From Betaproteobacteria bacterium (GTDB taxonomy: Bacteria > Pseudomonadota > Gammaproteobacteria > Burkholderiales > SG8-41): a stretch of DNA of 45,023 bases. Location: assembly GCA_016183675.1 (NCBI GenBank), contig JACPEF010000227.1:1-45023 (forward strand), read 5' to 3'. The stretch's first letter is position 1. Each line of letters opens with the position of its first letter. The position numbers and the translations under genes are program-made. Positions 1 through 45,023 of this stretch are shown here, one piece after another. A model generated the notes under the pieces. The model did not search any database and had not been told where the DNA came from. It saw only the letters and a list, made by a program, of their open reading frames with translations.

Positions 1-1
1 A

Positions 2-628
2 CGGCAGCATCACATCATCGGAAGTGCCATCGATGCCGTCCGGTCCTTTGGAATGGACATAGATCTTGTATTCTTGTCCAAAGGGGGTCTTCTTACCCCA
101 TTCCAGCCGGTAAACGAACGTATTTCCCCATTCGTCCGTGATATCGGCCTGCCTGAGAAAACCTTTGTTCACCAATGCCTGTAGCCCTTCTTCGTTGCTT
201 GGCGGTTCACCTCCCTCTACCTCATAAATGTTAAACCTCGTCCTAAGCGATTGCAATTTACTCAGTACTTGAATGCGTTGAACATTCGCAGCCATTTGGG
301 GATTGAACGCCGCAATCTTGTCGATAGATTTCAGTGTCTTCCCCTTTTTCTGCTCATCAGATGTCCTCGCCGCAGTCTTGTCTCCAGCTTCCTTGCTGGA
401 TCGCGTCCCTGAAAAAATGAAAAATCCGATGATCGGAACGGCTATCAGTACTATCACACCGACCTTGGCCCATGGACGTTTGCGGGTTTCCGGCACGCTG
501 GATTTTCGATCGGCGCCTCTTTGGGCATCCCACACTTTTGCGACGACTACGCCGCATTTACTACAGACCTCTGCACGCGGTTGAAAGGTTCGACACGATG
601 GACAGATCATGTTTGCTTGTTCGGCCAT
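2..628 (-). CDS. Zinc-ribbon / single-TM protein with a C-terminal type II secretion pseudopilin (GspG)-like globular domain; 3' end runs off the window
   Basis: Not in the ORF track because there is no stop in the window. ATG at 628-626 is preceded by GAGGAGATAA. My translation: MAEQANMICPSCRTFQPRAEVCSKCG (CxxC..CxxC), then hydrophobic helix WAKVGVIVLIAVPIIGFFIF, then EGLQALVNKGFL..DEWGNTFVY..YKIYVHSKGPDGIDGTSDDV. The last part resembles the GspG C-terminal motif (DPWGNPY.Y...SLGPDG..GT.DDI). The frame is open to position 2. Confidence 0.6.
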   Translation of the reverse strand, partial: MAEQANMICPSCRTFQPRAEVCSKCGVVVAKVWDAQRGADRKSSVPETRKRPWAKVGVIVLIAVPIIGFFIFSGTRSSKEAGDKTAARTSDEQKKGKTLKSIDKIAAFNPQMAANVQRIQVLSKLQSLRTRFNIYEVEGGEPPSNEEGLQALVNKGFLRQADITDEWGNTFVYRLEWGKKTPFGQEYKIYVHSKGPDGIDGTSDDVMLP

Positions 629-748
629 AGTTATCTCCTCATAACTTGACGTGAGAAGGCAACGGTTTTGGTATCTTCTGTCTTGGAATATGCCATCATA
701 TATTCGAATCGTTTTTCTGGGTTGTGTCGCAAATCACATCAGCACAAG

Positions 749-803
749 CCTTAGGGGCCAGACTCGATTTTTCCCCCAACGAATTCGAGTCTGACGCCTA
801 AGG
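749..803. repeat. REP-like palindromic element (CTTAGGGG-CAGAC family), copy 1
   Basis: CCTTAGGGGCCAGACTCGA (749-767) is complementary to TCGAGTCTGACGCCTAAGG (785-803) in 17/19 positions. The arm start matches the copies at 16657 and 16780. Confidence 0.6.
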
Positions 804-881
804 ACAGACTCTTTCCTACCATCGGACCAAATCCTGCTCTGTTCTTGGTATCGCGTTGGTGGACCGCGAGCCGGGCGGCAG

Positions 882-1220
882 TTACGCCACGCGCTGGGCC
901 CGTGGAGCGTGGGTGCAGCCGTAACGCATGCCGCCGTGGTTCTGGTCGGCGAGCTCCATCAAATCCTCAAGCGTCAGGGCGAGGCCGCAATGCTTGCATA
1001 CGGCGACGTATCCCAACGCCCCCGTGCCCAGGGCCTGCTGCCCTCGCGCGACTTGGGCGGAGGTCGGAGCGGAATGGGTACAGGTGTAATGCATTCCTCC
1101 CTGCGTCATCCTTGCTGTCTCCGCGAAGTGGCCGGCACAGACGGCCACCCCGCAGAATCTGCACACGCCCACCATCTCCTTTGGAACGCCCACTTCCATG
1201 AAACATATGTAGCACTTCAT
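882..1220 (-). CDS. Small Cys-rich (zinc-ribbon-like) protein, DUF2180-like, two degenerate repeats
   Basis: 112-aa ORF with GAAAGGAGAAAGCT upstream of the ATG. MKCYICFMEVGVPKEMVGVCRFCGVAVCAGH resembles the MKCY.C...AV..C..CG..VC..H pattern I recall for DUF2180. A second half repeats it (VAVCKHCGLAL...GCTH). Lies 39 bp downstream of ahpD on the same strand. Confidence 0.6.
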   Translation of the reverse strand: MKCYICFMEVGVPKEMVGVCRFCGVAVCAGHFAETARMTQGGMHYTCTHSAPTSAQVARGQQALGTGALGYVAVCKHCGLALTLEDLMELADQNHGGMRYGCTHAPRAQRVA

Positions 1221-1259
1221 AGCTTTCTCCTTTCACCGATAGAATTCCTTATCGCTTCC

Positions 1260-1814
1260 TCAAGCGGCGAGCGCAGCCGCGTGATGCCTGACTGGCGTTT
1301 CGGCATCGAGCACGGCAGCAGTGGCGTTCACCACGGCGGCGATGCGCACCGCGGCCTGCACCTGCTCCGCGGTGAGGCCCGCCTCGCGCACCGTCTTCTC
1401 GTGCGAGGCAACGCAGGAGCCGCAGGCGTTGATCGCCGACACCGCCAGGCACCACAGCTCGAAATCGGCGCGGGCGATGCCGTGCATTGCGATCGCGTTC
1501 ATGCGCAGCTTCGCGGGGAGCTTTCCGTATTCCTCGTTGCCCACGAGGTGCAGGAAGCGGTAGTAGACGTTGTTCATGCCCATCACTGCCGCGGCGGCCT
1601 GCGCGGCGGCAAGCTCCTTCGCATCGAGCTTAGGGGCGAACTCCGCGATCACCGCGGCGACTACCTCGGCGTTACGCGCGCCGAGCGCCGAGGCGATGAA
1701 CGTCCCCGCCTTCTGCCGGTCGGTGAGCGTGGCCTCGCCCGCCAGGATCCCGAGGTTCAGCTTCAGGTCCTTCGCGTAGTCCGGCACACGGTCTCTCAGG
1801 TTCTGCAATGACAT
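1260..1814 (-). CDS. ahpD: Alkyl hydroperoxide reductase AhpD (carboxymuconolactone decarboxylase family)
   Basis: 184-aa ORF. N-terminus [21 protein letters not shown] and the CxxC motif [12 protein letters not shown] are typical of AhpD. Directly downstream of ahpC. Confidence 0.9.
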
Positions 1815-1830
1815 GGTTTCACCATTTGGA

Positions 1831-1898
1831 GTTCAAGGTTTCAGGTTCCAAGTTCCAGGTTCAGAAGACTCGTCAATCGTCAGTCATCAGTCGTCACC
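1831..1898 (-). repeat. Type I modular repeat (half copy) in the ahpC-ahpD spacer
   Basis: Read on the minus strand: GGTGACGACTGATGACTGACGATTGACGAGTCTTCTGAACCTGGAACTTGGAACCTGAAACCTTGAAC. This is heptamer GTGACGA-type units, then GTCTT, then GAACCTN units. It starts 5 nt after the ahpC stop. Confidence 0.8.
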
Positions 1899-1903
1899 GC
1901 AGC

Positions 1904-2443
1904 CTAGGCTGCCTTGAGAAAGGCGTCGCCCTTCTGCCAGTTGCACGGGCACAGTTCGTCGCTTTGCAGCGCGTCGAGCACCCGCAGCACTTCCTGCGCG
2001 TTGCGCCCGACGCTAAGATCGTTGACCGACGCGAATCGGATGACGCCTTCAGGGTCCACGATGAAGGTCGCGCGCAATGCGACGCCTTCCTTGCGGTCGA
2101 GGATGCCGAACGCGCCCGACAGCTCGCGCTTGATGTCGGCCAGCATCGGGAACGGCAAGTCCTTGAGATCCGCGTGCGAGCGGCGCCACGCGAGGTGGAC
2201 GTACTCGTTGTCGGTGGAGGCCCCGTAGATCACGGCATCGCGGTCGTTGAACTCGCGGTTGAGCTTGCCAAAGGCTGCGATCTCCGTCGGGCAAACGAAG
2301 GTGAAGTCCTTGGGCCAGAAAAAGACCACCTTCCACTTGCCGGCGTCGGACTGCTCGGTGATGCGGGTGAACGCCTTGTCCTGGTCGGTGGACACCACGG
2401 CCTGGAGGTCGAAACTCGGGATGCGGTCGCCTACTGTCAGCAT
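1904..2443 (-). CDS. ahpC: 2-Cys peroxiredoxin AhpC
   Basis: 179-aa ORF with AAGGAG RBS. Peroxidatic Cys motif FFWPKDFTFVCPTE and resolving Cys region ELCPCNW. Confidence 0.95.
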   Translation of the reverse strand: MLTVGDRIPSFDLQAVVSTDQDKAFTRITEQSDAGKWKVVFFWPKDFTFVCPTEIAAFGKLNREFNDRDAVIYGASTDNEYVHLAWRRSHADLKDLPFPMLADIKRELSGAFGILDRKEGVALRATFIVDPEGVIRFASVNDLSVGRNAQEVLRVLDALQSDELCPCNWQKGDAFLKAA

Positions 2444-2569
2444 GTCTATGACTCCTTGAACGGATTGAACGAAAGTTGACGCTCGCAGTGTGCCGCAACG
2501 GCTCTGATCGCTCCAACGATTAATTTCGTTTAGAATGATCGGAATTCTCGATTATCCGCCGGATCCCCC
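2444..2569. promoter_or_regulatory. Divergent ahpC / oxyR control region (probable OxyR operator and promoters)
   Basis: 126-bp divergent spacer with a locally AT-rich core (2515-2556, CGATTAATTTCGTTTAGAATGATCGGAATTCTCGATTATCC). CGATTA recurs 32 bp apart. OxyR-type LysR regulators normally bind such divergent spacers. No exact consensus was verified. Confidence 0.5.
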
Positions 2570-3520
2570 GTGCCCGCCCTACCCTCGCTGCGCCAGTTCG
2601 GCTACCTGGTCGAGCTTGCCGAGCGCCTCAACTTCCGCCAGGCCGCCGAGGCGCAGTTCGTCACCCAATCCACGCTCTCGGCCGGCATCAAGGAGCTGGA
2701 GACGCTGCTCGGGGTGCAGCTGGTCGAGCGCGACAAGCGCAACGTCCGCCTCACCGCGGTGGGCGAAGAAGTGGTCGCGCGCGCCCGTGGGCTGCTCGCC
2801 GCGGCGAACGACCTCGCAGAAGCCGCGCGCAGCGCCGCCAAGCCGCTCACCGGCACGCTGCGGCTGGGCGCCATACCCACCATCGCGCCCTTCCTCCTGC
2901 CCGAGGTGCTGCCGCCGCTGCGCGAGGCCCATCCGTCGCTCAAGCTGTACCTCCGCGAGGACCTGACCGAGCGGCTGATTGAGCGGCTGCGCGCGGGGAG
3001 CCTCGACGTAGCGCTGATCGCGCTGCCCTACGACACCAGGGACCTCCACGTGCGCGAGCTGTTCCGCGACGAGTTCTGGTTCGTCGCGCGCGAGGACGAT
3101 CCCGCCGCCCGCGCCAAGGAGATCGCGATCCGCAGGCTCAATCCCGGCGAAGTGCTGCTGCTGGAGGAAGGTCACTGCCTGCGCGATCACGCCATCGCCG
3201 CCTGCGGCCCGCGGCGCGGCGCGTGGCAGTCCACGGTGGAAGCGACCAGCCTCCATACCCTGATCCAGATGGTCGAGGGAGGCCTGGGTGTCACGCTGCT
3301 GCCGGAGCTCACGCTGAAGGCGGGCATACTCAAGGGCACGCGGCTGGTTGCGCGACCGTTCGCCGCGCCCGCGCCCGCGCGCACGCTCGTACTGGTTGCT
3401 CGGCGCACGTCCCCCAGGCTGCGCGAGGTGGAACTGCTCGCCGAGTTCATCCTCGAGCAGCGGCGTCGTGGCGCGCGGCCCGGCATTCCGGCGCTGCGCC
3501 GCTCAGCCACAAAAGTGTGA
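2570..3520 (+). CDS. oxyR: LysR-family peroxide sensor OxyR
   Basis: 316-aa ORF with GTG start. N-terminal LysR HTH (LRQFGYLVELAERLNFRQAAEAQFVTQSTLSAGIKELE). Redox Cys pair context EEGHCLRDHAIAACG. Divergent from ahpCD. Confidence 0.85.
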   Translation: MPALPSLRQFGYLVELAERLNFRQAAEAQFVTQSTLSAGIKELETLLGVQLVERDKRNVRLTAVGEEVVARARGLLAAANDLAEAARSAAKPLTGTLRLGAIPTIAPFLLPEVLPPLREAHPSLKLYLREDLTERLIERLRAGSLDVALIALPYDTRDLHVRELFRDEFWFVAREDDPAARAKEIAIRRLNPGEVLLLEEGHCLRDHAIAACGPRRGAWQSTVEATSLHTLIQMVEGGLGVTLLPELTLKAGILKGTRLVARPFAAPAPARTLVLVARRTSPRLREVELLAEFILEQRRRGARPGIPALRRSATKV

Positions 3521-3585
3521 CCCGTGACCGGTGACCAGTAACTGGTTGCTGAACCCGGAACTTTGAACCTTGAACACGGAACGCG
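3517..3585 (+). repeat. Type I modular repeat (half copy) between oxyR and the glycosyltransferase gene
   Basis: GTGACCCGTGACCGGTGACCAG (the oxyR TGA at 3518-3520 lies inside the first unit). Then the palindrome ACCAGTAACTGGT. Then GAACCCGGAACTTTGAACCTTGAACACGGAACG, with period 7. Confidence 0.8.
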
Positions 3586-4864
3586 CGTGAGCGGCAAGCG
3601 CATCGTTTTCGCCACCTTCGGCTCGCTCGGTGATCTGCACCCCTACCTCGCCCTCGCGCAAGAACTCAAGCGGCGGAGTCACCGGCCCCTGATCGCAACC
3701 TTCGAGGAGTACCGCGAGCCGGTCGCGGCGGCGGGCATCGCGTTCGCCGCGATGCGCCCGGCGATGGCGGGGTTCGGTGACCCGCGCGCCATCATGGAAC
3801 GGCTCGTCGATCCGTGGCGCGGCCCTGAGCACATGGTGCGGAAGATTTTCATGCCGCATCTGCGCGAGAGCTACGAGGACCTCGCGCGCGCGTGCGAGGG
3901 CGCCGATCTGCTGGTCACCCACCCGCTCGCGTTCACCGGTCCGCTGCTCGCGGAGCAGCGCGGCCTGCGCTGGGTTTCGACCGTGCTCTCGCCGATGAGC
4001 CTGTTCTCGGCGATCGATCCGCCGCTCTTTCCCGCCGCCGCCTGGCTCCGGCACGTGCGCAAGCTCGGCGTCGCTCCGTACCGCCTGGTGTTTTCCTACG
4101 TGCGCCGGGTGGTACGTCGCTGGGAGGAGCCGCTCCACCGGCTCCGCGCCGAACTGGGACTGCCCTCGCCCGGCCCGATTGCGCAGTTCGAGGGGCAATA
4201 TTCACCGCGGGTCAACCTCGCGCTGTTCTCGCGCCTGCTCGCCGCGCCGCAGACCGACTGGCCCGTCAACACCGTGGTGTGCGGCTTTCCCCGCTATGAC
4301 GGCACACCGCCCGATTCCGCCACGCGGGACGAGCTCGAAGCCTTTCTCGCCGCGGGCGAGCCACCCATCGCGTTCGGCCTTGGCTCCTCGGCGGTGATGG
4401 TCGCGGGCAAGTTCTGGCGGGACGCGATTGCTGCGGCGCGGGCGCTCGGGCACCGCGCGGTGCTCCTCACCGGCGCGCCGCCGGAAGAGCTCGGCGCGCT
4501 GCCGGCTTCGGTAAAGGCGTTCCAGTATCTGCCGTACTCGGCCGTGTTCCCGCGCGCTGCGGCCGTCGTTCACCCGGGCGGTATCGGGACCCTCGCCCAG
4601 GCGCTCGCCAGCGGACGCCCGCAGCTCGTCGTTCCCGTCGCTTTCGATCAGCCCGACAACGCGCGGCGCACGGTGAAGCTCGGCATCGCGCGTGCCGTGC
4701 CGTTCCGCAAGGCAAACGCTGCCGCGATGGCGGCGGCGCTGCAGGCGCTTCTGGCGTCAGCCGGCTGCGCGGCCCGCGCCGAAACCATAGGCGAGAAAGT
4801 CCGCCGGGACGACGGCGCGCGCGCCGCCTGCGACGAACTCGAGCGCGCGGCAGCCAATACCTGA
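3563..4864 (+). CDS. GT1-family (UDP-glycosyltransferase / MGT-like) glycosyltransferase
   Basis: 433-aa ORF. N-terminal KRIVFATFGSLGDLHPYLALAQELKRRSH and C-terminal HPGGIGTLAQALASGRPQLVVPVAFDQPDNARR match the GT1 nucleotide-sugar-binding signature. The annotated TTG start lies in the repeat array, so the in-frame GTG at 3587 may be the true start. Confidence 0.8.
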   Translation: MNLEHGTRVSGKRIVFATFGSLGDLHPYLALAQELKRRSHRPLIATFEEYREPVAAAGIAFAAMRPAMAGFGDPRAIMERLVDPWRGPEHMVRKIFMPHLRESYEDLARACEGADLLVTHPLAFTGPLLAEQRGLRWVSTVLSPMSLFSAIDPPLFPAAAWLRHVRKLGVAPYRLVFSYVRRVVRRWEEPLHRLRAELGLPSPGPIAQFEGQYSPRVNLALFSRLLAAPQTDWPVNTVVCGFPRYDGTPPDSATRDELEAFLAAGEPPIAFGLGSSAVMVAGKFWRDAIAAARALGHRAVLLTGAPPEELGALPASVKAFQYLPYSAVFPRAAAVVHPGGIGTLAQALASGRPQLVVPVAFDQPDNARRTVKLGIARAVPFRKANAAAMAAALQALLASAGCAARAETIGEKVRRDDGARAACDELERAAANT

Positions 4865-4962
4865 TTCAGCCGCCGATGAACGCAGATAGGATCAGACCCG
4901 AAGAGCGTCACCAGTCTTGCTCTTTGTTGCCGTCTTGGCGGTTCAATCTCGCTCTTCGCGCC

Positions 4963-5040
4963 TCACGTGGGCGGAATGACGGGCAAGAGCACATGCGCCG
5001 GACGGTCCGGCCCGAAGTGCAGCGTGACCTTGAGCGGCTT
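4963..5040 (-). pseudogene. Displaced 3' end (last about 25 codons) of a CocE/NonD-family hydrolase gene
   Basis: Minus-strand translation KPLKVTLHFGPDRPAHVLLPVIPPT* compared with the C-terminus of the intact gene at 6344 (GGKVTLHMGPARPAPVLLPVIPPEK*). My codon-by-codon hand alignment gives 50/63 identical nucleotides. No upstream hydrolase sequence is present. Confidence 0.6.
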
Positions 5041-5111
5041 CGGGGTCAGACCCGGTTTTCTGCGGCGTCTTCCCGGCTTTCCCAGCCGTGGCTTTGACTC
5101 AGAGGGGAAAT

Positions 5112-6131
5112 TCACTCCGGACTTGAGGTTTTGACGTGGCGGATCATGGCGTCGATCAAGGGACTCTCGTTCTCGGCGAAGATCACGATCCCCGGATGGC
5201 GGCGGGCAAAGACGCGGAATACCTCGTCCGCGAAGCCCTGCCCCACCGATTTCACGTCCCGGAAGTCGAGCACGACCTCCCTGAACTTCTCCAGATTCGC
5301 CACCAGTCGCCGCGCTTCGGAGCGGGAAACGTACTCGCGCTGCAGCAACTTCACGAGCACTCTGGTCTTCTGGAACTGGAAGTCGTAGTCCTCGGGCGCG
5401 AATTCGCCGAAAACAGCCTCCAGTCGGCGCCGGCTGCTGCGGTGGACCGCGAAGGACACGTCGGTGCCCTTCAGAAAACGCTGCGTCGAAACGAATACGT
5501 CGTCCCTCGCCCGGTTCCACTCCACCTGAATCCGGTGGGACCGCAAAATGAAGCGATCCGCCGCCTTCGACGTGAAGAAGATGCCTTCGCCCGTGTGGGC
5601 CTCGCGCATCGTGGTCGTCCGGCCCTTCATCAGTTCGATCAACGCCGTCTCCTCGTCGGGCAGGTTGAGCTTCGAGGCGATCGAGCCGAACACGCCGATC
5701 CCGGGATCACGGGTCTCGAAGGAAACGGTTCCCGCCCCCAGAACGAAGCGCACCGTGCAGCGGTCCGATTCCGAGTGCTCGATCGCATTGTTGAGCATCT
5801 CGGTGAAAGCGTAGCGGACGATCGCCTCCACGTTCGGCCGCAGCGCGCGCCGCAGGTTGAGGGCTGCCGCGAGGTCGTCCCAGACGCGGCCCTCGTCGAG
5901 GCCCCGCGTGCGCAGCGAGCGCGAGACGACCGCCGGCGCCGGCGCCCGGCGCGCGAGGGCGTAGCGGGCGCCCCGGGTCGTGCCCGTCCGGACGATCCTC
6001 CCGTCCTCGACCAGGCTCCGGACATGCAGGCTCATGGCCTGCCGGCTGAGCCCGAGATGTGCGCGCAGCTCGCCGCCGCTCGCGGACTTGCGCCGCGCGA
6101 GCCAGGCGAGGATCTTGCGCTTCGGGTCCAC
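5112..6131 (-). CDS. Fused wHTH + GHKL (RsbW/SpoIIAB-like) ATPase + STAS-like DUF4325 regulator
   Basis: 339-aa ORF with GTG start. N-terminal winged helix (KRKILAWLARRKSASGGELRAHLGLSRQAMSLHVRSLVEDGRIVRTG). GHKL N-box EMLNNAIEHS, G1 box DPGIGVF, G2-like GEGIFFTS. The C-terminal about 100 aa (VLDFRDVKSVGQGFADEVFRVF) looks like the STAS-like DUF4325 domain. Confidence 0.75.
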   Translation of the reverse strand: MDPKRKILAWLARRKSASGGELRAHLGLSRQAMSLHVRSLVEDGRIVRTGTTRGARYALARRAPAPAVVSRSLRTRGLDEGRVWDDLAAALNLRRALRPNVEAIVRYAFTEMLNNAIEHSESDRCTVRFVLGAGTVSFETRDPGIGVFGSIASKLNLPDEETALIELMKGRTTTMREAHTGEGIFFTSKAADRFILRSHRIQVEWNRARDDVFVSTQRFLKGTDVSFAVHRSSRRRLEAVFGEFAPEDYDFQFQKTRVLVKLLQREYVSRSEARRLVANLEKFREVVLDFRDVKSVGQGFADEVFRVFARRHPGIVIFAENESPLIDAMIRHVKTSSPE

Positions 6132-6147
6132 GCGGGGAGCCTGTCAT

Positions 6148-6253
6148 ATTGTCAACGTATTGTCAACATTCGTAGATTTATATTGTCAATCTTCCCGGGC
6201 GCCGTCCCGGCATTGCCCGGCAATTGTCAAGGCGGCGTCCTGACGATCGTCAA
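6148..6253 (-). promoter_or_regulatory. Array of TTGACAAT motifs upstream of the wHTH-ATPase gene (candidate operators / -35-like boxes)
   Basis: ATTGTCAA on the plus strand at 6148-6155, 6159-6166, 6182-6189 and 6223-6230, plus partial GTCAA at 6249-6253. Centre spacings are 11, 23 and 41 bp. The first copy is 17 nt from the GTG start. TATAAAT follows the third copy on the minus strand. Confidence 0.5.
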
Positions 6254-6343
6254 TGATCGGAAATACGCAGGGTCGAAGAACGAACACCGCCCGCAGTGAC
6301 ACCGACATTTTTACGTCACGGCGTCACTTCTTCCCGTCAGTCG

Positions 6344-8086
6344 TCACTTTTCCGGTGGAATGACCGGCAGCAGCACGGGCGCCGGCCGGGCCGGCCCCAT
6401 GTGCAGCGTCACTTTTCCGCCGAAGATTTCAGGAGGCCGGTCGGTGGGATCGTCGTGCACGAACGGCCCGCAGCCGCGCATGGGATTTTTCATGTTCGAC
6501 AGCGTCGCGCCCGGGCCGTCGTACTCGTAGTCCTTGCCGCGGATCGTGAGCGCGATGCGGTAGCCCGCCGGCACCACGATGCAGGTCGGCCAGATCTCGA
6601 CGTCCAGCTCGACCACCTCGCCGGGCTTGAGCACCTGTTTCTCGTCGTGCCTGTGATACGGGCGATACGGCAGGGAGAGCTTCGGGTCGAGCTTCCTCTG
6701 GGAGGCGCGCAGCCATCCCTGCCCGACCGGCGTGTGCGGATCGAGCGCGCCCTGGAACACCACTTCCTTGCCGTCCGGCGCGAACACGCGCAGCACCGCG
6801 AAGATGTCGGCGTCGGTGGTGGATGACGATACCCACAGCTTCAGCGCCGACGGGCCGGTGACCTCGGTTGCCTCCTCGAGCGGGGGCGTGGAGAAGGTGA
6901 CGCCCTCGCCCATCGCGTCATAGGTAATCGAGCCCGCGGCGGTGACCGGCGTGGGCGAGAGACGCATCGCGCTTGAATCAAGGTAAAACTTCGTCCATCT
7001 CGTCCGCGCGAGCGGCCACTCGTTTTCGTGCCGCTCGACGAAACGGTTGACATGACGCACCCGAAGCAGCACGCGCGGCTGCCTGTCCCAGCCGTTGCTC
7101 TTCCCCTTCAGAAAAAAATCGAAGAAGCGCTTCTGGAGCGCGACGCCGTAATCGGTGTAGAACGGCGCCCAGTGCGAGCCGCCATGCACTTCGAGCCATT
7201 TCTGCTTGGACGCGGCGCGCGCGAAACCCTCGAAGTTGCCGCGCGGGTGCAGCCCCTGCCCGCCCCAGTTGGCGGCGGAGAGCAGCGGCACGACGACCTT
7301 CGACCAGTCCGCCGACCGGTCGCGGTAATAATCGTCCACGAGCGGGTGCTCGAGCACTCCCGCCCACATGTCCGTGCGGTTGCGCGCAAGCTCTTCCTCG
7401 GAGAGCGTCCCGGGCCCGCACACGAGCTCGCCGGTCAGGCGGCTCTTCGGGCCGCGCTCGCCCCGCCCGTGCTGCACGGTCTTCACCTGCATTTCCTGCC
7501 AGTTCTTGCGGAAGGTGCAGGCGATGCCCCCATGGCGGACCGAGTCGCGATAGTAGTCCCCCCATCCTTCCCAGACGCAGATCGCCGTAAGATGCGGCGG
7601 CTGCAGCGCCGCAGCGCGCCACTGGCTGCTCGCGTAATAGGAGATGCCGTTCAGCCCCACCCTTCCGCTGCACCACGGCCGCCCCGCGGCCCACTCGATA
7701 CAGTCGTAGAAGTCGCGGTTCTCGCGCGCGTTGTTGTGATCGAGACAGCCGGGCGAGCGGCCGGCACCGCGCGAGTCCACGCGCACGCAGGCATAGCCGT
7801 CGGGCACCCATTTCTCGGGATCGACGACTTCCCAGTTCTGGTATTTGTTGGTCGTCCCCGAGACCGCGTCGGGGTTATCCCGCGCCATGATCTCCCACGC
7901 GGTCTTGTAGCCGTCCTGAAACGCGAGGCCCTTGCCGTACGGGCCATAGCTCACGATCGCCGGGTAGCGGCCTTCGGCGACCGGGCGGTACACGTCCGCG
8001 CGCAGCACGAGGCCGTCGTCCATCGCGATCGGCACGTCCCAGTCGATCCGCATGCCGTCGCGGATTTCGCTCTTCTGCCGGCTCAT
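6344..8086 (-). CDS. CocE/NonD-family (peptidase S15-like) hydrolase, paralog 1
   Basis: Long ORF 6344..8140. I prefer the ATG at 8086 (MSRQKSEIRDGMRIDWDVPIAMDDGLVLRADVYRP), which matches the N-terminus of the paralog at 18161. Nucleophile context GLNGISYYASSQW. C-terminal LLPVIPP motif. Confidence 0.9.
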   Translation of the reverse strand: MSRQKSEIRDGMRIDWDVPIAMDDGLVLRADVYRPVAEGRYPAIVSYGPYGKGLAFQDGYKTAWEIMARDNPDAVSGTTNKYQNWEVVDPEKWVPDGYACVRVDSRGAGRSPGCLDHNNARENRDFYDCIEWAAGRPWCSGRVGLNGISYYASSQWRAAALQPPHLTAICVWEGWGDYYRDSVRHGGIACTFRKNWQEMQVKTVQHGRGERGPKSRLTGELVCGPGTLSEEELARNRTDMWAGVLEHPLVDDYYRDRSADWSKVVVPLLSAANWGGQGLHPRGNFEGFARAASKQKWLEVHGGSHWAPFYTDYGVALQKRFFDFFLKGKSNGWDRQPRVLLRVRHVNRFVERHENEWPLARTRWTKFYLDSSAMRLSPTPVTAAGSITYDAMGEGVTFSTPPLEEATEVTGPSALKLWVSSSTTDADIFAVLRVFAPDGKEVVFQGALDPHTPVGQGWLRASQRKLDPKLSLPYRPYHRHDEKQVLKPGEVVELDVEIWPTCIVVPAGYRIALTIRGKDYEYDGPGATLSNMKNPMRGCGPFVHDDPTDRPPEIFGGKVTLHMGPARPAPVLLPVIPPEK

Positions 8087-8299
8087 CTCTCTGCCTTTTT
8101 GGTCCGGAACGGCCGGTTCGCCGGCCGCGGCGCGAAACATCGAATTGCGGACGTTCAGGTCCGCATTCTACGACAGCGCCGCGACGGGCCATATCGCTCA
8201 CCGCGCGCGAAAAGTGGTCCACGCCGTGGATGCCGGCTTGACCGTGCATTTCGGCCGAGACTATGCTTGCCCCACTCCCGCATCCCGGAAGGAAGCCCG

Positions 8300-9589
8300 A
8301 TGTCCGCCGCCGATTCCAGCAGGACAGACCGTTTCGGCAACCCGATTGACCCCATCGTCAGCTACGCGCGCGGCTCGATCCTGAAGGGCACCGACGAGGA
8401 GGTGACGCGCATGCTGCGCGCGCGGCACATGGTCGGCGAGCGCGTGCGCGCCAAAGGCAAGGACAGCGTCTACGACCTTTCCGGCATGAACCGCGGCGGC
8501 GGATTGACGGCGGACGACACTCCGCACCTCACCAGCCACGTGCCGTTCTTCGAGCGCTTCGAAGGCAAGACCGAGCCGCTCGCGTTGAAGCACATGGGCG
8601 CCGATCCCGCCAGGCACAACGCATTGATATTGAACCGCGTATCGGCCGCGAACTTCATCGCGCTCACCACCCTGCTCGCGCGCGGCGACCGCGTATACAG
8701 TTTCGCGCCGGCGGGCGGCGTGACCCATCCTTCCTGCGTACGCCCGATCGCAATGGCGGGCGCGGTGCTCAAGGAATTTCACTCGATCGACGATCTCGAG
8801 CAAGCCTGGCACGAGGAAGGCGCGCCGCGGCTGCTCCTCGTCACGCCGATCAGCGCGTCCAAGCGCCACATCGAGTTCGAGCACTTCCAGCGCGCGCTCG
8901 CGCTCCCGCGCGGCCCGAACACGCTCGTTTTCGTGGACGACGCGCACTTGGCCTCGCGGATCGCGTTTTTCGACGAGCCGCGCACCTTCGAGGTGGGCGA
9001 TATCGACCTCGCGGTGTGCTCCGCGGACAAGCACGTCGCCGGCCCGCGCGCCGGTGTCTTCGTCGGCCGCGCCGACCTCATCACAAAAATCGGTTCGCGC
9101 GCCTACGAACTGGGACTCGAAGCGCAGGCCGGGCAGTACGTGGGCGTCGCCAACGCGCTCCGCAACTTCGATCCGGGGGTGATCAAGCGCGCCGGCGAGC
9201 TCGCCAGGCAGTTGATCGAGGTGCTGCAGTCGCAGTACGGACCCCAACGCGCCTACCTCGGCGGACCCGGCGTCTCGATTTCCGGCGACGACGCGCTCGA
9301 CATCGCGCGCGAGAGCCGCGGCAACGGCGACCGGCCCAGGCTGGTGCCGGTCGAGGCCGCCGGGCTGGTGGCGATGGAAATGCTGGAGCAGGACGGCATC
9401 CTTACCATCGGCGCGGTTGCGATGCCGGGGAGCGCGCCCGCGGTGCGGCTCATGATGTATCCCGACGGGCACAAGCTCGGCATCGAGCGCATCGCCGCTT
9501 CGCTCGAGCACGGCATCTCGCGGCTCGCCGAGGTGATCGACGACACCGACGCGGCAAGAGAGCAACTGCTGGGACTCGGCCGGGCTTAG
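8300..9589 (+). CDS. SelA-like fold-type I PLP-dependent enzyme
   Basis: The 3' part of ORF 7028..9589. The upstream part is antisense to the hydrolase gene. ATG at 8300 is preceded by GGAAGGAAG. SADKHVAGPRAGV resembles the SelA PLP-lysine motif (SGDKLLGGPQAG). Confidence 0.7.
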   Translation: MSAADSSRTDRFGNPIDPIVSYARGSILKGTDEEVTRMLRARHMVGERVRAKGKDSVYDLSGMNRGGGLTADDTPHLTSHVPFFERFEGKTEPLALKHMGADPARHNALILNRVSAANFIALTTLLARGDRVYSFAPAGGVTHPSCVRPIAMAGAVLKEFHSIDDLEQAWHEEGAPRLLLVTPISASKRHIEFEHFQRALALPRGPNTLVFVDDAHLASRIAFFDEPRTFEVGDIDLAVCSADKHVAGPRAGVFVGRADLITKIGSRAYELGLEAQAGQYVGVANALRNFDPGVIKRAGELARQLIEVLQSQYGPQRAYLGGPGVSISGDDALDIARESRGNGDRPRLVPVEAAGLVAMEMLEQDGILTIGAVAMPGSAPAVRLMMYPDGHKLGIERIAASLEHGISRLAEVIDDTDAAREQLLGLGRA

Positions 9590-9838
9590 CCCCGACAAAC
9601 CTCTAATGCAAAACCGGCGCCGGAAAAATTGCAAGAGAGGATGACAGATATGCGAATTCACCCTCGCTTTTCTTCACATTCGACGGCTTCGGCCGGGTTT
9701 TTTTCTGAATGGTCAGCTGGTTTTGCTGTTAGCCGCCGGTTCGGACCGTTAAGTCCGACAGGCTGCCAGCGAATGACAGCGCAGGCGGCGTGCGCCCGCC
9801 GCGGCCGGCATTCCGGTGAGCGTTCGAGGAGGAACATC

Positions 9839-10810
9839 ATGACATCGTGGTTCCGGGCGACCTTGCTGGCGCTGCTTGCGGCCGTGGGCGCGGGCGGCAC
9901 GCACGCGCAGGGCTATCCCGCCAAGCCGGTGCGGCTCATCATCGCGTTCCCGGCGGGCGGCGGTTCCGACGTGATGGGCCGCATCGTCGCGCAGAAGCTC
10001 TCCGAGCGCTTCGGTCACCAGGTCATCGTGGACAACCGTCCCGGCGCGGGCGGCTCGATCGGCACCGAGGCCGCCGTGAGATCCGCGCCCGACGGCTACA
10101 CGCTGCAACTCGCCTCGACCTCCGAGGTTTCGATCAATCGCAGCCTCTACACCAAGCTCTCATACGATCCGCTGAAAGACCTCGCGCCCATTACAGGGGT
10201 CGCCTCGACGCCCATGGTGCTGATCGTGCACCCCTCGATGCCGGTGAAAACCATCAAGGAGCTGGTCGCGCTCGCGAAAGCGCGCCCGGGGCAGATCAAT
10301 TATAGTTCCGCGGGCTCGGGGACGACGACCCATCTCTCGGCGGAGCTCTTTCGCGCGATGACCCATATCAACATCGTCCACGTGCCGTACAAAGGTGCGC
10401 CGCCGGCGCTCGCCGACCTCGCGGGAGGTCACGTGCAGATGATGTTCTCGACGCTGCCCGCCGTGCTGCCGCTCATCACGGGTAACAGGCTCCGCCCGGT
10501 CGCGGTGTCCTCGACCACGCGAGCCAGGGCGCTCCCCGCTGTGCCGACCATGGTGGAAGCAGGCGTCGCGGGCTACGAAGTGAACTACTGGTACGGCATG
10601 TTCGTGCCGCTGGCCACTTCGAAAGAGATCATCGGCGTGCTCTACAACCATCTCGCCCAGGCACTGCGCTCGCCCGAGATGATCGCGAACATCAACAAGC
10701 AGGGCGCGGAGCCGGTGAGCATGACGACCGGCGAGTTCGCCCAGTTTCTCAAGGCCGACGCCGAGCGCTGGGCCAGGGCGGTCAAGTTCTCCGGCGCCAA
10801 GGCCGATTGA
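9839..10810 (+). CDS. Bug/TctC-family periplasmic solute-binding protein (1 of 10)
   Basis: ATG at 9839 after GAGGAGGAAC. Signal peptide MTSWFRATLLALLAAVGAGGTHAQG, then YPAKPVRLIIAFPAGGGSD. C-terminal EFAQFLKADAERWARAVK. The upstream part of ORF 9629.. has no family similarity. Confidence 0.9.
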   Translation: MTSWFRATLLALLAAVGAGGTHAQGYPAKPVRLIIAFPAGGGSDVMGRIVAQKLSERFGHQVIVDNRPGAGGSIGTEAAVRSAPDGYTLQLASTSEVSINRSLYTKLSYDPLKDLAPITGVASTPMVLIVHPSMPVKTIKELVALAKARPGQINYSSAGSGTTTHLSAELFRAMTHINIVHVPYKGAPPALADLAGGHVQMMFSTLPAVLPLITGNRLRPVAVSSTTRARALPAVPTMVEAGVAGYEVNYWYGMFVPLATSKEIIGVLYNHLAQALRSPEMIANINKQGAEPVSMTTGEFAQFLKADAERWARAVKFSGAKAD

Positions 10811-10925
10811 CCGAGCGCTTCGACGCAGCGCCAGGAAATTCTCTCTCGCCTCCCGGCAAAGGGTTAGGGAGGGAGCCGCGGACGTGCGATAATTTCGCCG
10901 GCGAACACCCGATTCGTTCACGAAC

Positions 10926-11336
10926 ATGGCACAAAGACCCGAAGACCGAACCGCCGACCCCAAGATGGACCCCGCGACGCTCTACCGCGAGGAGATCTAC
11001 ACCGACCGCAAGGTAGGAACCATCCGCACCCTCACCCCCGTGAAGAGCGACGGCTCGCCGGACGCGGGCCGCAAGGTGGTCTATGTCGGCGAAGCGCAGC
11101 TCCTGACAAGTGTTGGCGCGCTGCCCATTACCTTCGAGATCGAGGCCAAATCGCTGGACGAGGCCGTAGCGAAGTTCGCCGGCGTCGCGAAGGACGCGGT
11201 GGAGCGCACGGTGCGCGACCTGCAGGAGCTGCGCCGGCAGGCGGCCTCCTCCATCGTCGTGCCGCAGGGGGGCATGGGGGGGCTAGGTGGCCCCGGTGGT
11301 CTGCCGGGTGCCGGCGGGAAGATCCAGATTCCCTGA
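10926..11336 (+). CDS. Conserved hypothetical cytoplasmic protein with Gly-rich C-terminus
   Basis: 136-aa ORF (DPATLYREEIYTDRKVGTIRTLTPV...GGMGGLGGPGGLPGAGGKIQIP). No family recognised with certainty. An alternative ATG is at 10965. Confidence 0.55.
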   Translation: MAQRPEDRTADPKMDPATLYREEIYTDRKVGTIRTLTPVKSDGSPDAGRKVVYVGEAQLLTSVGALPITFEIEAKSLDEAVAKFAGVAKDAVERTVRDLQELRRQAASSIVVPQGGMGGLGGPGGLPGAGGKIQIP

Positions 11337-11352
11337 AAGTAAGTAACCCTTC

Positions 11353-11476
11353 GCCGCCAAGACGCCAAGGACGCCAAGCAAACCAAAATCCTTAACCACA
11401 AAGGACGCAAAGGAAACAAGAACTCAGACCAGGTTCATGCTCGATGAAACCTTCGTGTCCTTTGTGTCCTTTGTGG
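11353..11476 (+). repeat. Type III modular element: CGCCAAG array plus CACAAAGG hairpin
   Basis: GCCGCCAAGACGCCAAGGACGCCAAG (11353-11378). Arm CCACAAAGGACGCAAAGGAAAC (11396-11417) is complementary to GTGTCCTTTGTGTCCTTTGTGG (11455-11476). Starts 17 nt after the stop of the upstream + gene. Confidence 0.7.
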
Positions 11477-12157
11477 TTCAAGAACTTGGGTCTTTTCGAT
11501 ACGGTTAAGGCCTTCTGCGTCGCGCTCGCCTGCGCGGCGCTGCTCGCCGCGCCCGCCGCAGCCCAGGCGGTCGAACACGGCCAGCACAGCTTCTCCCGCG
11601 CGGAAAAGTGGGCGCAGGTCTTCGATGATCCGGCGCGCGACGAATGGCAAAAGCCGGACGAAGTGATCCGCGCGTTGAAGCTTGCCCCGGAAGCCCTGGT
11701 CGCCGACATCGGCGCGGGCACCGGCTACTTCGCGGTGAGGTTTGCACGCGCGGTGCCGAAGGGCCGCGTCTACGGCGCGGACACCGAGCCCGACATGGTG
11801 CGCTACCTCGCCGAGCGCGCGCAGCGCGAGAAGCTCGGCAACCTCACCGCAGTCCCCGCCAAACCGGACGACCCGGGCATTCCGGCGGCGGTGGATCTCG
11901 CGATCCTGGTGGACACGTACCACCACGTGTCCGACCGCGAGCGCTACTTCACGAACCTGCAGAAATCGCTCAAGCCGAAAGGCCGGCTTGCGATCATCGA
12001 CTTTACGCTCGACTCACCCGTCGGCCCGCCGAAGCGCGCCCGCATTCCGGCCGACAAGGTGAAGCAGGAGCTCGCGCGCGCGGGCTACAAGCTCGTGCAG
12101 GAGCACGCCTTCCTGCCCAACCAGTACTTCCTCGTCTTCCGGCCTCAGAAGCAGTGA
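11444..12157 (+). CDS. Class I SAM-dependent methyltransferase with N-terminal signal-like segment
   Basis: 237-aa ORF with SAM motif I VADIGAGTGYFAVRFA. The first 11 codons run through the hairpin arm, so the in-frame TTG at 11486 is an alternative start (GLFDTVKAFCVALACAALLAAPAAAQA). Confidence 0.8.
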   Translation: MKPSCPLCPLWFKNLGLFDTVKAFCVALACAALLAAPAAAQAVEHGQHSFSRAEKWAQVFDDPARDEWQKPDEVIRALKLAPEALVADIGAGTGYFAVRFARAVPKGRVYGADTEPDMVRYLAERAQREKLGNLTAVPAKPDDPGIPAAVDLAILVDTYHHVSDRERYFTNLQKSLKPKGRLAIIDFTLDSPVGPPKRARIPADKVKQELARAGYKLVQEHAFLPNQYFLVFRPQKQ

Positions 12158-12210
12158 CGCAGTGACGTGGTGATGCAGTGAAGAAATGACGCAGTGACAA
12201 AGTGAAGGGT
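12151..12210 (+). repeat. CAGTGAC-type tandem array starting at the methyltransferase stop codon
   Basis: GCAGTGACGCAGTGACGTGGTGATGCAGTGAAGAAATGACGCAGTGACAAAGTGAAGG. The TGA stop (12155-12157) lies inside the first unit. Confidence 0.7.
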
Positions 12211-12265
12211 TAGAGCGTCCCGGCGCTTCGGATTAAACGCGCGTAACTAGAAAGTAAAGCCCTCA

Positions 12266-12322
12266 CGACCCCCCCCGCCCTGGCTGCGACTGCTCGGCGG
12301 CGAAGAGGGGCCCCGCAAGCAA
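12266..12322 (+). repeat. Dispersed about 55-bp GC-rich repeat, copy A (partner at 35946-36000)
   Basis: The core CTGCGACTGCTCGGCGGCGAAGAGGGGCCCC matches CTGCGACTGCTCGGCAGCGAACAGGGGCCCC at 35963-35993 with 2 mismatches. The flanking CGACCCCC..TGG is also shared. Confidence 0.55.
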
Positions 12323-12395
12323 TAGTCGAGATCATTTTTGGATATCGAAAACGGGCGGAGATATTTCGACTCCGACCCCCTTGCGTGCGCAAGAA

Positions 12396-13316
12396 ATGAC
12401 CATCATCCTGATTGAAAACTTCCGCGCAGTGTTCTACGCGCCTTTCTACGCGGCCGCCGCGCTCGGCGCTTACGAGGCGGAGGGCGTGGAGGTGGACATG
12501 AAGATGTCGGCGGCGGCGGACCGGACCCTGCAAACGCTCACCGCCGGGGCGGGGCAGGTATCGTGGGGCGGGCCGTTGCGGATCATGGCCGCCCTCGACC
12601 AGGATCCGAAAGGCGGATACGTCGCGTTCTGCGAGGTGGTGGGGCGCGATCCGTTCTTCCTTGTCGGGCGCGCCCCGAACCCCGGGTTTGCGCTCGAGAA
12701 TCTCCCGGGATGGACACTCGCGACGGTCACCGAGGTGCCGACACCGTGGATCTGCCTTCAGCACGATCTGCGCCGGGCCGGGATCGACCCGTCGGCGGTC
12801 AGGCGGGCAACCGGGCGCACCATGGCGGAGAATGCCGCCGCCCTGCGCGCAGGCGAGGTGGACTTGATCCAGGTGTTCCAGCCCTACGCGAGGTTCCTGA
12901 TCGACGAAGGTGCCGGGCACGTTTGGTACGCCGCCGCGAGTCGCGGACCGACGTCGTACACCACGTTCAACACGACGCGCAGTTTCATCGAGCGGAACCC
13001 CGACGCCGTGCTACGCATGACGCGGGCCATGTACCGGACGCTCAAGTGGATCGCGGCGCGCGACGCACGCGACTTGGCGGAGGCCATCGCCCGCTATTTT
13101 CCCGACCTGCCGGTTCCGGTGCTCACCGCCTGTTGCAACGATTACCAGTCGCTCGGGCTCTGGAACCGCACGCCCGTTGTGCACCGCGAGGGCCTCGAGT
13201 GGCTGCGCGACGCCATGCTCGCAGCGGGGGCGATCCGGACCCGGTTCGCCTATGAGGACTGCGTGGATATGCGCTTCGCCGGGCAGGTCGTGCGCGAAGG
13301 CCCGCCCGCGATTTGA
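12396..13316 (+). CDS. NMT1/THI5-like (SsuA/TauA-type) substrate-binding-domain protein without an obvious signal peptide
   Basis: ORF 12381..13316. The ATG at 12396 (MTIILIENFRAVFYAPFYAAAALGAYEAEGVEV) is typical of this family's first strand-helix. No hydrophobic leader is present. Confidence 0.7.
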   Translation: MTIILIENFRAVFYAPFYAAAALGAYEAEGVEVDMKMSAAADRTLQTLTAGAGQVSWGGPLRIMAALDQDPKGGYVAFCEVVGRDPFFLVGRAPNPGFALENLPGWTLATVTEVPTPWICLQHDLRRAGIDPSAVRRATGRTMAENAAALRAGEVDLIQVFQPYARFLIDEGAGHVWYAAASRGPTSYTTFNTTRSFIERNPDAVLRMTRAMYRTLKWIAARDARDLAEAIARYFPDLPVPVLTACCNDYQSLGLWNRTPVVHREGLEWLRDAMLAAGAIRTRFAYEDCVDMRFAGQVVREGPPAI

Positions 13317-13375
13317 CGCTCCGCGACCCGGCGTCGGGCGATGAGCAGGGAAAACCGGGTCAGCTCAGTCTGTCC

Positions 13376-14272
13376 CTATTTTTCTTTGCCCAACTCCGAA
13401 AGGAAACTCTCGAGCGGGCGGGGCCGGACGCCCAGCGCGGCGGGGGCGCTCTGGGGATCACGGATCACCTTGTCCGTCTTCAGCAGTCGCACCTGATCGA
13501 CGGTCAGGGGCGCATGCGGCAGCCACTGCGTCGAATATGCCCCCGCTTCCGCGAGCGGGAACGGGATCGACACGAGCCACGGCCGGCGTCCGATGGCCCG
13601 GCACAGCCGCTCGATCAACTCGCGAAAGCTGAAAATTTCGCTCCCGCCGAGCTCGAACGCCCGGCCGGCGGTGCCCGGTTCCTCGAGCACCCTTGCCATG
13701 GCCTCGGCAACGTCCTCGACATGCATCGGCTGGAACCGGGTGCGTCCGCCGCCGATCAGGGGAATCGCGGGCGCACTGCGGGCGAGCTGGGTGAATCGCG
13801 TGAAGAAGTGATCGCCCGTCCCGTACACCAGCGCAGGGCGGACGAGGTTGGCGCCAGGGAAAGCCTCTCGGACGGCGTTCTCCCCGGCGGCCTTCGAGCG
13901 ATCAGCCAGCGACGGCGCGTCAAGGCCGATGCCCATCGCCGAAACGTGAACCAAGCGCTCGACGCCTGCAAGCCGCGCCGCTTCCGCAAGCCGGCCGGGG
14001 ATATCGCGATGCAATGAGTAGAACTGCTGCTCGCTCTTCGCGGCTGTGGTGCCGACCAGGTTGACGACCGCCGAGGCGCCGTCAACCGCGCGCTCGAGAG
14101 TGGATGGGTCCTCGATGCTGCCGACGACGCGTTCTATCTGCGGCGCCCGACCACCATCGTCTTCCGCGTGCCGCGAGACGATTCGCACCGGTACGCCGCG
14201 ACCCGCGAGCCGCTCCACCAGCCGGCGGCCGATGAAGCCGGTGCCTCCGACCACGGTGACCCGTAAGTCCAT
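13376..14272 (-). CDS. NAD(P)-binding extended SDR (NDUFA9 / NmrA-like epimerase-dehydratase family)
   Basis: 298-aa ORF. Rossmann motif VTVVGGTGFIGRRLVERL. Overall layout is typical of complex I NDUFA9-like proteins. Confidence 0.85.
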   Translation of the reverse strand: MDLRVTVVGGTGFIGRRLVERLAGRGVPVRIVSRHAEDDGGRAPQIERVVGSIEDPSTLERAVDGASAVVNLVGTTAAKSEQQFYSLHRDIPGRLAEAARLAGVERLVHVSAMGIGLDAPSLADRSKAAGENAVREAFPGANLVRPALVYGTGDHFFTRFTQLARSAPAIPLIGGGRTRFQPMHVEDVAEAMARVLEEPGTAGRAFELGGSEIFSFRELIERLCRAIGRRPWLVSIPFPLAEAGAYSTQWLPHAPLTVDQVRLLKTDKVIRDPQSAPAALGVRPRPLESFLSELGKEK

Positions 14273-14545
14273 GTCTCCAAACTAACTCAAACACGGTCCA
14301 ATGTCGCGCAGAGCTTAGGACCGTTCACTGACCCTTCTCACAGACTCACCAAGAGCGACGCGGTGAAGCGCGCGCTCGAGCGCCTGTTCGAGCAAACCAG
14401 GGCCTCGACCAGCGTCTACCGGGCAAGCGCGAAGTTCCGCAGCAGCGACAAGACGCCGGGTGACGTCGCGCGCCACTCGAAACGCCTGCTCGAATGGGCG
14501 CACGAGGGAAGCCTCGCCGTGGTGGACGTGCCAGTATAGTACCGG

Positions 14546-14569
14546 AAAAAAAACCCCGCCGAAGCGGGG
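14546..14569 (-). terminator. Rho-independent terminator of cspA
   Basis: Minus strand: CCCCGC-TTCG-GCGGGG followed by nine T, 23 nt after the cspA stop. Confidence 0.85.
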
Positions 14570-14592
14570 TTTCGCGGTGATGCGGGCGGACT

Positions 14593-14799
14593 TCACGCGG
14601 CTTTCAGATTGGTCGCGGAGATCTTGCCGTTGTTGCCCTTCTCCAGGTCGAACGAGACTTTCTGCTTCTCGCTCAGCGTGCCAAGACCCGCGCGCTCGAC
14701 CGCGGAGATGTGCACGAACACGTCCTTCGAGCCGTCATCGGGTTGAATGAAGCCGAAGCCTTTGGTGCTGTTGAAAAACTTTACGGTGCCGGTAGACAT
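14593..14799 (-). CDS. cspA: Cold-shock protein CspA family
   Basis: ATG at 14799 after [39 protein letters not shown] contains the RNP1 and RNP2 motifs. The longer ORF to 14916 has no support. Confidence 0.95.
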
Positions 14800-14980
14800 A
14801 ATGTCCTCCAGATGTGGCGTGGCCGCGCGCGAAAATGCGCGGGGCATCAAATTTACCTGTGGGAAAGGACCGAAAGTGCCAGCCGGAAATGAACTACAAA
14901 CAGACCCAAAGCGCATTCGACCCCGCCATTATGCGCCCAAAGCGCCGGCACGTATATGATTCCTTTCTCGGGGTGCAACT

Positions 14981-15048
14981 CATCACTCATCACCGGGTTT
15001 CAAGCCGGTCACCAGTAATCGTCACCATTATCTCGTCACCCATCACTG
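14981..15048. repeat. CATCAC/GTCACC short-period repeats in the cspA-infA divergent spacer
   Basis: CATCACTCATCACCGGGTTTCAAGCCGGTCACCAGTAATCGTCACCATTATCTCGTCACCCATCACTG. Confidence 0.6.
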
Positions 15049-15264
15049 TTTCCTGGTAATTCTCCTTGCCAACGGTGCCCGCAGCGCCCAAACTCGCGCG
15101 TCACAACGGCTGCCGGGCGGTCATTCGCAGTCTTTCCGGACGGCTTTGCAGTCTCCCTGCTCGATGCCGTGCCCATCCCGGGCGCGGGTCCCGGGAAACT
15201 CACACGCAGCACATCACCGCGGGAAGGCGGCAGCGCCGCTGGGTCCCGCCAGGGGAAATCGCAC

Positions 15265-15537
15265 ATGGCAAAAGAAGAAATGATCGAATTGACAGGCGTC
15301 GTCGACGAGGTACTGCCCAGCACGGTGTTCCGCGTGACGCTCGACAACGGGCACGCGGTGACCGCTTACGCGTGCGGAAAGATGCGCCAGCGCCGCATAC
15401 GCATCCTTGCCGGCGACCGCGTCACCGTCGAAATCTCGCCTTACGACCTCACGAAGGGCCGCATCAACTTTCGCCACAAGGACGCCAGCGTCCCGCCGCC
15501 AATGGCGCCGCGGCAGGCGTACCTGCGGCGTCGATAG
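15265..15537 (+). CDS. infA: Translation initiation factor IF-1 with C-terminal basic extension
   Basis: ATG at 15265. [72 protein letters not shown] is the S1-like IF-1 fold. An extra 17 aa follows ([18 protein letters not shown]). Confidence 0.9.
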
Positions 15538-15642
15538 CTGCGGGCGGTCGTCGCCGCGCTGGATGGGCAGCCGTCAGTTCGCACCTGGCCGAAGACTGCC
15601 AACTCCAAACCGACCAGGGCCTACTGGAAACTTTCTTTGTTT

Positions 15643-15665
15643 GTCATCACTCATCACCCATCACG
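15643..15665 (-). repeat. GTGATG heptamer array immediately after the Bug gene stop
   Basis: Minus strand after TAG: CGTGATGGGTGATGAGTGATGAC. Confidence 0.55.
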
Positions 15666-16637
15666 CTATTTGAGATCGACGCCGGAGGCCTTGACCAGTT
15701 CGGTGATCCGCTTCCTTTCCCCGCGCCGGAACGCATCGAGTTCCTCGCGCCCGCCCGCGACGATATCAATTCCCACCACCTTGAGTTTTTCGCCGAATGC
15801 CGGCTCCCTGGACGCTTTCACCACTTCGGCACTCACCTTGGCGAGCACCGCATTCGGCGTGCCCACGGGGGCCACCAGGCTGTACCAACCGAACATCGCG
15901 TAGCCGGGCACCACTTCCGAGATTGCCGGCACGTTGGGAAGCGCCGACGAGCGCTTCGGTGTGGTCACGCCGAGCGCCCTCAACCTGCCCGACTCGACGT
16001 GCGGCCGCGCGGCCGGATAGACCGCGTACGTCAGTTGCACCTCGTTTGCCAGCGTGTCGACGATAGCCTGGGGAATGCCCTTGTAGGGCACGTGCAGCAT
16101 GTCGGTCCCTGTCAGGCGCGTGAACATGACGCCTGAAAGATGCTCCGAGGCTCCGGCACCGGCCGAACCGTAGCGCAGCTTCCCCGGCGACTTCTTGGCG
16201 AGCGCGATCAGCTCGGGTATCGATTTCGCCGGCACTTGCGGGTTGACCATCTGCACGAACGGCACCGTTCCGATCAGGCTGATCGAGGCGAACTCCTTGT
16301 CCAGGTTGAACTTGAGATCGGGATAGACCGAGGTCGCGACGAACAGCTGCGAGGTCAGCATCATCCACGTGTACCCATCCGGGTTCGCGCGCAGCGCGAG
16401 TTCCGCGCTGATGATGCCGGCAACCCCGGGGCGGGAATCGACAACGATCCGCTGGCCCCATGTGCCGTACAAGCGGTCGGCCACGAGCCGCGCGATGATG
16501 TCGGGACCCGAGCCCGGCGCGCTGCCGATGATGAGCCGGATCGGTTTTTCGGGGTAGGCCGGCTGCGCGGCGTGCGCCGCCGACACCGCCAACACCACCG
16601 GGACCGCGATTGCGGCTAACAGTTTCTCAGTACGCAT
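15666..16637 (-). CDS. Bug/TctC-family periplasmic solute-binding protein (2 of 10)
   Basis: 323-aa ORF with AGGAGA RBS. MRTEKLLAAIAVPVVLAVSAAHAAQPAYPEKPIRLIIGSAPGSGPD. Confidence 0.9.
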   Translation of the reverse strand: MRTEKLLAAIAVPVVLAVSAAHAAQPAYPEKPIRLIIGSAPGSGPDIIARLVADRLYGTWGQRIVVDSRPGVAGIISAELALRANPDGYTWMMLTSQLFVATSVYPDLKFNLDKEFASISLIGTVPFVQMVNPQVPAKSIPELIALAKKSPGKLRYGSAGAGASEHLSGVMFTRLTGTDMLHVPYKGIPQAIVDTLANEVQLTYAVYPAARPHVESGRLRALGVTTPKRSSALPNVPAISEVVPGYAMFGWYSLVAPVGTPNAVLAKVSAEVVKASREPAFGEKLKVVGIDIVAGGREELDAFRRGERKRITELVKASGVDLK

Positions 16638-16656
16638 CTCGATTCTCCTCTAGTCG

Positions 16657-16724
16657 CTTAGGGGACAGACCACCAAGAACTCCTCCACCAGCGTCTTAGA
16701 ACACCTTAGTGGTCTCTGCCCTAA
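16657..16724. repeat. REP-like palindromic element (CTTAGGGGACAGAC family), copy 2
   Basis: CTTAGGGGACAGACCACCAAG (16657-16677) pairs with CCTTAGTGGTCTCTGCCCTAA (16704-16724), 17/20. Confidence 0.7.
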
Positions 16725-16779
16725 TGATAATTGAATTTTGCTTGATCTAGCTCAAAATCGAGGTCCGCCTCTAACCTGA

Positions 16780-16845
16780 CTTAGGGGACAGACCACTAAG
16801 AAGTTGTTGGGGTGAAGCAGTCCTTAGTGGTTTGTCCCCTATAAG
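16780..16845. repeat. REP-like palindromic element (CTTAGGGGACAGAC family), copy 3
   Basis: CTTAGGGGACAGACCACTAAG (16780-16800) pairs with CTTAGTGGTTTGTCCCCTATAAG (16823-16845), with 1 mismatch and a 2-nt bulge. Confidence 0.7.
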
Positions 16846-16855
16846 GGTTCGCTGG

Positions 16856-18025
16856 TCACGCAGCCTTGAAGACCGGCGCGAGCCAATCCGCAATGTAATC
16901 GATCCCCATCTGGCGGTTGTCCACCTGGCAGTGCTCGGCAGCGCCCCCCTCGGCGGTGAAGATCTTGATCGTCTTCTTTCTCGAGCCGACCGCCGCATAA
17001 AGCTTGTGCGCGGAATCCACGGGACACACCCGGTCGTCCTGCCCGTGCACGACGAGGAACGGGCAAGCGATCCTTCCGGCAACGTCCACCAGCGAGAACT
17101 TCTTCGCCTTCTCGATCGCAGCGTCGGCGTCGTCGAGATGGCCCATGATCCAGCGGAAATGGAACGCGGACTGCGCGGTGTTCGCGGGATTGGCCTGCTG
17201 TTTGCGCTGGACCTCGAGCTGCCACCCGGCCAGGTCCCAGTGCAGCGCGCCGAGGCAGACGCACGCCGCATAGCGCTCCTCGAAGGCGGCGACGCGCGGG
17301 GCATAGTAGCCGCCGAAGCTGTAGCCCATCACCGCCACCCGCTTCGGGTCCACCTCCGGCCGTTTCGCGACGTATTCGTAGGCGGCGGCGCCGGGCACCT
17401 CGTAATCGTGGCGGCTGTACAGGCCGCGCAGCCGGAGCGACTCGCCCTGCCCCGGCCCGTCGATCGCGAGCGTGTGCCAGCCGCGCGCGGCGAACTCGAG
17501 ACCGGCGAAGAGCACGCTCATCTCCTTGCAGTTGTCCATGCCGTCGAACAGCACCACCGCGGGCGCGCGACCGGATGCGCCGGGCGCCTTCAGGAACAGC
17601 GCCGGCAGCGTGGCGCCCTCGTACGGCACCTCCACTTTCTCGATGTTCGGGTAGCGCCGCAGCAACCCTTTGGTCTGCAGGTCGAGCGCTCTTCGCCCGA
17701 TCTCGCGCTTCTGCTCGCCGGGATAGACGAAGCGCTCCGCCGTGAAGTAGTACATCCCGGCGCGGAGATAATAATTGCCGGCGGTGAACCGGCGTCCCTC
17801 CGCCTCCGCCGCCTCCGCCGCCTTTTCCAGGCGGGCTCCCATCGCGCCCCACTCTTCCCACCACGCGTGCGGTTCGCCCTGGCGCTGCCTCAGCCGCTCG
17901 CAGACCTGGTCAATCTCCCCCAGCGCGACCGCGCCGTAGGGCGCCATGCCTTTCGTGACGAGGGTCGCGTTCGACCACATGAAGTTGCCGGGGAAATGGT
18001 CTATCCAGGTGCCCTGCGAAGTCAT
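16856..18025 (-). CDS. Alpha/beta hydrolase (family resembling 2,6-dihydropseudooxynicotine-hydrolase-type C-C hydrolases), paralog 1
   Basis: 389-aa ORF with nucleophile elbow GYSFG. The helical N-terminal cap region (FMWSNATLVTKGMAPYGAVALGEI...) is as I recall for this family. Confidence 0.8.
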   Translation of the reverse strand: MTSQGTWIDHFPGNFMWSNATLVTKGMAPYGAVALGEIDQVCERLRQRQGEPHAWWEEWGAMGARLEKAAEAAEAEGRRFTAGNYYLRAGMYYFTAERFVYPGEQKREIGRRALDLQTKGLLRRYPNIEKVEVPYEGATLPALFLKAPGASGRAPAVVLFDGMDNCKEMSVLFAGLEFAARGWHTLAIDGPGQGESLRLRGLYSRHDYEVPGAAAYEYVAKRPEVDPKRVAVMGYSFGGYYAPRVAAFEERYAACVCLGALHWDLAGWQLEVQRKQQANPANTAQSAFHFRWIMGHLDDADAAIEKAKKFSLVDVAGRIACPFLVVHGQDDRVCPVDSAHKLYAAVGSRKKTIKIFTAEGGAAEHCQVDNRQMGIDYIADWLAPVFKAA

Positions 18026-18097
18026 CGTCTATCCTCTACGGTAAGCGGTGATGGGCATCCGCAGCTCACTCTTGCCTTTCGGAACGGGTCCCAGACC

Positions 18098-18138
18098 CGC
18101 GTGTTGAACGGCGATCATCCCGTCCGTTCCAACGCGCG
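18098..18138. repeat. GTTGAACGG / CCGTTCCAAC palindrome, copy 1
   Basis: CGCGTGTTGAACGG (18098-18111) and CCGTTCCAACGCGCG (18124-18138). Nearly the same sequence occurs at 28375-28413. The core equals the TIR core of the CTAG-TGCCGTTCCAAC MITEs. Confidence 0.6.
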
Positions 18139-18160
18139 GGGCTCTGCTTCCGGTTTAACC

Positions 18161-19864
18161 CTATTTGGGCGGGATCACGGGAAGCAGCAGGTACGACGCC
18201 TTGTCCCCGCCGGAGTGGATCGTGTTCTCCGCCCCCGCGTTGTAGTCCGCGTGGTAGTGCGTGTAGGGCGCGCTCCCCACGCCGTCGCGCGGCTGGATGT
18301 CGAGGCGCAGCTTGTGCCCCTTCTTGAACACCATGCAGGTGGGCCAGATCTCCACCTGGCACTCAACCGGCTCGTTCGGCGCGAGCCACCAGCGTTCGTT
18401 GTGCGCGTGATACGGGCGGTACGGCAGCGAGCGCTCGGAATCGAGCTTGCGGTGCGATGCGCGCAGCGTTCCCTTCGTCACCGGTATCGGCTGGCCGTGC
18501 TGGCCCACTTCCCAGACGTCGCTCCCGTCGGGACCGATGTTGCGCAGCGTGACGAAGATGTCCATGTCCTCGGAGGTGCTCGACACCCACAGGTTGAGCA
18601 TGAGCGGTCCCGTGATCTCGGTCGCCTCCGCCATCGGCGCGCTTTCGAAGGAGACGCCGGTGCGGCCGCTCCCGCCGTGGGTCGTCGCGAGGGACGAAGC
18701 CGAAGCCACGCCGGCCCGGGTTGCGCCGCCGGCGGAATAGGTGAGCTTGCCCGCGGCGGTCGGCAGCGCGCTCACGAGCCGCCCCTCGACCGCATGCTCG
18801 TCGCTCGAGGGCTCGCGCTCGATCTTGAGATACATCCGGGTCCACTGCGTGCGCGCGAGCGGCCATTCGTTCTCGAAGCGGAAAGGGTACGGCTTCTGGC
18901 TTCCGCCGGTGCGGATCTCGAGCTTCACCGGCGGCTCGTCCAGGATGCCGGTGCCGATGCCCTTCAACCAGTAGTCGAACCACCGCAACTGGTCCATGCG
19001 CCCCTCCTCCGAATGGAAGGGGTGGAAATGCGTTCCGGTGTGGACGCGCAGCTTCTTGTGCTTCGCGGCCGCGTTCAGGTAGCCCTCGGTGTTGCCGCGC
19101 AGGTGCAGCGAGAAACCGCCCCAGTTGCCGACGCTCCACGTCGGCACCGTGATTTTGTCCCAGCGCGCGCTGCACTGGCGCCAGAACTCGGAGTCGAGGT
19201 CGTTGCGCATATAGTGCCACAGCAGGTTGTTGTTGAACGCGTCGGGATTGTAGCTGCGGGTCCTCCCGAGCAGGTGGTGCGCGGTCGCCGTGGTGTGCCA
19301 GTTGGAAATAAAGCCCGCCGCGAAGATCCCGCCGTGATAGGCCTGGTCGCGGTACTGGTCCGCCCGCCCTTCCCACGGCATGATCGCTTTCAACGACGGC
19401 GGCTGCAGACCGGCGACGCGCCACTGCGAGCTCGCGTGGTAGGAGATGCCGAGCGTCCCGATGCTGCCGGAGCACCAGGGCCGCTTCGCGATCCACTCGA
19501 TCGCGTCGTAGAAATCCACCGCTTCCTGGTACGAGCTCGGCTCCGACTGGCCGGGCGACTTCCCGGCGCCGCGGGCGTCCACCCGCACGCACGCGTAGCC
19601 GCGCGGGCACCACCACATCGGGTTGACCGTCTCCCACGCCATGTACGGGTTGGGCTTCTCCTCCAGGTCGTCCGGCGGTATCCACAGCTTGTCCTTCTGG
19701 TAGACGCTGATGTTCATGATGGCGGGGAAGCGCTCGGCCCCGCCGTCGGGACGGAAGACGTCGGCGTAGAGGATGGTGCCGTCCCGCATCGGGATTCTCA
19801 CGTCCTTCTCGACGATCAGCTTGTAGTCGCGGGGCTTCGATACGTTGGCGGACTTGTCGGCCAT
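18161..19864 (-). CDS. CocE/NonD-family hydrolase, paralog 2
   Basis: 567-aa ORF. DVRIPMRDGTILYADVFRP, nucleophile context GTLGISYHASSQW, C-terminal LLLPVIPPK. Confidence 0.9.
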   Translation of the reverse strand: MADKSANVSKPRDYKLIVEKDVRIPMRDGTILYADVFRPDGGAERFPAIMNISVYQKDKLWIPPDDLEEKPNPYMAWETVNPMWWCPRGYACVRVDARGAGKSPGQSEPSSYQEAVDFYDAIEWIAKRPWCSGSIGTLGISYHASSQWRVAGLQPPSLKAIMPWEGRADQYRDQAYHGGIFAAGFISNWHTTATAHHLLGRTRSYNPDAFNNNLLWHYMRNDLDSEFWRQCSARWDKITVPTWSVGNWGGFSLHLRGNTEGYLNAAAKHKKLRVHTGTHFHPFHSEEGRMDQLRWFDYWLKGIGTGILDEPPVKLEIRTGGSQKPYPFRFENEWPLARTQWTRMYLKIEREPSSDEHAVEGRLVSALPTAAGKLTYSAGGATRAGVASASSLATTHGGSGRTGVSFESAPMAEATEITGPLMLNLWVSSTSEDMDIFVTLRNIGPDGSDVWEVGQHGQPIPVTKGTLRASHRKLDSERSLPYRPYHAHNERWWLAPNEPVECQVEIWPTCMVFKKGHKLRLDIQPRDGVGSAPYTHYHADYNAGAENTIHSGGDKASYLLLPVIPPK

Positions 19865-20002
19865 TCTCGTGCTCTCGTGTCGGGTTGTAGGTGGCGCGTT
19901 ATGGGCAATGCGGGGATCGGGACTAGGGGCTAGCGACTGACAAACGCAAAATCCGGATTCCGAGCCCCGAGTCCCGTTTTACTTCGCCCTCGCCCTTTCA
20001 CG

Positions 20003-20995
20003 CTAATCCAGCTTGACGTTGTTTTCCTTGATGATGCGCCCCCAGCGCTTCATCTCGTTGCGCACGAACGCATCGAAGTCCTCCGGCGACTGGCTGACGG
20101 TCACCCGCGCGAGTCTCTTGGCGAACGCCTCCTCGATGTCCTTGCGCTGGATGACCTCGACCGCGGCCTGGTAGAGCTTGCCGACGATGCCGCGCGGGGT
20201 CCTCGACGGCACGAAGAAGCCGTTCCAGTTGTCGCTGCCGATGCCTGGAAAGCCCAATTCCACGAGCGTCGGAATGTCCGGCATGTCGGTGATGCGCTGC
20301 TGCGCGGTGGTCGCGTATGCCTTCATGCGCCCCGCCCGTACCTGCACGATGGCGGAGGCGGCGTTCATGATCGAGAAGTGGATCTCCCCGCTGATGAGGG
20401 CCGGCACCGTGGCGCCCGCCCCCTTGGAAGGCACGTTCACCATCTGGATGCCCGCGCGCTTGGTGAAATCCAGCATGTCGAGGTGCGAATACGCGCCCAG
20501 GGGATTGGAGTAGTTGAGCTGGCCCGGGCGCGCTTTCGCGTACTCGACCAGCTCCTTGAAATTTCTCGGCGCGAAACCCGCCCCCGAAACGATCAGGTTC
20601 GGGACCGAAACGAGCAGCGTCACCCCCGCCAGGTCCTTCTCGGGTTTCACCTGCAGCTTCGAGGCGAACAGGAGGGGGTTGATGGAGCTCGTGGATACGT
20701 TGCCGAGCAGCACCGTGTAGCCGTCGGGCTGCGCCCGCGCCACCAGCTCAACGCCGATGTTGCCCGCCGCGCCCGGGCGGTTGTCCACGACGAGCTGCTG
20801 CCCCAGCCGCTCGCCCAGCGCGGGCCCGATCTGGCGCGCAACGATGTCGGTCGCCCCGCCCGGGGCGAAGGGTATGACAACCCGTATCGGCCGCCGCGGG
20901 AAATCCTGCGCCTCCTTCTGCGCGGCGTAACCCGCGCTCATCGTCGCGGCGCACAGCAGGACAAGAAGGGAAAACACCTTTCCGAATCTCTTCAT
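20003..20995 (-). CDS. Bug/TctC-family periplasmic solute-binding protein (3 of 10)
   Basis: 330-aa ORF. MKRFGKVFSLLVLLCAATMSAGYAAQ...FPRRPIRVVIPFAPGGATD. Confidence 0.9.
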   Translation of the reverse strand: MKRFGKVFSLLVLLCAATMSAGYAAQKEAQDFPRRPIRVVIPFAPGGATDIVARQIGPALGERLGQQLVVDNRPGAAGNIGVELVARAQPDGYTVLLGNVSTSSINPLLFASKLQVKPEKDLAGVTLLVSVPNLIVSGAGFAPRNFKELVEYAKARPGQLNYSNPLGAYSHLDMLDFTKRAGIQMVNVPSKGAGATVPALISGEIHFSIMNAASAIVQVRAGRMKAYATTAQQRITDMPDIPTLVELGFPGIGSDNWNGFFVPSRTPRGIVGKLYQAAVEVIQRKDIEEAFAKRLARVTVSQSPEDFDAFVRNEMKRWGRIIKENNVKLD

Positions 20996-21118
20996 GGCCC
21001 GTCCTCGCGCGTTGTGCCGCTAGATTAGCATTTTGCCTGCGCGGCCGCGGAGACCGCGCATGGCGATTCACGCAATGTGGACTTCCGCGCTCGTGCAGCA
21101 GAACCGATCGAGCCCCCG

Positions 21119-21868
21119 TCACGGCAGGAAGAGTCCGCCGTTCACGTGGATCGTCTGTCCGGTGATGAAGCCCGAGCCGGGCAGGCAGAGGAAGTGCACG
21201 ACCCGCGCGATGTCATCGGGCGCGCCGGCGCGTCCCACCGGCGGGGTGAGGTCGGCGTGGGGCATTTCGCCGGCGGTGGCGGAGCGCTCGCCCCCGATCC
21301 GGCCCGGAGAGACACAGTTCACCGTGACGCCCTGCTTCGCGTACTCCACGGCGAGCGCGCGCGTGAGCCCTTCCAGCCCCGCCTTGGCGGCGGACACATG
21401 CGCGCGCCCCATATGGGTCGGCATGTGGTGGCCGTCGCCGCTCACGTTGACGATGCGTCCCCAGCCGTCGCGCACCATGTGCGGCAGCGCCGCGCGCGAG
21501 CAGAAGAACGCGCCGTCGAGGATGATGCCGACGATGTGGCGCCATTGCGCGGCGGTCATCTCGATGAATGGCACCTGCTGGCGGTCGGCGGCGTTGTTCA
21601 CCAGGATGTCGAGCCGCCCAAAGCGCGCGGCGACCGCATCGAACATGCGGCCCACCGCGTTTTCCTCGGTCACGTCGGCGACGCAAACCATCGCCCGCCG
21701 TCCCTGGCTCTCGATTTCCGCCCCCGCCCGCTCCGCCTCCTCGCGGGACCGGCGCGTGTTGATGACCACCGCCGCCCCCTCGCGCGCCAGCGCGAGCGCG
21801 ACGGCGCGCCCGTTGCGCCGCACCGCGCCGGTGATCAGCGCGACCCTGCCTTCGAGTTGCCCGCTCAT
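21119..21868 (-). CDS. SDR-family oxidoreductase (FabG-like) with atypical active-site segment
   Basis: 249-aa ORF with AGGAG RBS. Cofactor motif ITGAVRRNGRAVA. The catalytic region reads NVSGDG...GRAHVSAAKAG, i.e. Val where classical SDRs have the YxxxK Tyr. Confidence 0.85.
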   Translation of the reverse strand: MSGQLEGRVALITGAVRRNGRAVALALAREGAAVVINTRRSREEAERAGAEIESQGRRAMVCVADVTEENAVGRMFDAVAARFGRLDILVNNAADRQQVPFIEMTAAQWRHIVGIILDGAFFCSRAALPHMVRDGWGRIVNVSGDGHHMPTHMGRAHVSAAKAGLEGLTRALAVEYAKQGVTVNCVSPGRIGGERSATAGEMPHADLTPPVGRAGAPDDIARVVHFLCLPGSGFITGQTIHVNGGLFLP

Positions 21869-21971
21869 CGATCGACTCCTGGAGTTGGTTGACGTTGAAA
21901 ACCACGGATGCTAGCTTGGGCCACTCCGGCCATCAAGCGATGCGCGATCCCCGAACGAGGAGGATCTGAAA

Positions 21972-22946
21972 ATGAAGCTTCGGAACGCAGCACGCCTGCT
22001 TTGCGCCGCGCTCGTTGCGGCAAGCGCCGGTGACGGCCTCGCGCAGGCCGGCTATCCCAACCGGCCGGTGCGGGTGGTGGTGCCGTCTTCGCCCGGCGGC
22101 GGCACCGACATCCTCACGCGGCAGCTGACGTCCGGTCTCTCCCAGCGCCTGGGCCAGCAGGTGATCGTGGACAATCGCCCGGGCGCGGGCTCCATCATTG
22201 GCAACGAACTCGTCGCCAGGGCGACCCCCGACGGCTACACGCTGCTGATGGGAATATCGACGCTCGCGATTCTCCCGGCGACCAAGAAGAAGCTGCCGTA
22301 CGATGCGCTGAAGGATCTCGCGCCCGTCACGCAGGTCATTTCGGCGCCCAACATCCTGGTGGTGCACCCGTCGCTGCCTCCGAAGTCGGTGAAGGAGCTG
22401 ATCGCGTTCGCCCGCAAGCGCCCGAACGAGATCAATTACGCCTCGGCCGGCGCCGGGACGAACCCGCATCTCACGATGGAGCTGTTTCTCACCATGACCA
22501 ACGTCAAGATGGTCCACATCCCGTACAAGGGGCTGGGGCCCGCGCTGGTGGACCTGCTTGCCGGCCATGTCGTCGCGGCGACCGCGACCATGCTCTCCGG
22601 GTTGCCCCACGTGAGAAGCGGACGCCTGCGCGGACTGGCCACGACCGGCGCCAAGCGCTCGAGCGCGCTGCCCGATCTGCCGACGATCGCGGAAGCGGGG
22701 GTACCGGGCTACGAGGCCACGCAGTGGTACGGCATGTTCGCGCCCGCCGGCACTCCCCCGGAGATCATCGCGAAACTGCACGAGGCCATGACGGCGGTGC
22801 TGCGCTCGCCTGCGGTCAGCCAGAAGCTCGCGGCCGACGGCGCGGACGCCGTCGCCAACACGCCGGAGGAGTTCGCGCGTGTCATGCGCGCCGAAACCGA
22901 GAAGTGGGCGAAGGTCGCGCGCGCGGCGGGCATCAAGCCCGAGTGA
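21972..22946 (+). CDS. Bug/TctC-family periplasmic solute-binding protein (4 of 10)
   Basis: 324-aa ORF with GAGGAGGA RBS. MKLRNAARLLCAALVAASAGDGLAQAGYPNRPVRVVVPSSPGGGTD. Confidence 0.9.
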   Translation: MKLRNAARLLCAALVAASAGDGLAQAGYPNRPVRVVVPSSPGGGTDILTRQLTSGLSQRLGQQVIVDNRPGAGSIIGNELVARATPDGYTLLMGISTLAILPATKKKLPYDALKDLAPVTQVISAPNILVVHPSLPPKSVKELIAFARKRPNEINYASAGAGTNPHLTMELFLTMTNVKMVHIPYKGLGPALVDLLAGHVVAATATMLSGLPHVRSGRLRGLATTGAKRSSALPDLPTIAEAGVPGYEATQWYGMFAPAGTPPEIIAKLHEAMTAVLRSPAVSQKLAADGADAVANTPEEFARVMRAETEKWAKVARAAGIKPE

Positions 22947-22984
22947 CCAGGCGCTAGGGGCTGGGCACTCGTCGCGACCGAACG

Positions 22985-23016
22985 CGTGACTCGTGACGGG
23001 TGGGCCGTGACGGGTA
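22985..23016 (+). repeat. CGTGAC short-period array downstream of the Bug gene
   Basis: CGTGACTCGTGACGGGTGGGCCGTGACGGGTA. The stop codon itself sits in GAGTGACC (22941-22948). Confidence 0.6.
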
Positions 23017-23023
23017 AGGCGTT

Positions 23024-23167
23024 CTAGTGCCGTTCCAACTTGTTTCTCCAAACTTGGGCGGCTAGCCCCGTTCCAACTTGATTGGCCTAATGACCACGAG
23101 AACTCTTCTGCTGAATATCGTGCCTCGATCACGCATCACAGATAGCTCGAAATAGTTGGAACGGCAC
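23024..23167. mobile_element. MITE-like element of the CTAG-TGCCGTTCCAAC family (one about 106-bp copy, 23062-23167, plus an adjacent solo 38-bp end, 23024-23061)
   Basis: CTAGTGCCGTTCCAACTTGTTTCTCCAAA (23024-23052) is identical over 29 nt to the reverse complement of the right end of the 37952-38059 element. There is a second left end CTAGCCCCGTTCCAACTTG (23062-23080). The right end AAATAGTTGGAACGGCAC (23150-23167) matches the other end of the 37952 copy over 18 nt. Confidence 0.6.
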
Positions 23168-23823
23168 TTGCCTGCCTCGACGCCGCTCACCAGCACGCCG
23201 AGCAGGCCGTACAGCGACAGCTGGAAGCCGCCGCCGCTCGGCGCCGTGGCGAGAAGCCTGTCACCGAGGTAGTCCTTGCCGATCGCGGTCGGCGGCAGGT
23301 CCACCTCGAGCTCGGGGATCGCGCGGGCGACCCAGGCGGTGAAGGTGTTGGAATTCGGTCCCGGCCAGATGGAGTATTCCCCAGCATAGGGGTATTCGCG
23401 GGCGGCTTTGTCGATGCGCCCGATCAGCGCGTCCACCCCGTCTCCGCGCTTCTCGGCCAGGAGCTCCGGCGCGTTTCCGTACCAGCGCGCATCGGGCTCG
23501 CGCTCGTGGATCGCCAACGCGGTATCGTTCCAGCGCAGGCGCCAGCCGATCACCTCGTAGATCGTGTAGCGCTTCGCGCCGGCCGGCTTGACCGCGATCC
23601 AGGAGTGGACGCTGAAATAGCCGCGCCAGCCCCAGGTGCGCGCGGCGTAGACCTGGACGACGGCCTCCGGCGTTGCCGCCGGGTGGGGCGCGAGGCCGAC
23701 CGGCTCGCTGCTCGCAGTGCGCCAATCCCCCGGCCCCGCGCCGCCGCCCGGGAGGACCACGAGCGCCACGAGGCTCGCGAGGACCAAGATGGAGAGAAGT
23801 AGCATGGAGCCTCGCATTTTCAT
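23062..23823 (-). CDS. DUF3750-family membrane-anchored protein with a MITE-encoded C-terminal tail
   Basis: ATG at 23823 (MKMRGSMLLLSILVLASLVALVVL). The core (VQVYAARTWGWRGYFSVHSWIAVKP...YEVIGW...WPGPNSNTF) is as I recall for DUF3750. From codon GKCRSNYFE onward the reading frame is MITE sequence. The stop is the CTAG at 23062. Confidence 0.7.
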   Translation of the reverse strand: MKMRGSMLLLSILVLASLVALVVLPGGGAGPGDWRTASSEPVGLAPHPAATPEAVVQVYAARTWGWRGYFSVHSWIAVKPAGAKRYTIYEVIGWRLRWNDTALAIHEREPDARWYGNAPELLAEKRGDGVDALIGRIDKAAREYPYAGEYSIWPGPNSNTFTAWVARAIPELEVDLPPTAIGKDYLGDRLLATAPSGGGFQLSLYGLLGVLVSGVEAGKCRSNYFELSVMRDRGTIFSRRVLVVIRPIKLERG

Positions 23824-23830
23824 TTTAAAA

Positions 23831-24098
23831 GCGTGACTGGTGAATCGTGCCCAGTGACTCGAAAAGCCGTCAGATCGGGAGGTCGGGAGGGCGGGAGATC
23901 GTGAGACCGAAAAGACGGGAGATCGTGAGATCGGGAAGTCGTGAAAGGGAACTTCCATCTCCCGCGCTCACGCACTCACGCCCTCACGGATTTTGTGGCT
24001 CTCACGCCCTCACGGATTTTGTCGCCCTCACGCGCTCACGCTCTAACGCTCTAACGGAACTTGTCGCTCTCACGCTCTCACGCTCTCCCGCACTCACC
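23831..24098 (+). repeat. Type II composite 8-mer element, copy 1 (about 268 bp)
   Basis: GTGAC-like units (23831-23860), then GGGAGATCGTGAGA-type 8-mers (23871-23950), a centre GGGAACTTCCATCTCCC, then CTCACGCN 8-mers with three copies of the word CCCTCACGGAnnTTGTCGC (23963-24098). It ends on the stop codon of the downstream minus-strand gene. Confidence 0.8.
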
Positions 24099-24687
24099 TC
24101 TTGTGTTTGCCGATGCGCCAGCCGTGGCGAGCGAGATGCTGCTCGCCGAACGCCACCGGCTCCGCCTCGAGCGCGGGAGCGACGGTGTCGTTCCAGCGGT
24201 TTAGGAAACCGTTGATCGCCACCGCGCCCATGATCTCCACGATCTGCGCGTCGGTCCAGTGCCGCTTCATCCGCTCGAACAGCTCGTCGGTGACGGCGTT
24301 CGGCTGTGAGGCCGCGGCGACCGCGAAGTCGAGCGCGACGCGTTCGGCTTCGCTGTAGAGCGGGCTCGTTCGGTACTCGATCACCGCCTCGAGCTTCGCA
24401 TCGTTCACGCCGGCGCGGTGCGCCGCCTCGGCGGCGTGCGCCATGGAATAATTGCACCCGTGCGTGCGGCTCGCCATGTACGCCACGAGCCGCTTGAAGC
24501 CGATGTTCACCTCGCTCGCCGGGTCCCACACCGCGGAAGCGAGCTGGGCGAGCGCCTTCACGAGCTTCGGCTTGCGGCTCATGACGAGCGCGCTGTTGGG
24601 CACATAGCCCAGCAACCGCTTGAAGTTCTGGAAAGCTTCCTGCAGGTCGGGGTTCGCATCCGCCGGCAGCGGGTCCAGGCGTGCCAT
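24094..24687 (-). CDS. Carboxymuconolactone decarboxylase (AhpD-like) family protein
   Basis: ORF 24094..24693 has a GTG start overlapping the upstream stop as GTGA. I prefer the ATG at 24687, 5 nt after GGAG. The segment KRLVAYMASRTHGCNYSMAHAAE is typical of the CMD family. Confidence 0.85.
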   Translation of the reverse strand: MARLDPLPADANPDLQEAFQNFKRLLGYVPNSALVMSRKPKLVKALAQLASAVWDPASEVNIGFKRLVAYMASRTHGCNYSMAHAAEAAHRAGVNDAKLEAVIEYRTSPLYSEAERVALDFAVAAASQPNAVTDELFERMKRHWTDAQIVEIMGAVAINGFLNRWNDTVAPALEAEPVAFGEQHLARHGWRIGKHKR

Positions 24688-24689
24688 GC

Positions 24690-25667
24690 TCACTCCGCCA
24701 CCGCGCCGACGCTCTTCACGATCTTCGCCCAGAACTCGTTCTGCGTCTTCAGGAAGGCGGCGAATTCCTCGGGCGACTTGTTGGTGACGATTTCCGCGCC
24801 GCCCGTCTCCAGGCGCTTGACCACTTCCGGGTCCTCCATCGTCTTGATCATCACGGAATAGAGCCTGTTCACGATCGGCCGCGGCGTGTCCTTGGGCACG
24901 TACATCGCCTGCCAGGAGCCAAGCTTCAGCTCGGGGAACCCCGACTCCGCCATGGTCGGCACCTGCGGCAGGGCAGGTGAGCGCTTCGGCGCCATGACCG
25001 CGAGCACCTTGGCCCTGCCGGTCTTCACGTGCGGGATGAACGACGCGACGGTGACCATGGTCGCGGTGACCTCGCCGGCGAGCACCGCGGTGGTCGCCGC
25101 CCCGGCACCGCCCTTGTAGGGGATGTGCACGAGCTGGATGCCGGCCTTGTTCATGAAGAACTCGAACGCGAGGCGCTGAGCGCTACCGGCGCCCGCGGAT
25201 CCGTAGTTGAGCTGCCCCGGACGCGCCTTGGCGTAGTCGATGAACTCCTTCACCGTGTTGGCCGGCACCGACGGATGCGTCGCGAAGGCCCCCGGCACGT
25301 CCACGAGGAGCGTCAGCCCGAAGAAGTCACGCACCGGCTTCACGGGAAACTTCGGGAAGACGCTCGGGTTGATCGCCGTCGTGCCGACGTTGCCGAGGAA
25401 GAGGGTGTAGCCGTCCGGGGCGGCGCGCGCGGCGATCTCGACACCGATGTTACCGGAGGCGCCCGCGCGGTTGTCCACCACGACCTGCTGTCCCAGCAGC
25501 TCGCTCATCCTGGGCTGGATGATGCGTGCAACGAAGTCCGAGGAGCCGCCGGGGTTGAACGGCACGATCATGCGCACCGGCCGCGCCGGGTAGCTTTGCG
25601 CGTGCGCCGCGCCCGCGGCGAGCAGGCAGACGAGGACGGTCAGGATGCGTTGCGACAGGGGCTTCAT
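24690..25667 (-). CDS. Bug/TctC-family periplasmic solute-binding protein (5 of 10)
   Basis: 325-aa ORF with AGGAGGAAACC RBS. MKPLSQRILTVLVCLLAAGAAHAQSYPARPVRMIVPFNPGGSSD. Adjacent to or overlapping the CMD gene, so probably an operon. Confidence 0.9.
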   Translation of the reverse strand: MKPLSQRILTVLVCLLAAGAAHAQSYPARPVRMIVPFNPGGSSDFVARIIQPRMSELLGQQVVVDNRAGASGNIGVEIAARAAPDGYTLFLGNVGTTAINPSVFPKFPVKPVRDFFGLTLLVDVPGAFATHPSVPANTVKEFIDYAKARPGQLNYGSAGAGSAQRLAFEFFMNKAGIQLVHIPYKGGAGAATTAVLAGEVTATMVTVASFIPHVKTGRAKVLAVMAPKRSPALPQVPTMAESGFPELKLGSWQAMYVPKDTPRPIVNRLYSVMIKTMEDPEVVKRLETGGAEIVTNKSPEEFAAFLKTQNEFWAKIVKSVGAVAE

Positions 25668-25730
25668 GGTTTCCTCCTGGTGCGGTCGGGTTCCGGCCCA
25701 ATCAGCTGGTTCAGCGGCAGCCGAACTTGT

Positions 25731-25836
25731 CCGTCTGGAACCGGCGGACTTAATCGGGCGCTTCTCGCCCGAGCACCCGCCGGTTGAGCGGCGGTCCGCC
25801 GCCCGTCTCGAACCGGCGGACTTAATCGGGCGCTTC
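25731..25836. repeat. Two 34-bp direct repeats (1 mismatch), 72 bp apart
   Basis: CCGTCTGGAACCGGCGGACTTAATCGGGCGCTTC (25731-25764) and CCGTCTCGAACCGGCGGACTTAATCGGGCGCTTC (25803-25836). Each overlaps a different hairpin: TCGGGCG-CTTCT-CGCCCGA in the first, and CTTAATCGGG-N10-CCCGATTAAG in the second. Confidence 0.7.
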
Positions 25837-25911
25837 GCGTCCCGATTAAGATGGAATTATGCGACAGGATCACTTATTTTTCCTCGCGTCCCTGGCGGTG
25901 AGAGGTCACGG

Positions 25912-26976
25912 TCACTCGCGTATCCGCTGGACCACGGCCTCGGCGAACGCGCGCGTGCCGAGCGGGCCGCCGAGGTCGCGCGTGCGCGTCTCCGGTCTTT
26001 CGAGCATCGCATCCACGGATTCCTGCAAGCAGCGCGCCGCCTGCGCGAGCTTCTCGTCACCGGTCTTGGTGCCCGCGTGCTCGAACAGCATCGCCGTGGA
26101 GAGCATGAGCGAGGTCGGATTGGCGACGTCCTTGCCGGCGATGTCGGGCGCGGAACCGTGCCCGGCCTGCGCCACCGCGCAGTCATCGCCGTGGTTGAGC
26201 GAGGCCGCAAGCCCGAGGCTGCCCGCGAGCTCCGAGGCCTCGTCGGTCAGGATGTCGCCGAACATGTTGGGGATGAGCAGGACATCAAAGCGCTCGGGGG
26301 TGCGCACGAGCAGCGCCGCCACCGCGTCCACGAGCAGATCGTCCACCTGGATTTCCGGATACTCCCTCGCCACCTCCTTCGCGCTGTCGAGGAAGAGCCC
26401 GTTGTAGAGCTTGAGCACCGGCGCCTTGTGCACGACGGTGAGCCGCTTCCGCGGGCGCCGGCGCGCGAGCTCGCAGGCGACGCGCGCGGCGCGGCGCGTG
26501 CCTTCCGCGGTGATCTTCCCCACCGCGAGCACGATGCCGGGCGTCGGCATGAACTCGCCCACTCCCGCGTGCATGTTGCGGTCCACGTAGAAATCCTCGA
26601 CGTTCTCGCGCACGAACACGAGGTCCATCTTCTTCGCCATCGAGGGCACGCCGGCGCGCGTGTAGCAGGGACGAACGTTGGCGTAGAGATTGAGCGCGGT
26701 GCGGTAGCGCGCCGAAACGTTGATCCCGCCCTGGGCGACCGGCGGATACTGGGCGACCGACATCGGCCCGAGGATCACGCCGTCGGCGCGCCGCGCGGCC
26801 TCGACGTCCTCGTCGCGCATGGTGACGCCGTTCTTCTTCAGGCTCACCAGGCCGCTGTCGAGGTTCCGTATGCTCAACTTCAGCCCGAAGCGCTTCTCGA
26901 GCGCCCGCACCGTCACCATCGTGGCGTCGGTGATCTCGGGCCCGATGCCGTCGCCGGGGACTACGATCAGGTTCAT
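25912..26976 (-). CDS. Isocitrate/isopropylmalate dehydrogenase-family enzyme (3-IPM / tartrate dehydrogenase-like)
   Basis: The C-terminal 354 aa of ORF 25912..27882. ATG at 26976 after GGAAGGAAAAG. MNLIVVPGDGIGPEI and NMFGDILTDEASELAGSLGLAASLN motifs. The longer ORF would overlap the next Bug gene. Confidence 0.9.
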   Translation of the reverse strand: MNLIVVPGDGIGPEITDATMVTVRALEKRFGLKLSIRNLDSGLVSLKKNGVTMRDEDVEAARRADGVILGPMSVAQYPPVAQGGINVSARYRTALNLYANVRPCYTRAGVPSMAKKMDLVFVRENVEDFYVDRNMHAGVGEFMPTPGIVLAVGKITAEGTRRAARVACELARRRPRKRLTVVHKAPVLKLYNGLFLDSAKEVAREYPEIQVDDLLVDAVAALLVRTPERFDVLLIPNMFGDILTDEASELAGSLGLAASLNHGDDCAVAQAGHGSAPDIAGKDVANPTSLMLSTAMLFEHAGTKTGDEKLAQAARCLQESVDAMLERPETRTRDLGGPLGTRAFAEAVVQRIRE

Positions 26977-27074
26977 TGCCAGCTTTTCCTTCCGCTCATA
27001 TTCAGTGGTTGAGTGACCGTGTGATAAGGCTGGCCCCCCGCTCGTTACCGGTCGCTCGCCACCGGTCACCGTTC

Positions 27075-28082
27075 TTAATACATCTGCTCCGCCTTGATCC
27101 CCGCGTCCCGGATGAGCTTGGACCACTTCTCCATCTCGGAGCGGATGAACGCGGCGAATTCCGGCGGCGTGCTGCCGACCGGCTCGAAGCCGAAGTTTGC
27201 GAGCCGCGCCTTGGTCTCGGGCAGGTGCAGAATTTTCGCGAGTTCCGCCTGGAGCTTCGCGACGATGCGGGGCGGGGTCTTGCCCGGCGCGAGCATGGCG
27301 CCCCACGCGTCCACCGCGTAGCCCGTGAGCCCGCTCTCCGAAAGCGTCGGCACGTCCGGCAGCTCGGTCGAGCGCGCGAGGCTCGTCGTCGCGAGCGCGC
27401 GGAGCCGGCCCGCGCGCACGTGCGGTATCGCGGGCGCGACCTGCGTGAAGAGCATCTGCACTTCCCCGCTCAGCACCGCCGCGGTCGAGGCGCCCGCCCC
27501 CTTGTAGGCCACGCCGACCATGTTCAAGCCCGCCATCTTCTTGAACAGCTCGACCGACAGGTGCCCGCCGGTGCCGACGCCGGAGTGGGCGTAGGTGAGG
27601 CTCCCCGGCTTCGATTTCGCGAGCGCGAGCAGCTCCTTGATCGTTTTCGAGGCGAGCGACGGGTGGGAGACGAGAACGTGCGTGGTCTTGCCGAGCACCG
27701 TGACCGGCGCAAAGTCCTTCACCGTGTCGTAGGGGAGCTTCCGGTAGAGGAACGGGTTGACCGTGTAGCCGGTCGCGACGATCAGCAGCGTGTGCCCGTC
27801 CGGCGCCGCGCGCGCGACGATCTCGGAGCCGATGATGCCGCCGGCTCCGGGACGGTTGTCCACCACGACCTGCTGGCGCCACGACTCGGTGAGCTTCGGC
27901 GCGATCAGCCGCCCGAGGAAATCATTGCCCCCGCCGGGGGTGGAGGGAATGACGATCCGGATCGGTCGCGCAGGATAAGCCGCCGCCGGGTCCGCGCCCT
28001 TCGGTTGCGCCGCCTGGCCGGCGCCCACCCCGGTGCCGCACAGGGCGACGGCAAAGGAAACAACCTTCCAGAATGTGGGCAT
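27075..28082 (-). CDS. Bug/TctC-family periplasmic solute-binding protein (6 of 10)
   Basis: The ATG at 28082 has better GGAGG spacing than the GTG at 28085. MPTFWKVVSFAVALCGTGVGAGQAA...YPARPIRIVIPSTPGGGND. Confidence 0.9.
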   Translation of the reverse strand: MPTFWKVVSFAVALCGTGVGAGQAAQPKGADPAAAYPARPIRIVIPSTPGGGNDFLGRLIAPKLTESWRQQVVVDNRPGAGGIIGSEIVARAAPDGHTLLIVATGYTVNPFLYRKLPYDTVKDFAPVTVLGKTTHVLVSHPSLASKTIKELLALAKSKPGSLTYAHSGVGTGGHLSVELFKKMAGLNMVGVAYKGAGASTAAVLSGEVQMLFTQVAPAIPHVRAGRLRALATTSLARSTELPDVPTLSESGLTGYAVDAWGAMLAPGKTPPRIVAKLQAELAKILHLPETKARLANFGFEPVGSTPPEFAAFIRSEMEKWSKLIRDAGIKAEQMY

Positions 28083-28140
28083 CACTCTTCCTCCTCGCGT
28101 TGTGCCTCTACCTTATCACCGTTTCCCTCGTCCCTCACGG

Positions 28141-28330
28141 CCAGTGACGTGACCAGTGGCGGGCGACGGGAAATCGCTGCGAACCGTGAGTCGGGAGATC
28201 GTGAGATCCGGGAGCCGTGAGATCGTCAAATCGGGAGATCGTGAGGAGGTATTCCCTTCTCTCGCGCTCACGCTCTTACGCCCTCACGGAATTTGTCGCT
28301 CTCCCGCTCTGACGCTCTCGCGGCCTCACG
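28141..28330 (+). repeat. Type II composite 8-mer element, copy 2 (about 190 bp)
   Basis: CCAGTGACGTGACCAGTGG, then GGGAGATCGTGAGATCCGGGAGCCGTGAGATCGTCAAATCGGGAGATCGTGAGG, a centre AGGTATTCCC, then CGCGCTCACGCTCTTACGCCCTCACGGAATTTGTCGCTCTCCCGCTCTGACGCTCTCGCGGCCTCACG. Confidence 0.8.
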
Positions 28331-28374
28331 TCGGACTTCCGGCGCCCCTCATTCCCCCTCATCCCTCCGCGGTC

Positions 28375-28413
28375 CGCGCGTTGAACGGCGCCCTGCGTCC
28401 GTTCGAACGCGCG
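28375..28413. repeat. GTTGAACGG / CCGTTCGAAC palindrome, copy 2
   Basis: CGCGCGTTGAACGG (28375-28388) and CCGTTCGAACGCGCG (28399-28413). Compare with 18098-18138. Confidence 0.6.
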
Positions 28414-28539
28414 GAAATAAAGCGGCGGGTTGGTCCGTCCGCTTTATTCGGGAATAGAATGGCGACCCGGCCTGTTTATCGTGAGGCCTGCAAGGGCCCA
28501 AGGGCCGACCGGCTCGATCGAACATCCTGGAAGAGACAC

Positions 28540-29118
28540 ATGAATAAGCTCCGTTTTGCATGGCTTTTCAGCGCGCTTGCCCTGGTGGCCACCGCCGCCG
28601 ACGCCCAGACCGCGATGCGGGTGCGCGGCGCCATCACCGCCGTCGACGACAACGTGCTTTCGGTGAAATCCGCAGACGGCAGGAACGTGGCCATCCACCT
28701 CGCGGAAAAAACCGTCATCGTCTTCACCCAGCCGATTGCGCTCGGCGACATCAAGCCGGGCGACTTCCTCGGCGTCACCTCGTTGAGGCGCGACGACGGC
28801 ACCCTCACGGCGGTCGAGGTGCGCCGGTTTCCCAAGCCCCTCAACCCGGGCCACCGGCCCTTCGATGGCCGGAGCGATCAGACCATGACCAACGCCACGG
28901 TGTCCGCGATGGTCCAGTCCGGCAGCGGCCGCGAGCTGACCCTCGTCTACCCGGACGGGTCGCAGAAGATCGTCGTGCCGGAAAACGCGTCGATCTCGAT
29001 GCTCGTCCCGGGGGAGCGCTCGCAGCTCGTGCCCGGCGCGGCCGTGAACCTGACCGCCGCGCCCGGTGACGACGGCACAATGATCGCGCGGCGCATCCAG
29101 GTAAGCCCGGTCCGGTAG
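28540..29118 (+). CDS. Secreted beta-rich protein (two DUF5666-like repeats)
   Basis: ATG at 28540 inside ORF 28156..29118. Signal peptide MNKLRFAWLFSALALVATAADAQ. Repeated pattern G.IT.V....L.V...DG..V.......T.I........L.D.K.GD. The family call is tentative. Confidence 0.6.
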   Translation: MNKLRFAWLFSALALVATAADAQTAMRVRGAITAVDDNVLSVKSADGRNVAIHLAEKTVIVFTQPIALGDIKPGDFLGVTSLRRDDGTLTAVEVRRFPKPLNPGHRPFDGRSDQTMTNATVSAMVQSGSGRELTLVYPDGSQKIVVPENASISMLVPGERSQLVPGAAVNLTAAPGDDGTMIARRIQVSPVR

Positions 29119-29137
29119 CCGCGGCAGCTCTGGTAAG

Positions 29138-29232
29138 GCGTGACGGGTGACCAAGGTCTTGTTCAAAGTTCAAAGTTCAAAGTTGCACGATGAACCCTGA
29201 ACCTTGAACGTTGAACCTGGAACCTGGAACAG
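29138..29232 (+). repeat. Type I modular element, full copy (GTGAC - GTCTT - GTTCAAA x3 - loop - GAACCTN x6)
   Basis: GCGTGACGGGTGACCAAGGTCTTGTTCAAAGTTCAAAGTTCAAAGTTGCACGATGAACCCTGAACCTTGAACGTTGAACCTGGAACCTGGAACAG. Begins 19 nt after the stop of the upstream + gene. Alignable with 32731-32848 on the minus strand. Confidence 0.8.
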
Positions 29233-29249
29233 CTCCTTCCCTCCGCCCT

Positions 29250-29288
29250 CAAAAACAGAACGCCGGCGAACCCGAAGGCTCCCGGCGT
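29250..29288 (-). terminator. Candidate rho-independent terminator (minus strand), about 260 nt downstream of the Bug gene stop
   Basis: Minus strand: ACGCCGG-GAGCCTTCGGGTTCG-CCGGCGT followed by TCTGTTTTTG. Confidence 0.5.
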
Positions 29289-29544
29289 CCGGCCGACTCT
29301 TGCCGTGCCATGCCGTTTACACCCCTATTGGGTACCGGATGCCATGGCGGCACCGGCCGGCGAGCACGGCAGCTGCCAAAAAGCAGCTTCGTTTGACCGG
29401 CTCGAGGGAGGGGGCCCTCACCGGCCATCGTCCCCGCGCCAGAGTATTACCCGGGGTCGGCACCCGGTTCTCCGGGGCAGCGCGAGGCAATTCCCTTTCT
29501 ACGCCTGTCCCGCCGGCGAGTTTTTGATCTGCGTCAAATTCCCG

Positions 29545-30522
29545 TCAATCAGCGCGGATGTTGTTCTCGCGCACCACTTTCCCCCAGCGCTCGATCTCGC
29601 TGATGAGGAATTTCTGCAGCGCCGCGGGGCTGCTGAGGGCGAGGTCCATGCCGAGCGTCTCGGTCATCTGCTTGCGCACGTCCGGCGCGTTGAACGCCTT
29701 GACCACCTCGGCGTGGAACTTGTCGAGGATCGGCTTGGGTATGCCGGCGGCCGTGAAGATCGCCCACCACGCGAGCGCCGAGAAGCCCGGGAAGCCCTGC
29801 TCCGCGAGCGCCGGCACGTCGGGCAACGCGTGCGATCGCTTGTCGCCGGTGACGGCGATGGCGCGCAGCTTGCCGCCCTTCACGTGCGGCGTGAGCAGCG
29901 CCACCGTGCCGATGGCGATCTCGACGTGGCCGCCGAGCGCGTCCACGGTCATCGGCCCGCCGCCCTTGTAGGGCACGTGCACGATCTTGAAGCCGCCCGC
30001 CTGCTGCACGAGCGTCACCGTCAGGTGCCCGAGGCTGCCGCTGCCGATCGAGCCGTAGGTGACCGTATCCGGCCTCGCTTTCGCCGCCTTGATCACGTCG
30101 CCGAAACCCCTGTACGGCTTCGCGGGATTGGTGACGATGGCCATCGGCGCGGTCCCGACCAGCATCACCGGCGCCAGGTCCTTCACGGTGTCGAATGGCA
30201 ACGGGATCAGCGACGGGTTGACCGCGTGCGTGTCGAAGACAAAGAGCCACGTGTAGCCGTCCGGCGACGCCTTGGCGGTGATCGCCGCCCCCATCGAGCC
30301 GGAGGCGCCCGGCCGGTTGTCCACGACGAACTGCTGGCCGAGCGACGCGTTGAGCTTGGCGCCCACCATGCGTGCCATCGGATCGGTCGTGCCGCCCGGC
30401 GGGAACGGGACGATGAACCGCACCGGTCTCGTCGGCCAGTCGGTTTTCTGCGCAACGGCCGGAAGCGATGCAAGCGCGGCGAGTGCCGCGATCGCGACGC
30501 GAAACAAAATGGAACGCATCAT
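29545..30522 (-). CDS. Bug/TctC-family periplasmic solute-binding protein (7 of 10)
   Basis: ATG at 30522 after AGGAGAGAATC. MMRSILFRVAIAALAALASLPAVAQKTDWPTRPVRFIVPFPPGGTTD. The longer ORF to 30645 runs through the repeat arrays. Confidence 0.9.
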   Translation of the reverse strand: MMRSILFRVAIAALAALASLPAVAQKTDWPTRPVRFIVPFPPGGTTDPMARMVGAKLNASLGQQFVVDNRPGASGSMGAAITAKASPDGYTWLFVFDTHAVNPSLIPLPFDTVKDLAPVMLVGTAPMAIVTNPAKPYRGFGDVIKAAKARPDTVTYGSIGSGSLGHLTVTLVQQAGGFKIVHVPYKGGGPMTVDALGGHVEIAIGTVALLTPHVKGGKLRAIAVTGDKRSHALPDVPALAEQGFPGFSALAWWAIFTAAGIPKPILDKFHAEVVKAFNAPDVRKQMTETLGMDLALSSPAALQKFLISEIERWGKVVRENNIRAD

Positions 30523-30533
30523 GATTCTCTCCT

Positions 30534-30613
30534 GACGGGTGATGGGTGATGGGTGATGAGTGATCAGTGACGAGTGACGAACGCCATCTCCTTCTGCCTT
30601 CTGCCTTCCTTGC
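30534..30613. repeat. GGTGATG/AGTGACG heptamer array plus CCTTCTG module
   Basis: GACGGGTGATGGGTGATGGGTGATGAGTGATCAGTGACGAGTGACGAACG (30534-30583), then CCATCTCCTTCTGCCTTCTGCCTTCCTTGC (30584-30613). It fills the whole spacer between two minus-strand genes. Confidence 0.75.
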
Positions 30614-31030
30614 TCATTCCTGCGGCAGCGGCATCGCCTTGCCATCCGCCAGCCTCCACCACCCCCGCACGATGCGGTAGATCACCCAGATTCCCGCGAT
30701 GACCGCCAACAGCCACGCGACCAGGATGCCGACGACTGTCACCCACAGGATCAATGCGATCACGAACCACAGCGCGGCGAACCAGAAGGTGCGAATCTGC
30801 CAGCTGAAGTGCGAGTCGAGATACGTGCCGCGCACGTCGGGGCGCTTGATGTAGTTGATGATCACCGCGATGATGGACGGCCAGCCGGTGAGGAACGCCG
30901 TCACGATGAACGCCGCGGTCACGATCCCGGTGATCGCGCTGAAGGCGTGCAGACCGTAGATCACGTGCGTGAGACGGACGTTGCCCTCGGACGACGTCAC
31001 GTTTCCAGTATGGGTGTCAGTGTCGGCCAT
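30614..31030 (-). CDS. Small polytopic membrane protein (COG3671/DUF4870-like)
   Basis: 138-aa ORF with three or four hydrophobic helices (THVIYGLHAFSAITGIVTAAFIVTAFL; FWFAALWFVIALILWVTVVGILVAWLLAVIAGIWVIY). The conserved-looking segment INYIKRPDVRGTYLDSHFSWQIRTFW supports the family. The family call is tentative. Confidence 0.65.
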   Translation of the reverse strand: MADTDTHTGNVTSSEGNVRLTHVIYGLHAFSAITGIVTAAFIVTAFLTGWPSIIAVIINYIKRPDVRGTYLDSHFSWQIRTFWFAALWFVIALILWVTVVGILVAWLLAVIAGIWVIYRIVRGWWRLADGKAMPLPQE

Positions 31031-31102
31031 GACGCATAGAATGATGAACCAGTCGCGTCGAATTCACAATTTCTGCCTCGCCAACCACGATCGGAGCCCC
31101 AA

Positions 31103-32356
31103 GTGAACAAGGCACCCAAACTTCCCGCCACCACGCACCACCGGATCGTCACCCGCCGCTGGACCGAACAGCGCTGGCTCCTCGACAACGTCATCCGTTC
31201 GGTGGGGGTGGACTGGGACCAGCCGCGCACCATCAGCTACAACGCGCCCTGCGGCCCCGAGGCGAACGCCGATTTCGCCGCGATCCGCGAGCGCGTGAAG
31301 AAGTACGCCGATATCGGACCTGCTTTCGAGGCGACCGCGCGGCGGCGCGAAGCGAAGGCGCGCGCCGCGGAAGAAGCCGAAGAGCTCGTCACCGCGCGCC
31401 AGAACTACTTCATGGCGGCGATCCACTACGCCGCCGCGCAGTGGCCGCACGACGAGAACAGCGAGCAGAACCTCGCGCTCAACCAGCGCAAGCGCGAGTG
31501 CTACGCAAGCTTCGCCCGGCTCGCAGACCACAAGGTGGAGGCGGCGTGGGTCCCGTTCCAGGGCAAGGCGCTGCCCGGCTGGTGGCACTTGCCGCCCGGC
31601 TACGGCAGCGGGCGCATCCCGGCGGTGGTGTCGATCCCGGGGATGGACGGCTTCAAGGAAGCGAGCGTGGCGATGTACGGCGACCGCTGGCTCTCGCGGG
31701 GCGTCGCCGTGCTCACCGTCGAAGGACCGGGCCAGTACGAGAGCGCGGTGCTGGGCATCCCCGTCAGCATGGATAACTGGATCGCCGCCGGCCGAGCGAT
31801 GATGGAATGGATGCGGGCGCGCCCTGAGGTGGACGCGCAACGCATCGGCGTCGTCGGGCAGAGCTTCGGCTCATTCTTCGCCACGATCGCCGCCGCCGGC
31901 GAGCCGCGCTTTCGCGCGTGCGCGGTGACCGCGGCCTGCCTCGAGCCGGGCTTCCGCACGATCTTCGAGGAGGCGTCGCCCACCTTCAAGCGGCGCTTCA
32001 TGTACATGGCGGGTTACGCCGATGAGGACGCCTTCGACGAGTTCCGCAGGACGCTCACCTGGGAGGGGCACGCCGGGAAGATCCGCATGCCCTATCTCTG
32101 CGTCGCGGGCGAAGCGGACGAGCTCTCGCCTCCCGAGCACACCGAGCGCTTCATCAGGACGCTCACGTGCCCGAAGCGGCTGGTGGTGTACCAGGACTGC
32201 CGCCACTCCGTCGGCAACGTTCCTTCCACGAACCTCGGGCCGACGCCTCAGGTGCTCGTCGCCGACTGGATGGCCGCGCTGCTCGCCGGGAAGTCCTTTC
32301 CCAGCGAGCGCTGGCTGGTCGAGTCGAACGGCCGCGTCGTCAAGACGCCGCTCTAG
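31103..32356 (+). CDS. Alpha/beta hydrolase (same family as 16856..18025), paralog 2
   Basis: 417-aa ORF with GTG start 6 nt after GGAG. Nucleophile elbow GQSFG. Late acid/His region GEADELSP...CRHS. Confidence 0.8.
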   Translation: MNKAPKLPATTHHRIVTRRWTEQRWLLDNVIRSVGVDWDQPRTISYNAPCGPEANADFAAIRERVKKYADIGPAFEATARRREAKARAAEEAEELVTARQNYFMAAIHYAAAQWPHDENSEQNLALNQRKRECYASFARLADHKVEAAWVPFQGKALPGWWHLPPGYGSGRIPAVVSIPGMDGFKEASVAMYGDRWLSRGVAVLTVEGPGQYESAVLGIPVSMDNWIAAGRAMMEWMRARPEVDAQRIGVVGQSFGSFFATIAAAGEPRFRACAVTAACLEPGFRTIFEEASPTFKRRFMYMAGYADEDAFDEFRRTLTWEGHAGKIRMPYLCVAGEADELSPPEHTERFIRTLTCPKRLVVYQDCRHSVGNVPSTNLGPTPQVLVADWMAALLAGKSFPSERWLVESNGRVVKTPL

Positions 32357-32367
32357 CCCCCTAAGAA

Positions 32368-32518
32368 GTGACGAATGCTGGTGACGATTACTGGTGACGG
32401 GTGCTGGTGACGGGTAAACAACGTTTTTCGTCACTATCTTTCGTCAGTTCCTTTCGTCACCATTTTTCATCACCATCATTCGTCACCATTAATCGTCACT
32501 TCTTTACTAATCGGTCAC
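32368..32518. repeat. Long inverted array: (CTGGTGACG)n facing (CGTCACN)n
   Basis: GTGACGAATGCTGGTGACGATTACTGGTGACGGGTGCTGGTGACGGGT (32368-32415), then a loop AAACAACGTTTTT, then TCGTCACTATCTTTCGTCAGTTCCTTTCGTCACCATTTTTCATCACCATCATTCGTCACCATTAATCGTCAC...CGGTCAC (to 32518). Confidence 0.8.
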
Positions 32519-32721
32519 TCGGGCTTGATGCCCGCCGCCTTGATCACCTTCGCCCACTTCGCCATGTCGGATCGAATGACGGCCGCGAATGCTTCCGGGG
32601 TATTCCCCACCGGCTCGGCGCCGCTGCTGAGAAAGCGTTTCCTGGTATCGGGAACCTTGAGCGCGTAGACCACGCCCTCGTGGAGTCTTGCGATGATGTC
32701 GCGCGGCGTGCCGGGGATGAG
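32515..32721 (-). pseudogene. 3' relic (last about 68 codons) of a Bug/TctC-family gene
   Basis: Not in the ORF track because there is no start codon. My minus-strand translation is LIPGTPRDIIARLHEGVVYALKVPDTRKRFLSSGAEPVGNTPEAFAAVIRSDMAKWAKVIKAAGIKPE*. This matches the family C-terminus (..GTP..I...L......P....R....G.EP....PE.F...I..E..KW..VI...GIK). The frame is closed upstream by TGA at 32743-32745, inside the neighbouring repeat element. Confidence 0.7.
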
Positions 32722-32730
32722 GCATGAGGG

Positions 32731-32848
32731 CCTGTTCCAGGTTCAACGTTCAAGGTTCTAGGTTCAAGGGTCAAGGTTTAGAGTTCAGGGTTCGTCGCGC
32801 AACTTTGAACTTTGAACTCAGAACTTTGAACAAGACTCCCGTCACCCC
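32731..32848 (-). repeat. Type I modular element, full copy
   Basis: Minus strand: GGGTGACGGGAGTCTTGTTCAAAGTTCTGAGTTCAAAGTTCAAAGTTGCGCGACGAACCCTGAACTCTAAACCTTGACCCTTGAACCTAGAACCTTGAACGTTGAACCTGGAACAGG. Begins 30 nt after the stop of the upstream minus-strand transporter gene. Confidence 0.8.
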
Positions 32849-32878
32849 GTAGGGATGCAGTCTCCCGGCATGGTCCCG

Positions 32879-34504
32879 TTACGCGCTGCGGAACTGGGTG
32901 ATCCGCGCAAAAAGGATGGCCGCGAACGGGAGCGCGAGCCCGATCACCGTCGTCGCGATGAGAAGCAGGCCGAGCTCGCTGTAGTCCGCCGGCACCTGGA
33001 TCGCGCCGCTCGCGGGGTCCTTGACCTCGCGCGTGACCGTGAAACCCTGGTTCAGGTACTTGGTGCCGAGCTGGGAGAGCGAGAGCGCGAGATTGGTGAA
33101 GGAAGCCATGACCGCGAAGAAGGTCGCCTTGAGGTTCGCGGGCGCGGAGCGCGCGATCCAGGCGAGCATCGGGATCATCGCGATCTGCCCGAGCGGGGAC
33201 TCGAGGGCGGTGTTCACCAGCGCGATAAAGCGCGCGTTCACCATGCCGCCCGTCACGGAGGCAGTCCACTCGTGAAGCCCGTAGTACATGCCGATGTACG
33301 GGGCTCCCAGCACGAAGCCGCAAACCGTGAGGAAGCCTATGACGTAGGCGATGGAGCGCTCGGCCATGAAGCGGCGGAAGATGAACATGCCGAAGAGCGT
33401 CAGCACGCTCCCGATCAGCGAGAGCACCGAGATGAACTGCTGGTCGAACTTCAACTCGTCGATCAACCACCAGGTGACGCCGGCGCCCGCGCCGGGAACG
33501 GCACGGAAAATGAAGATCACGATCGCGGTGCCCACCAGCGTCGCGCGCGCCTCCGGGTCGAGCTCGCGCGTGAGCTTCGCCACGAGGAAGGCGATGATCG
33601 CGAAGGAACCGAGGAAGATCACCTCCTGGTTGTAGCGGAAGTCGCCCAGGCCCATGGTGAGCGTGAAGACGACGAAGAAGAGGCTTCCGCCGAGGATCCA
33701 CCAGTTGGGGGCGGGGGGCTCCCCGGGCTCGGAAACGAGCGCGCGCACCTGCTCCGCGCTCAGGCCCTGCGCGAGGAGCCGCCGCTTCTCGCGCGCCTTC
33801 AGTATCGCCGCGACGACCACCCCCAGCACCGAGATCGCGGGGATCGCGAGCGCCATGAGGTAGATGTCGCGGTAGAGGCGCGCCTTCCCGGCTTCGGGCC
33901 ACTCCTGCGTACCGGCGAATAGATAGACGTTGGCGAGCGCGACCAGCACCGTGCCGCCGATGATCGCGACGCGCCCGAGCGTCTGCATCGTGGTGTGCAT
34001 GAGCTTGCGGTTCTCGGGGTCTATCGGGCGGCCCTCAACGTCCGCCTTCGGCACGGCCTCGACGGTCATCGCGTCCGCCACCACGTCCTGAAGCACGTAG
34101 CCGACCGGCGCGAGGAGCTCCGCCACTACGAACCACGCCTCGACCGGCATCACCGCGGCCATCGCCGAGCGCTCGCCGATCAGCCCCGCCATGATCAGCA
34201 GGCTCGCGGCGACGAGGAATGCGCCGAGGTAGACGAGAGAGCTCTTCCAGCGCCAGATGAGGTCCACGAGGTGCCCGAGCGGCATCTTCAGCGCCCACGG
34301 GATCCCGGCCCAGAAGCCGAGCGCGGCGAGGAACGCGGCGGAAAGGCCGAGGTAGTCCTTGACAAAGAAGACACCGACGATGCCCGTGAGCCCCGAGATG
34401 CCGGCCGCCATGTAGACCATGAGCGGCGGGAGATAGGAGAGGCGCAGCTCGCGCCCCAGCTCGAGGATGTTGCGGTCTATCCAGCGCAGCGCGGCGGCCA
34501 GCAT
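32879..34504 (-). CDS. Polytopic MFS-like transporter (resembles the folate/biopterin BT1 family)
   Basis: 541-aa ORF with about 12 hydrophobic segments. The N-terminal LSYLPPLMVYMAAGISGL..FFVKDYLGLSAAFLAALGFWAGIPWALKMPLGHLVD resembles the BT1 signature as I recall it. Confidence 0.7.
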   Translation of the reverse strand: MLAAALRWIDRNILELGRELRLSYLPPLMVYMAAGISGLTGIVGVFFVKDYLGLSAAFLAALGFWAGIPWALKMPLGHLVDLIWRWKSSLVYLGAFLVAASLLIMAGLIGERSAMAAVMPVEAWFVVAELLAPVGYVLQDVVADAMTVEAVPKADVEGRPIDPENRKLMHTTMQTLGRVAIIGGTVLVALANVYLFAGTQEWPEAGKARLYRDIYLMALAIPAISVLGVVVAAILKAREKRRLLAQGLSAEQVRALVSEPGEPPAPNWWILGGSLFFVVFTLTMGLGDFRYNQEVIFLGSFAIIAFLVAKLTRELDPEARATLVGTAIVIFIFRAVPGAGAGVTWWLIDELKFDQQFISVLSLIGSVLTLFGMFIFRRFMAERSIAYVIGFLTVCGFVLGAPYIGMYYGLHEWTASVTGGMVNARFIALVNTALESPLGQIAMIPMLAWIARSAPANLKATFFAVMASFTNLALSLSQLGTKYLNQGFTVTREVKDPASGAIQVPADYSELGLLLIATTVIGLALPFAAILFARITQFRSA

Positions 34505-34516
34505 GGGACGCTCAGG

Positions 34517-34836
34517 GATGAGTGACGAAACTAACGTGAGGGCGTGAGAGCGTCAGGGCGATAAGTTCCGTGAGGGCGTAAGAGCGTGAGCGCGACAGAA
34601 CCCGTGAGGGCGTTAGGGCGAGAGAGCGTGAGAGGGACAAGATCCGTGAGGGCGTAAGAGCGGGAGCGCGGGAGAGCGACAGCGACCCTCTGAACGTTCC
34701 ATCTCACCATTTCACGATCTCACGATCTCCCGGTTTCTCTCGATCTCACGACCTCTCGATCTCAGAGTCTTTCGATCTCCCGATCTCACGGTTGTTCCGG
34801 TCACTGGTCACCGGTCACCGGTCACTGGTCACCGGT
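34517..34836 (-). repeat. Type II composite 8-mer element, copy 3 (reverse orientation, about 320 bp) with a GTCACYG heptamer block
   Basis: Plus strand: CGTGAGGGCGTGAGAG-type units with three GCGAnAnnnnCCGTGAGGG words (34535-34680), then a centre, then GATCTCACGATCTCCC-type units (34702-34790), then GTCACTGGTCACCGGTCACCGGTCACTGGTCACCGG (34797-34835) abutting the TPR gene stop. Confidence 0.8.
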
Positions 34837-35655
34837 TTAGTTGGGCGGGAAGGGCTTCCCGGCGCGGTAGAGCTGCAGCCGCTCCTGCGCGCCCCTGTTC
34901 TTGGCGAACTCCTTGTCCTCGAGCGCCTTCATCTGCCACTTCACGGCGGCTGCGAAGTCGCCGGCGCGGGCGTAGGCCGCCGCGAGCGTATCGATGTGGC
35001 CGGGCTCCTTCCAATGGGTGAGCTCGCACGCCTGCAACGCGAGCTCCACCGCCCGTTTGCCGTCGCGCAGCGCCGGGTTCTTCCCGGTGGCGAGCAGCCA
35101 CGCGAGCGAGTCGAGCGCATCGTCATCGCGCGGATCGAGCTTGATCGCCTCGTTGTAGTCCTGGATCGCCTCTTGGTAGCGCCCGAGCTTGTCGTAGGAG
35201 CTTGCGCGGTTGGCGTAGTTGTTCGCTTCGTGAGGAGCCAGCCTGATCGCCTCGCCATAGTCCTTGATCGCCTGCTCGTATCGCTTGAGGTTCTCGTAGG
35301 CCGTTCCGCGGCCCGCGTAGGCGTCGGAGAACCCGGGGTCGAGCCGGATCGCCTCGCTGTAATCCTTGATCGCGCGCTCGTTCTGCCCGAGCTCCTGGTA
35401 GGAGACGCCGCGGTTGTAATACGCGCGCGTGAATTTCGGATCGAGGCGGATCGCCTCGTCGAAGAAACCGACCGCCTTCTGATAGAGACCGGTCTTGCCC
35501 TCGATGAGGCCCTGGGTAAAGGCGTCCCTCGCCGCCTCCGGCTGCGCCGCGCACACTCCCGCCGCGATCATCGCGAGCGAGAATAGCGCCGCCCGCGCAC
35601 CGGCCATCGCCTGCCCGGAACCCGTGAGTCGTGATTCGACTCCTTTTGCCTTCAT
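34837..35655 (-). CDS. Secreted tetratricopeptide-repeat (TPR) protein
   Basis: 272-aa ORF. At least five 34-aa repeats share the A..(D/Y)...AI.LDP pattern (AIRLDPKFTRAYYNRG, AIRLDPGFSDAYAGRG, AIRLAPHEANNYANRA, AIKLDPRDDDAL). Signal-like ALFSLAMIAAGVCAAQ. An alternative ATG is at 35607. Confidence 0.85.
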   Translation of the reverse strand: MKAKGVESRLTGSGQAMAGARAALFSLAMIAAGVCAAQPEAARDAFTQGLIEGKTGLYQKAVGFFDEAIRLDPKFTRAYYNRGVSYQELGQNERAIKDYSEAIRLDPGFSDAYAGRGTAYENLKRYEQAIKDYGEAIRLAPHEANNYANRASSYDKLGRYQEAIQDYNEAIKLDPRDDDALDSLAWLLATGKNPALRDGKRAVELALQACELTHWKEPGHIDTLAAAYARAGDFAAAVKWQMKALEDKEFAKNRGAQERLQLYRAGKPFPPN

Positions 35656-35690
35656 CCTTCTGCCTTCTGCCTTAGCTGCTCATCCCTTAT
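35645..35690 (-). repeat. CAGAAGG module overlapping the TPR gene start
   Basis: Minus strand: GGGATGAGCAGCTAAGGCAGAAGGCAGAAGGATGAAGGCAAAAGG. The ATG of the TPR gene directly follows two CAGAAGG units. Confidence 0.6.
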
Positions 35691-35728
35691 CCCTCGGCTA
35701 TCAGGGATACAGTCCCCTGCCGGGGCCT

Positions 35729-36000
35729 GGTGACTTTCTCTTGCTCGCCCAAGAGAAAGGTCACCAAAGAGAAGGGCGCCCCGGTTCGCCGCCGCTACCT
35801 CGTGAACTCGTAGCGGTCCCCTGCGCTGCTCGACCAGGCAGGGCGGCTGCGCAACTCGCGCACTCACTTCGCTATTGCTCGCGACATTGGGCGGGCGTCC
35901 TCAGCGATAAGGAGAGGCACACGAAACTCGCCCAGTGCTCGCCGACGACCCCCTACCTGGTCTGCGACTGCTCGGCAGCGAACAGGGGCCCCAAGAACAA
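35729..36000. repeat. Structured GC-rich element: near-perfect 15/16-bp hairpin plus an about 230-bp imperfect palindrome
   Basis: GGTGACTTTCTCTTG-CTCGCCC-CAAGAGAAAGGTCACC (35729-35765). GGGCGCCCCGGTTCGCCGCCG (35774-35794) is an imperfect complement of CGGCAGCGAACAGGGGCCCC (35974-35993). The right arm recurs at 12266-12322. Confidence 0.5.
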
Positions 36001-36004
36001 GACC

Positions 36005-36106
36005 CGTCAGTCATCACTCGTCAGTCGTCACCGGGGTTAAGGCGCTCATCCCTCTCCTTCATCCTTCTACCTTCTGCCTTCTGCCTTCTTCCATCCGCCT
36101 TCCGCC
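36005..36106. repeat. CGTCAnT heptamers plus a second CAGAAGG/CCTTCTG module
   Basis: CGTCAGTCATCACTCGTCAGTCGTCACC (36005-36032). GCTCATCCCTCTCCTTCATCCTTCTACCTTCTGCCTTCTGCCTTCTTCCATCCGCCTTCCGCC (36044-36106). Confidence 0.65.
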
Positions 36107-36196
36107 GTGGGCAGCGTGAAGTATAGTCGAAGCGCGCCCGGGCCGGCCCCCCACCGCGCATTGACCCGTCCCGGCGCGTGCGTTAACGTCGCGGGC

Positions 36197-36382
36197 TCGA
36201 TCATCAATCGCCTGAACCAGGCGGTGCACGACGCGCTCGCCGCCCCCGACATCAGGCAACGCTTCCCGGAGCTCGGCGTGGAGGCGCGTCCCGCGACCCC
36301 CGAGGCCTTCCGCGAGCTGCTCATCTCCGAGATCGCCAAGTGGAAAGCCGTGATCGAGAAAGCGAAGATACCGCGCCAGTGA
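36197..36382 (+). pseudogene. 3' relic (last about 61 codons) of a Bug/TctC-family gene
   Basis: The C-terminal part of the 91-aa ORF 36107..36382 reads SIINRLNQAVHDALAAPDIRQRFPELGVEARPATPEAFRELLISEIAKWKAVIEKAKIPRQ*, which matches the family C-terminus. The 30 codons upstream of it have no family similarity. Confidence 0.7.
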
Positions 36383-36612
36383 CCGGGGCGCCGTGAGATC
36401 GTGAAGTCGGGAAATCGGGAGATTGAAAAGCCGGGAGATCGGGAGTTCGGGAGATCGGGAGATCGTGAACTCGAAGAATATCGTCCCTCTCACGCTCTCA
36501 CGCCCTCACGGAACTTGTCGCCCTCCCGCGCTCACGCTCTCACCCTCTAACACCCTGACGCTCTCACGGATTCTGTCGCTCTCCCGCCCTCACGCTCTCC
36601 CGCTCTCACGTC
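36378..36612 (+). repeat. Type II composite 8-mer element, copy 4 (about 235 bp)
   Basis: Starts at the relic stop (CAGTGACCGG). CGTGAGATCGTGAAGTCGGGAAATCGGGAGAT...GGGAGATCGGGAGATCGTGAAC (36392-36473), a centre TCGAAGAATATCG, then CTCTCACGCTCTCACGCCCTCACGGAACTTGTCGCC...CTCTCACGGATTCTGTCGCTCTCCCGCCCTCACGCTCTCCCGCTCTCACG (36485-36610). Confidence 0.8.
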
Positions 36613-36638
36613 TTCCAAATGATCTTCCCTCATCCTTC

Positions 36639-37508
36639 ATGAAGACCATCGCGGCTCCTGACCCGAACCCGGTGAAGCCCAAGTACGTGCCGCCGCCCGG
36701 AGCGTGCGACGCGCACTGCCACATCTTCGGGCCGGGCAGCCGCTTCCCGTACGCGCCGGAGCGCCGCTACACGCCGCCCGACGTGCCCAGGGAAAAGGTC
36801 GCCGCGCTGCACCGGCACCTCGGATTCCCGCGCGCGGTGCTGGTGCAGGCGAGCTGCCACGGGCGCGACAACAGCGCCATGCTCGACGCGATGGCGTGGT
36901 CAAAGGGCGCCTGGCGCGGCGTCGCGATGGTCGGGGCCGAGGTCACGGACCGCGAGCTCGAGCGGCTGCACGCGGGAGGCGCGCGCGGCGCGCGGTTCAA
37001 CTTCGTCGCGCACCTGGGCGGCGCGCCCGATCCCGCGATGGTCGAGCGCGTCGCACAGCGCATCGCGCCGCTCGGCTGGCACCTGCAGCTCCATCTCGAC
37101 GCCGGGGACATCGGGACCTACCGCGAGTTCCTCAATCGCCTGCGCGTGCCGTTCATCATCGATCACATGGGCCGCGTCGAGGCAGGACACGGCCTCGGGC
37201 AGAAGCCGTTCCGCGAGCTGCTCGATCTCATGAAGAACGAGCTCGCATGGGTGAAGGTGAGCGGGCCGGAGCGCATCTCCTCCGCCGGCAAGCCCTTCCA
37301 CGACGCGATCCCGTTCGCCAGAGCACTGATCGAGGCCGCGCCCGACCGCGTGCTGTGGGGCAGCGATTTCCCCCACCCCAACGTTAAGTGGATGCCGAAC
37401 GACGGGGAGCTCGTGGACCTCTTCGCAACGATGTGCGACGACGAGGCCCTGCGCCGCAGGGTCCTCGTGGATAACCCGACCCGGCTTTACTGGCCCGGGC
37501 CCGCCTGA
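36639..37508 (+). CDS. Amidohydrolase-2 family enzyme (LigI / 2-pyrone-4,6-dicarboxylate hydrolase-like)
   Basis: ATG at 36639 inside ORF 36423..37508; the upstream part is repeat sequence. GACDAHCHIFGP metal/active-site motif, IIDHMG, and WGSDFPHP near the C-terminus. Confidence 0.85.
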   Translation: MKTIAAPDPNPVKPKYVPPPGACDAHCHIFGPGSRFPYAPERRYTPPDVPREKVAALHRHLGFPRAVLVQASCHGRDNSAMLDAMAWSKGAWRGVAMVGAEVTDRELERLHAGGARGARFNFVAHLGGAPDPAMVERVAQRIAPLGWHLQLHLDAGDIGTYREFLNRLRVPFIIDHMGRVEAGHGLGQKPFRELLDLMKNELAWVKVSGPERISSAGKPFHDAIPFARALIEAAPDRVLWGSDFPHPNVKWMPNDGELVDLFATMCDDEALRRRVLVDNPTRLYWPGPA

Positions 37509-37564
37509 GGTTGTGCTGCGGCTTGCCCGCGGCTATTCTATAAGATCAAACCCCAAGAGCTTCA

Positions 37565-37694
37565 GCCACAGAGAGCACAGAGAACACAGAGTTAGGGAGG
37601 AGCACCCCCTCCCTACCCCTCCTCCTCAGGCGGAGGGAAGGGCGGGGGTTGTTGACCGAGTTTATTTCTACGTGAACTCTCTGTCCTCTGTGGC
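37565..37694 (+). repeat. Type III-like element: CACAGAG hairpin
   Basis: GCCACAGAGAGCACAGAGAACACAGAGTT (37565-37593) faces AACTCTCTGTCCTCTGTGGC (37675-37694). The loop holds an internal AGGGAGG-N7-CCTCCCT hairpin. Confidence 0.7.
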
Positions 37695-37711
37695 TATGTA
37701 TTTTTGTTTTT

Positions 37712-37921
37712 GGCAATGTCCTAGTAATTGGGTAAAGCTGGTCGAAGCGTGAACAAGAAGTGCGGCACTAACGATACACAATCAATGCTTTATCGTAATC
37801 AGCGCCTCGAGTCAGCGAGTAGAGATATCTCTGCAGATATATTCGAGAGAATCTCGTTCAATTTCCCTCTGGGAACTCGGCTTTCACAATGAATTCTTTA
37901 CCCACTAAATAGGACATTGCC
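37712..37921. mobile_element. 210-bp MITE with 26-bp terminal inverted repeats and a 9-bp target-site duplication
   Basis: Left TIR GGCAATGTCCTAGTAATTGGGTAAAG (37712-37737). Right TIR CTTTACCCACTAAATAGGACATTGCC (37896-37921); 23/26 complementary. Flanked by identical TTTGTTTTT at 37703-37711 and 37922-37930. AT-rich non-coding core. Confidence 0.8.
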
Positions 37922-37951
37922 TTTGTTTTTTCTATCGGCGTTTATCCGCGG

Positions 37952-38059
37952 CTAGTGCCGTTCCAACTATTTGTGCCAAGCCAACTATTTCTCCAGTGGC
38001 CGACTGTCCCCGGTGGGCGGGCCACCGGTATTTGGAGAAACAAGTTGGAACGGCACTAG
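37952..38059. mobile_element. 108-bp MITE-like element, CTAG-TGCCGTTCCAAC family
   Basis: CTAGTGCCGTTCCAACT (37952-37968) and AGTTGGAACGGCACTAG (38043-38059) are perfect 17-bp inverted repeats. The outer CTAG could instead be a 4-bp duplication. Internal hairpin CCGGTGG-GCGGG-CCACCGG. Confidence 0.7.
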
Positions 38060-38088
38060 TATGCCTGCGCCAAACGAGGAGGATTACC

Positions 38089-39084
38089 ATGGACTACACT
38101 CTGAAACCAGCAGTCCTGTTCGCGCTCGCCGCATCGTGTTTTCTGCACCAGGGATTGGCAACGGCGGCCGAGGCCGGGAAAGAGTATCCCAGCAAGCCGA
38201 TTCGCTTCGTCATCGCTCAAACACCCGGGTCGTCGATCGACACCATGAGCCGGGTGATCGCCACCAAGATGAGCGAACTGCTGGGTCAGCAGCTGGTGGT
38301 GGACAACCGCACCGGGGCGGGCGGCACCATCGCAGGCGAGATCGTCGCGCATTCGACGCCTGACGGGCACACGCTGTTTGCCTCCGCCACCGCATCTCAG
38401 GTCATCGGACCCCAGCTCTACAAGAAACTCGTCAAATACGATCCGCACAAGGATTTCACGCCGATCTCGCTGTTCGCGATCACGCAGAATGTGCTGGTGG
38501 TCAACCCCGGCGCTCCGATCAAGAACGTGAAGGACCTGATCGCCTATGCCAAGGCGAATCCCGGAAAGCTCAATTGGGCGAACGCCGGCACCGGGTTCCA
38601 GAGCCATCTCGCGGGCGTGCTGTTCACGCACCTGGCGAAGATCGACGTGCTGCATGTGCCCTACAAGGGCGCCGGCGCGTCGGTGGGTGCGGTGATTTCC
38701 AACGAGTCGCAGCTCATGATCGCGCCCGCCCCCGCGTTGATGGTGCACGTGCAGGCGGGGCGGCTGCGCGCGCTGGCCATGGGGGGCGAGAAGCGCTCGC
38801 CGCTTACGCCCGAGCTTCCCACCATCATCGAATCCGGGGTGCCAGGTTATGTATCCGCCGGGTGGGCCGGTCTGGCGGCCCCCGCGGGCGTGCCCAAATC
38901 CATACTCGCGAAGCTGCACGCCACGCTCGTCAAGACAGTGAACGATCCAGCGACCAGCGATGCGTTGAAGCGCGTAGGCGCGGAGCCGCTCACGAGCACG
39001 CCCGCAGAGTTCGCCAAGCTCATCAAGGAGGAATGGGTGCGTTTCGGCGACGCGATCCGCATCGCCAACCTCAAGGTGGATTGA
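38089..39084 (+). CDS. Bug/TctC-family periplasmic solute-binding protein (8 of 10)
   Basis: ATG at 38089 after GAGGAGGATTACC. MDYTLKPAVLFALAASCFLHQGLATAAEAGKEYPSKPIRFVIAQTPGSSID. The upstream part of ORF 37996.. is MITE sequence. Confidence 0.9.
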   Translation: MDYTLKPAVLFALAASCFLHQGLATAAEAGKEYPSKPIRFVIAQTPGSSIDTMSRVIATKMSELLGQQLVVDNRTGAGGTIAGEIVAHSTPDGHTLFASATASQVIGPQLYKKLVKYDPHKDFTPISLFAITQNVLVVNPGAPIKNVKDLIAYAKANPGKLNWANAGTGFQSHLAGVLFTHLAKIDVLHVPYKGAGASVGAVISNESQLMIAPAPALMVHVQAGRLRALAMGGEKRSPLTPELPTIIESGVPGYVSAGWAGLAAPAGVPKSILAKLHATLVKTVNDPATSDALKRVGAEPLTSTPAEFAKLIKEEWVRFGDAIRIANLKVD

Positions 39085-39085
39085 C

Positions 39086-39148
39086 GAGTTCACGAAGGTC
39101 ATCAGGAGCGAGCTCGTGAAATTGGGCAAGGTCATCAAGGAATCGGGG
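39086..39148 (+). pseudogene. Very short 3' relic (about 21 codons) of another Bug/TctC-family gene, directly after the intact gene's stop
   Basis: Translation EFTKVIRSELVKLGKVIKESG matches the family C-terminal consensus (EF..(F/V)I..E..KW.KVIK..G). It is followed by the GC hairpin GCGCGGGCC-N8-GGCCCGCGC (39148-39173). Short, so the call is tentative. Confidence 0.45.
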
Positions 39149-39270
39149 CGCGGGCCGAGCAGCAGGCCCGCGCTTGCGTTCCGCAGCGCCATGGGTCAAA
39201 CTCGTTTTCAGAACAACGGGGCGCCCAGGCGGAGCCCCCGGATCCCGCAACGACCAAGAAGGAGACAATC

Positions 39271-40236
39271 ATGAGACAGTTCGCAGCCGGCCTTGCGCTG
39301 GCACTCGCAGTCGTCCCGGCCGCAGTCCTGGGACAGGCGTATCCCACCAAAGCGATCCGCGTGGTTGTGCCGTTCTCGCCCGGGGGGACCTCCGACATCA
39401 TCGGGCGCACGCTCGGGCAAAAGCTCAGCGAGGCGTGGGGCCAGCCGGTAATCATGGACAACCGCGCGGGCGTCGCCGGCAGCCTCGGCGCGGCGATTGC
39501 GGCGAAATCACCCCCCGACGGCTACACTCTGCTGGTCGGCAACGTCGGCCCGATAGCCGTCAACAATCAGATCTACAAGTCGGTCGGCTACGACTCGCTC
39601 AAGGATTTCACGCCGATCACGCTGGCCGTGACAGCGCCGCAGATCGTCGTGGTCCACCCGTCCGTGCCGGTGAAAACGTTCAGGGAATTCAACGCGCTGG
39701 TGAAAAAGCACTCGGGCAAGATTAACTACGGCTCCAGCGGGCCGGGAAGCATTTCGATGCTCTCGGCCGAACTCTACAAGCGCACGACCAAGACGGACAT
39801 GTTGCACGTGCCGTTCAAGGCCTCGGCGCTGATCACGATCGCGCTGCTGGCGGGCGAGATAGACGTCGTGTTCTCCGACATGGCGGTGGTGCTGCCGCAC
39901 GTCCAGGCCGGCAGGCTGCGGGCGCTTGCGGTCACCGGGCCCAAGCCGACCCCGCTGGTTCCCGGCCTGCCTACCGTTGCCGAATCGGGGGTACCGGGCT
40001 TCGTGATGACCAGCTGGTGGGGCATGTTCGGGCCGGCCGGCCTGCCCCAGCCGATCGTCACGAGGCTCAACACGGAGCTGACGCGCATCCTGCGGCTTGC
40101 CGACGTTCAGAAGACCTTCGCCACCCTCGGCGTGGACGCCACGACCAGCACGCCGGAGGAGCTGGGAGCCTTCGTCAAGTCCGAAGTCCCCAGATACGCC
40201 AAGCTCATCGAGCAGATCGGCATCCCGAAGCAGTAA
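39271..40236 (+). CDS. Bug/TctC-family periplasmic solute-binding protein (9 of 10)
   Basis: 321-aa ORF with AAGGAGACAATC RBS. MRQFAAGLALALAVVPAAVLGQAYPTKAIRVVVPFSPGGTSD. Confidence 0.9.
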   Translation: MRQFAAGLALALAVVPAAVLGQAYPTKAIRVVVPFSPGGTSDIIGRTLGQKLSEAWGQPVIMDNRAGVAGSLGAAIAAKSPPDGYTLLVGNVGPIAVNNQIYKSVGYDSLKDFTPITLAVTAPQIVVVHPSVPVKTFREFNALVKKHSGKINYGSSGPGSISMLSAELYKRTTKTDMLHVPFKASALITIALLAGEIDVVFSDMAVVLPHVQAGRLRALAVTGPKPTPLVPGLPTVAESGVPGFVMTSWWGMFGPAGLPQPIVTRLNTELTRILRLADVQKTFATLGVDATTSTPEELGAFVKSEVPRYAKLIEQIGIPKQ

Positions 40237-40252
40237 GGCGCGGCTGAAATTA

Positions 40253-40278
40253 GCCGCCAAGGCGCCAAGCACGCCAAG
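40253..40278 (+). repeat. CGCCAAG array (type III module, partial copy)
   Basis: GCCGCCAAGGCGCCAAGCACGCCAAG, 17 nt after the stop of the upstream + gene. Same position and near-identical sequence as 11353-11378. Confidence 0.6.
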
Positions 40279-40312
40279 AAAAACTGATCTCAATAACAAC
40301 AGGAAAAACAAA

Positions 40313-40346
40313 ACGGCGCTGCGGAGTCCGCAGCGCCGTTTTTTTT
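40313..40346. terminator. Strong rho-independent terminator between convergent Bug genes (probably bidirectional)
   Basis: ACGGCGCTGCGG-AGT-CCGCAGCGCCGT (12-bp stem) followed by eight T on the plus strand. On the minus strand the same stem is followed by TTTTGTTTTT. Confidence 0.85.
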
Positions 40347-40519
40347 GGAAGTGCCAGCGACTCGTCACCTGTTACTTATCACGCTTTCTCCTCATCCCTG
40401 GTCTACGACCCCGGCCCGCCGCGCTGCATCGCGTCGGGCGTTCGCCGGCTCGAACGTGCGCAGGCACGTTCTTCGAAACCCCGGCTTACCCCTCCGCCCT
40501 CATCCCTCGGCAGCTCCCG

Positions 40520-41515
40520 TCACTGAGGTTGTATTCCCGCCTCCTTGATGAGCTTCGCGTAGCGCACGTTCTCCGATCGGAGCAGCTTCATGAAGGCCTC
40601 GGGCGACGAGGTCTCGATCGGGTCCGCGCCCTGGGTGAGGAAACGCTGCTTCGTCAGCGGATCGCGCAAGACGGAGTTGATATCCCTGGCGAGCCTGTTG
40701 ACCAGCGGCTTCGGCGTGCCCGCAGGCACGAACATGCCGAACCAGGCGACGTGCTCCGCGGCGGGCAGCCCGGCTTCCGCGACTGTCGGCACCTCGGGTA
40801 GCGCGGGGATGCGCCTGGGCGGCGTCACGGCGAGCGCGCGCACGCGCCCGTCCTTCACCATCGGCACCGCCGCCGGCGCGGCGAACACGAAGAAGTGCGT
40901 GCGCCCGGAGAAGAGGTCGGACCAGCCGTCGGCCAGGATCTTGTACGGGACGTGCACCGTTTGCAGGTTCGCGGCGCGGGCGACGATCTCTCCGCCAAAG
41001 TGGGCGATCGAGCCGACGCCCACCGAAGCGTAGTTGAGCTGGCCCGGACGCGCTCTCGCGTAGGCGATGAATTCCTGCAAGGTCTTCGGGGGGAGTTGGT
41101 TCGACACGCCGACGATATTGGGGATGCTGGCGATTTGCAGGAGCGGGGCGCCGTCCCTGAACGGGTCGTACGGCGGCTTTTTTTGCAGCATCGGGGAGGT
41201 GAGATAGGGCTGGGCGAACAGCCCGATGGTGTGGCCGTCCGGTGTCGCCTGCAGCACGATCGGCGTGCCCACCAGCCCGCCCGCGCCGGGGCGGTTGTCC
41301 ACCACCACCTGCACTTTGTAGAGGTCGGTGAGCGCGGCGCCAATGGTGCGCCCGAGGAAGTCGCTCGCGGTGCCCGGGGGGAACGGCACCACCAGGCGGA
41401 TCGGCTTGTTCGGGAAAGCCTGTCCCGAGCTTGTCGAAGGAGCAAGCCCTGCGGCGGTCGCCGCGGCCAGCAGGACCGCAAGGCCTGCTGCTTTCAACGC
41501 GCGCTGGAAGTGCAT
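40520..41515 (-). CDS. Bug/TctC-family periplasmic solute-binding protein (10 of 10)
   Basis: 331-aa ORF with GAGGAGGAGGG RBS. MHFQRALKAAGLAVLLAAATAAGLAPSTSSGQAFPNKPIRLVVPFPPGTASD. Confidence 0.9.
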   Translation of the reverse strand: MHFQRALKAAGLAVLLAAATAAGLAPSTSSGQAFPNKPIRLVVPFPPGTASDFLGRTIGAALTDLYKVQVVVDNRPGAGGLVGTPIVLQATPDGHTIGLFAQPYLTSPMLQKKPPYDPFRDGAPLLQIASIPNIVGVSNQLPPKTLQEFIAYARARPGQLNYASVGVGSIAHFGGEIVARAANLQTVHVPYKILADGWSDLFSGRTHFFVFAAPAAVPMVKDGRVRALAVTPPRRIPALPEVPTVAEAGLPAAEHVAWFGMFVPAGTPKPLVNRLARDINSVLRDPLTKQRFLTQGADPIETSSPEAFMKLLRSENVRYAKLIKEAGIQPQ

Positions 41516-41544
41516 GGTCCCTCCTCCTCTTGGCTAGAATCCCT

Positions 41545-41583
41545 GAGTCGTGAGCCGTTAACCAGTCACTGGTCACTGGTCGC
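41545..41583. repeat. GTCACTG heptamer array upstream of the Bug gene
   Basis: GAGTCGTGAGCCGTTAACCAGTCACTGGTCACTGGTCGC. Confidence 0.55.
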
Positions 41584-41682
41584 AGCGCCCAATGTGCCGC
41601 ATAGGGTAGACCGCCTCCCCCTCCCGCGCAAACTCTGATGAGGCGTGGCCCGTGACGACGTAAAGCCTTTCACCCATTCAAT

Positions 41683-41730
41683 CGTTCACCCGTTCATCGT
41701 TCCGCGTTCATCGTTCATCGTTGCCCGTCA
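41683..41730 (-). repeat. CGTTCAT (GATGAAC) heptamer array starting at the DUF1330 gene stop
   Basis: CGTTCACCCGTTCATCGTTCCGCGTTCATCGTTCATCGTTGCCCGTCA. The stop (41728-41730) is the last unit on the plus strand. Confidence 0.65.
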
Positions 41731-42033
41731 GGGCGTGGCGTCGCCCGATTCCACGATCACCTGCTCGACCTCGCTCACGCCAGGCGCCCGGCGGAACGCG
41801 GCGGCTTCCTGGTACTCGGGCGAGGCGTGGCACGTCACCGCCTGCTCGAGCGAGGAAAACTCCACCACGGCGTAGCGGTTGAACCGGTCGGTGCCTTCCA
41901 TGACCTGGTAGCGCCCGCCGCGCGCGAGCGGCTTGCCGCCGTATTTCTTGAGGATATCCGGGACGCGGTCGGTGTATTTCTTGTACTCGACGGGGTCGTT
42001 GATCCTGGCGCGGGCGATCCAGTATGCGGGCAC
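41728..42033 (-). CDS. DUF1330-family protein
   Basis: GTG at 42033 after AAGGAGAGAAAA. VPAYWIARARINDPVEYKKYTDRVPDILKKYGGKPLARGG...AVVEFSSLEQAVTCHASPEYQEA is typical of DUF1330. The longer ORF to 42150 runs through a repeat array. Confidence 0.8.
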   Translation of the reverse strand: MPAYWIARARINDPVEYKKYTDRVPDILKKYGGKPLARGGRYQVMEGTDRFNRYAVVEFSSLEQAVTCHASPEYQEAAAFRRAPGVSEVEQVIVESGDATP

Positions 42034-42050
42034 TTTTCTCTCCTTGAAAA

Positions 42051-42084
42051 GCGTGATTCGTGAATCGTGATTCGTGATTCGACG
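42051..42084. repeat. GTGATTC heptamer array between dctM and the DUF1330 gene
   Basis: GCGTGATTCGTGAATCGTGATTCGTGATTCGACG. Confidence 0.65.
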
Positions 42085-42168
42085 CCGGGTCAGGCTCCCC
42101 TTGCCGGCGCGGCGACCAGGAGACCATGCAGGAACCGACTCATGACTCACCCCCCACGACTCACGCCT

Positions 42169-43542
42169 TCAGAACATCAGTTTTGGCAGGAAGGTGGCGA
42201 TTGCGGGGAAGAACGCGACCAGGACGACGGCGAGCAGCAGCACCACCCAGTACGGCGTCGAGCTCCAGAAGATGCTCCAGATGGAAATGTCCTTGTCGTC
42301 GATCGCCGATTTGACCGTGAAGACCAGGAGTCCAAAAGGCGGGGTCAGCAGGCCCGCCTCGATCGCGAGGACGCCGATCACGGCGAAGGCAATCGAATCG
42401 AAGCCGACCGCGACCGCGATGGGCTCGAAGATGATGACCGTCAGCAGCATGATCGAGATGGAATCGATAAACATGCCGAGCACGAACCAGATCCCGACCA
42501 TGATCGCCAGGATCACCGCGGGCGTGAGACCGGCGCCCAGGAACGCGTCCTGGATCGCGTTGGTCACGCCCGTCATCGCCAGGGTGCGCGCGTAAAGCGA
42601 CGCCATGACGAGCAGGATCAGGATCGGCGCCGAGGTCCGTCCCACCGACAGGACGCACTGGATGATCTCGCGAAAGCGCATGCCCTTGACGATGCCGAGG
42701 ATGAGGGCGATAAAGGCGCCCGCCCCGGCGCCCTCGGTCGGCGTGAAGAAGCCGAACCAGATTCCGCCCAGCACCGTCACGACGACGAGCACGATGCCGA
42801 GCGTGCTGGTCCACAGCGAGAACCGGTCCACCGCCTCGAGAAGGTCCGCTGGCGACGGCACGGCCGGTGCAGGGTTTTCAGCGACCGCTGGCGCCACGGC
42901 CGCGGAGGCCCGGCCGGCGCCGACGACTTCGGGACGCAGGATCGCCACTGCGAGAATGTAGAGGCAGAACAGGCCCGCCACCATGAGCCCGGGGATCACG
43001 CCGGCGAGAAACAGCGCGCCGATGGATTTCTCCGTCAGGATGCCCCACACGATCATCAGCACGCTGGGCGGGATCAGCATCCCGAGACAGGAAGAGCCGG
43101 CGATGGTGCCGAGAGCGAATGTGCGGCGGTAGCCGTGGCGCTTCATCTCCGGATAGGAGATGCGCGAGAACGCCGCGGCGGACGCGATGCTCACCCCCGT
43201 CACCAGCGAAAATAGCGCGTTGCCGAGCACGGTTGCGAGCGCAAGACGCCCGGGGATCCGCCTCAGTCCCCGGTTGATGCCCTTGTAGACGTCCGTCACC
43301 GCCCCCGACCGGGCGATGAACTCGCCCATCAGCATGAACAGCGGAATGACCGCGAATACGTAATCGCGCAGGGCTTCATAGGCCGTGCTCGCCAGCATGC
43401 GCTCGACGACGCCGAAGTTGCCGGTGATGAGATAGACGCCGAGCGCGCTCGCCATGCCGAGGGCGACGGCGATGTGCACGCCCATCACCACCATGACGAT
43501 GAGGCTGGCGAACAGCACCACCGCGATATTGACTTCGAACAC
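42169..43542 (-). CDS. dctM: TRAP transporter large permease subunit (DctM family)
   Basis: 457-aa ORF with GTG start. MFEVNIAVVLFASLIVMVVMGVHIAVALGMASALG and many hydrophobic segments typical of DctM. Contains a Pro/Ala-rich loop insertion (GRASAAVAPAVAENPAPAVPSPAD). Confidence 0.9.
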   Translation of the reverse strand: MFEVNIAVVLFASLIVMVVMGVHIAVALGMASALGVYLITGNFGVVERMLASTAYEALRDYVFAVIPLFMLMGEFIARSGAVTDVYKGINRGLRRIPGRLALATVLGNALFSLVTGVSIASAAAFSRISYPEMKRHGYRRTFALGTIAGSSCLGMLIPPSVLMIVWGILTEKSIGALFLAGVIPGLMVAGLFCLYILAVAILRPEVVGAGRASAAVAPAVAENPAPAVPSPADLLEAVDRFSLWTSTLGIVLVVVTVLGGIWFGFFTPTEGAGAGAFIALILGIVKGMRFREIIQCVLSVGRTSAPILILLVMASLYARTLAMTGVTNAIQDAFLGAGLTPAVILAIMVGIWFVLGMFIDSISIMLLTVIIFEPIAVAVGFDSIAFAVIGVLAIEAGLLTPPFGLLVFTVKSAIDDKDISIWSIFWSSTPYWVVLLLAVVLVAFFPAIATFLPKLMF

Positions 43543-43563
43543 GGCTCCGGCCCCTTACGGCTC

Positions 43564-44109
43564 TCAGCTCTTCTTCGGCGTCTCGTCCGCGTCGGCGAAG
43601 CCTTGCCCGCCGTCGTCGAACCCGAGGACGTCGATCAGGGCCGCGACGACGTAGTTCACGATGGCGAGCGCGCAGCCGATGAGGATCATGAAACGGGTGG
43701 GCCACACGGGCACGCGCAGAGCGCCCTCTCCCCAGAACTCGGACGAGGTCCAGGAATAGACGGCCGGGCTGATGGTCCCCCGCAGGATCATGAGAAAAAG
43801 CACGAGGCCCAGCGCATAGCCGACGGCCAGTGCGACCCGCCGCATCGTGACCGGCATTGCGTACAGCAGCGTGTCGGAGCGCAGCATCGAATGGCTGCGG
43901 ATGGCGTAGCCGAGCTGCAGGTAGACGATCATGACGATCGAGCTGATGACGATTTCCCGCACGCCGGGGATGGCATGTCCGTACAGGTTGTTGCCGAAGA
44001 TGTCGGCCACGATCAGCACGGAGAGGCCCATGGCCCAGACGGCAGCGAGAATCATCAGGAATTTCGACAACTGGTCGCTGAACCGGATGATGTAGCGAAC
44101 CACGGGCAT
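43564..44109 (-). CDS. dctQ: TRAP transporter small permease subunit (DctQ family)
   Basis: ATG at 44109 (MPVVRYIIRFSDQLSKFLMILAAVWAMGLSVLIVADIF). About 181 aa with four hydrophobic helices. Lies between dctP and dctM. Confidence 0.85.
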   Translation of the reverse strand: MPVVRYIIRFSDQLSKFLMILAAVWAMGLSVLIVADIFGNNLYGHAIPGVREIVISSIVMIVYLQLGYAIRSHSMLRSDTLLYAMPVTMRRVALAVGYALGLVLFLMILRGTISPAVYSWTSSEFWGEGALRVPVWPTRFMILIGCALAIVNYVVAALIDVLGFDDGGQGFADADETPKKS

Positions 44110-44285
44110 GGGCTGCTCCGGAAGACGAGGGTGGCGGGTCTCGAAGGGCTGCGCCCGCCGGTCAGCTGGCAGACGGCGTCGACCGGCGGCGGAGCGGCTC
44201 CGGCGCAAAGCCCGCGCGAGCGGCCGACACGGCCCGCCTCAACCGCACCGGCCGCAACCGCGGGAGAAACCGATCAATCCGGGCG

Positions 44286-45023
44286 CTACTTGATCTCGTA
44301 GCGATAGGGCCACTTGTGGCCGTGCTTCTCCGCCGCGTCCAGCGTCAGCCTCAGAATCCGGGTCGCCGGCAGGCCCTTGCCGTCGAGCTCCTTGGCGTAC
44401 GCGGGCGGCCAGTCCTTGAGCGCCTTGGCCCAGTCCGCGCGCACTGCGGAATCGATCGCGTTCACCTTGATCAAGCCGCGCAGCGTGCTGATGTCCTTCT
44501 CGTAGCGCGCGCGGTTGACCTTGCCCACCTGCTCCTCGAAGTCCTTCGCGGTCTCGAGCATGATGGCTTGCACTTCCTTGGGCAGGCGCTTCCAGGTGTT
44601 CAGGTTGATCGTGAGACCGTGCCAGGTGATCGTGCCGAAGCCGATCAGCGTGTAAAAGGGTCCCACCTCGTGGAGCTTGAGATTGACCCAGGCGCTGGGG
44701 AACATGATCCAGCCGTCATACACCCGGGTCTGCATGCTCGTGTAGGCCTCCGGCAGTGAGCTCTGAACCGGAGTCACGCCAGCATACTTCAGCCAGTTGA
44801 GATTGAGGCCCGCTCCGGCAACCTTGCGGCCCTTCAGGTCGGTGAGCGACTTCCATTCGAAGTTGGTGCCGAGGTTGTAGCTCGAGTCGGTAATCCGGGC
44901 GAGGAGCCTCTGGTTGAACTTCTCCTCGAAGACTTTCGTCAGATAAGGAACCTTCGCATAGACGTCCTGCGCAACTCTCAGGCTGTCGATCGGATCGACG
45001 GGGCCGAAGGGCAGCATGACCTG
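44286..45023 (-). CDS. dctP: TRAP transporter substrate-binding subunit (DctP family), 5' end outside the window
   Basis: The frame stays open beyond the listed ATG (codons GTC, CAG at 45018-45023). About 245 aa visible, fewer than the 330-370 aa typical of the family. Position upstream of dctQM supports the call. Confidence 0.8.
   Translation of the reverse strand, partial: QVMLPFGPVDPIDSLRVAQDVYAKVPYLTKVFEEKFNQRLLARITDSSYNLGTNFEWKSLTDLKGRKVAGAGLNLNWLKYAGVTPVQSSLPEAYTSMQTRVYDGWIMFPSAWVNLKLHEVGPFYTLIGFGTITWHGLTINLNTWKRLPKEVQAIMLETAKDFEEQVGKVNRARYEKDISTLRGLIKVNAIDSAVRADWAKALKDWPPAYAKELDGKGLPATRILRLTLDAAEKHGHKWPYRYEIK

Follow-up and report, generated by a model that had tools for sequence, protein, structure and literature searches.

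The window analysed here is a metagenomic contig of 45,023 nt whose genes encode, among others, an AhpC/AhpD-like pair, LysR, TctC, DctM, TPR and DUF1330 proteins, and about half of its intergenic spacers (about 19 to 20 of about 38) hold tandem arrays of short units; a sequence-only reading of the same DNA had put the number of such regions somewhat too high, at 22 or more. Tandem Repeats Finder (TRF) gave 85 rows on the contig, compared with a mean of 17 (maximum, 27) in 30 dinucleotide-preserving shuffles of it. The period-7/8 rows numbered 39 against a mean of 4.2 (maximum, 11), and 2,224 bases were covered against 379 in the shuffles. Exact tandem 7-mers occurred at 1.80 per kb and exact tandem 8-mers at 0.56 per kb, 7 and 18 times the densities (0.26 and 0.03 per kb) across the control set of unrelated genome loci (858 kb), and the density of exact tandem 6-mers was no different between the contig and these controls. 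TRF recovered essentially all of the arrays that had been located by eye, and the ones it missed (22985-23016, 29138-29156, and 41545-41583) are visible in the sequence.

The coding and non-coding parts were separated with a gene map built from GC3 periodicity and Pfam, in which gene start coordinates are approximate throughout. Repeats covered 1,716 bases in 9.8 kb of non-coding DNA (17.5%) and 508 bases in 35.2 kb of coding DNA (1.4%), which upholds the earlier view that the arrays are confined to intergenic DNA. Those reported by TRF in coding DNA are low-scoring and GC-rich, with periods mainly of 3, 6, 9, or 12, and the words first listed are 2 to 20 times denser outside than inside the genes of the contig, and equal frequency in genes does not apply here. 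The 5' open reading frame extensions that had been doubted are indeed spurious, as homologues of the DUF3750 protein have 242 to 246 amino acids, not 298. A small shared vocabulary, as had been proposed, was also found: about 10 to 13 words fall into GTGA(C/T/G), GTTCA, CCTTC/CCCTCA, CGCCAAG, and CACARAG groups. Each array word has a fixed core of 4 to 5 nt and two to three variable positions. In GTGA(C/T) units, mismatch to the array consensus is at most 4% at positions 1 to 5 and 11 to 25% at positions 6 and 7; in the octamers, positions 2 and 6 deviate in 27 to 34% of units, positions 7 and 8 in 4 to 8%, and positions 1 and 4 in at most 1%.

The spacer between ahpC and an ahpD-like gene (1831..1896, minus strand) reads, in sense, stop codon, (GTGACGA/CTGAYGA)x4, (CTGAACC/TGGAACY)x5, and start codon; these are direct arrays without a hairpin (z = 0.04), and the claim that an array fills this spacer was confirmed (1815-1903). 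Between the 3' end of a LysR gene and a glycosyltransferase gene (3517..3585, plus strand), (GTGACCN)x3, whose first unit includes the TGA stop of the LysR gene, comes before (TGAACCN)x5, which lies 5' of the glycosyltransferase gene. Downstream of another stop codon lies (CGCCAAGRA)x3 (11353..11378, plus strand), and 11396..11476 is a hairpin with arms of CACAAAGGA and TCCTTTGTG units (dG = -40.5, z = -6.5). The direct array (GCAGTGAC)x6-7 (12151..12210, plus strand; z = 0.6) has a methyltransferase TGA stop in unit 1. TCATCAC- and GTCACC-type units (14978..15048, plus strand) occupy the spacer of the divergent cspA-like and infA genes. Stop codons of TctC genes are followed by (GTGATGR)x3 in sense, immediately 3' (15643..15665, minus strand), by three loosely spaced GTGACNN units (22985..23016, plus strand; seen in the sequence), and by GGTGACC-type units (27013..27074, minus strand; TRF period 14).

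In the second half of the contig, (GTGACSN)x2 precedes a hairpin of (GTTCAAA)x3.4 against (TGAACCT)x6 (29138..29232, plus strand; z = -4.1), and (GGTGATG)x6, then (CCTTCTG)x3, fill a 90-nt spacer between same-strand genes (30533..30613, plus strand; z = 0.4). A period-13 hairpin pairs GTGACGR plus 6 nt (x4) with TCGTCAC plus 6 nt (x6) at 32362..32506 (dG = -59.6, z = -8.1), and another pairs (GTTCAAG)x8.6 with (AACTTTG)x4.4 at 32728..32838 (z = -5.6). Directly 3' of a TPR-protein stop, (GGTGACC/AGTGACC)x5.7 in sense (34797..34836, minus strand; z = -4.1) forms the outer flank of the composite element 3 described below, and (GAAGGCA)x4.6 in sense (35642..35673, minus strand) runs into a TPR-protein start, an array kept in relative L180 (79% identity). 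Upstream of a TctC C-terminal remnant, (CGTCAGT)x3.7 is followed by (CCTTCTG/CCTTCAT)x8 (36005..36106, plus strand). The element at 37565..37694 had been taken for a CACAGAG array, which is true only of its ends: outer CACAGAG/CTCTGTG arms enclose a different, GC-rich palindrome (z = -6.0). The array (CGCCAAGV)x3 (40253..40279, plus strand) lies 3' of a stop codon, with a separate classical terminator at 40310-40342. Within 41545..41730 (minus strand), (CAGTCAC)x3 was seen in the sequence at 41545-41583, and (GATGAAC)x6 in sense (41669-41730) is directly 3' of a DUF1330 stop. Within 42051..42165 (minus strand), (AATCACG)x4 in sense is just upstream of the DUF1330 ribosome-binding site, and (GTGAGTC)-type units are 3' of a DctM stop.

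Four composite elements, 150 to 260 nt each, share the layout [CG(G/T)GAG(A/G)TC]n, centre, then [CTC(A/C)CGCN]n. Composite 1 (23872..24101, plus strand) runs from G(G/T)GAGRTC octamers through the centre to CTCACGCN octamers, which carry three CTCACGGAnnTTGTSGC inserts, and has the stop of a CMD-family gene in its last unit. Composite 2 (28166..28341, plus strand) lies in a divergent spacer and is followed by CCCTCAT-type units. Composite 3 (34535..34790, minus strand) is in reverse orientation between the TPR-protein stop and the BT1-transporter start, and composite 4 (36391..36610, plus strand) lies 9 nt from a stop codon, between it and an amidohydrolase start. Members of this family occur in groundwater and soil metagenomes at more than 40 non-orthologous loci, with termini 5'-CGTGAG/CGGGAG ... 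CTCACG-3', a recognisable centre (..ATTTCCC), internal inserts, and element lengths of 86 to 332 nt. Non-orthologous copies are only about 70 to 81% identical, none of them near-identical, and no target-site duplication was visible at the composite elements.

The polarity of the arrays with respect to the genes is fixed. G-rich GTGA- and GTTCA-type units lie 5' and their complements 3', so that TGA-bearing units in sense follow the stop codon and inverted pairs have the G-rich arm first, as was the case in 39 pairs, the C-rich arm being first in 1. In the 40 nt 3' of stop codons, the GTGA:TCAC ratio was 29:4 on the contig, 24:32 in the controls, and 142:23 in the relatives, and per gene GTGA-type sense polarity after stops was 8:0 on the contig (P = 0.008) and 35:4 in the relatives (P = 3e-7), where octamer and polarity counts are inflated because the metagenome loci were picked by the composite-element motif. 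In 23% of genes on the contig, 9% in the relatives, and 1% in the controls, every reading frame is closed by 45 nt after the stop. The claim that arrays abut or include stop codons held, with the stop inside the first unit at 3518, 12155, and 24094.

Only part of the arrays are arranged as inverted pairs, and these inverted blocks had been thought to form long imperfect hairpins. Some simple arrays do, with strong hairpins (z from -4 to -8) at 29138-29236, 32362-32506, 32728-32838, 11390-11480, 37560-37700, and 34795-34840, and others do not, with fold z near 0 at 1815-1903, 12150-12215, and 30528-30613. For the composites the description was overstated, their folds being barely more stable than those of shuffled sequences (z = -0.1, -2.5, and -2.8). 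Their folds were not weakened when the unit order of the right arm was permuted (mean z, -0.13; 39 elements), and there was no preference for sense over antisense folding. A structured cis-regulatory RNA or small RNA was rejected, as there was no base-pair covariation and no Rfam match at gathering score or at an E-value up to 1, except for the cspA leader; the palindromes seem to be neither a specific RNA gene nor a riboswitch. Intrinsic terminators were likewise rejected, with terminator-like sites at chance level (15 versus 13.9), and the sole convincing terminator, at 40310-40342, falls outside the arrays.

Beyond the 45-kb contig, the data comprise about 335 kb of related metagenome contigs with the same words; CCTTCTG, GGTCACC, GTTCAAG, CCCTCAT, and the octamers recur there and in relatives L180 and L119. 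One locus was sampled in four metagenomes: its flanks match at about 100% identity, and the arms show differences of exactly 8, 8, and 16 nt. In relatives at 79 to 93% protein identity, the same spacer holds different words. In L122, whose gene order is the same and whose proteins are 93% identical, the composite is missing from the spacer, which has CGCCAAGGA, CACGAAGGA, and GTTACGG units instead; homology is regained precisely at the stop codon and 25 nt ahead of the following start codon. The TPR-protein/BT1-transporter spacer of L180 (79% identity) reads stop, (GGTGATG)x4, (CCCATTA)x2, (CGAGTCA)x4, ATG. The arrays gain and lose whole units and change rapidly in content from one relative to the next; they are kept out of coding DNA, and the vocabulary is lineage-wide. 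In the mfd gene of L119, an in-frame GGTTCAA/TTGAACC inverted array occupies exactly the stretch that does not align to Escherichia coli Mfd, and from this alignment it looks like an insertion.

We consider it fairly probable, at roughly 60%, that the arrays are slippage-driven long simple-sequence repeats with 7- to 8-nt units, of the kind represented by the STRR of cyanobacteria and the repeats of Xanthomonas and Burkholderia. Three characteristics of the STRR and long-repeat classes were found: tandem excess and non-coding bias on the contig, and unit-number indels of 8 and 16 nt at metagenome loci with about 100% identical flanks. We read these repeats as having spread through the intergenic DNA of an uncultured lineage of Betaproteobacteria/Burkholderiales that is common in soil and groundwater. 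A unit of 7 or 8 nt presumably could not stay in frame, so that arrays would survive only between genes. Against the 3' end of a gene, the TGA-bearing orientation would be the tolerated one; since it closes three frames, arrays may extend as far as the stop codon, or across it, and still not produce a long C-terminal extension. The imperfect palindromes would be at most generic REP/BIME-like spacers at gene boundaries, which might fold in RNA or DNA, protect 3' ends, or uncouple neighbouring cistrons. If the G-rich arm is transcribed before the C-rich one, the latter would pair as soon as it is made, so that neither strand would present a loading site for Rho. We read the composites as the most elaborate members of the repertoire, an old dispersed family that is still remodelled by slippage. 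Slippage alone does not account for the presence of one composite architecture, with termini CGTGAG...CTCACG, at more than 40 unrelated loci, or for the shared polarity of unrelated words. Uneven conservation within the unit, which a neutral model does not predict, suggests that the core is recognised by something. Some words, such as CCTTCTG, CGCCAAG, and CACAAAGG, contain no TGA, so frame closure is not the whole story.

It is conceivable, if rather unlikely, that the composites, and perhaps the simpler inverted arrays, are non-autonomous mobile elements of MITE/REPIN type, which a transposase encoded elsewhere in the genome, such as a REP-associated tyrosine transposase (RAYT), would copy into new spacers, with slippage only remodelling them later. 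Defined termini, centre, and inserts, recurring at over 40 loci whose neighbouring genes are unrelated, fit such an origin, as do the presence or absence of a composite in close relatives and the insertion-like array in the L119 mfd gene. The MITE class was nevertheless rejected: the inverted termini CGTGAG/CTCACG are present, but target-site duplications are not visible, length ranges from 86 to 332 nt, and paralogues are at most 81% identical, the lack of near-identical copies leaving no sign of recent transposition. Moreover, "empty" sites hold other vocabulary words, and Pfam scans of the main ORFs of the contig gave no transposase domain.

A more far-reaching but doubtful reading is that the arrays are lineage-wide punctuation of gene boundaries, with TGA units as frame-independent stops, palindromes insulating cistrons, and a vocabulary kept by selection or by a recognition factor. 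If so, the TGA units, placed in sense directly 3' of stops, would act in a genome with few out-of-frame stop codons; the obligatory palindromes, with their G-rich arm leading, would shield adjacent cistrons on each strand, for instance by keeping Rho away from C-rich RNA; and the words would not be neutral leftovers of slippage.

We regard as unlikely that the arrays are multivalent sites for a lineage-specific DNA- or RNA-binding protein, the words being variants of its recognition core; the binder could then be a nucleoid protein, an iteron- or partition-type protein, or a post-transcriptional regulator as proposed for the Beggiatoaceae TAACTGA repeats. The invariant core with variable linker positions in each word and the strict polarity relative to genes are in keeping with protein binding, and a Komagataeibacter plasmid has (CTCTCACG)x14 a short way 5' of parA, where partition sites typically lie. 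However, the cores number at least five and are unrelated (GTGA, GTTCA, CCTTC, CGCCAAG, and CACARAG), content at the same locus is replaced wholesale between close relatives, and unit number is unconstrained.

Still less credible is a role as G-quadruplex regulatory repeats, like GGGAATC of Xanthomonas and GGGGAYT of Nostoc, forming four-stranded DNA or RNA near gene ends. GGGAGATC is GGGAATC with one inserted base and stands four times in tandem after a Ralstonia stop codon, and two left arms (23877-23895 and 36433-36459) have at least four G3 tracts with 5-nt loops. These are the only 2 of more than 40 arrays on the contig that fit the canonical motif, and membership in a GGGNATC-type quadruplex class was rejected since most arrays lack four G3 tracts; the G/T alternation at octamer position 2, present in 27% of units, interrupts the G tracts, and most words (GTGACCN, GTTCAAG, CCTTCTG, and CGCCAAG) have no G tract at all. 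We give practically no weight to a contig chimera or assembly artefact: short-read contigs (L177-L179) with the identical TPR-protein gene do end inside the flanking arrays, showing that arrays break assemblies, but three independent sequencing runs have identical arrays with identical flanks, related elements are present in JGI, ENA, Logan, and NCBI assemblies, array edges respect stop and start codons, and the recurrence of the words in independent assemblies and in the relatives excludes it.

Intergenic short-repeat arrays are known from cyanobacteria, Xanthomonas, and Burkholderia, and those of the contig are a dense high-GC relative of these. The suggestion that high-GC genomes have no equivalent was wrong, given the GGGAATC arrays of Xanthomonas and the Burkholderia repeats already described; the same words also occur in cultured Burkholderiales, with (TGGTCAC)x5 in Mycetohabitans and, in Ralstonia, (GGGAGATC)x4 immediately 3' of a stop codon. 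The proposed likeness to the STRR of heterocystous cyanobacteria, which are intergenic 7-nt tandem units at many loci with few words per genome, extends to the words: (TGGTCAC)n arrays stand at 20 places on a Euhalothece plasmid and resemble the contig array at 34797-34836, the classical STRR2 unit being TTGGTCA. Unlike STRR, the repeats here belong to a high-GC betaproteobacterium, comprise more word families with 8-nt beside 7-nt units, and include composite palindromic elements with internal inserts. The polarity rule was measured on the present repeats. The composite family and this polarity rule appear to be undescribed so far.

The REP/BIME of enterobacteria and the REPINs of Pseudomonas are also extragenic imperfect palindromes built as mosaics of few modules, often at gene 3' ends and inside operons, with hundreds of copies per genome. 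REPs, however, are single palindromes of 20 to 40 nt with fixed sequence, and this class was rejected because the units here are 7- to 8-nt direct repeats with palindromy only at the level of the array; in contrast to REP/REPIN, no near-identical copies were found. The palindromic RPEs of Rickettsia can sit in frame within protein-coding genes, like the mfd array of L119, but they are 100- to 150-nt elements of unique sequence, not tandem arrays, and that single case in a relative has no counterpart inside a gene of the contig.

In Xanthomonas, Rehm et al. (2015; PMC4692102) described about 185 intergenic GGGAATC-type heptamer arrays, 89 to 93% of the repeats being intergenic, at a mean of 28 nt from the upstream ORF; 70 to 75 of the arrays form convergent inverted pairs (about 40%), and quadruplex formation was demonstrated. 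These (GGGANTN)n arrays resemble ours in their high-GC proteobacterial host, in heterogeneous units with conserved and variable positions, in lying near the stop of the upstream ORF with the G-rich strand in sense, and in varying extensively in length and sequence among close species. They differ in having a single dominant word with four units preferred, whereas here there are many words, and the inserted 17- to 22-mer and the multi-module order are not described there. According to the summary in PMC4679880, the survey of Mrazek et al. (2007) places four Burkholderia species, together with Xanthomonas, among the ten genomes richest in repeats with 5- to 11-nt units; as in our contig, heptanucleotides are commonest, the repeats are non-coding, and they are ascribed to polymerase slippage. 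As represented in that summary, it is a statistical survey that describes no shared grammar, polarity, or composites. MacGregor (2015; PMC4679880) reported TAACTGA direct repeats in marine Beggiatoaceae, concentrated in intergenic DNA close to start codons, a word common to Beggiatoaceae and cyanobacteria for which a post-transcriptional role was proposed. That system has one word, low-GC hosts, and almost no inverted copies, and its repeats lie mostly upstream of starts, whereas the arrays described here follow stops.

Essentially all of the tandem arrays located in the sequence-only reading were recovered by Tandem Repeats Finder (TRF), which reported 85 rows in the window, compared with 17 in a control of 30 dinucleotide-preserving shuffles. 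Rows of period 7 or 8 numbered 39 versus 4.2 in the shuffles, and 2,224 bases were covered versus 379. On a gene map built from GC3 periodicity and Pfam, arrays covered 17.5% of the 9.8 kb of noncoding DNA and 1.4% of the 35.2 kb of coding DNA, and the coding matches were weak GC-rich repeats, mainly of period 3, 6, 9, or 12. The proposed restriction to intergenic DNA was thus upheld, every word being 2 to 20 times denser outside genes than inside. Compared with 858 kb of unrelated genome loci, the density of exact tandem 7-mers was 7 times higher and that of 8-mers 18 times higher; tandem 6-mers showed no enrichment over the same loci. The number of repeat-bearing regions, put at 22 or more, came down to about 19 or 20 of some 38 spacers. 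The open reading frame (ORF) extensions over arrays that had been doubted at 5' ends are indeed not real; DUF3750 homologs, for example, have 242 to 246 amino acids, versus 298 for the longest ORF.

The arrays have a marked polarity with respect to genes. In the 40 nt after stop codons, GTGA outnumbered TCAC on the sense strand by 29:4 in the window and by 142:23 in related loci, versus 24:32 in high-GC control loci. Counted per gene, for genes with at least two such units, the ratio was 8:0 in the window (p = 0.008), 35:4 in relatives (p = 3e-7), and 2:0 in controls. Upstream of start codons, the bias was weakly reversed (21:8 and 48:31). Adjacent inverted array pairs had the G-rich arm first in 39 cases and the C-rich arm first in 1; the metagenome loci were selected via the composite-element motif, which biases their counts toward octamers and G-rich-arm-first pairs, and the window's own counts are free of this. 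Since the arm order of a palindrome is the same on either strand, the order rule is not reducible to the transcription direction of one neighbor. As a consequence of the polarity after stops, stop codons build up in every frame: all three were closed within 45 nt past the annotated stop in 23% of window genes, 9% of those in relatives, and 1% of those in controls, the excess being confined to the sense strand. At several genes, the TGA of the first array unit serves as the stop codon (3518-3520, 12155-12157, and 24094-24096). A rule assigning GTGA to the left half of spacers and TCAC to the right half proved to be a tendency only (62:43 versus 29:64), and the rules of stop-codon proximity and inverted pairing are much cleaner.

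The most elaborate arrays are four composite elements, at 23872-24101, 28166-28341, 34535-34790 (reversed), and 36391-36610, which share one plan. A left arm of CG(G/T)GAG(A/G)TC octamers interrupted by GAAAAGCC is followed by a center of 13 to 35 nt, often ending in ATTTCCC, and by a right arm of CTC(A/C)CGC(T/C) octamers interrupted by CTCACGGAAYTTGTCGC, with termini of the form CGTGAG...CTCACG. Except at one fixed position, the units of the two arms are reverse complements of each other, so that every unit carries a built-in mismatch. The CTCACGGAAYTTGTCGC insert occurs nine times in the window at up to 2 mismatches, versus 0.13 expected; compared by eye with a sigma-54 promoter and an IHF site, it lacks the critical consensus bases. 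The composites are often nested in outer modules, with GTGACNN heptamers beyond the left arm and TTGATCTT followed by CCCTCAT heptamers beyond the right. Simpler spacers follow the same logic with other words, such as (GTTCAAA)3/(TGAACCT)6, (GTGACGR+6)4/(TCGTCAC+6)6, and (GTTCAAG)9/(AACTTTG)4, and further hairpins have arms of CACAAAGGA or CACAGAG.

Divergence within units, taken per position as the difference from the consensus of the unit's own array, was uneven. GTGA(C/T)NN units diverged by at most 4% at positions 1 to 5 versus 11 to 25% at positions 6 and 7, and GTTC-type units by at most 4% at GTTC versus 17 to 23% at the last three positions. In the octamers, divergence was 27 to 34% at positions 2 and 6, at most 1% at positions 1 and 4, and 4 to 8% at positions 7 and 8. 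Because slippage products decaying neutrally would diverge evenly across positions, this pattern of base changes suggests either that the cores are recognized by something or that only some variants amplify.

The repeats are not confined to this contig, and an assembly artifact is dismissed by the finding of an identical tetratricopeptide repeat (TPR)-protein gene with the same flanking arrays in three independent sequencing runs. The three contigs concerned measure no more than about 1 kb and stop within the arrays flanking that gene; the repeats thus break up the short-read assemblies of this lineage. A 22-mer taken from the composites and used to scan metagenomes gave 54 loci; whole or partial elements are present at about 48 of these, which come from the Hainich groundwater study and JGI samples of soil and sediment. 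Among the matches listed from a scan of genome contigs with CTCACGGANNTTGTCGC, a true element was present only in L074, a groundwater Betaproteobacteria metagenome-assembled genome, and the others were chance matches inside genes. The heptamers CCTTCTG, GGTCACY, GTTCAAG, CCCTCAT, and AACCTGG are reused in these metagenome loci and in two more distant relatives, L180 and L119. An array was also seen within a gene: at L119:6459-6571, an inverted array, (GGTTCAA)x5.6/(TTGAACC)x4.9, lies in frame inside an intact mfd gene of 1,175 amino acids. It corresponds to residues ∼340 to 380, exactly where Escherichia coli Mfd (343 to 353, an interdomain stretch) fails to align, and as an apparent insertion within a gene it recalls the Rickettsia palindromic elements.

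Over short evolutionary distances, the arrays change by whole units. At one locus found in four metagenomes, the flanks are virtually identical and the arms differ by exactly 8, 8, and 16 nt, and in more diverged strain pairs, the difference consists of blocks of six units. This is the behavior expected of slipped-strand mispairing. Over longer distances, array content is replaced. The spacer holding the first composite element is 303 nt long, and its counterpart in the relative L122, in which DUF3750 is 93% identical and gene order unchanged, is 165 nt and built of CGCCAAGGA, CACGAAGGA, and GTTACGG units; on the upstream side, the sequences become homologous again precisely at the stop codon, and on the downstream side, 25 nt ahead of the ATG. 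Between the genes for the TPR protein (79% identical) and a BT1 transporter, L180 has a stop codon, (GGTGATG)x4, (CCCATTA)x2, (CGAGTCA)x4, and an ATG, and the window has (GGTGACC)x5 and the third composite element.

The best-supported mechanism, to which we assign a probability of roughly 60%, is that slippage makes the arrays, of which those tolerated at gene ends would then be kept, their role being at most a generic structural one like that of REP extragenic palindromes. A serious rival, in our view improbable, is that the composites descend from mobile elements. Against it, nonorthologous copies are only 70 to 81% identical, and a search for signs of recent transposition at the composites found neither target-site duplications nor near-identical paralogs. 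Fine-tuned hairpins within the composites are rejected, the folds of these elements being little better than chance (z of -0.1 to -2.8 versus shuffles). Permuting the order of right-arm units left the fold energy unchanged (mean z of -0.13 over 39 elements), so covariation at the level of units is absent. Selection on the RNA strand was likewise rejected, as 12 elements folded on both strands showed no consistent sense advantage and no excess of G-U pairs; an apparently G-U-compensated hairpin in L180 failed to generalize. Intrinsic terminators and sigma-70 promoters occur at chance level, and the single good terminator lies beside an array, outside it. Rfam gave no match to the repeats at the gathering score or at an E value of up to 1. 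A canonical G-quadruplex motif is present in only two arrays, which makes an explanation by quadruplexes very unlikely.

To our knowledge, no function has come to be accepted for the short tandemly repeated repetitive (STRR) heptamers of heterocystous cyanobacteria or for long simple-sequence repeats in the more than 30 years since they became known. The repeats described here are a real, dense, and lineage-wide case of this already known kind. In Xanthomonas, about 185 heterogeneous GGGAATC arrays are 89 to 93% intergenic, with 70 to 75 in convergent inverted pairs, are located near the stop codon upstream, and differ among closely related species (Rehm et al., PMC4692102). Mrazek's survey, as far as its summary in PMC4679880 conveys it, found heptanucleotides to be the commonest long simple-sequence repeats, with four Burkholderia species and Xanthomonas in the top ten. 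Cultured organisms gave sporadic matches. Ralstonia carries (GGGAGATC)x4 following a stop codon, Mycetohabitans has (TGGTCAC)x5, and of the 20 sites on a Euhalothece plasmid, one holds (TGGTCAC)x13. The Komagataeibacter plasmid pKNA08 has a perfect (CTCTCACG)x14 in an AT-rich spacer immediately upstream of parA (L181:600-712), and CGCTCTCA/CGCTCCCG arrays of about 300 nt are carried by linear plasmids of Streptomyces (L182:560-830); unrelated bacteria therefore each expand the right-arm octamer on their own. Searching the literature for the exact octamer strings turned up no paper, and the composite family, multiword grammar, and quantified polarity appear to be undescribed. The lineage is an unusually dense, many-word case of short-unit intergenic repeats, in which three properties make hypotheses testable: a polarity that is strict both toward stop codons and inside inverted pairs, cores that do not vary beside linker positions that do, and wholesale replacement of words at orthologous spacers with the grammar kept. 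In practice, the arrays break short-read assemblies and give automatic annotation false 5' ORF extensions of 40 to 90 codons, which matters for groundwater and soil metagenome genomes.

The window is the entire contig of 45,023 nt, with about 66% G+C. Pfam identified an ahpC/ahpD-like pair, a LysR regulator, S15 peptidases, a TRAP transporter, cspA, infA, and thirteen full-length TctC/Bug solute receptors; neither tRNA genes nor Rfam families at the gathering score were found in it. The closest named homologs are from groundwater and soil metagenome-assembled genomes labeled Betaproteobacteria or Burkholderiales, and a look-up of the AhpC protein found no encoding contig. Two C-terminal TctC remnants, at 36152-36382 (plus strand; E = 0.002) and 32518-32742 (minus strand; E = 0.00025), match profile positions 212 to 273 of 274, below the curated cutoff. 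At both, arrays occupy the place of the missing gene part, and they may mark or cause the truncation.

Several other features were observed. At 16638-16855 and ∼740-800 lies a separate, nontandem repeat family of palindromes of about 75 nt, built on CTTAGGGGACAGACCACYAAGAA...CCTTAGTGGTYTSTCCCCTAA in two copies, with a related form, CCTTAGGGGCCAGACTCGA...TCGAGTCTGACGCCTAAGG; it has a lower GC content and differs from the tandem arrays. The motif GTGCCGTTCCAAC(T/A), which may be an operator site, recurs at 23025-23045, 37955-37975, and 38045-38062, the last two forming an inverted pair immediately upstream of a TctC gene. Five copies of TTGTCAA(C/T/G), with TATTGTCAACG twice among them, lie at 6147-6240 upstream of a gene with MarR and HATPase domains and may also be operator repeats. 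The spacer at 25700-25830, between a TctC gene and an isocitrate/isopropylmalate dehydrogenase-family gene, holds two direct copies of a ∼45-nt repeat, GAACYGGCGGACTTAATCGGGCGCTTC.... For the cold-shock gene leader at 14546-14909 (minus strand), the match to the Rfam cspA thermoregulator stays below threshold (44 bits versus a gathering score of 78; E = 3e-8), and a T-rich stem-loop follows at ∼14550-14577. Finally, the left end of the contig (1-1259) has a far lower G+C content, about 0.5 to 0.58, contains a Cys-rich DUF2180-like ORF at 882-1220 (minus strand), and may be foreign DNA.

Follow-up and report, generated by a model that had tools for sequence, protein, structure and literature searches.

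A Type II composite element consists of a left array, (CGKGAGAT)n, a short A-rich to T-rich centre and a right array, (CNCTCMCG)n, and is one flavour of a lineage-wide pattern in which a G-rich array is followed by a C-rich one. Judged by its sequence, it is an 8-nt, unequal-arm variant of the GGGNATC-type G-rich repeats. On balance, we favour reading it as a convergent pair of degenerate short-unit microsatellite arrays, driven by slippage and acting as passive intergenic punctuation.

Four window copies and the wider family

The window, that is, the whole stretch of 45,023 nt that was analysed, carries four such elements. The original prediction had placed copies A to D here and described them as degenerate arrays of 8-nt units. 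All four were recovered at their places by re-reading and by an independent detector (left unit CG[GTCA][GA]A[GA]NT, right unit CNCT..CG), which returned exactly four Type II composites, at 23876-24090 (+), 28167-28322 (+), 36392-36610 (+) and 34535-34790 (-), and period 8 was found in both arms. The wider limits first drawn for copies A and D also include neighbouring heptamer arrays (GTGACNN and CCGGTCA units). The parts and neighbours of the copies are as follows.

23831-23875, + strand: copy A outer array, built of heptamer words of the GTGA type (GCGTGACTGGTGAATCGTG...CAGTGAC), from sequence reading; it abuts the start of a DUF3750 gene (23062-23823, - strand)
23876-23939, + strand: copy A left (G-rich) arm, CGGGAGRT and CGTGAGAT units, with a canonical G-quadruplex (G4) motif inside
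23940-23964, + strand: copy A centre (CGTGAAAGGGAACTTCCATCTCCCG), a short local hairpin
23965-24098, + strand: copy A right (C-rich) arm, CNCTCMCG units, with three 19-nt words (23981, 24007, 24049)
24094-24693, - strand: CMD-family gene, whose TGA stop (24094-24096) lies within the final right-arm unit of copy A
28167-28239, + strand: copy B left arm, with GTGAC words before it at 28141-28166; the copy sits between two divergent genes, one for TctC (27075-28085, - strand) and one for DUF5666 (28540-29118, + strand)
28240-28258, + strand: copy B centre (CGTGAGGAGGTATTCCCTT)
28259-28330, + strand: copy B right arm, containing the 19-nt word once, at 28281
36392-36471, + strand: copy C left arm, with a G4 motif inside; it begins 9 nt past the TGA of a TctC C-terminal fragment (36107-36382)
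36472-36486, + strand: copy C centre (CGAAGAATATCGTCC)
36487-36612, + strand: copy C right arm, containing the 19-nt word at 36503 and 36561; its end lies 26 nt upstream of the amidohydrolase start codon (36639)
34535-34684, - strand: copy D right arm (GCGTGAGR on the + strand), containing the 19-nt word at 34558, 34592 and 34634; it ends 30 nt before the start of a BT1-family transporter gene (32879-34504, - strand)
34685-34708, - strand: copy D centre
34709-34790, - strand: copy D left arm (GATCTCNC on the + strand)
34797-34836, - strand: copy D outer heptamer array, (TGACCGG)n, immediately following the TAA stop of a TPR gene (34837-35655, - strand)

All four copies are intergenic, and copies C and D occupy the whole stop-to-start spacer between their genes. 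Across the window, period-7 and period-8 arrays make up 9.5% of intergenic and 0.2% of coding sequence, with 0% array coverage in composition-shuffled intergenic sequence. Tandem repeats finder (TRF) periods were 8, 26 and 42 in the right arm of copy A, 58 in that of copy C, and 34 and 42 in that of copy D. The GTGAC words seen beside copies A and B are enriched to the left of Type II elements in general (35 GTGAC versus 2 GTCAC).

The left arm is G-rich on the top strand and built mainly from GGGAG units, with the consensus CG[G 69% / T 24%]GAG[A 78%]T, that is, CGGGAGAT(C), from 533 units. The right arm is G-rich on the bottom strand, where it reads (CGKGAGRG)n, and its top-strand consensus is C[T 44% / C 40%]CTC[A 51% / C 34%]CG; by eye, in the sequence of copy A, about half of it is C, and G is scarce. 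The arms differ both in their 2-nt spacers (AT in the left, CN in the right) and in their dominant core (GGGAG in the left, GTGAG in the right), and they meet at a centre that is variable as well as short. Unit words of the arrays include GGGAGATC, CTCACGCC and CGTGAGGG. The right arm may further contain an optional 18-19-nt module. Its strict 19-nt form, CCCTCACGGANNTTGTCGC, has only three exact matches (24007, 28281, 36503), and the nine occurrences first counted across the four copies are reached with up to two mismatches. With up to three mismatches there are ten matches window-wide, against 0.20 expected, a number that none of 100 dinucleotide shuffles reached. Copies A, B and C together contain five overlapping matches to a 22-base composite pattern, for which 0.00 were expected.

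Metagenome contigs of soil, sediment and groundwater origin, drawn from independent JGI, ENA and Logan assemblies, matched this 22-base pattern in one exact-pattern scan; they number at least 120, so that the search for further copies suggested by the original prediction finds a family extending well beyond the window. The carriers are uncultured soil and groundwater bacteria that probably belong to the Burkholderiales. Among the matches listed, we detected 124 Type II elements with a median length of 93 nt. The two arms are closely coupled in these matches, with 106 of 116 left arrays having a right array, and 107 of 117 right arrays a left array, no more than 100 nt away; the correlation between left and right arm length is weak (rho = 0.23). 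Carrier loci have about nine times the density of period-7 and period-8 arrays seen in 121 unrelated genome loci, and the same comparison gave no enrichment for periods 6, 9 and 12. A search of the genome collection with the 14-base word CTCACGGANNNTGTCGC returned chance single matches only, none of them with a real element. No tRNA or tmRNA genes were found.

Polarity, folding and variation

The order of the arms recurs far outside the Type II words. Among all adjacent period-7/8 array pairs, 136 run from G-rich to C-rich and 12 in reverse, and the bias persists in pairs without Type II words (39 versus 4, p = 3e-8). Likewise, GC skew is higher in the left than in the right half of 25 of the 34 intergenic regions of the window (Wilcoxon p = 0.0009), an excess present there in all four gene contexts. 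A polarity rule centred on genes is only half seen in the window: downstream of stop codons the sense strand has a skew of +0.12 (p = 0.003), and upstream of start codons one of approximately zero. The original prediction had the CTCACGC-bearing right arm facing the start codon of the next gene. This describes the window, where the distance is 26 nt for copy C, 30 nt for copy D and 210 nt for copy B, but it does not carry over to the family, in which, among the matches listed, the codon that this arm faces is a stop in 62 flanks and a start in 38. In the same matches, Type II elements occur in both orientations and in all four gene contexts, none of them preferred. Median distances there, obtained with a rough ORF caller, are 21 nt (left arm) and 12 nt (right arm) from a stop codon, and 40 nt (left arm) and 69.5 nt (right arm) from a start codon.

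Two translational explanations were set aside. Stop codons are some ten-fold denser on the inward-reading strand (0.042 per nt) than on the outward-reading strand (0.0044 per nt), and TGA lies on the G-rich strand in 55% of non-Type-II arrays, compared with 15% when units are shuffled. Despite this, we do not regard a three-frame stop pad as the selected function: the polarity is also present in divergent regions, where no translation enters, and we therefore take stop density to be a consequence rather than a cause. Shine-Dalgarno mimicry by the G-rich units was likewise not adopted, its effect being significant but small (longest common substring 3.98 versus 3.64 nt; duplex energy -6.5 versus -6.1 kcal/mol) against an assumed proteobacterial 16S rRNA 3' tail.

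The element had been predicted to fold back on itself as a whole, and the minimum free energy (MFE) fold does join the two arms, with a median of 66% of left-arm bases paired to the right arm among the matches listed, but its stability is not above that of dinucleotide shuffles. Fold z-scores were 0.04 for copy C and -1.0 for copy D, with a median of -1.7 over 124 copies among the matches listed. Shuffling the order of units gave equally good folds (mean z +0.16), and unit order is not mirrored between the arms. We thus rejected the hairpin as a selected feature, given its weak z-scores, the equal performance of unit-order shuffles and the scarcely correlated arm lengths. Of the left arms among the matches listed, 25% contain a canonical G4 motif, as do 19-29% of the right arms, against 7-13% of shuffled arms, and counts of G3 tracts show no sharp peak at four. 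With only a minority of arms qualifying, G-quadruplex formation was rejected as a common property. Since the hairpin is no better than chance and G4 capacity is confined to a minority, neither structure is universal in the family. Scans for intrinsic terminators and for the sigma-70 promoter consensus found none inside any of the four elements, whose centres contain only short T runs located inside the loop.

The arrays persist at orthologous sites while their unit number and sequence change. A contig from an independent sample (L244) encodes an amidohydrolase 100% identical to that of the window and represents a near-identical strain; its element matches the outer ~83 nt of the right arm and the leader of copy C, and the inner units differ, bearing out the expectation of the original prediction that unit content varies between strains. 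In two orthologous contig pairs (L142/L162 and L125/L151) the element is kept between conserved genes with different unit numbers, and in relatives at 91-94% protein identity other arrays occupy the orthologous site upstream of the amidohydrolase gene. Copies within one genome, in turn, resemble one another. Among the matches listed, presence or absence of the 19-nt word, which occurs in 26% overall, is concordant in 12 of 13 contigs with at least two copies, and three copies on a single contig (L155) have cores 86-93% identical between unrelated flanks. Most likely, the arrays change by slippage and are homogenised within each genome.

Known repeats and competing explanations

The original prediction could name no earlier description of such an architecture. 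Paired, convergent arrays of degenerate G-rich units have, however, been published: Xanthomonas and Nostoc contain quadruplex-forming arrays of degenerate G-rich GGGNATC heptamers (Rehm et al. 2015, PLoS One, PMC4692102), and each Xanthomonas genome has 70-75 of them in convergent pairs, with one array per strand. These arrays, of 2-26 units each, are ~90% intergenic, lie mostly between co-directional genes, and place their G-rich strand in sense within 50 bp after a stop codon and in antisense within 50 bp before an ORF (PMC4692102). Their length and sequence vary among close relatives, most are transcribed, they have no association with IS elements or transposons, and their function is unexplained; at least four G3 tracts with short loops give them G4 capacity, four units being preferred (PMC4692102). 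The Type II left unit is similarly tandem and degenerate, with a G3 tract followed by A..TC, and Type II elements are likewise strongly intergenic, convergently paired and variable in unit number and sequence. The Type II dyad also yields the same stop/start polarity, with a right arm at a median of 69.5 nt from the start codon, which exceeds the 50 bp before an ORF. In contrast to the 7-nt GGGNATC unit, the Type II unit (GGGAGATC) has 8 nt, and because its period is 8 we call Type II a variant of these repeats rather than a member. Other differences are that the two Type II arms are not the same repeat, that the right arm may contain the 18-19-nt module, that four G3 tracts in close succession are present in only about a quarter of arms, so that G4 capacity is not general, and that the hosts carry many other 7/8-nt flavours under the same dyad rule. 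A literature search on the repeat strings themselves found no published occurrence.

Other repeat classes resemble Type II less completely. Long simple sequence repeats, with units of 5-11 nt (Mrazek et al. 2007, as summarised in passages of PMC4679880, which also outline a slippage hypothesis for units of ~7 nt), and the 6-8-nt microsatellite families of Burkholderia treated in part of PMC6749651 share with Type II the intergenic tandem 7-8-nt arrays, the polymorphism, the proposed slippage and the abundance in some Betaproteobacteria. By TRF and shuffling, Type II falls among such repeats, as tandem arrays of 5-11-nt units longer than chance. In the passages on them in these two sources, however, long repeats are described as single arrays rather than coupled convergent pairs around a centre, and those passages report no G-rich-then-C-rich order. 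The STRR heptamers of cyanobacteria and the TAACTGA repeats of Beggiatoaceae are also intergenic short tandem units near gene ends, patchy in phylogeny and unexplained in function, but they are direct, A/T-rich repeats, mostly just upstream of starts, with no paired inverted arm (PMC4679880). Type II elements resemble REP, BIME and REPIN sequences and MITEs in being multi-copy, intergenic, non-coding and of dyad symmetry, in occurring in either orientation and in their within-genome resemblance. They differ from these classes in lacking a conserved 20-40-nt palindrome, a GTAG-type end and a target-site duplication, in a stem stability at chance level, and in arms that are variable-length microsatellites. 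No IS200/IS605-like (RAYT) gene was found in the window, most of whose ~40 genes were Pfam-scanned. As originally stated, the element is not a CRISPR array: its 8-mers are contiguous and lack unique spacers, no cas domain was found in the Pfam-scanned genes of the window, and with the 23-47-nt direct repeats and unique spacers of CRISPR it shares repetition only.

We consider it unlikely that Type II is a non-autonomous, MITE- or REPIN-like mobile element, inserted whole, whose arms would offer subterminal arrays of sites to a transposase with its gene elsewhere in the genome. The high copy number, the obligate coupling of arms inverted at the word level, the near-identical cores with unrelated flanks within one contig (L155, L197) and a 19-nt module marking genome-specific sub-families would all fit whole-element insertion. 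Against this, target-site duplication is absent, direct repeats across the element ends averaging 3.63 nt against 3.64 in the null, although very short duplications could escape at ends as fuzzy as these. Inverted repeats in the flanks average 3.77 against 3.81 in the null, there is no sharply conserved terminal motif, no transposase was found among the ~40 genes (most of them Pfam-scanned) of the window, and the pattern has no match in the viral contigs of IMG/VR. Moreover, copies stay at orthologous sites and diverge gradually, and the many unrelated unit flavours with the same dyad design would need many separate transposases. That the elements are collapsed or chimeric repeat reads is a negligible prospect. 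Short-read assemblers do often break or mis-size such arrays, and the L244 contig ends within one, but the same architecture recurs in at least 120 contigs, the outer ~83 nt of the copy C right arm and its leader are identical in an independent sample, and each copy sits between intact genes; the independent JGI, ENA and Logan assemblies effectively refute the misassembly that the original prediction had allowed for.

Tandem units of 7 or 8 bp are recognised by ribbon-helix-helix proteins, examples being omega of pSM19035 and MetJ. It is conceivable, if improbable, that the arms are iteron-like arrays on which a ribbon-helix-helix protein of ParG/omega type, or a nucleoid protein, would place one dimer per 7-8-bp unit, in opposite orientations on the two arms. 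Word and orientation are indeed conserved where base pairing is not, and in two unrelated plasmids parA is preceded by a perfect array of Type II units: (CTCTCACG)15 in Komagataeibacter pKNA08, adjoining a ribbon-helix-helix gene, and (GGTGAGAT)22 in a plasmid of Rahnella sikkimica. These plasmid arrays are, however, single and perfect rather than composite, and parA adjoins only 2 of 10 plasmid matches. Unlike type Ib partition centromeres, Type II elements have no parA beside them in the window, where no partition gene was found (most genes Pfam-scanned), and protein binding of this kind would mean hundreds of chromosomal sites with very degenerate units, in an architecture that dozens of other unit flavours also show. 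A dedicated RNA element regulating the downstream gene, either a stem-loop terminator or attenuator or a Rho-loading or shielding device, appears quite unlikely. In its Rho version the C-rich arm would be a rut site and the G-rich arm would mask it. The spacers of co-directional gene pairs must be transcribed, copies C and D fill theirs from stop to start, the right arm of copy A is by eye about half C with little G, the MFE fold pairs the arms over a median 66% of left-arm bases, and the G-rich-then-C-rich polarity is strongly non-random. Yet stability does not exceed that of shuffles, unit order gives no sign of co-linear pairing, arm lengths correlate weakly (rho = 0.23), there is no U-tract and no terminator or promoter consensus match, and no gene context is preferred. 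An Rfam search of the whole window returned nothing at gathering thresholds, and a permissive search gave one chance-level miRNA match (E = 0.24).

A proposed mechanism and its implications

Under the favoured reading of slippage-driven convergent microsatellites, the arrays would grow, shrink and alter through replication slippage and unequal recombination, and copies would be homogenised, or copied within a genome, through recombination. Only one polarity may be tolerated, with the G-rich, TGA-bearing strand being sense just after a stop codon and antisense just before a start codon; this local rule alone would give a G-rich-then-C-rich dyad in every gene context. A transcript across the element would contain a purine-rich, stop-codon-dense tract followed by a pyrimidine-rich tract, and from these tracts a stem-loop with many bulges could form, or a G-quadruplex in a minority of copies. 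The effect is most likely a passive punctuation or insulation of transcription and translation units rather than a sequence-specific switch. Slippage alone does not account for the appearance of the three-part design at new sites, for the arm-specific 2-nt spacers (AT versus CN), or for the 19-nt module common to copies in one genome, and this shared module means that some copying mechanism is needed.

A lesser possibility, to which we give only a small weight, is that in an uncultured soil Burkholderiales-like clade nearly all intergenic spacers consist of convergent G-rich 7-8-nt arrays, generated or maintained by a dedicated system and with a real separating role. Here, the many array flavours would share a GTGA core, Type II being one flavour homogenised within a genome, and the system might consist of a protein that binds the arrays, or of an activity for templated repeat addition or gene conversion. 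If true, this would imply that the arrays really serve to keep transcription and translation units apart.

Several bacterial groups commonly carry G-rich intergenic repeats with units of 7-8 nt. In practical terms, Type II arrays break short-read assemblies, and because their outward-reading strand is almost without stop codons, gene callers will over-extend the 5' ends of neighbouring genes. More generally, the elements described here show that the convergent-pair design, known from Xanthomonas and cyanobacteria, also occurs in uncultured bacteria that are abundant in soil and groundwater. Since unequal arms and the loss of G4 capacity are tolerated, neither a stable hairpin nor a quadruplex explains this design. 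The G-rich-then-C-rich rule, holding on either strand across dozens of unrelated unit sequences, is a sharper experimental target than any single motif.

The composite elements of the window

All four stretches named in the original prediction have the three-part layout claimed for them. A composite detector built independently of the predicted coordinates and scanned across the 45 kb recovered exactly four such composites, termed Type II, each with a left arm built from octamers of the CGGGAGAT and CGTGAGAT type, a centre of 15-25 nt free of repeats and a right arm built from octamers of the CNCTCACG and CNCTCCCG type:

23876-24090 (+), copy A; a CMD-family gene takes its stop codon from the last unit
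28167-28322 (+), copy B
36392-36610 (+), copy C, before the amidohydrolase gene
34535-34790 (-), copy D, before the BT1-family transporter gene

A 19-nt word in the right arms had been counted nine times. This number holds at up to two mismatches, with every occurrence inside a right arm, while the strict word is present only three times; at up to three mismatches there are ten occurrences in the window against 0.2 expected by chance. The word is found in all four copies; in the right arms it gives rise to higher-order periods of 26, 34, 42 and 58 nt (TRF). The window has a G+C content of 65%, and its genes belong to ordinary metabolism, TctC/Bug-type solute receptors accounting for more than ten; Pfam scans covering most of the genes found no transposases and, as predicted, no cas genes. 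For one flanking protein, the closest named relatives, at ~80% identity, come from MAGs that carry the label Betaproteobacteria or Burkholderiales.

Several other features of the window were recorded:

36107-36382 (+) and about 32516-32720 (-), C-terminal ends only of TctC/Bug receptors (...KWKAVIEKAKIPRQ* type), both with repeat arrays at their borders; apparently what is left of genes truncated beside arrays
12265-12335 and 35945-35995, two intergenic regions sharing a further dispersed repeat of about 55 nt, ACGACCCCC..CCTGG.CTGCGACTGCTCGGC.GCGAA.AGGGGCCCC, unrelated to the 7/8-nt arrays
16638-16855, intergenic, two CTTAGGGGACAGACCACYAAGAA copies with inverted partners CTTAGTGGTCTSTGCCCCTAA; may be another small palindromic element
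40310-40347, GGCGCTGCGGAGTCCGCAGCGCC between A and T runs, a canonical bidirectional intrinsic terminator kept in the related locus L121 (about 3745-3790); the arrays on its two sides are of GCCAAGG type in the window but of GGGATGA type in L121
14596-14802 (-), cspA-like cold-shock gene, and 15266-15538 (+), infA, both in an extended region (14273-15665) poor in genes and in arrays; RNA-binding proteins of the CSD and RRM_1 types are likewise encoded in L121

A coupled, polar family of arrays

A 22-base composite pattern, with 0.00 chance matches expected in the window, matches at least 120 contigs of soil, sediment and groundwater metagenomes, and the further copies sought elsewhere therefore exist; viral contigs gave no match to it. 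Across the window, L121 and the 120 metagenome loci listed, 124 Type II elements were detected, with a median length of 93 nt, the window copies being long (155-256 nt). For 106 of the 116 left arrays a right array lies within 100 nt, and for 107 of the 117 right arrays a left one does, counts that are partly circular for the seeded copies, as loci were picked by a pattern needing both arms, but not for extra arrays within the metagenome loci. Pairing of the two arrays is obligate.

The architecture had been thought undescribed, and a literature search for the repeat strings gave no match in searchable papers. It is nonetheless on record for Xanthomonas and Nostoc, in which Rehm et al. 2015 (PMC4692102) reported degenerate GGGNATC-type arrays. 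These are about 90% intergenic, with 2-26 units each, variable among close relatives, mostly transcribed and without a link to mobile elements; Xanthomonas has 70-75 convergent plus/minus-strand pairs per genome. Burkholderia is rich in arrays of 5-11-nt units, most often heptamers, and polymerase slippage is the usual explanation (PMC4679880; PMC6749651). In contrast to the GGGNATC-type repeats, Type II has an 8-nt period, unequal arms and an optional 19-nt module, and a canonical G4 motif is present in only 25% of left and 19-29% of right arms. We therefore treat it as a variant of the published repeats, set apart by period, arms and module.

Type II belongs to a wider pattern of 7/8-nt arrays, of which it is one flavour. 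TRF identified many other intergenic 7-nt arrays in the window, among them GTTCAAG, TGAACCT, GTGACCN, TGATGGG, CCTTCTG and CCGGTCA. Densities per 100 kb are 42.6 (period 7) and 41.4 (period 8) in these loci; the corresponding figures for 121 unrelated genome loci are 4.7 and 4.6, whereas periods 6, 9 and 12 do not differ. In 25 of 34 window intergenic regions the left half exceeds the right in GC skew (Wilcoxon p = 0.0009), in all four gene contexts; the G-rich/C-rich ordering test gives the same answer on either strand. G-rich-then-C-rich order prevails by 136 to 12 among all adjacent period-7/8 pairs, and by 39 to 4 among those lacking Type II words (p = 3e-8). Type II flanks prolong the dyad, with GTGAC words to the left and CCTCA or TCATC words to the right. 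TGA occurs on the G-rich strand of 55% of non-Type-II arrays, against 15% after unit shuffling, the commonest 4-mer there being GTGA, and stop-codon density is ten times higher on the inward-reading than on the outward-reading strand. Downstream of stop codons in the window, sense-strand skew is +0.12 (p = 0.003), and ahead of start codons it is close to 0, so that a gene-centred polarity rule is only half visible there.

Further intergenic arrays in the window, with periods of 7, 8, 9, 13 and 14 nt, usually G-rich then C-rich, lie at:

1831-1896
3517-3575
12151-12198 (from 12148, repeating the upstream gene's last 8 nt including its TGA stop codon)
14978-15040
29161-29230
30533-30608
32368-32502
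32734-32831
35642-35673
36005-36106
37567-37591
41565-41722
42052-42081

The Type II octamers also form perfect microsatellites in unrelated plasmids:

L247 603-708, Komagataeibacter nataicola pKNA08, (CTCTCACG)15, about 150 nt upstream of parA and beside a ribbon-helix-helix gene
L248 606-765, Rahnella sikkimica plasmid, (GGTGAGAT)22, about 480 nt upstream of another parA
L246 575-840, Streptomyces sp. NBC_01732 plasmid, mixed CTCTCACG and CTCCCGCG arrays

Gene context, folding and turnover

A rough, GC3-based ORF caller placed 34 of 85 elements between genes on strands -,- (left, right), 21 between +,+, 17 between convergent and 13 between divergent genes. By the same crude classification, the right arm faces stop codons in 62 flanks and start codons in 38, and the proposed orientation of the CTCACGC block towards start codons is thus limited to the window. 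The element usually fills the spacer between genes, at a median distance of 12-21 nt from the stop codon. Searches for target-site duplications at Type II ends, inverted repeats outside the arrays, Rfam matches and promoter or terminator consensus sequences inside the elements found none.

Unit consensus sequences are CG[G 69% / T 24%]GAG[A 78%]T on the left and C[T 44% / C 40%]CTC[A 51% / C 34%]CG on the right. The arms are complementary at word level only: their spacers differ (AT in one, CN in the other), as do the dominant words, GGGAG on the left and CTCAC, the complement of GTGAG, on the right. Centres are variable, typically running CGAAA, loop, TTTCG. The predicted fold-back does pair both arms, with a median 66% of left-arm bases paired with the right arm at minimum energy, but its stability barely exceeds that of dinucleotide shuffles (median z -1.7 over 124 copies; -0.03 to -1.85 for the window copies; 0.04 and -1.0 for spacers C and D with a separate tool). 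Shuffling unit order within each arm makes no difference (mean z +0.16, p about 0.15), and arm lengths correlate weakly (rho 0.23). We therefore conclude that folding back is a by-product of word-level complementarity and not a conserved structure.

The independent assembly L244, whose amidohydrolase is 100% identical to the window's, carries copy C with the outer ~83 nt of the arm, and the leader in addition, identical and the inner units different. The element is therefore not an assembly artefact, an explanation to which we give next to no credence, and Type II differs between near-identical strains. In two orthologous pairs (L142/L162 and L125/L151) the element is kept between conserved genes while unit number and sequence differ. 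Upstream of the amidohydrolase, arrays turn over among relatives:

Window, Type II
L245 (94% protein identity to the window), (GATCTCCC)n
L122 (93%), CCTTGGCG arrays
L121 (91%), CCTTGGCG arrays, with a Type II copy at a different site

Derived traits are common to copies within one genome. Presence of the 19-nt word, 26% overall, is concordant in 12 of 13 multi-copy contigs, and three L155 copies have cores 86-93% identical between unrelated flanks. Arrays thus probably change by slippage-like steps, and elements also seem to be copied or homogenised within a genome.

Origin and effect of the elements

The elements are coupled convergent arrays, confined to intergenic regions, with unit turnover, within-genome similarity, strict G-rich-then-C-rich polarity and no selected hairpin. 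A MITE- or REPIN-like mobile element would account for the similarity of copies, yet Type II shows neither target-site duplications nor defined ends, the window encodes no transposase, and we regard this origin as unlikely. Less likely still is a dedicated RNA hairpin or Rho device, which is consistent with the polarity but at odds with the folding statistics. Candidate protein-bound iterons draw some support from the perfect arrays upstream of parA on two plasmids; we hold them the least probable of these three, as such binding could hardly extend to chromosomal sites that are degenerate, number in the hundreds and come in dozens of flavours.

Instead, we propose that arrays grow and shrink via slippage and unequal recombination, and that recombination between copies would homogenise them. 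Persistence of an array may require that its G-rich strand, which bears TGA, be sense after a stop codon and antisense before a start codon, a local polarity rule that would yield the same dyad in every gene context. Translation entering an element would be stopped, and the transcript would present a purine-rich and then a pyrimidine-rich tract, which could form a bulged stem and occasionally a G4. The effect of the elements is likely to be one of passive punctuation. At about 4003-4065 of L149 (contig Ga0224497_10007969), a Type II element fills the gap between the tuf (EF-Tu) stop codon and an apparent tRNA gene, by its sequence probably tRNA-Trp. If this neighbour is a tRNA, the elements would be tolerated even in a highly conserved, highly expressed gene cluster.

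Follow-up and report, generated by a model that had tools for sequence, protein, structure and literature searches.

Mosaics of heptanucleotide tandem arrays with a non-random orientation past stop codons in a betaproteobacterial contig

The repetitive element at positions 29138-29232 of a 45,023-nt contig from a Betaproteobacteria bacterium (JACPEF010000227.1; the whole contig is referred to here as the window) is a mosaic of slippage-type heptanucleotide tandem arrays, not a stand-alone unit, and its orientation relative to the preceding stop codon is genuinely non-random. We tentatively favor, with confidence somewhat short of even, the view that such mosaics are generated by slippage, spread by recombination and tolerated, and that they are possibly used as stop-and-hairpin punctuation in 3' UTRs, analogous to STRR or REP/BIME sequences. 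A first-pass annotation of the window had proposed that the element, called Type I, acts at the RNA level, for example at 3' ends or in intercistronic processing. We consider an RNA-level 3'-end role possible, and intercistronic processing by the half copies unlikely.

The first-pass annotation had named four copies, two full and two half, sharing defined sequence blocks, and all four were recovered with those blocks in place. Full copy 1 (29138-29232, plus strand) starts 20 nt past the stop codon of a DUF5666 gene (29116-29118). On that strand it comprises GTGACGG/GTGACCA units (29140-29154), a GTCTT linker (29156-29160), a left arm of (GTTCAAA)x3 (29161-29181), the apex GTTGCACGAT (29182-29191) and a right arm of (GAACNNN)x6 (29192-29232), followed by a C-rich CTCCTTC/CCTCCGC/CCTCAAA tail (29233-29262). 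Full copy 2 (32731-32848, minus strand), about 30 nt past the BT1 stop (32879-32881), has the same module order with four left-arm and nine right-arm units. A CCCTCA-type tail (about 32711-32730, minus strand) comes after it, as a CCCTCA-type module likewise does behind the copy in the relative L011, and its 3' end is 4 nt from a truncated TctC fragment (32515-32727). When the two copies were aligned, 80 of 87 ungapped columns were identical (92%); the indels were mostly exact 7-nt steps, and the longest identical run was 25 nt. The alignment scored 97 in the forward direction and 20 as reverse complement, so the orientation of the copies is well defined. The two full copies are true duplicates, and the full form runs from TGA-bearing GTGAY units, which begin 0-33 nt past a stop codon, through GTCTT, (GTTCAAA)3-4, a 10-nt apex and (NNNGAAC)6-9 to the C-rich CCCTCA tail. 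Both sit between convergent genes, and each is therefore also 3' of an opposite-strand gene.

Family members were sought by pattern, BLAST and array-based searches in place of a covariance model, since the full copies known to be homologous number only two or three and the repetitive arms leave the register of an alignment ambiguous. Among all the loci compared, the apex together with its 5' flank was present in copies 1 and 2 only. The apex TTCAAAGTTGCNCGANGAAC gave nine matches in 185,579 representative genomes (596 Gb, the source genome being absent from the set), all of them chance matches in unrelated taxa. Copy 1 had no BLAST match among plasmids, in a search whose low-complexity filter probably masks it, and Rfam 15 gave no match at gathering score anywhere within the 45-kb window. 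An exact-protein look-up for AhpC and DUF5666 found neither recorded.

The two half copies consist of the GTGAY and TGAAC arrays alone; the GTTCAAA arm is missing, as had been described, and so is the hairpin. The first (3517-3585, plus strand), made up of (GTGACCN)x3, GTAACTGGTTGC and (TGAACNN)x5, occupies the entire spacer between an oxyR-like gene and a glycosyltransferase gene, with the oxyR-like stop TGA (3518-3520) lying inside its first GTGAC unit; it folds into a local 10-bp hairpin only (-21.1 kcal/mol). The second (1831-1898, minus strand), made up of (TGACGAN)x4, GTCTTC and (TGAACCT-like)x5, occupies the ahpC-ahpD spacer behind the AhpC stop at 1904-1906 and shows no structure (-7.7 kcal/mol, z -0.3). 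A fifth locus, absent from the first list, is a (GAACGAT/GAACGGG)n array (41669-41723, minus strand) that follows a co-oriented DUF1330 gene, about 5-11 nt past its stop. When up to one mismatch was allowed, (GAACNNN)x4 matched 16 times at five loci of the window, against 0.00 expected from shuffles. Pfam agreed with the upstream genes assigned at first pass to the four copies, namely DUF5666, BT1, AhpC and, divergent from ahpC, a LysR-type gene that is oxyR-like; where the starts of the elements had been put 0-30 nt past co-oriented stops, we found -3 to about 33 nt, always on the same strand. The contig otherwise encodes mostly TctC receptors and hydrolases, and no transposase, RAYT or integrase is encoded within the 45 kb.

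These copies lie in a contig rich in similar sequence. Tandem Repeats Finder returned 86 rows for the window, including period-7 arrays of 3-9 units in every copy. Period-7/8 arrays are present in 16 of 41 spacers and account for 14% of intergenic but 0.3% of genic bases, by gene calls that, here as at the metagenome loci, were crude (GC3- or ORF-based). The heptamer families in the window are GTGAY-NN, GAACNNN / GTTCAAN, CCTTCTG and CCCTCAT; there are also octamer units, CGTGAGAT / GGGAGATC and CTCACGCN, and a 13-mer unit that contains GTGAC. An octamer mosaic is present in four copies, and inverted 13-mer arrays at 32362-32510 fold with -59.6 kcal/mol (z -7.9). The GC content of the element is 44-57% and that of the contig 65.4%. 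Type I is thus one local mosaic family among several families of 7-, 8- and 13-nt arrays. The idea that it is distinct from microsatellites had to be given up, since it is built of slippage-type arrays, varies by 7-nt indels and belongs to a class that makes up 14% of the intergenic DNA.

The description as a defined unit survived in part: Type I is one mosaic among many arrays, but its module order recurs elsewhere. In L011 a third full Type-I-like mosaic (13366-13480) has the stop codon of an HD-domain gene inside GTGACGAAGTGACC, which is followed by GGCTTC, (GTTCAAG)x6, a loop, (CTGGAAC / TTTGAAC)x4 and (CCCTCAT)x3. A fourth example, at 3845-3935 of L032, an unrelated metagenome contig of 66% GC, begins 7 nt past a co-oriented ORF's stop codon and has the sequence (GGTGANT)x5, GGAAG, (GTTCAAN)x4 and (GTTGAAC)x3, with GGAAG standing where the G(G/T)CTT linker would be.

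The orientation bias was borne out by the binomial test that had been suggested for it. Seven Type-I-like composites (the four copies of the window, 41669-41723 and those of L011 and L032) all follow a co-oriented stop (p = 0.016), and so the assertion that the element is always 3' of a co-oriented gene fits 7/7 composites, although within the window n is only 4-5. GTGAY arrays within 30 nt past a stop, in the window and its relatives, lie on the sense strand in a ratio of about 15:0, and by start codons it is the complement that is on the sense strand; the GTGAY array is the orientation-defining part of the element. Arrays within 30 nt past a stop carried a stop triplet on the sense strand only in 19 cases and on the antisense strand only in 2, whereas for arrays within 30 nt before a start the corresponding numbers were 2 and 8 (Fisher's exact p = 2e-4). 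Part of this polarity is automatic, because seven arrays include the gene's own stop codon; with those holding the stop codon dropped, 12 sense-only and 2 antisense-only arrays remained past stops. Because the 7-nt period is not divisible by 3, three consecutive units give stops in all three frames; in three of the four copies, such three-frame stops come no more than 30 nt past the gene end.

Strand polarity relative to both stop and start codons could also mean that the arrays are protein- or ribosome-binding RNAs, in which the 7-nt register would supply repeated single-strand sites and the hairpin would be secondary. Cold-shock-domain proteins, S1, CsrA and the 3' tail of 16S rRNA (complementary to GGUGAU-type units) would be candidate partners, and at gene boundaries such binding would adjust how ribosomes are released or re-initiate, or how mRNA decays. 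A similar proposal has been made for TAACTGA repeats 5' of starts in Beggiatoaceae (PMC4679880). The hairpin-less half copies sit 4-16 nt 5' of the next start codon, as this would have it, and by our reading GGTGAT, GAAGGCA and GGGAGATC resemble Shine-Dalgarno sequences and the complements ATCACCC, CCTTCTG and CCCTCAT resemble anti-Shine-Dalgarno sequences. However, the GTTCAAA and TGAACCT units bear no resemblance of the Shine-Dalgarno type, the units are too diverse for a single binder, the arrays are dispensable in close relatives, and the partners named are candidates only. We regard binding of this kind as decidedly unlikely.

The long imperfect hairpin described at first pass is present in the full copies, which on the strand of the upstream gene fold with -34.7 kcal/mol (copy 1, z -3.9) and -34.0 kcal/mol (copy 2, z -1.6), but the half copies have no element-wide hairpin. 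In the full copies the outer GTGACGGG block is base-paired to CCTGGAAC at the terminus, and the helices, of 5-7 bp, are broken once per heptad. The central arrays, for which complementarity at six of every seven positions had been given, are complementary at 5-6/7; the pairing is imperfect, as claimed, and yields a hairpin of about 30 bp interrupted in each heptad. Copy 2 holds one compensated variant, in which a GUUCUG unit pairs with a UAGAAC unit. Folding energy showed no preference for the sense strand: the antisense values were -36.3 kcal/mol for copy 1 and -40.2 kcal/mol for copy 2, and sense and antisense values were -50.0 (z -3.8) and -45.8 kcal/mol for the L011 hairpin and -59.2 and -68.2 kcal/mol for a hairpin in the relative L010. 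The L032 hairpin had a z of -2.7. The hairpin is quasi-symmetric under reverse complement, the periodic mismatch being A.C on the strand of the upstream gene and G.U on the other. At the variable (seventh) position, mirrored arm units scored 0/7 in the window copies, and a pooled test of the mirror order of arm units gave 47% against 43% shuffled, with 47 of 2000 shuffles as good. The arms differ systematically at the seventh position, and their pairing is therefore not optimised.

Intrinsic termination was rejected, since a U-tract is absent at the elements: no T-run lies behind copy 1 or copy 2 on either strand, and a terminator scan found nothing at the elements. The hairpin itself has 44-48% GC in a contig of 65% GC and is interrupted every 7 nt. 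A canonical terminator, hairpin plus U-run, is present after csp (14541-14575, minus strand). Beside copy 1, a GC-rich terminator-like hairpin followed by UGUUUUUG (U5) can be read from the sequence at 29243-29290 on the minus strand (-30.3 kcal/mol, z only -1.25) and looks like the terminator of the convergent TctC gene. Its location suggests that minus-strand transcription would stop before copy 1, leaving the DUF5666 transcript as the one that includes the element.

Comparison with relatives revealed rapid turnover. The best BT1 homologues include MAGs labelled Burkholderiales or Betaproteobacteria. The window has 0.87 period-7/8 arrays per kb; density was 1.33 per kb in L010 (BT1 96% identical to that of the window) and 0.67 in L011 (84%), both of which also contain the unit families of the window, and 0.05 in L014 and 0 in L016 (both about 80%). 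Arrays are thus dense at 84-96% BT1 identity and nearly absent at about 80%, which indicates a clade-specific phenomenon. At the site 3' of BT1, L010 has a different heptamer hairpin, (NNTCAGT)x7, a loop and (NNACTGC)x8, with -59 kcal/mol; L011 has a short GTCACC palindrome and CCCTCAT units; and L140 has GCGTGACTGAT units (GTGAC arrays only) and CATCCCT units. In the spacer 5' of BT1 (TPR-BT1), which is orthologous between the window and L010, module order is the same and copy numbers are unequal. Four other samples, all from one study, carry the half copy between ahpC and ahpD in identical form, with no polymorphism among them; in L147 (AhpD 89% identical) the ahpC-ahpD spacer is array-free and measures 27 nt, which makes at least one half copy dispensable. 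With BT1 3' sites differing among relatives and the ahpC-ahpD array missing from L147, gene ends retain arrays as a class, but no particular sequence is conserved.

Such turnover is what our main rival explanation would lead one to expect, namely that the arrays are a neutral or selfish by-product, functionless repeat DNA made by slippage, whose location reflects purifying selection, so that the apparent orientation rule would be a product of filtering. A heptamer that holds a stop codon can duplicate without changing the protein, and arrays that offer a stop in every frame do no harm at gene ends, whereas arrays with start-like or Shine-Dalgarno-like motifs would be purged 5' of genes; the hairpins would be merely tolerated products of template switching, which duplicates sequence in inverted orientation. 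An ahpC-ahpD array absent at 89% AhpD identity, another repeat family at a BT1 site of 96% identity, unequal copy numbers in the TPR-BT1 spacer, 7-nt indels between copies, seven arrays containing the stop codon itself, arms not optimised for pairing and folding without strand preference all agree with it, and heptamer excess has been ascribed to polymerase slippage (PMC4679880, PMC4692102). It does not readily account for the identical module order at unrelated loci and in other organisms, for polarity that is still 12:2 without the stop-containing arrays, or for a 14% intergenic array density kept across the clade. We hold it to be a real possibility, if a doubtful one.

Gene order around BT1 points to rearrangement at the arrays. 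Two relatives have BT1 and DUF5666 in direct convergence; one of them has an 86-nt spacer between the genes, and the other, L139, a 100-N assembly gap exactly past the BT1 stop. In other relatives a cyclase gene comes after BT1, and then a decayed TctC gene with the 13-mer array of the window behind it. In the window, the inverted copies 1 and 2 bound a 3.6-kb segment between DUF5666 and BT1, which contains genes for a TctC receptor, an unknown protein, a hydrolase and a TctC fragment, and no transposase. The position of the copies at the ends of this segment, taken with the gene order of the relatives, indicates that they mark rearrangement junctions, a placement that fits recombination between dispersed arrays. 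A transposon reading of the segment was rejected on gene content.

Two further explanations bear on these junctions. The arrays could act at the DNA level, as hot spots of recombination, as places where replication pauses, or by binding nucleoid proteins or gyrase, in which case placement between convergent genes would reflect supercoiling. Equal hairpin potential on both strands, the flanking of a rearranged segment by copies of which copy 2 abuts a truncated gene, and the assembly gap of L139 are all in keeping with this. However, the periodic mismatches disfavor cruciform extrusion, the half copies have no palindrome, and polarity toward stops and starts is hard to explain without gene expression, and so we consider a DNA-level role quite improbable. 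Alternatively, the element could be a non-autonomous MITE- or REP-like mobile element with its transposase elsewhere and the arms as terminal inverted repeats. The full copies, 92% identical, inverted and 3.5 kb apart, do bracket cargo-like genes, and they are extragenic and 3' of genes, as REP elements are. Against mobility of this sort, there is no transposase, RAYT or integrase in the 45 kb and, from reading the sequence, no convincing target-site duplication at either full copy; copy length varies by 7-nt steps; and apex and flank were not found at the other loci compared, nor in the 596 Gb of representative genomes. This last explanation appears highly improbable to us.

Three tandem GTTCAAN units were found in at least 120 metagenome contigs with GC contents of 0.34-0.70. 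One GTTCAAN hairpin lies inside a tRNA-Val/tRNA-Asp spacer and, from that location, is very probably transcribed; by our reading of flanking translations, further hairpins apparently lie in atpA-atpG and nusG-rplK spacers. Among the matches listed, GTTCAAN arrays occurred in convergent and divergent spacers in a ratio of 14:3, and a GTTC array was followed by a GAAC array within 80 nt in 20 contigs, against 4 with the everted order (p = 0.0015). Both arm orders are inverted repeats and symmetric under reverse complement, and the 20:4 bias does not follow from either property. An apparent metagenome rule, by which GTTCAA lies near stops and TTGAAC near starts (p = 2e-6), was rejected: it was driven by hairpin pairs, which fit on both strands, and by an ORF caller using TTG and TGA within the arrays. 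With single arrays only, the 3'-end bias was 15:8 and not significant, and the 5' result was an artefact. None of the papers searched contained the repeat strings.

These searches bear on the by-product explanation in both directions. Single GTTCAAN arrays among the matches listed were sense and antisense in a ratio of 19:13, with no significant bias, as it would predict; the preference for the inverted over the everted arm order among the same matches is not predicted by pure slippage. A bolder possibility is a selected punctuation grammar, in which TGA-bearing arrays would stand past stops, complementary arrays would form the hairpin and pyrimidine-rich arrays resembling anti-Shine-Dalgarno sequences would stand before starts, all read as RNA, either by the 16S tail of the ribosome or by a factor whose register is 7 nt. 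We think such a grammar unlikely; if it were true, the (GTTCAAN)n-loop-(NTTGAAC)n hairpin would be a widespread undescribed RNA element and not a mutational accident.

We return, therefore, to slippage-generated mosaics with a possible 3'-UTR function. We suggest that replication slippage lengthens and shortens the arrays, 7 nt at a time, and that whole mosaics may be duplicated or moved through recombination between arrays, which would leave copies at rearrangement junctions. The following steps are the least certain. The element would survive mainly 3' of genes, where it would be transcribed as 3' UTR; its TGA-bearing units could offer stops in three frames within about 30 nt; and the hairpin might serve as a 3'-end structure of a non-canonical kind, blocking exonucleases and/or insulating convergent genes from each other in a factor-dependent manner. 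The proposed role would be akin to that of REP/BIME sequences in enterobacteria and not to that of a classical intrinsic terminator. Of the RNA-level role originally proposed, module order, orientation and the hairpin of the full copies speak in favor, while the absent strand preference, the mismatch in each heptad, the missing U-tract and the turnover speak against it.

Heptamer repeats have been known to be over-represented between genes in scattered bacteria since 1990-2007 and have, to our knowledge, no accepted function or origin. The contig described here is an unusually dense case, with fixed module order, measurable polarity toward stops and starts, and copies at rearrangement junctions. 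If the polarity holds genome-wide, the question of why heptamers are favored becomes testable, in terms of transcript ends and insulation, read-through ribosomes, or purifying selection on slippage. There is also a practical side, in that the arrays break assemblies, as the 100-N gap at one site illustrates, and inflate spurious ORFs in high-GC MAGs.

By every criterion tested, the element is a heptanucleotide long SSR, and it lacks the U-tract that defines an intrinsic terminator, the REP consensus unit, the target duplication of a MITE and any Rfam assignment. By analogy, it would seem to work most like REP/BIME or BOX mosaics, while being a member of neither family. New here are the joining of several unit families in a fixed order, the polarity toward stop codons and the host, an uncultured Burkholderiales clade. 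A REP is a single unit of about 35 nt with a conserved head that is recognised by the RAYT transposase, and gyrase binding has been shown for some BIMEs. As 3' UTRs, the REP/BIME sequences of enterobacteria and pseudomonads reportedly stabilise upstream mRNA, attenuate transcription or affect termination of translation when close to the stop codon (Espeli 2001; Liang 2015). Like the element described here, they are extragenic, mostly 3' of genes, and form imperfect palindromes in mosaics; in contrast, our element consists of 7-nt unit arrays, the REP consensus was not found in the copies, and RAYT was not found in the 45 kb. The BOX elements of Streptococcus pneumoniae, which comprise boxA, a variable number of boxB and boxC, are intergenic and form long stable hairpins. 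They share with our element a modular intergenic mosaic, a stable hairpin and variable copy number of an internal module, but BOX modules are 45-60 nt long, not heptameric, and belong to Firmicutes, and we know of no relation of BOX to stop codons.

The closest sequence analogues are other heptamer arrays. The STRR sequences, reportedly described from cyanobacteria by Mazel et al. in 1990, the Xanthomonas GGGAATC arrays and the Nostoc GGGGAYT arrays resemble ours in their tandem 7-nt units, intergenic restriction and many arrays per genome, as well as in length and sequence variation among close relatives and occasional inverted stem-loop pairs. The arrays studied here differ from all three in having other unit sequences with no G-quadruplex potential, in the concatenation of families in a fixed order (GTGAY, GTTCAAN, NTTGAAC, CCCTCAN), in their strong stop-codon polarity and in their host, an uncultured Burkholderiales lineage. 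The GGGAATC arrays, including the occasional inverted pairs, are documented in PMC4692102, and the excess of intergenic heptamer SSRs, with the idea of slippage, in PMC4679880 and PMC4692102; heptamer long SSRs were surveyed by Mrazek (2007), as summarised in PMC4679880, and prokaryotic satellites in general in PMC6749651. TAACTGA heptamer repeats occur in marine Beggiatoaceae, some Cyanobacteria and Bacteroidetes (PMC4679880). They too are intergenic heptamers with a fixed position at CDS boundaries, a patchy spread across phyla and a TGA-containing unit, and a post-transcriptional role has been proposed for them from position alone (PMC4679880). However, TAACTGA arrays lie just 5' of starts and are almost never inverted (PMC4679880), whereas the arrays described here lie past stops and form inverted pairs.

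Type I repeats, the full heptamer mosaics of the window, are located at rearrangement junctions, as follows from setting the segment between the inverted copies against the gene orders of relatives. In the window, a 3.6-kb TctC / unknown / hydrolase segment (29233-32730) carries inverted Type I copies at both ends, whereas the relatives have either BT1 followed by a cyclase gene and a decayed TctC, or DUF5666 and BT1 directly convergent. At 32515-32727 (minus strand), 4 nt away from Type I copy 2, lies a TctC fragment, about 70 aa of the C-terminal part. Contig L139 (GCA_023266245.1, JAHFRO010000112.1), from one of the relatives with the convergent pair, has a run of about 100 N (4183-4281) in the BT1-DUF5666 spacer, beginning about 8 nt past the stop codon of BT1; repeat arrays would leave such a gap in a short-read assembly.

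A second dispersed mosaic is built from octamers: (CGTGAGAT / GGGAGATC)n leads into its complement, (CTCACGCN)n, and the whole has a higher-order repeat of 26-58 nt. Four copies were seen in the window (23872-24101, 28185-28330, 34535-34836 and 36395-36610) and one in L010 (2472-2674), a contig from a relative, and the GTGAG arm comes first in all five. These copies are often preceded by (GTGACCG)n and often followed by (CCCTCAT)n. Upstream of BT1, the mosaic has an orthologous copy in L010, with differing unit numbers. Long spurious ORFs arise from arrays in this high-GC contig (28156-28540, 23847-24215 and others); the start of a 320-aa ORF at 28156-29118 falls inside octamer arrays, and 28540 is the probable start of the true DUF5666 gene.

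Inverted arrays of 13-mers, (GTGACGAGTGCTG)x3.5 and (TTTCGTCACCATC)x5, occupy 32362-32510, between the hydrolase gene and the TctC fragment, with a folding energy of -59.6 kcal/mol (z -7.9) and with GTGAC on the own sense strand of each flanking gene. The same family recurs after the orthologous TctC pseudogene in a relative (L140, 3271-3322). Downstream of the TctC gene at 29545-30522 (minus strand) there are about 250 nt of non-coding DNA (29300-29544), in which neither tandem repeats nor an Rfam match was found.

On its 3' side, the cold-shock gene (14593-14799, minus strand) has an intrinsic terminator of textbook form, CCCCGC-TTCG-GCGGGG with U8 (14541-14575, minus strand), that the consensus terminator scan did not report. 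Some 180-240 nt upstream of the start of this gene, within 14800-15060, are GTGAC-type arrays (14978-15040).

At least 120 metagenome contigs (L017-L136), with GC contents from 34 to 70%, carry (GTTCAAN)n arrays. The GTTC array precedes the GAAC array, as against the everted order, by 20 to 4 among the matches listed, a bias for which no explanation was found, either order being a strand-symmetric inverted repeat. In one such contig, L044, a (GTTCAAA)n-loop-(TTTGAAC)n hairpin (1387-1481) fills the whole spacer between tRNA-Val (1485-1560) and tRNA-Asp (1302-1378), both on the minus strand, and almost certainly belongs to a tRNA precursor transcript. In another, L069, (GGTGATG)x3 is followed by (GTTCAAG)x4 (about 100-200), and the sequences on either side of these arrays (GGGCAAGCCCGCTCCCACAG) may be similar to Pseudomonas REP elements.
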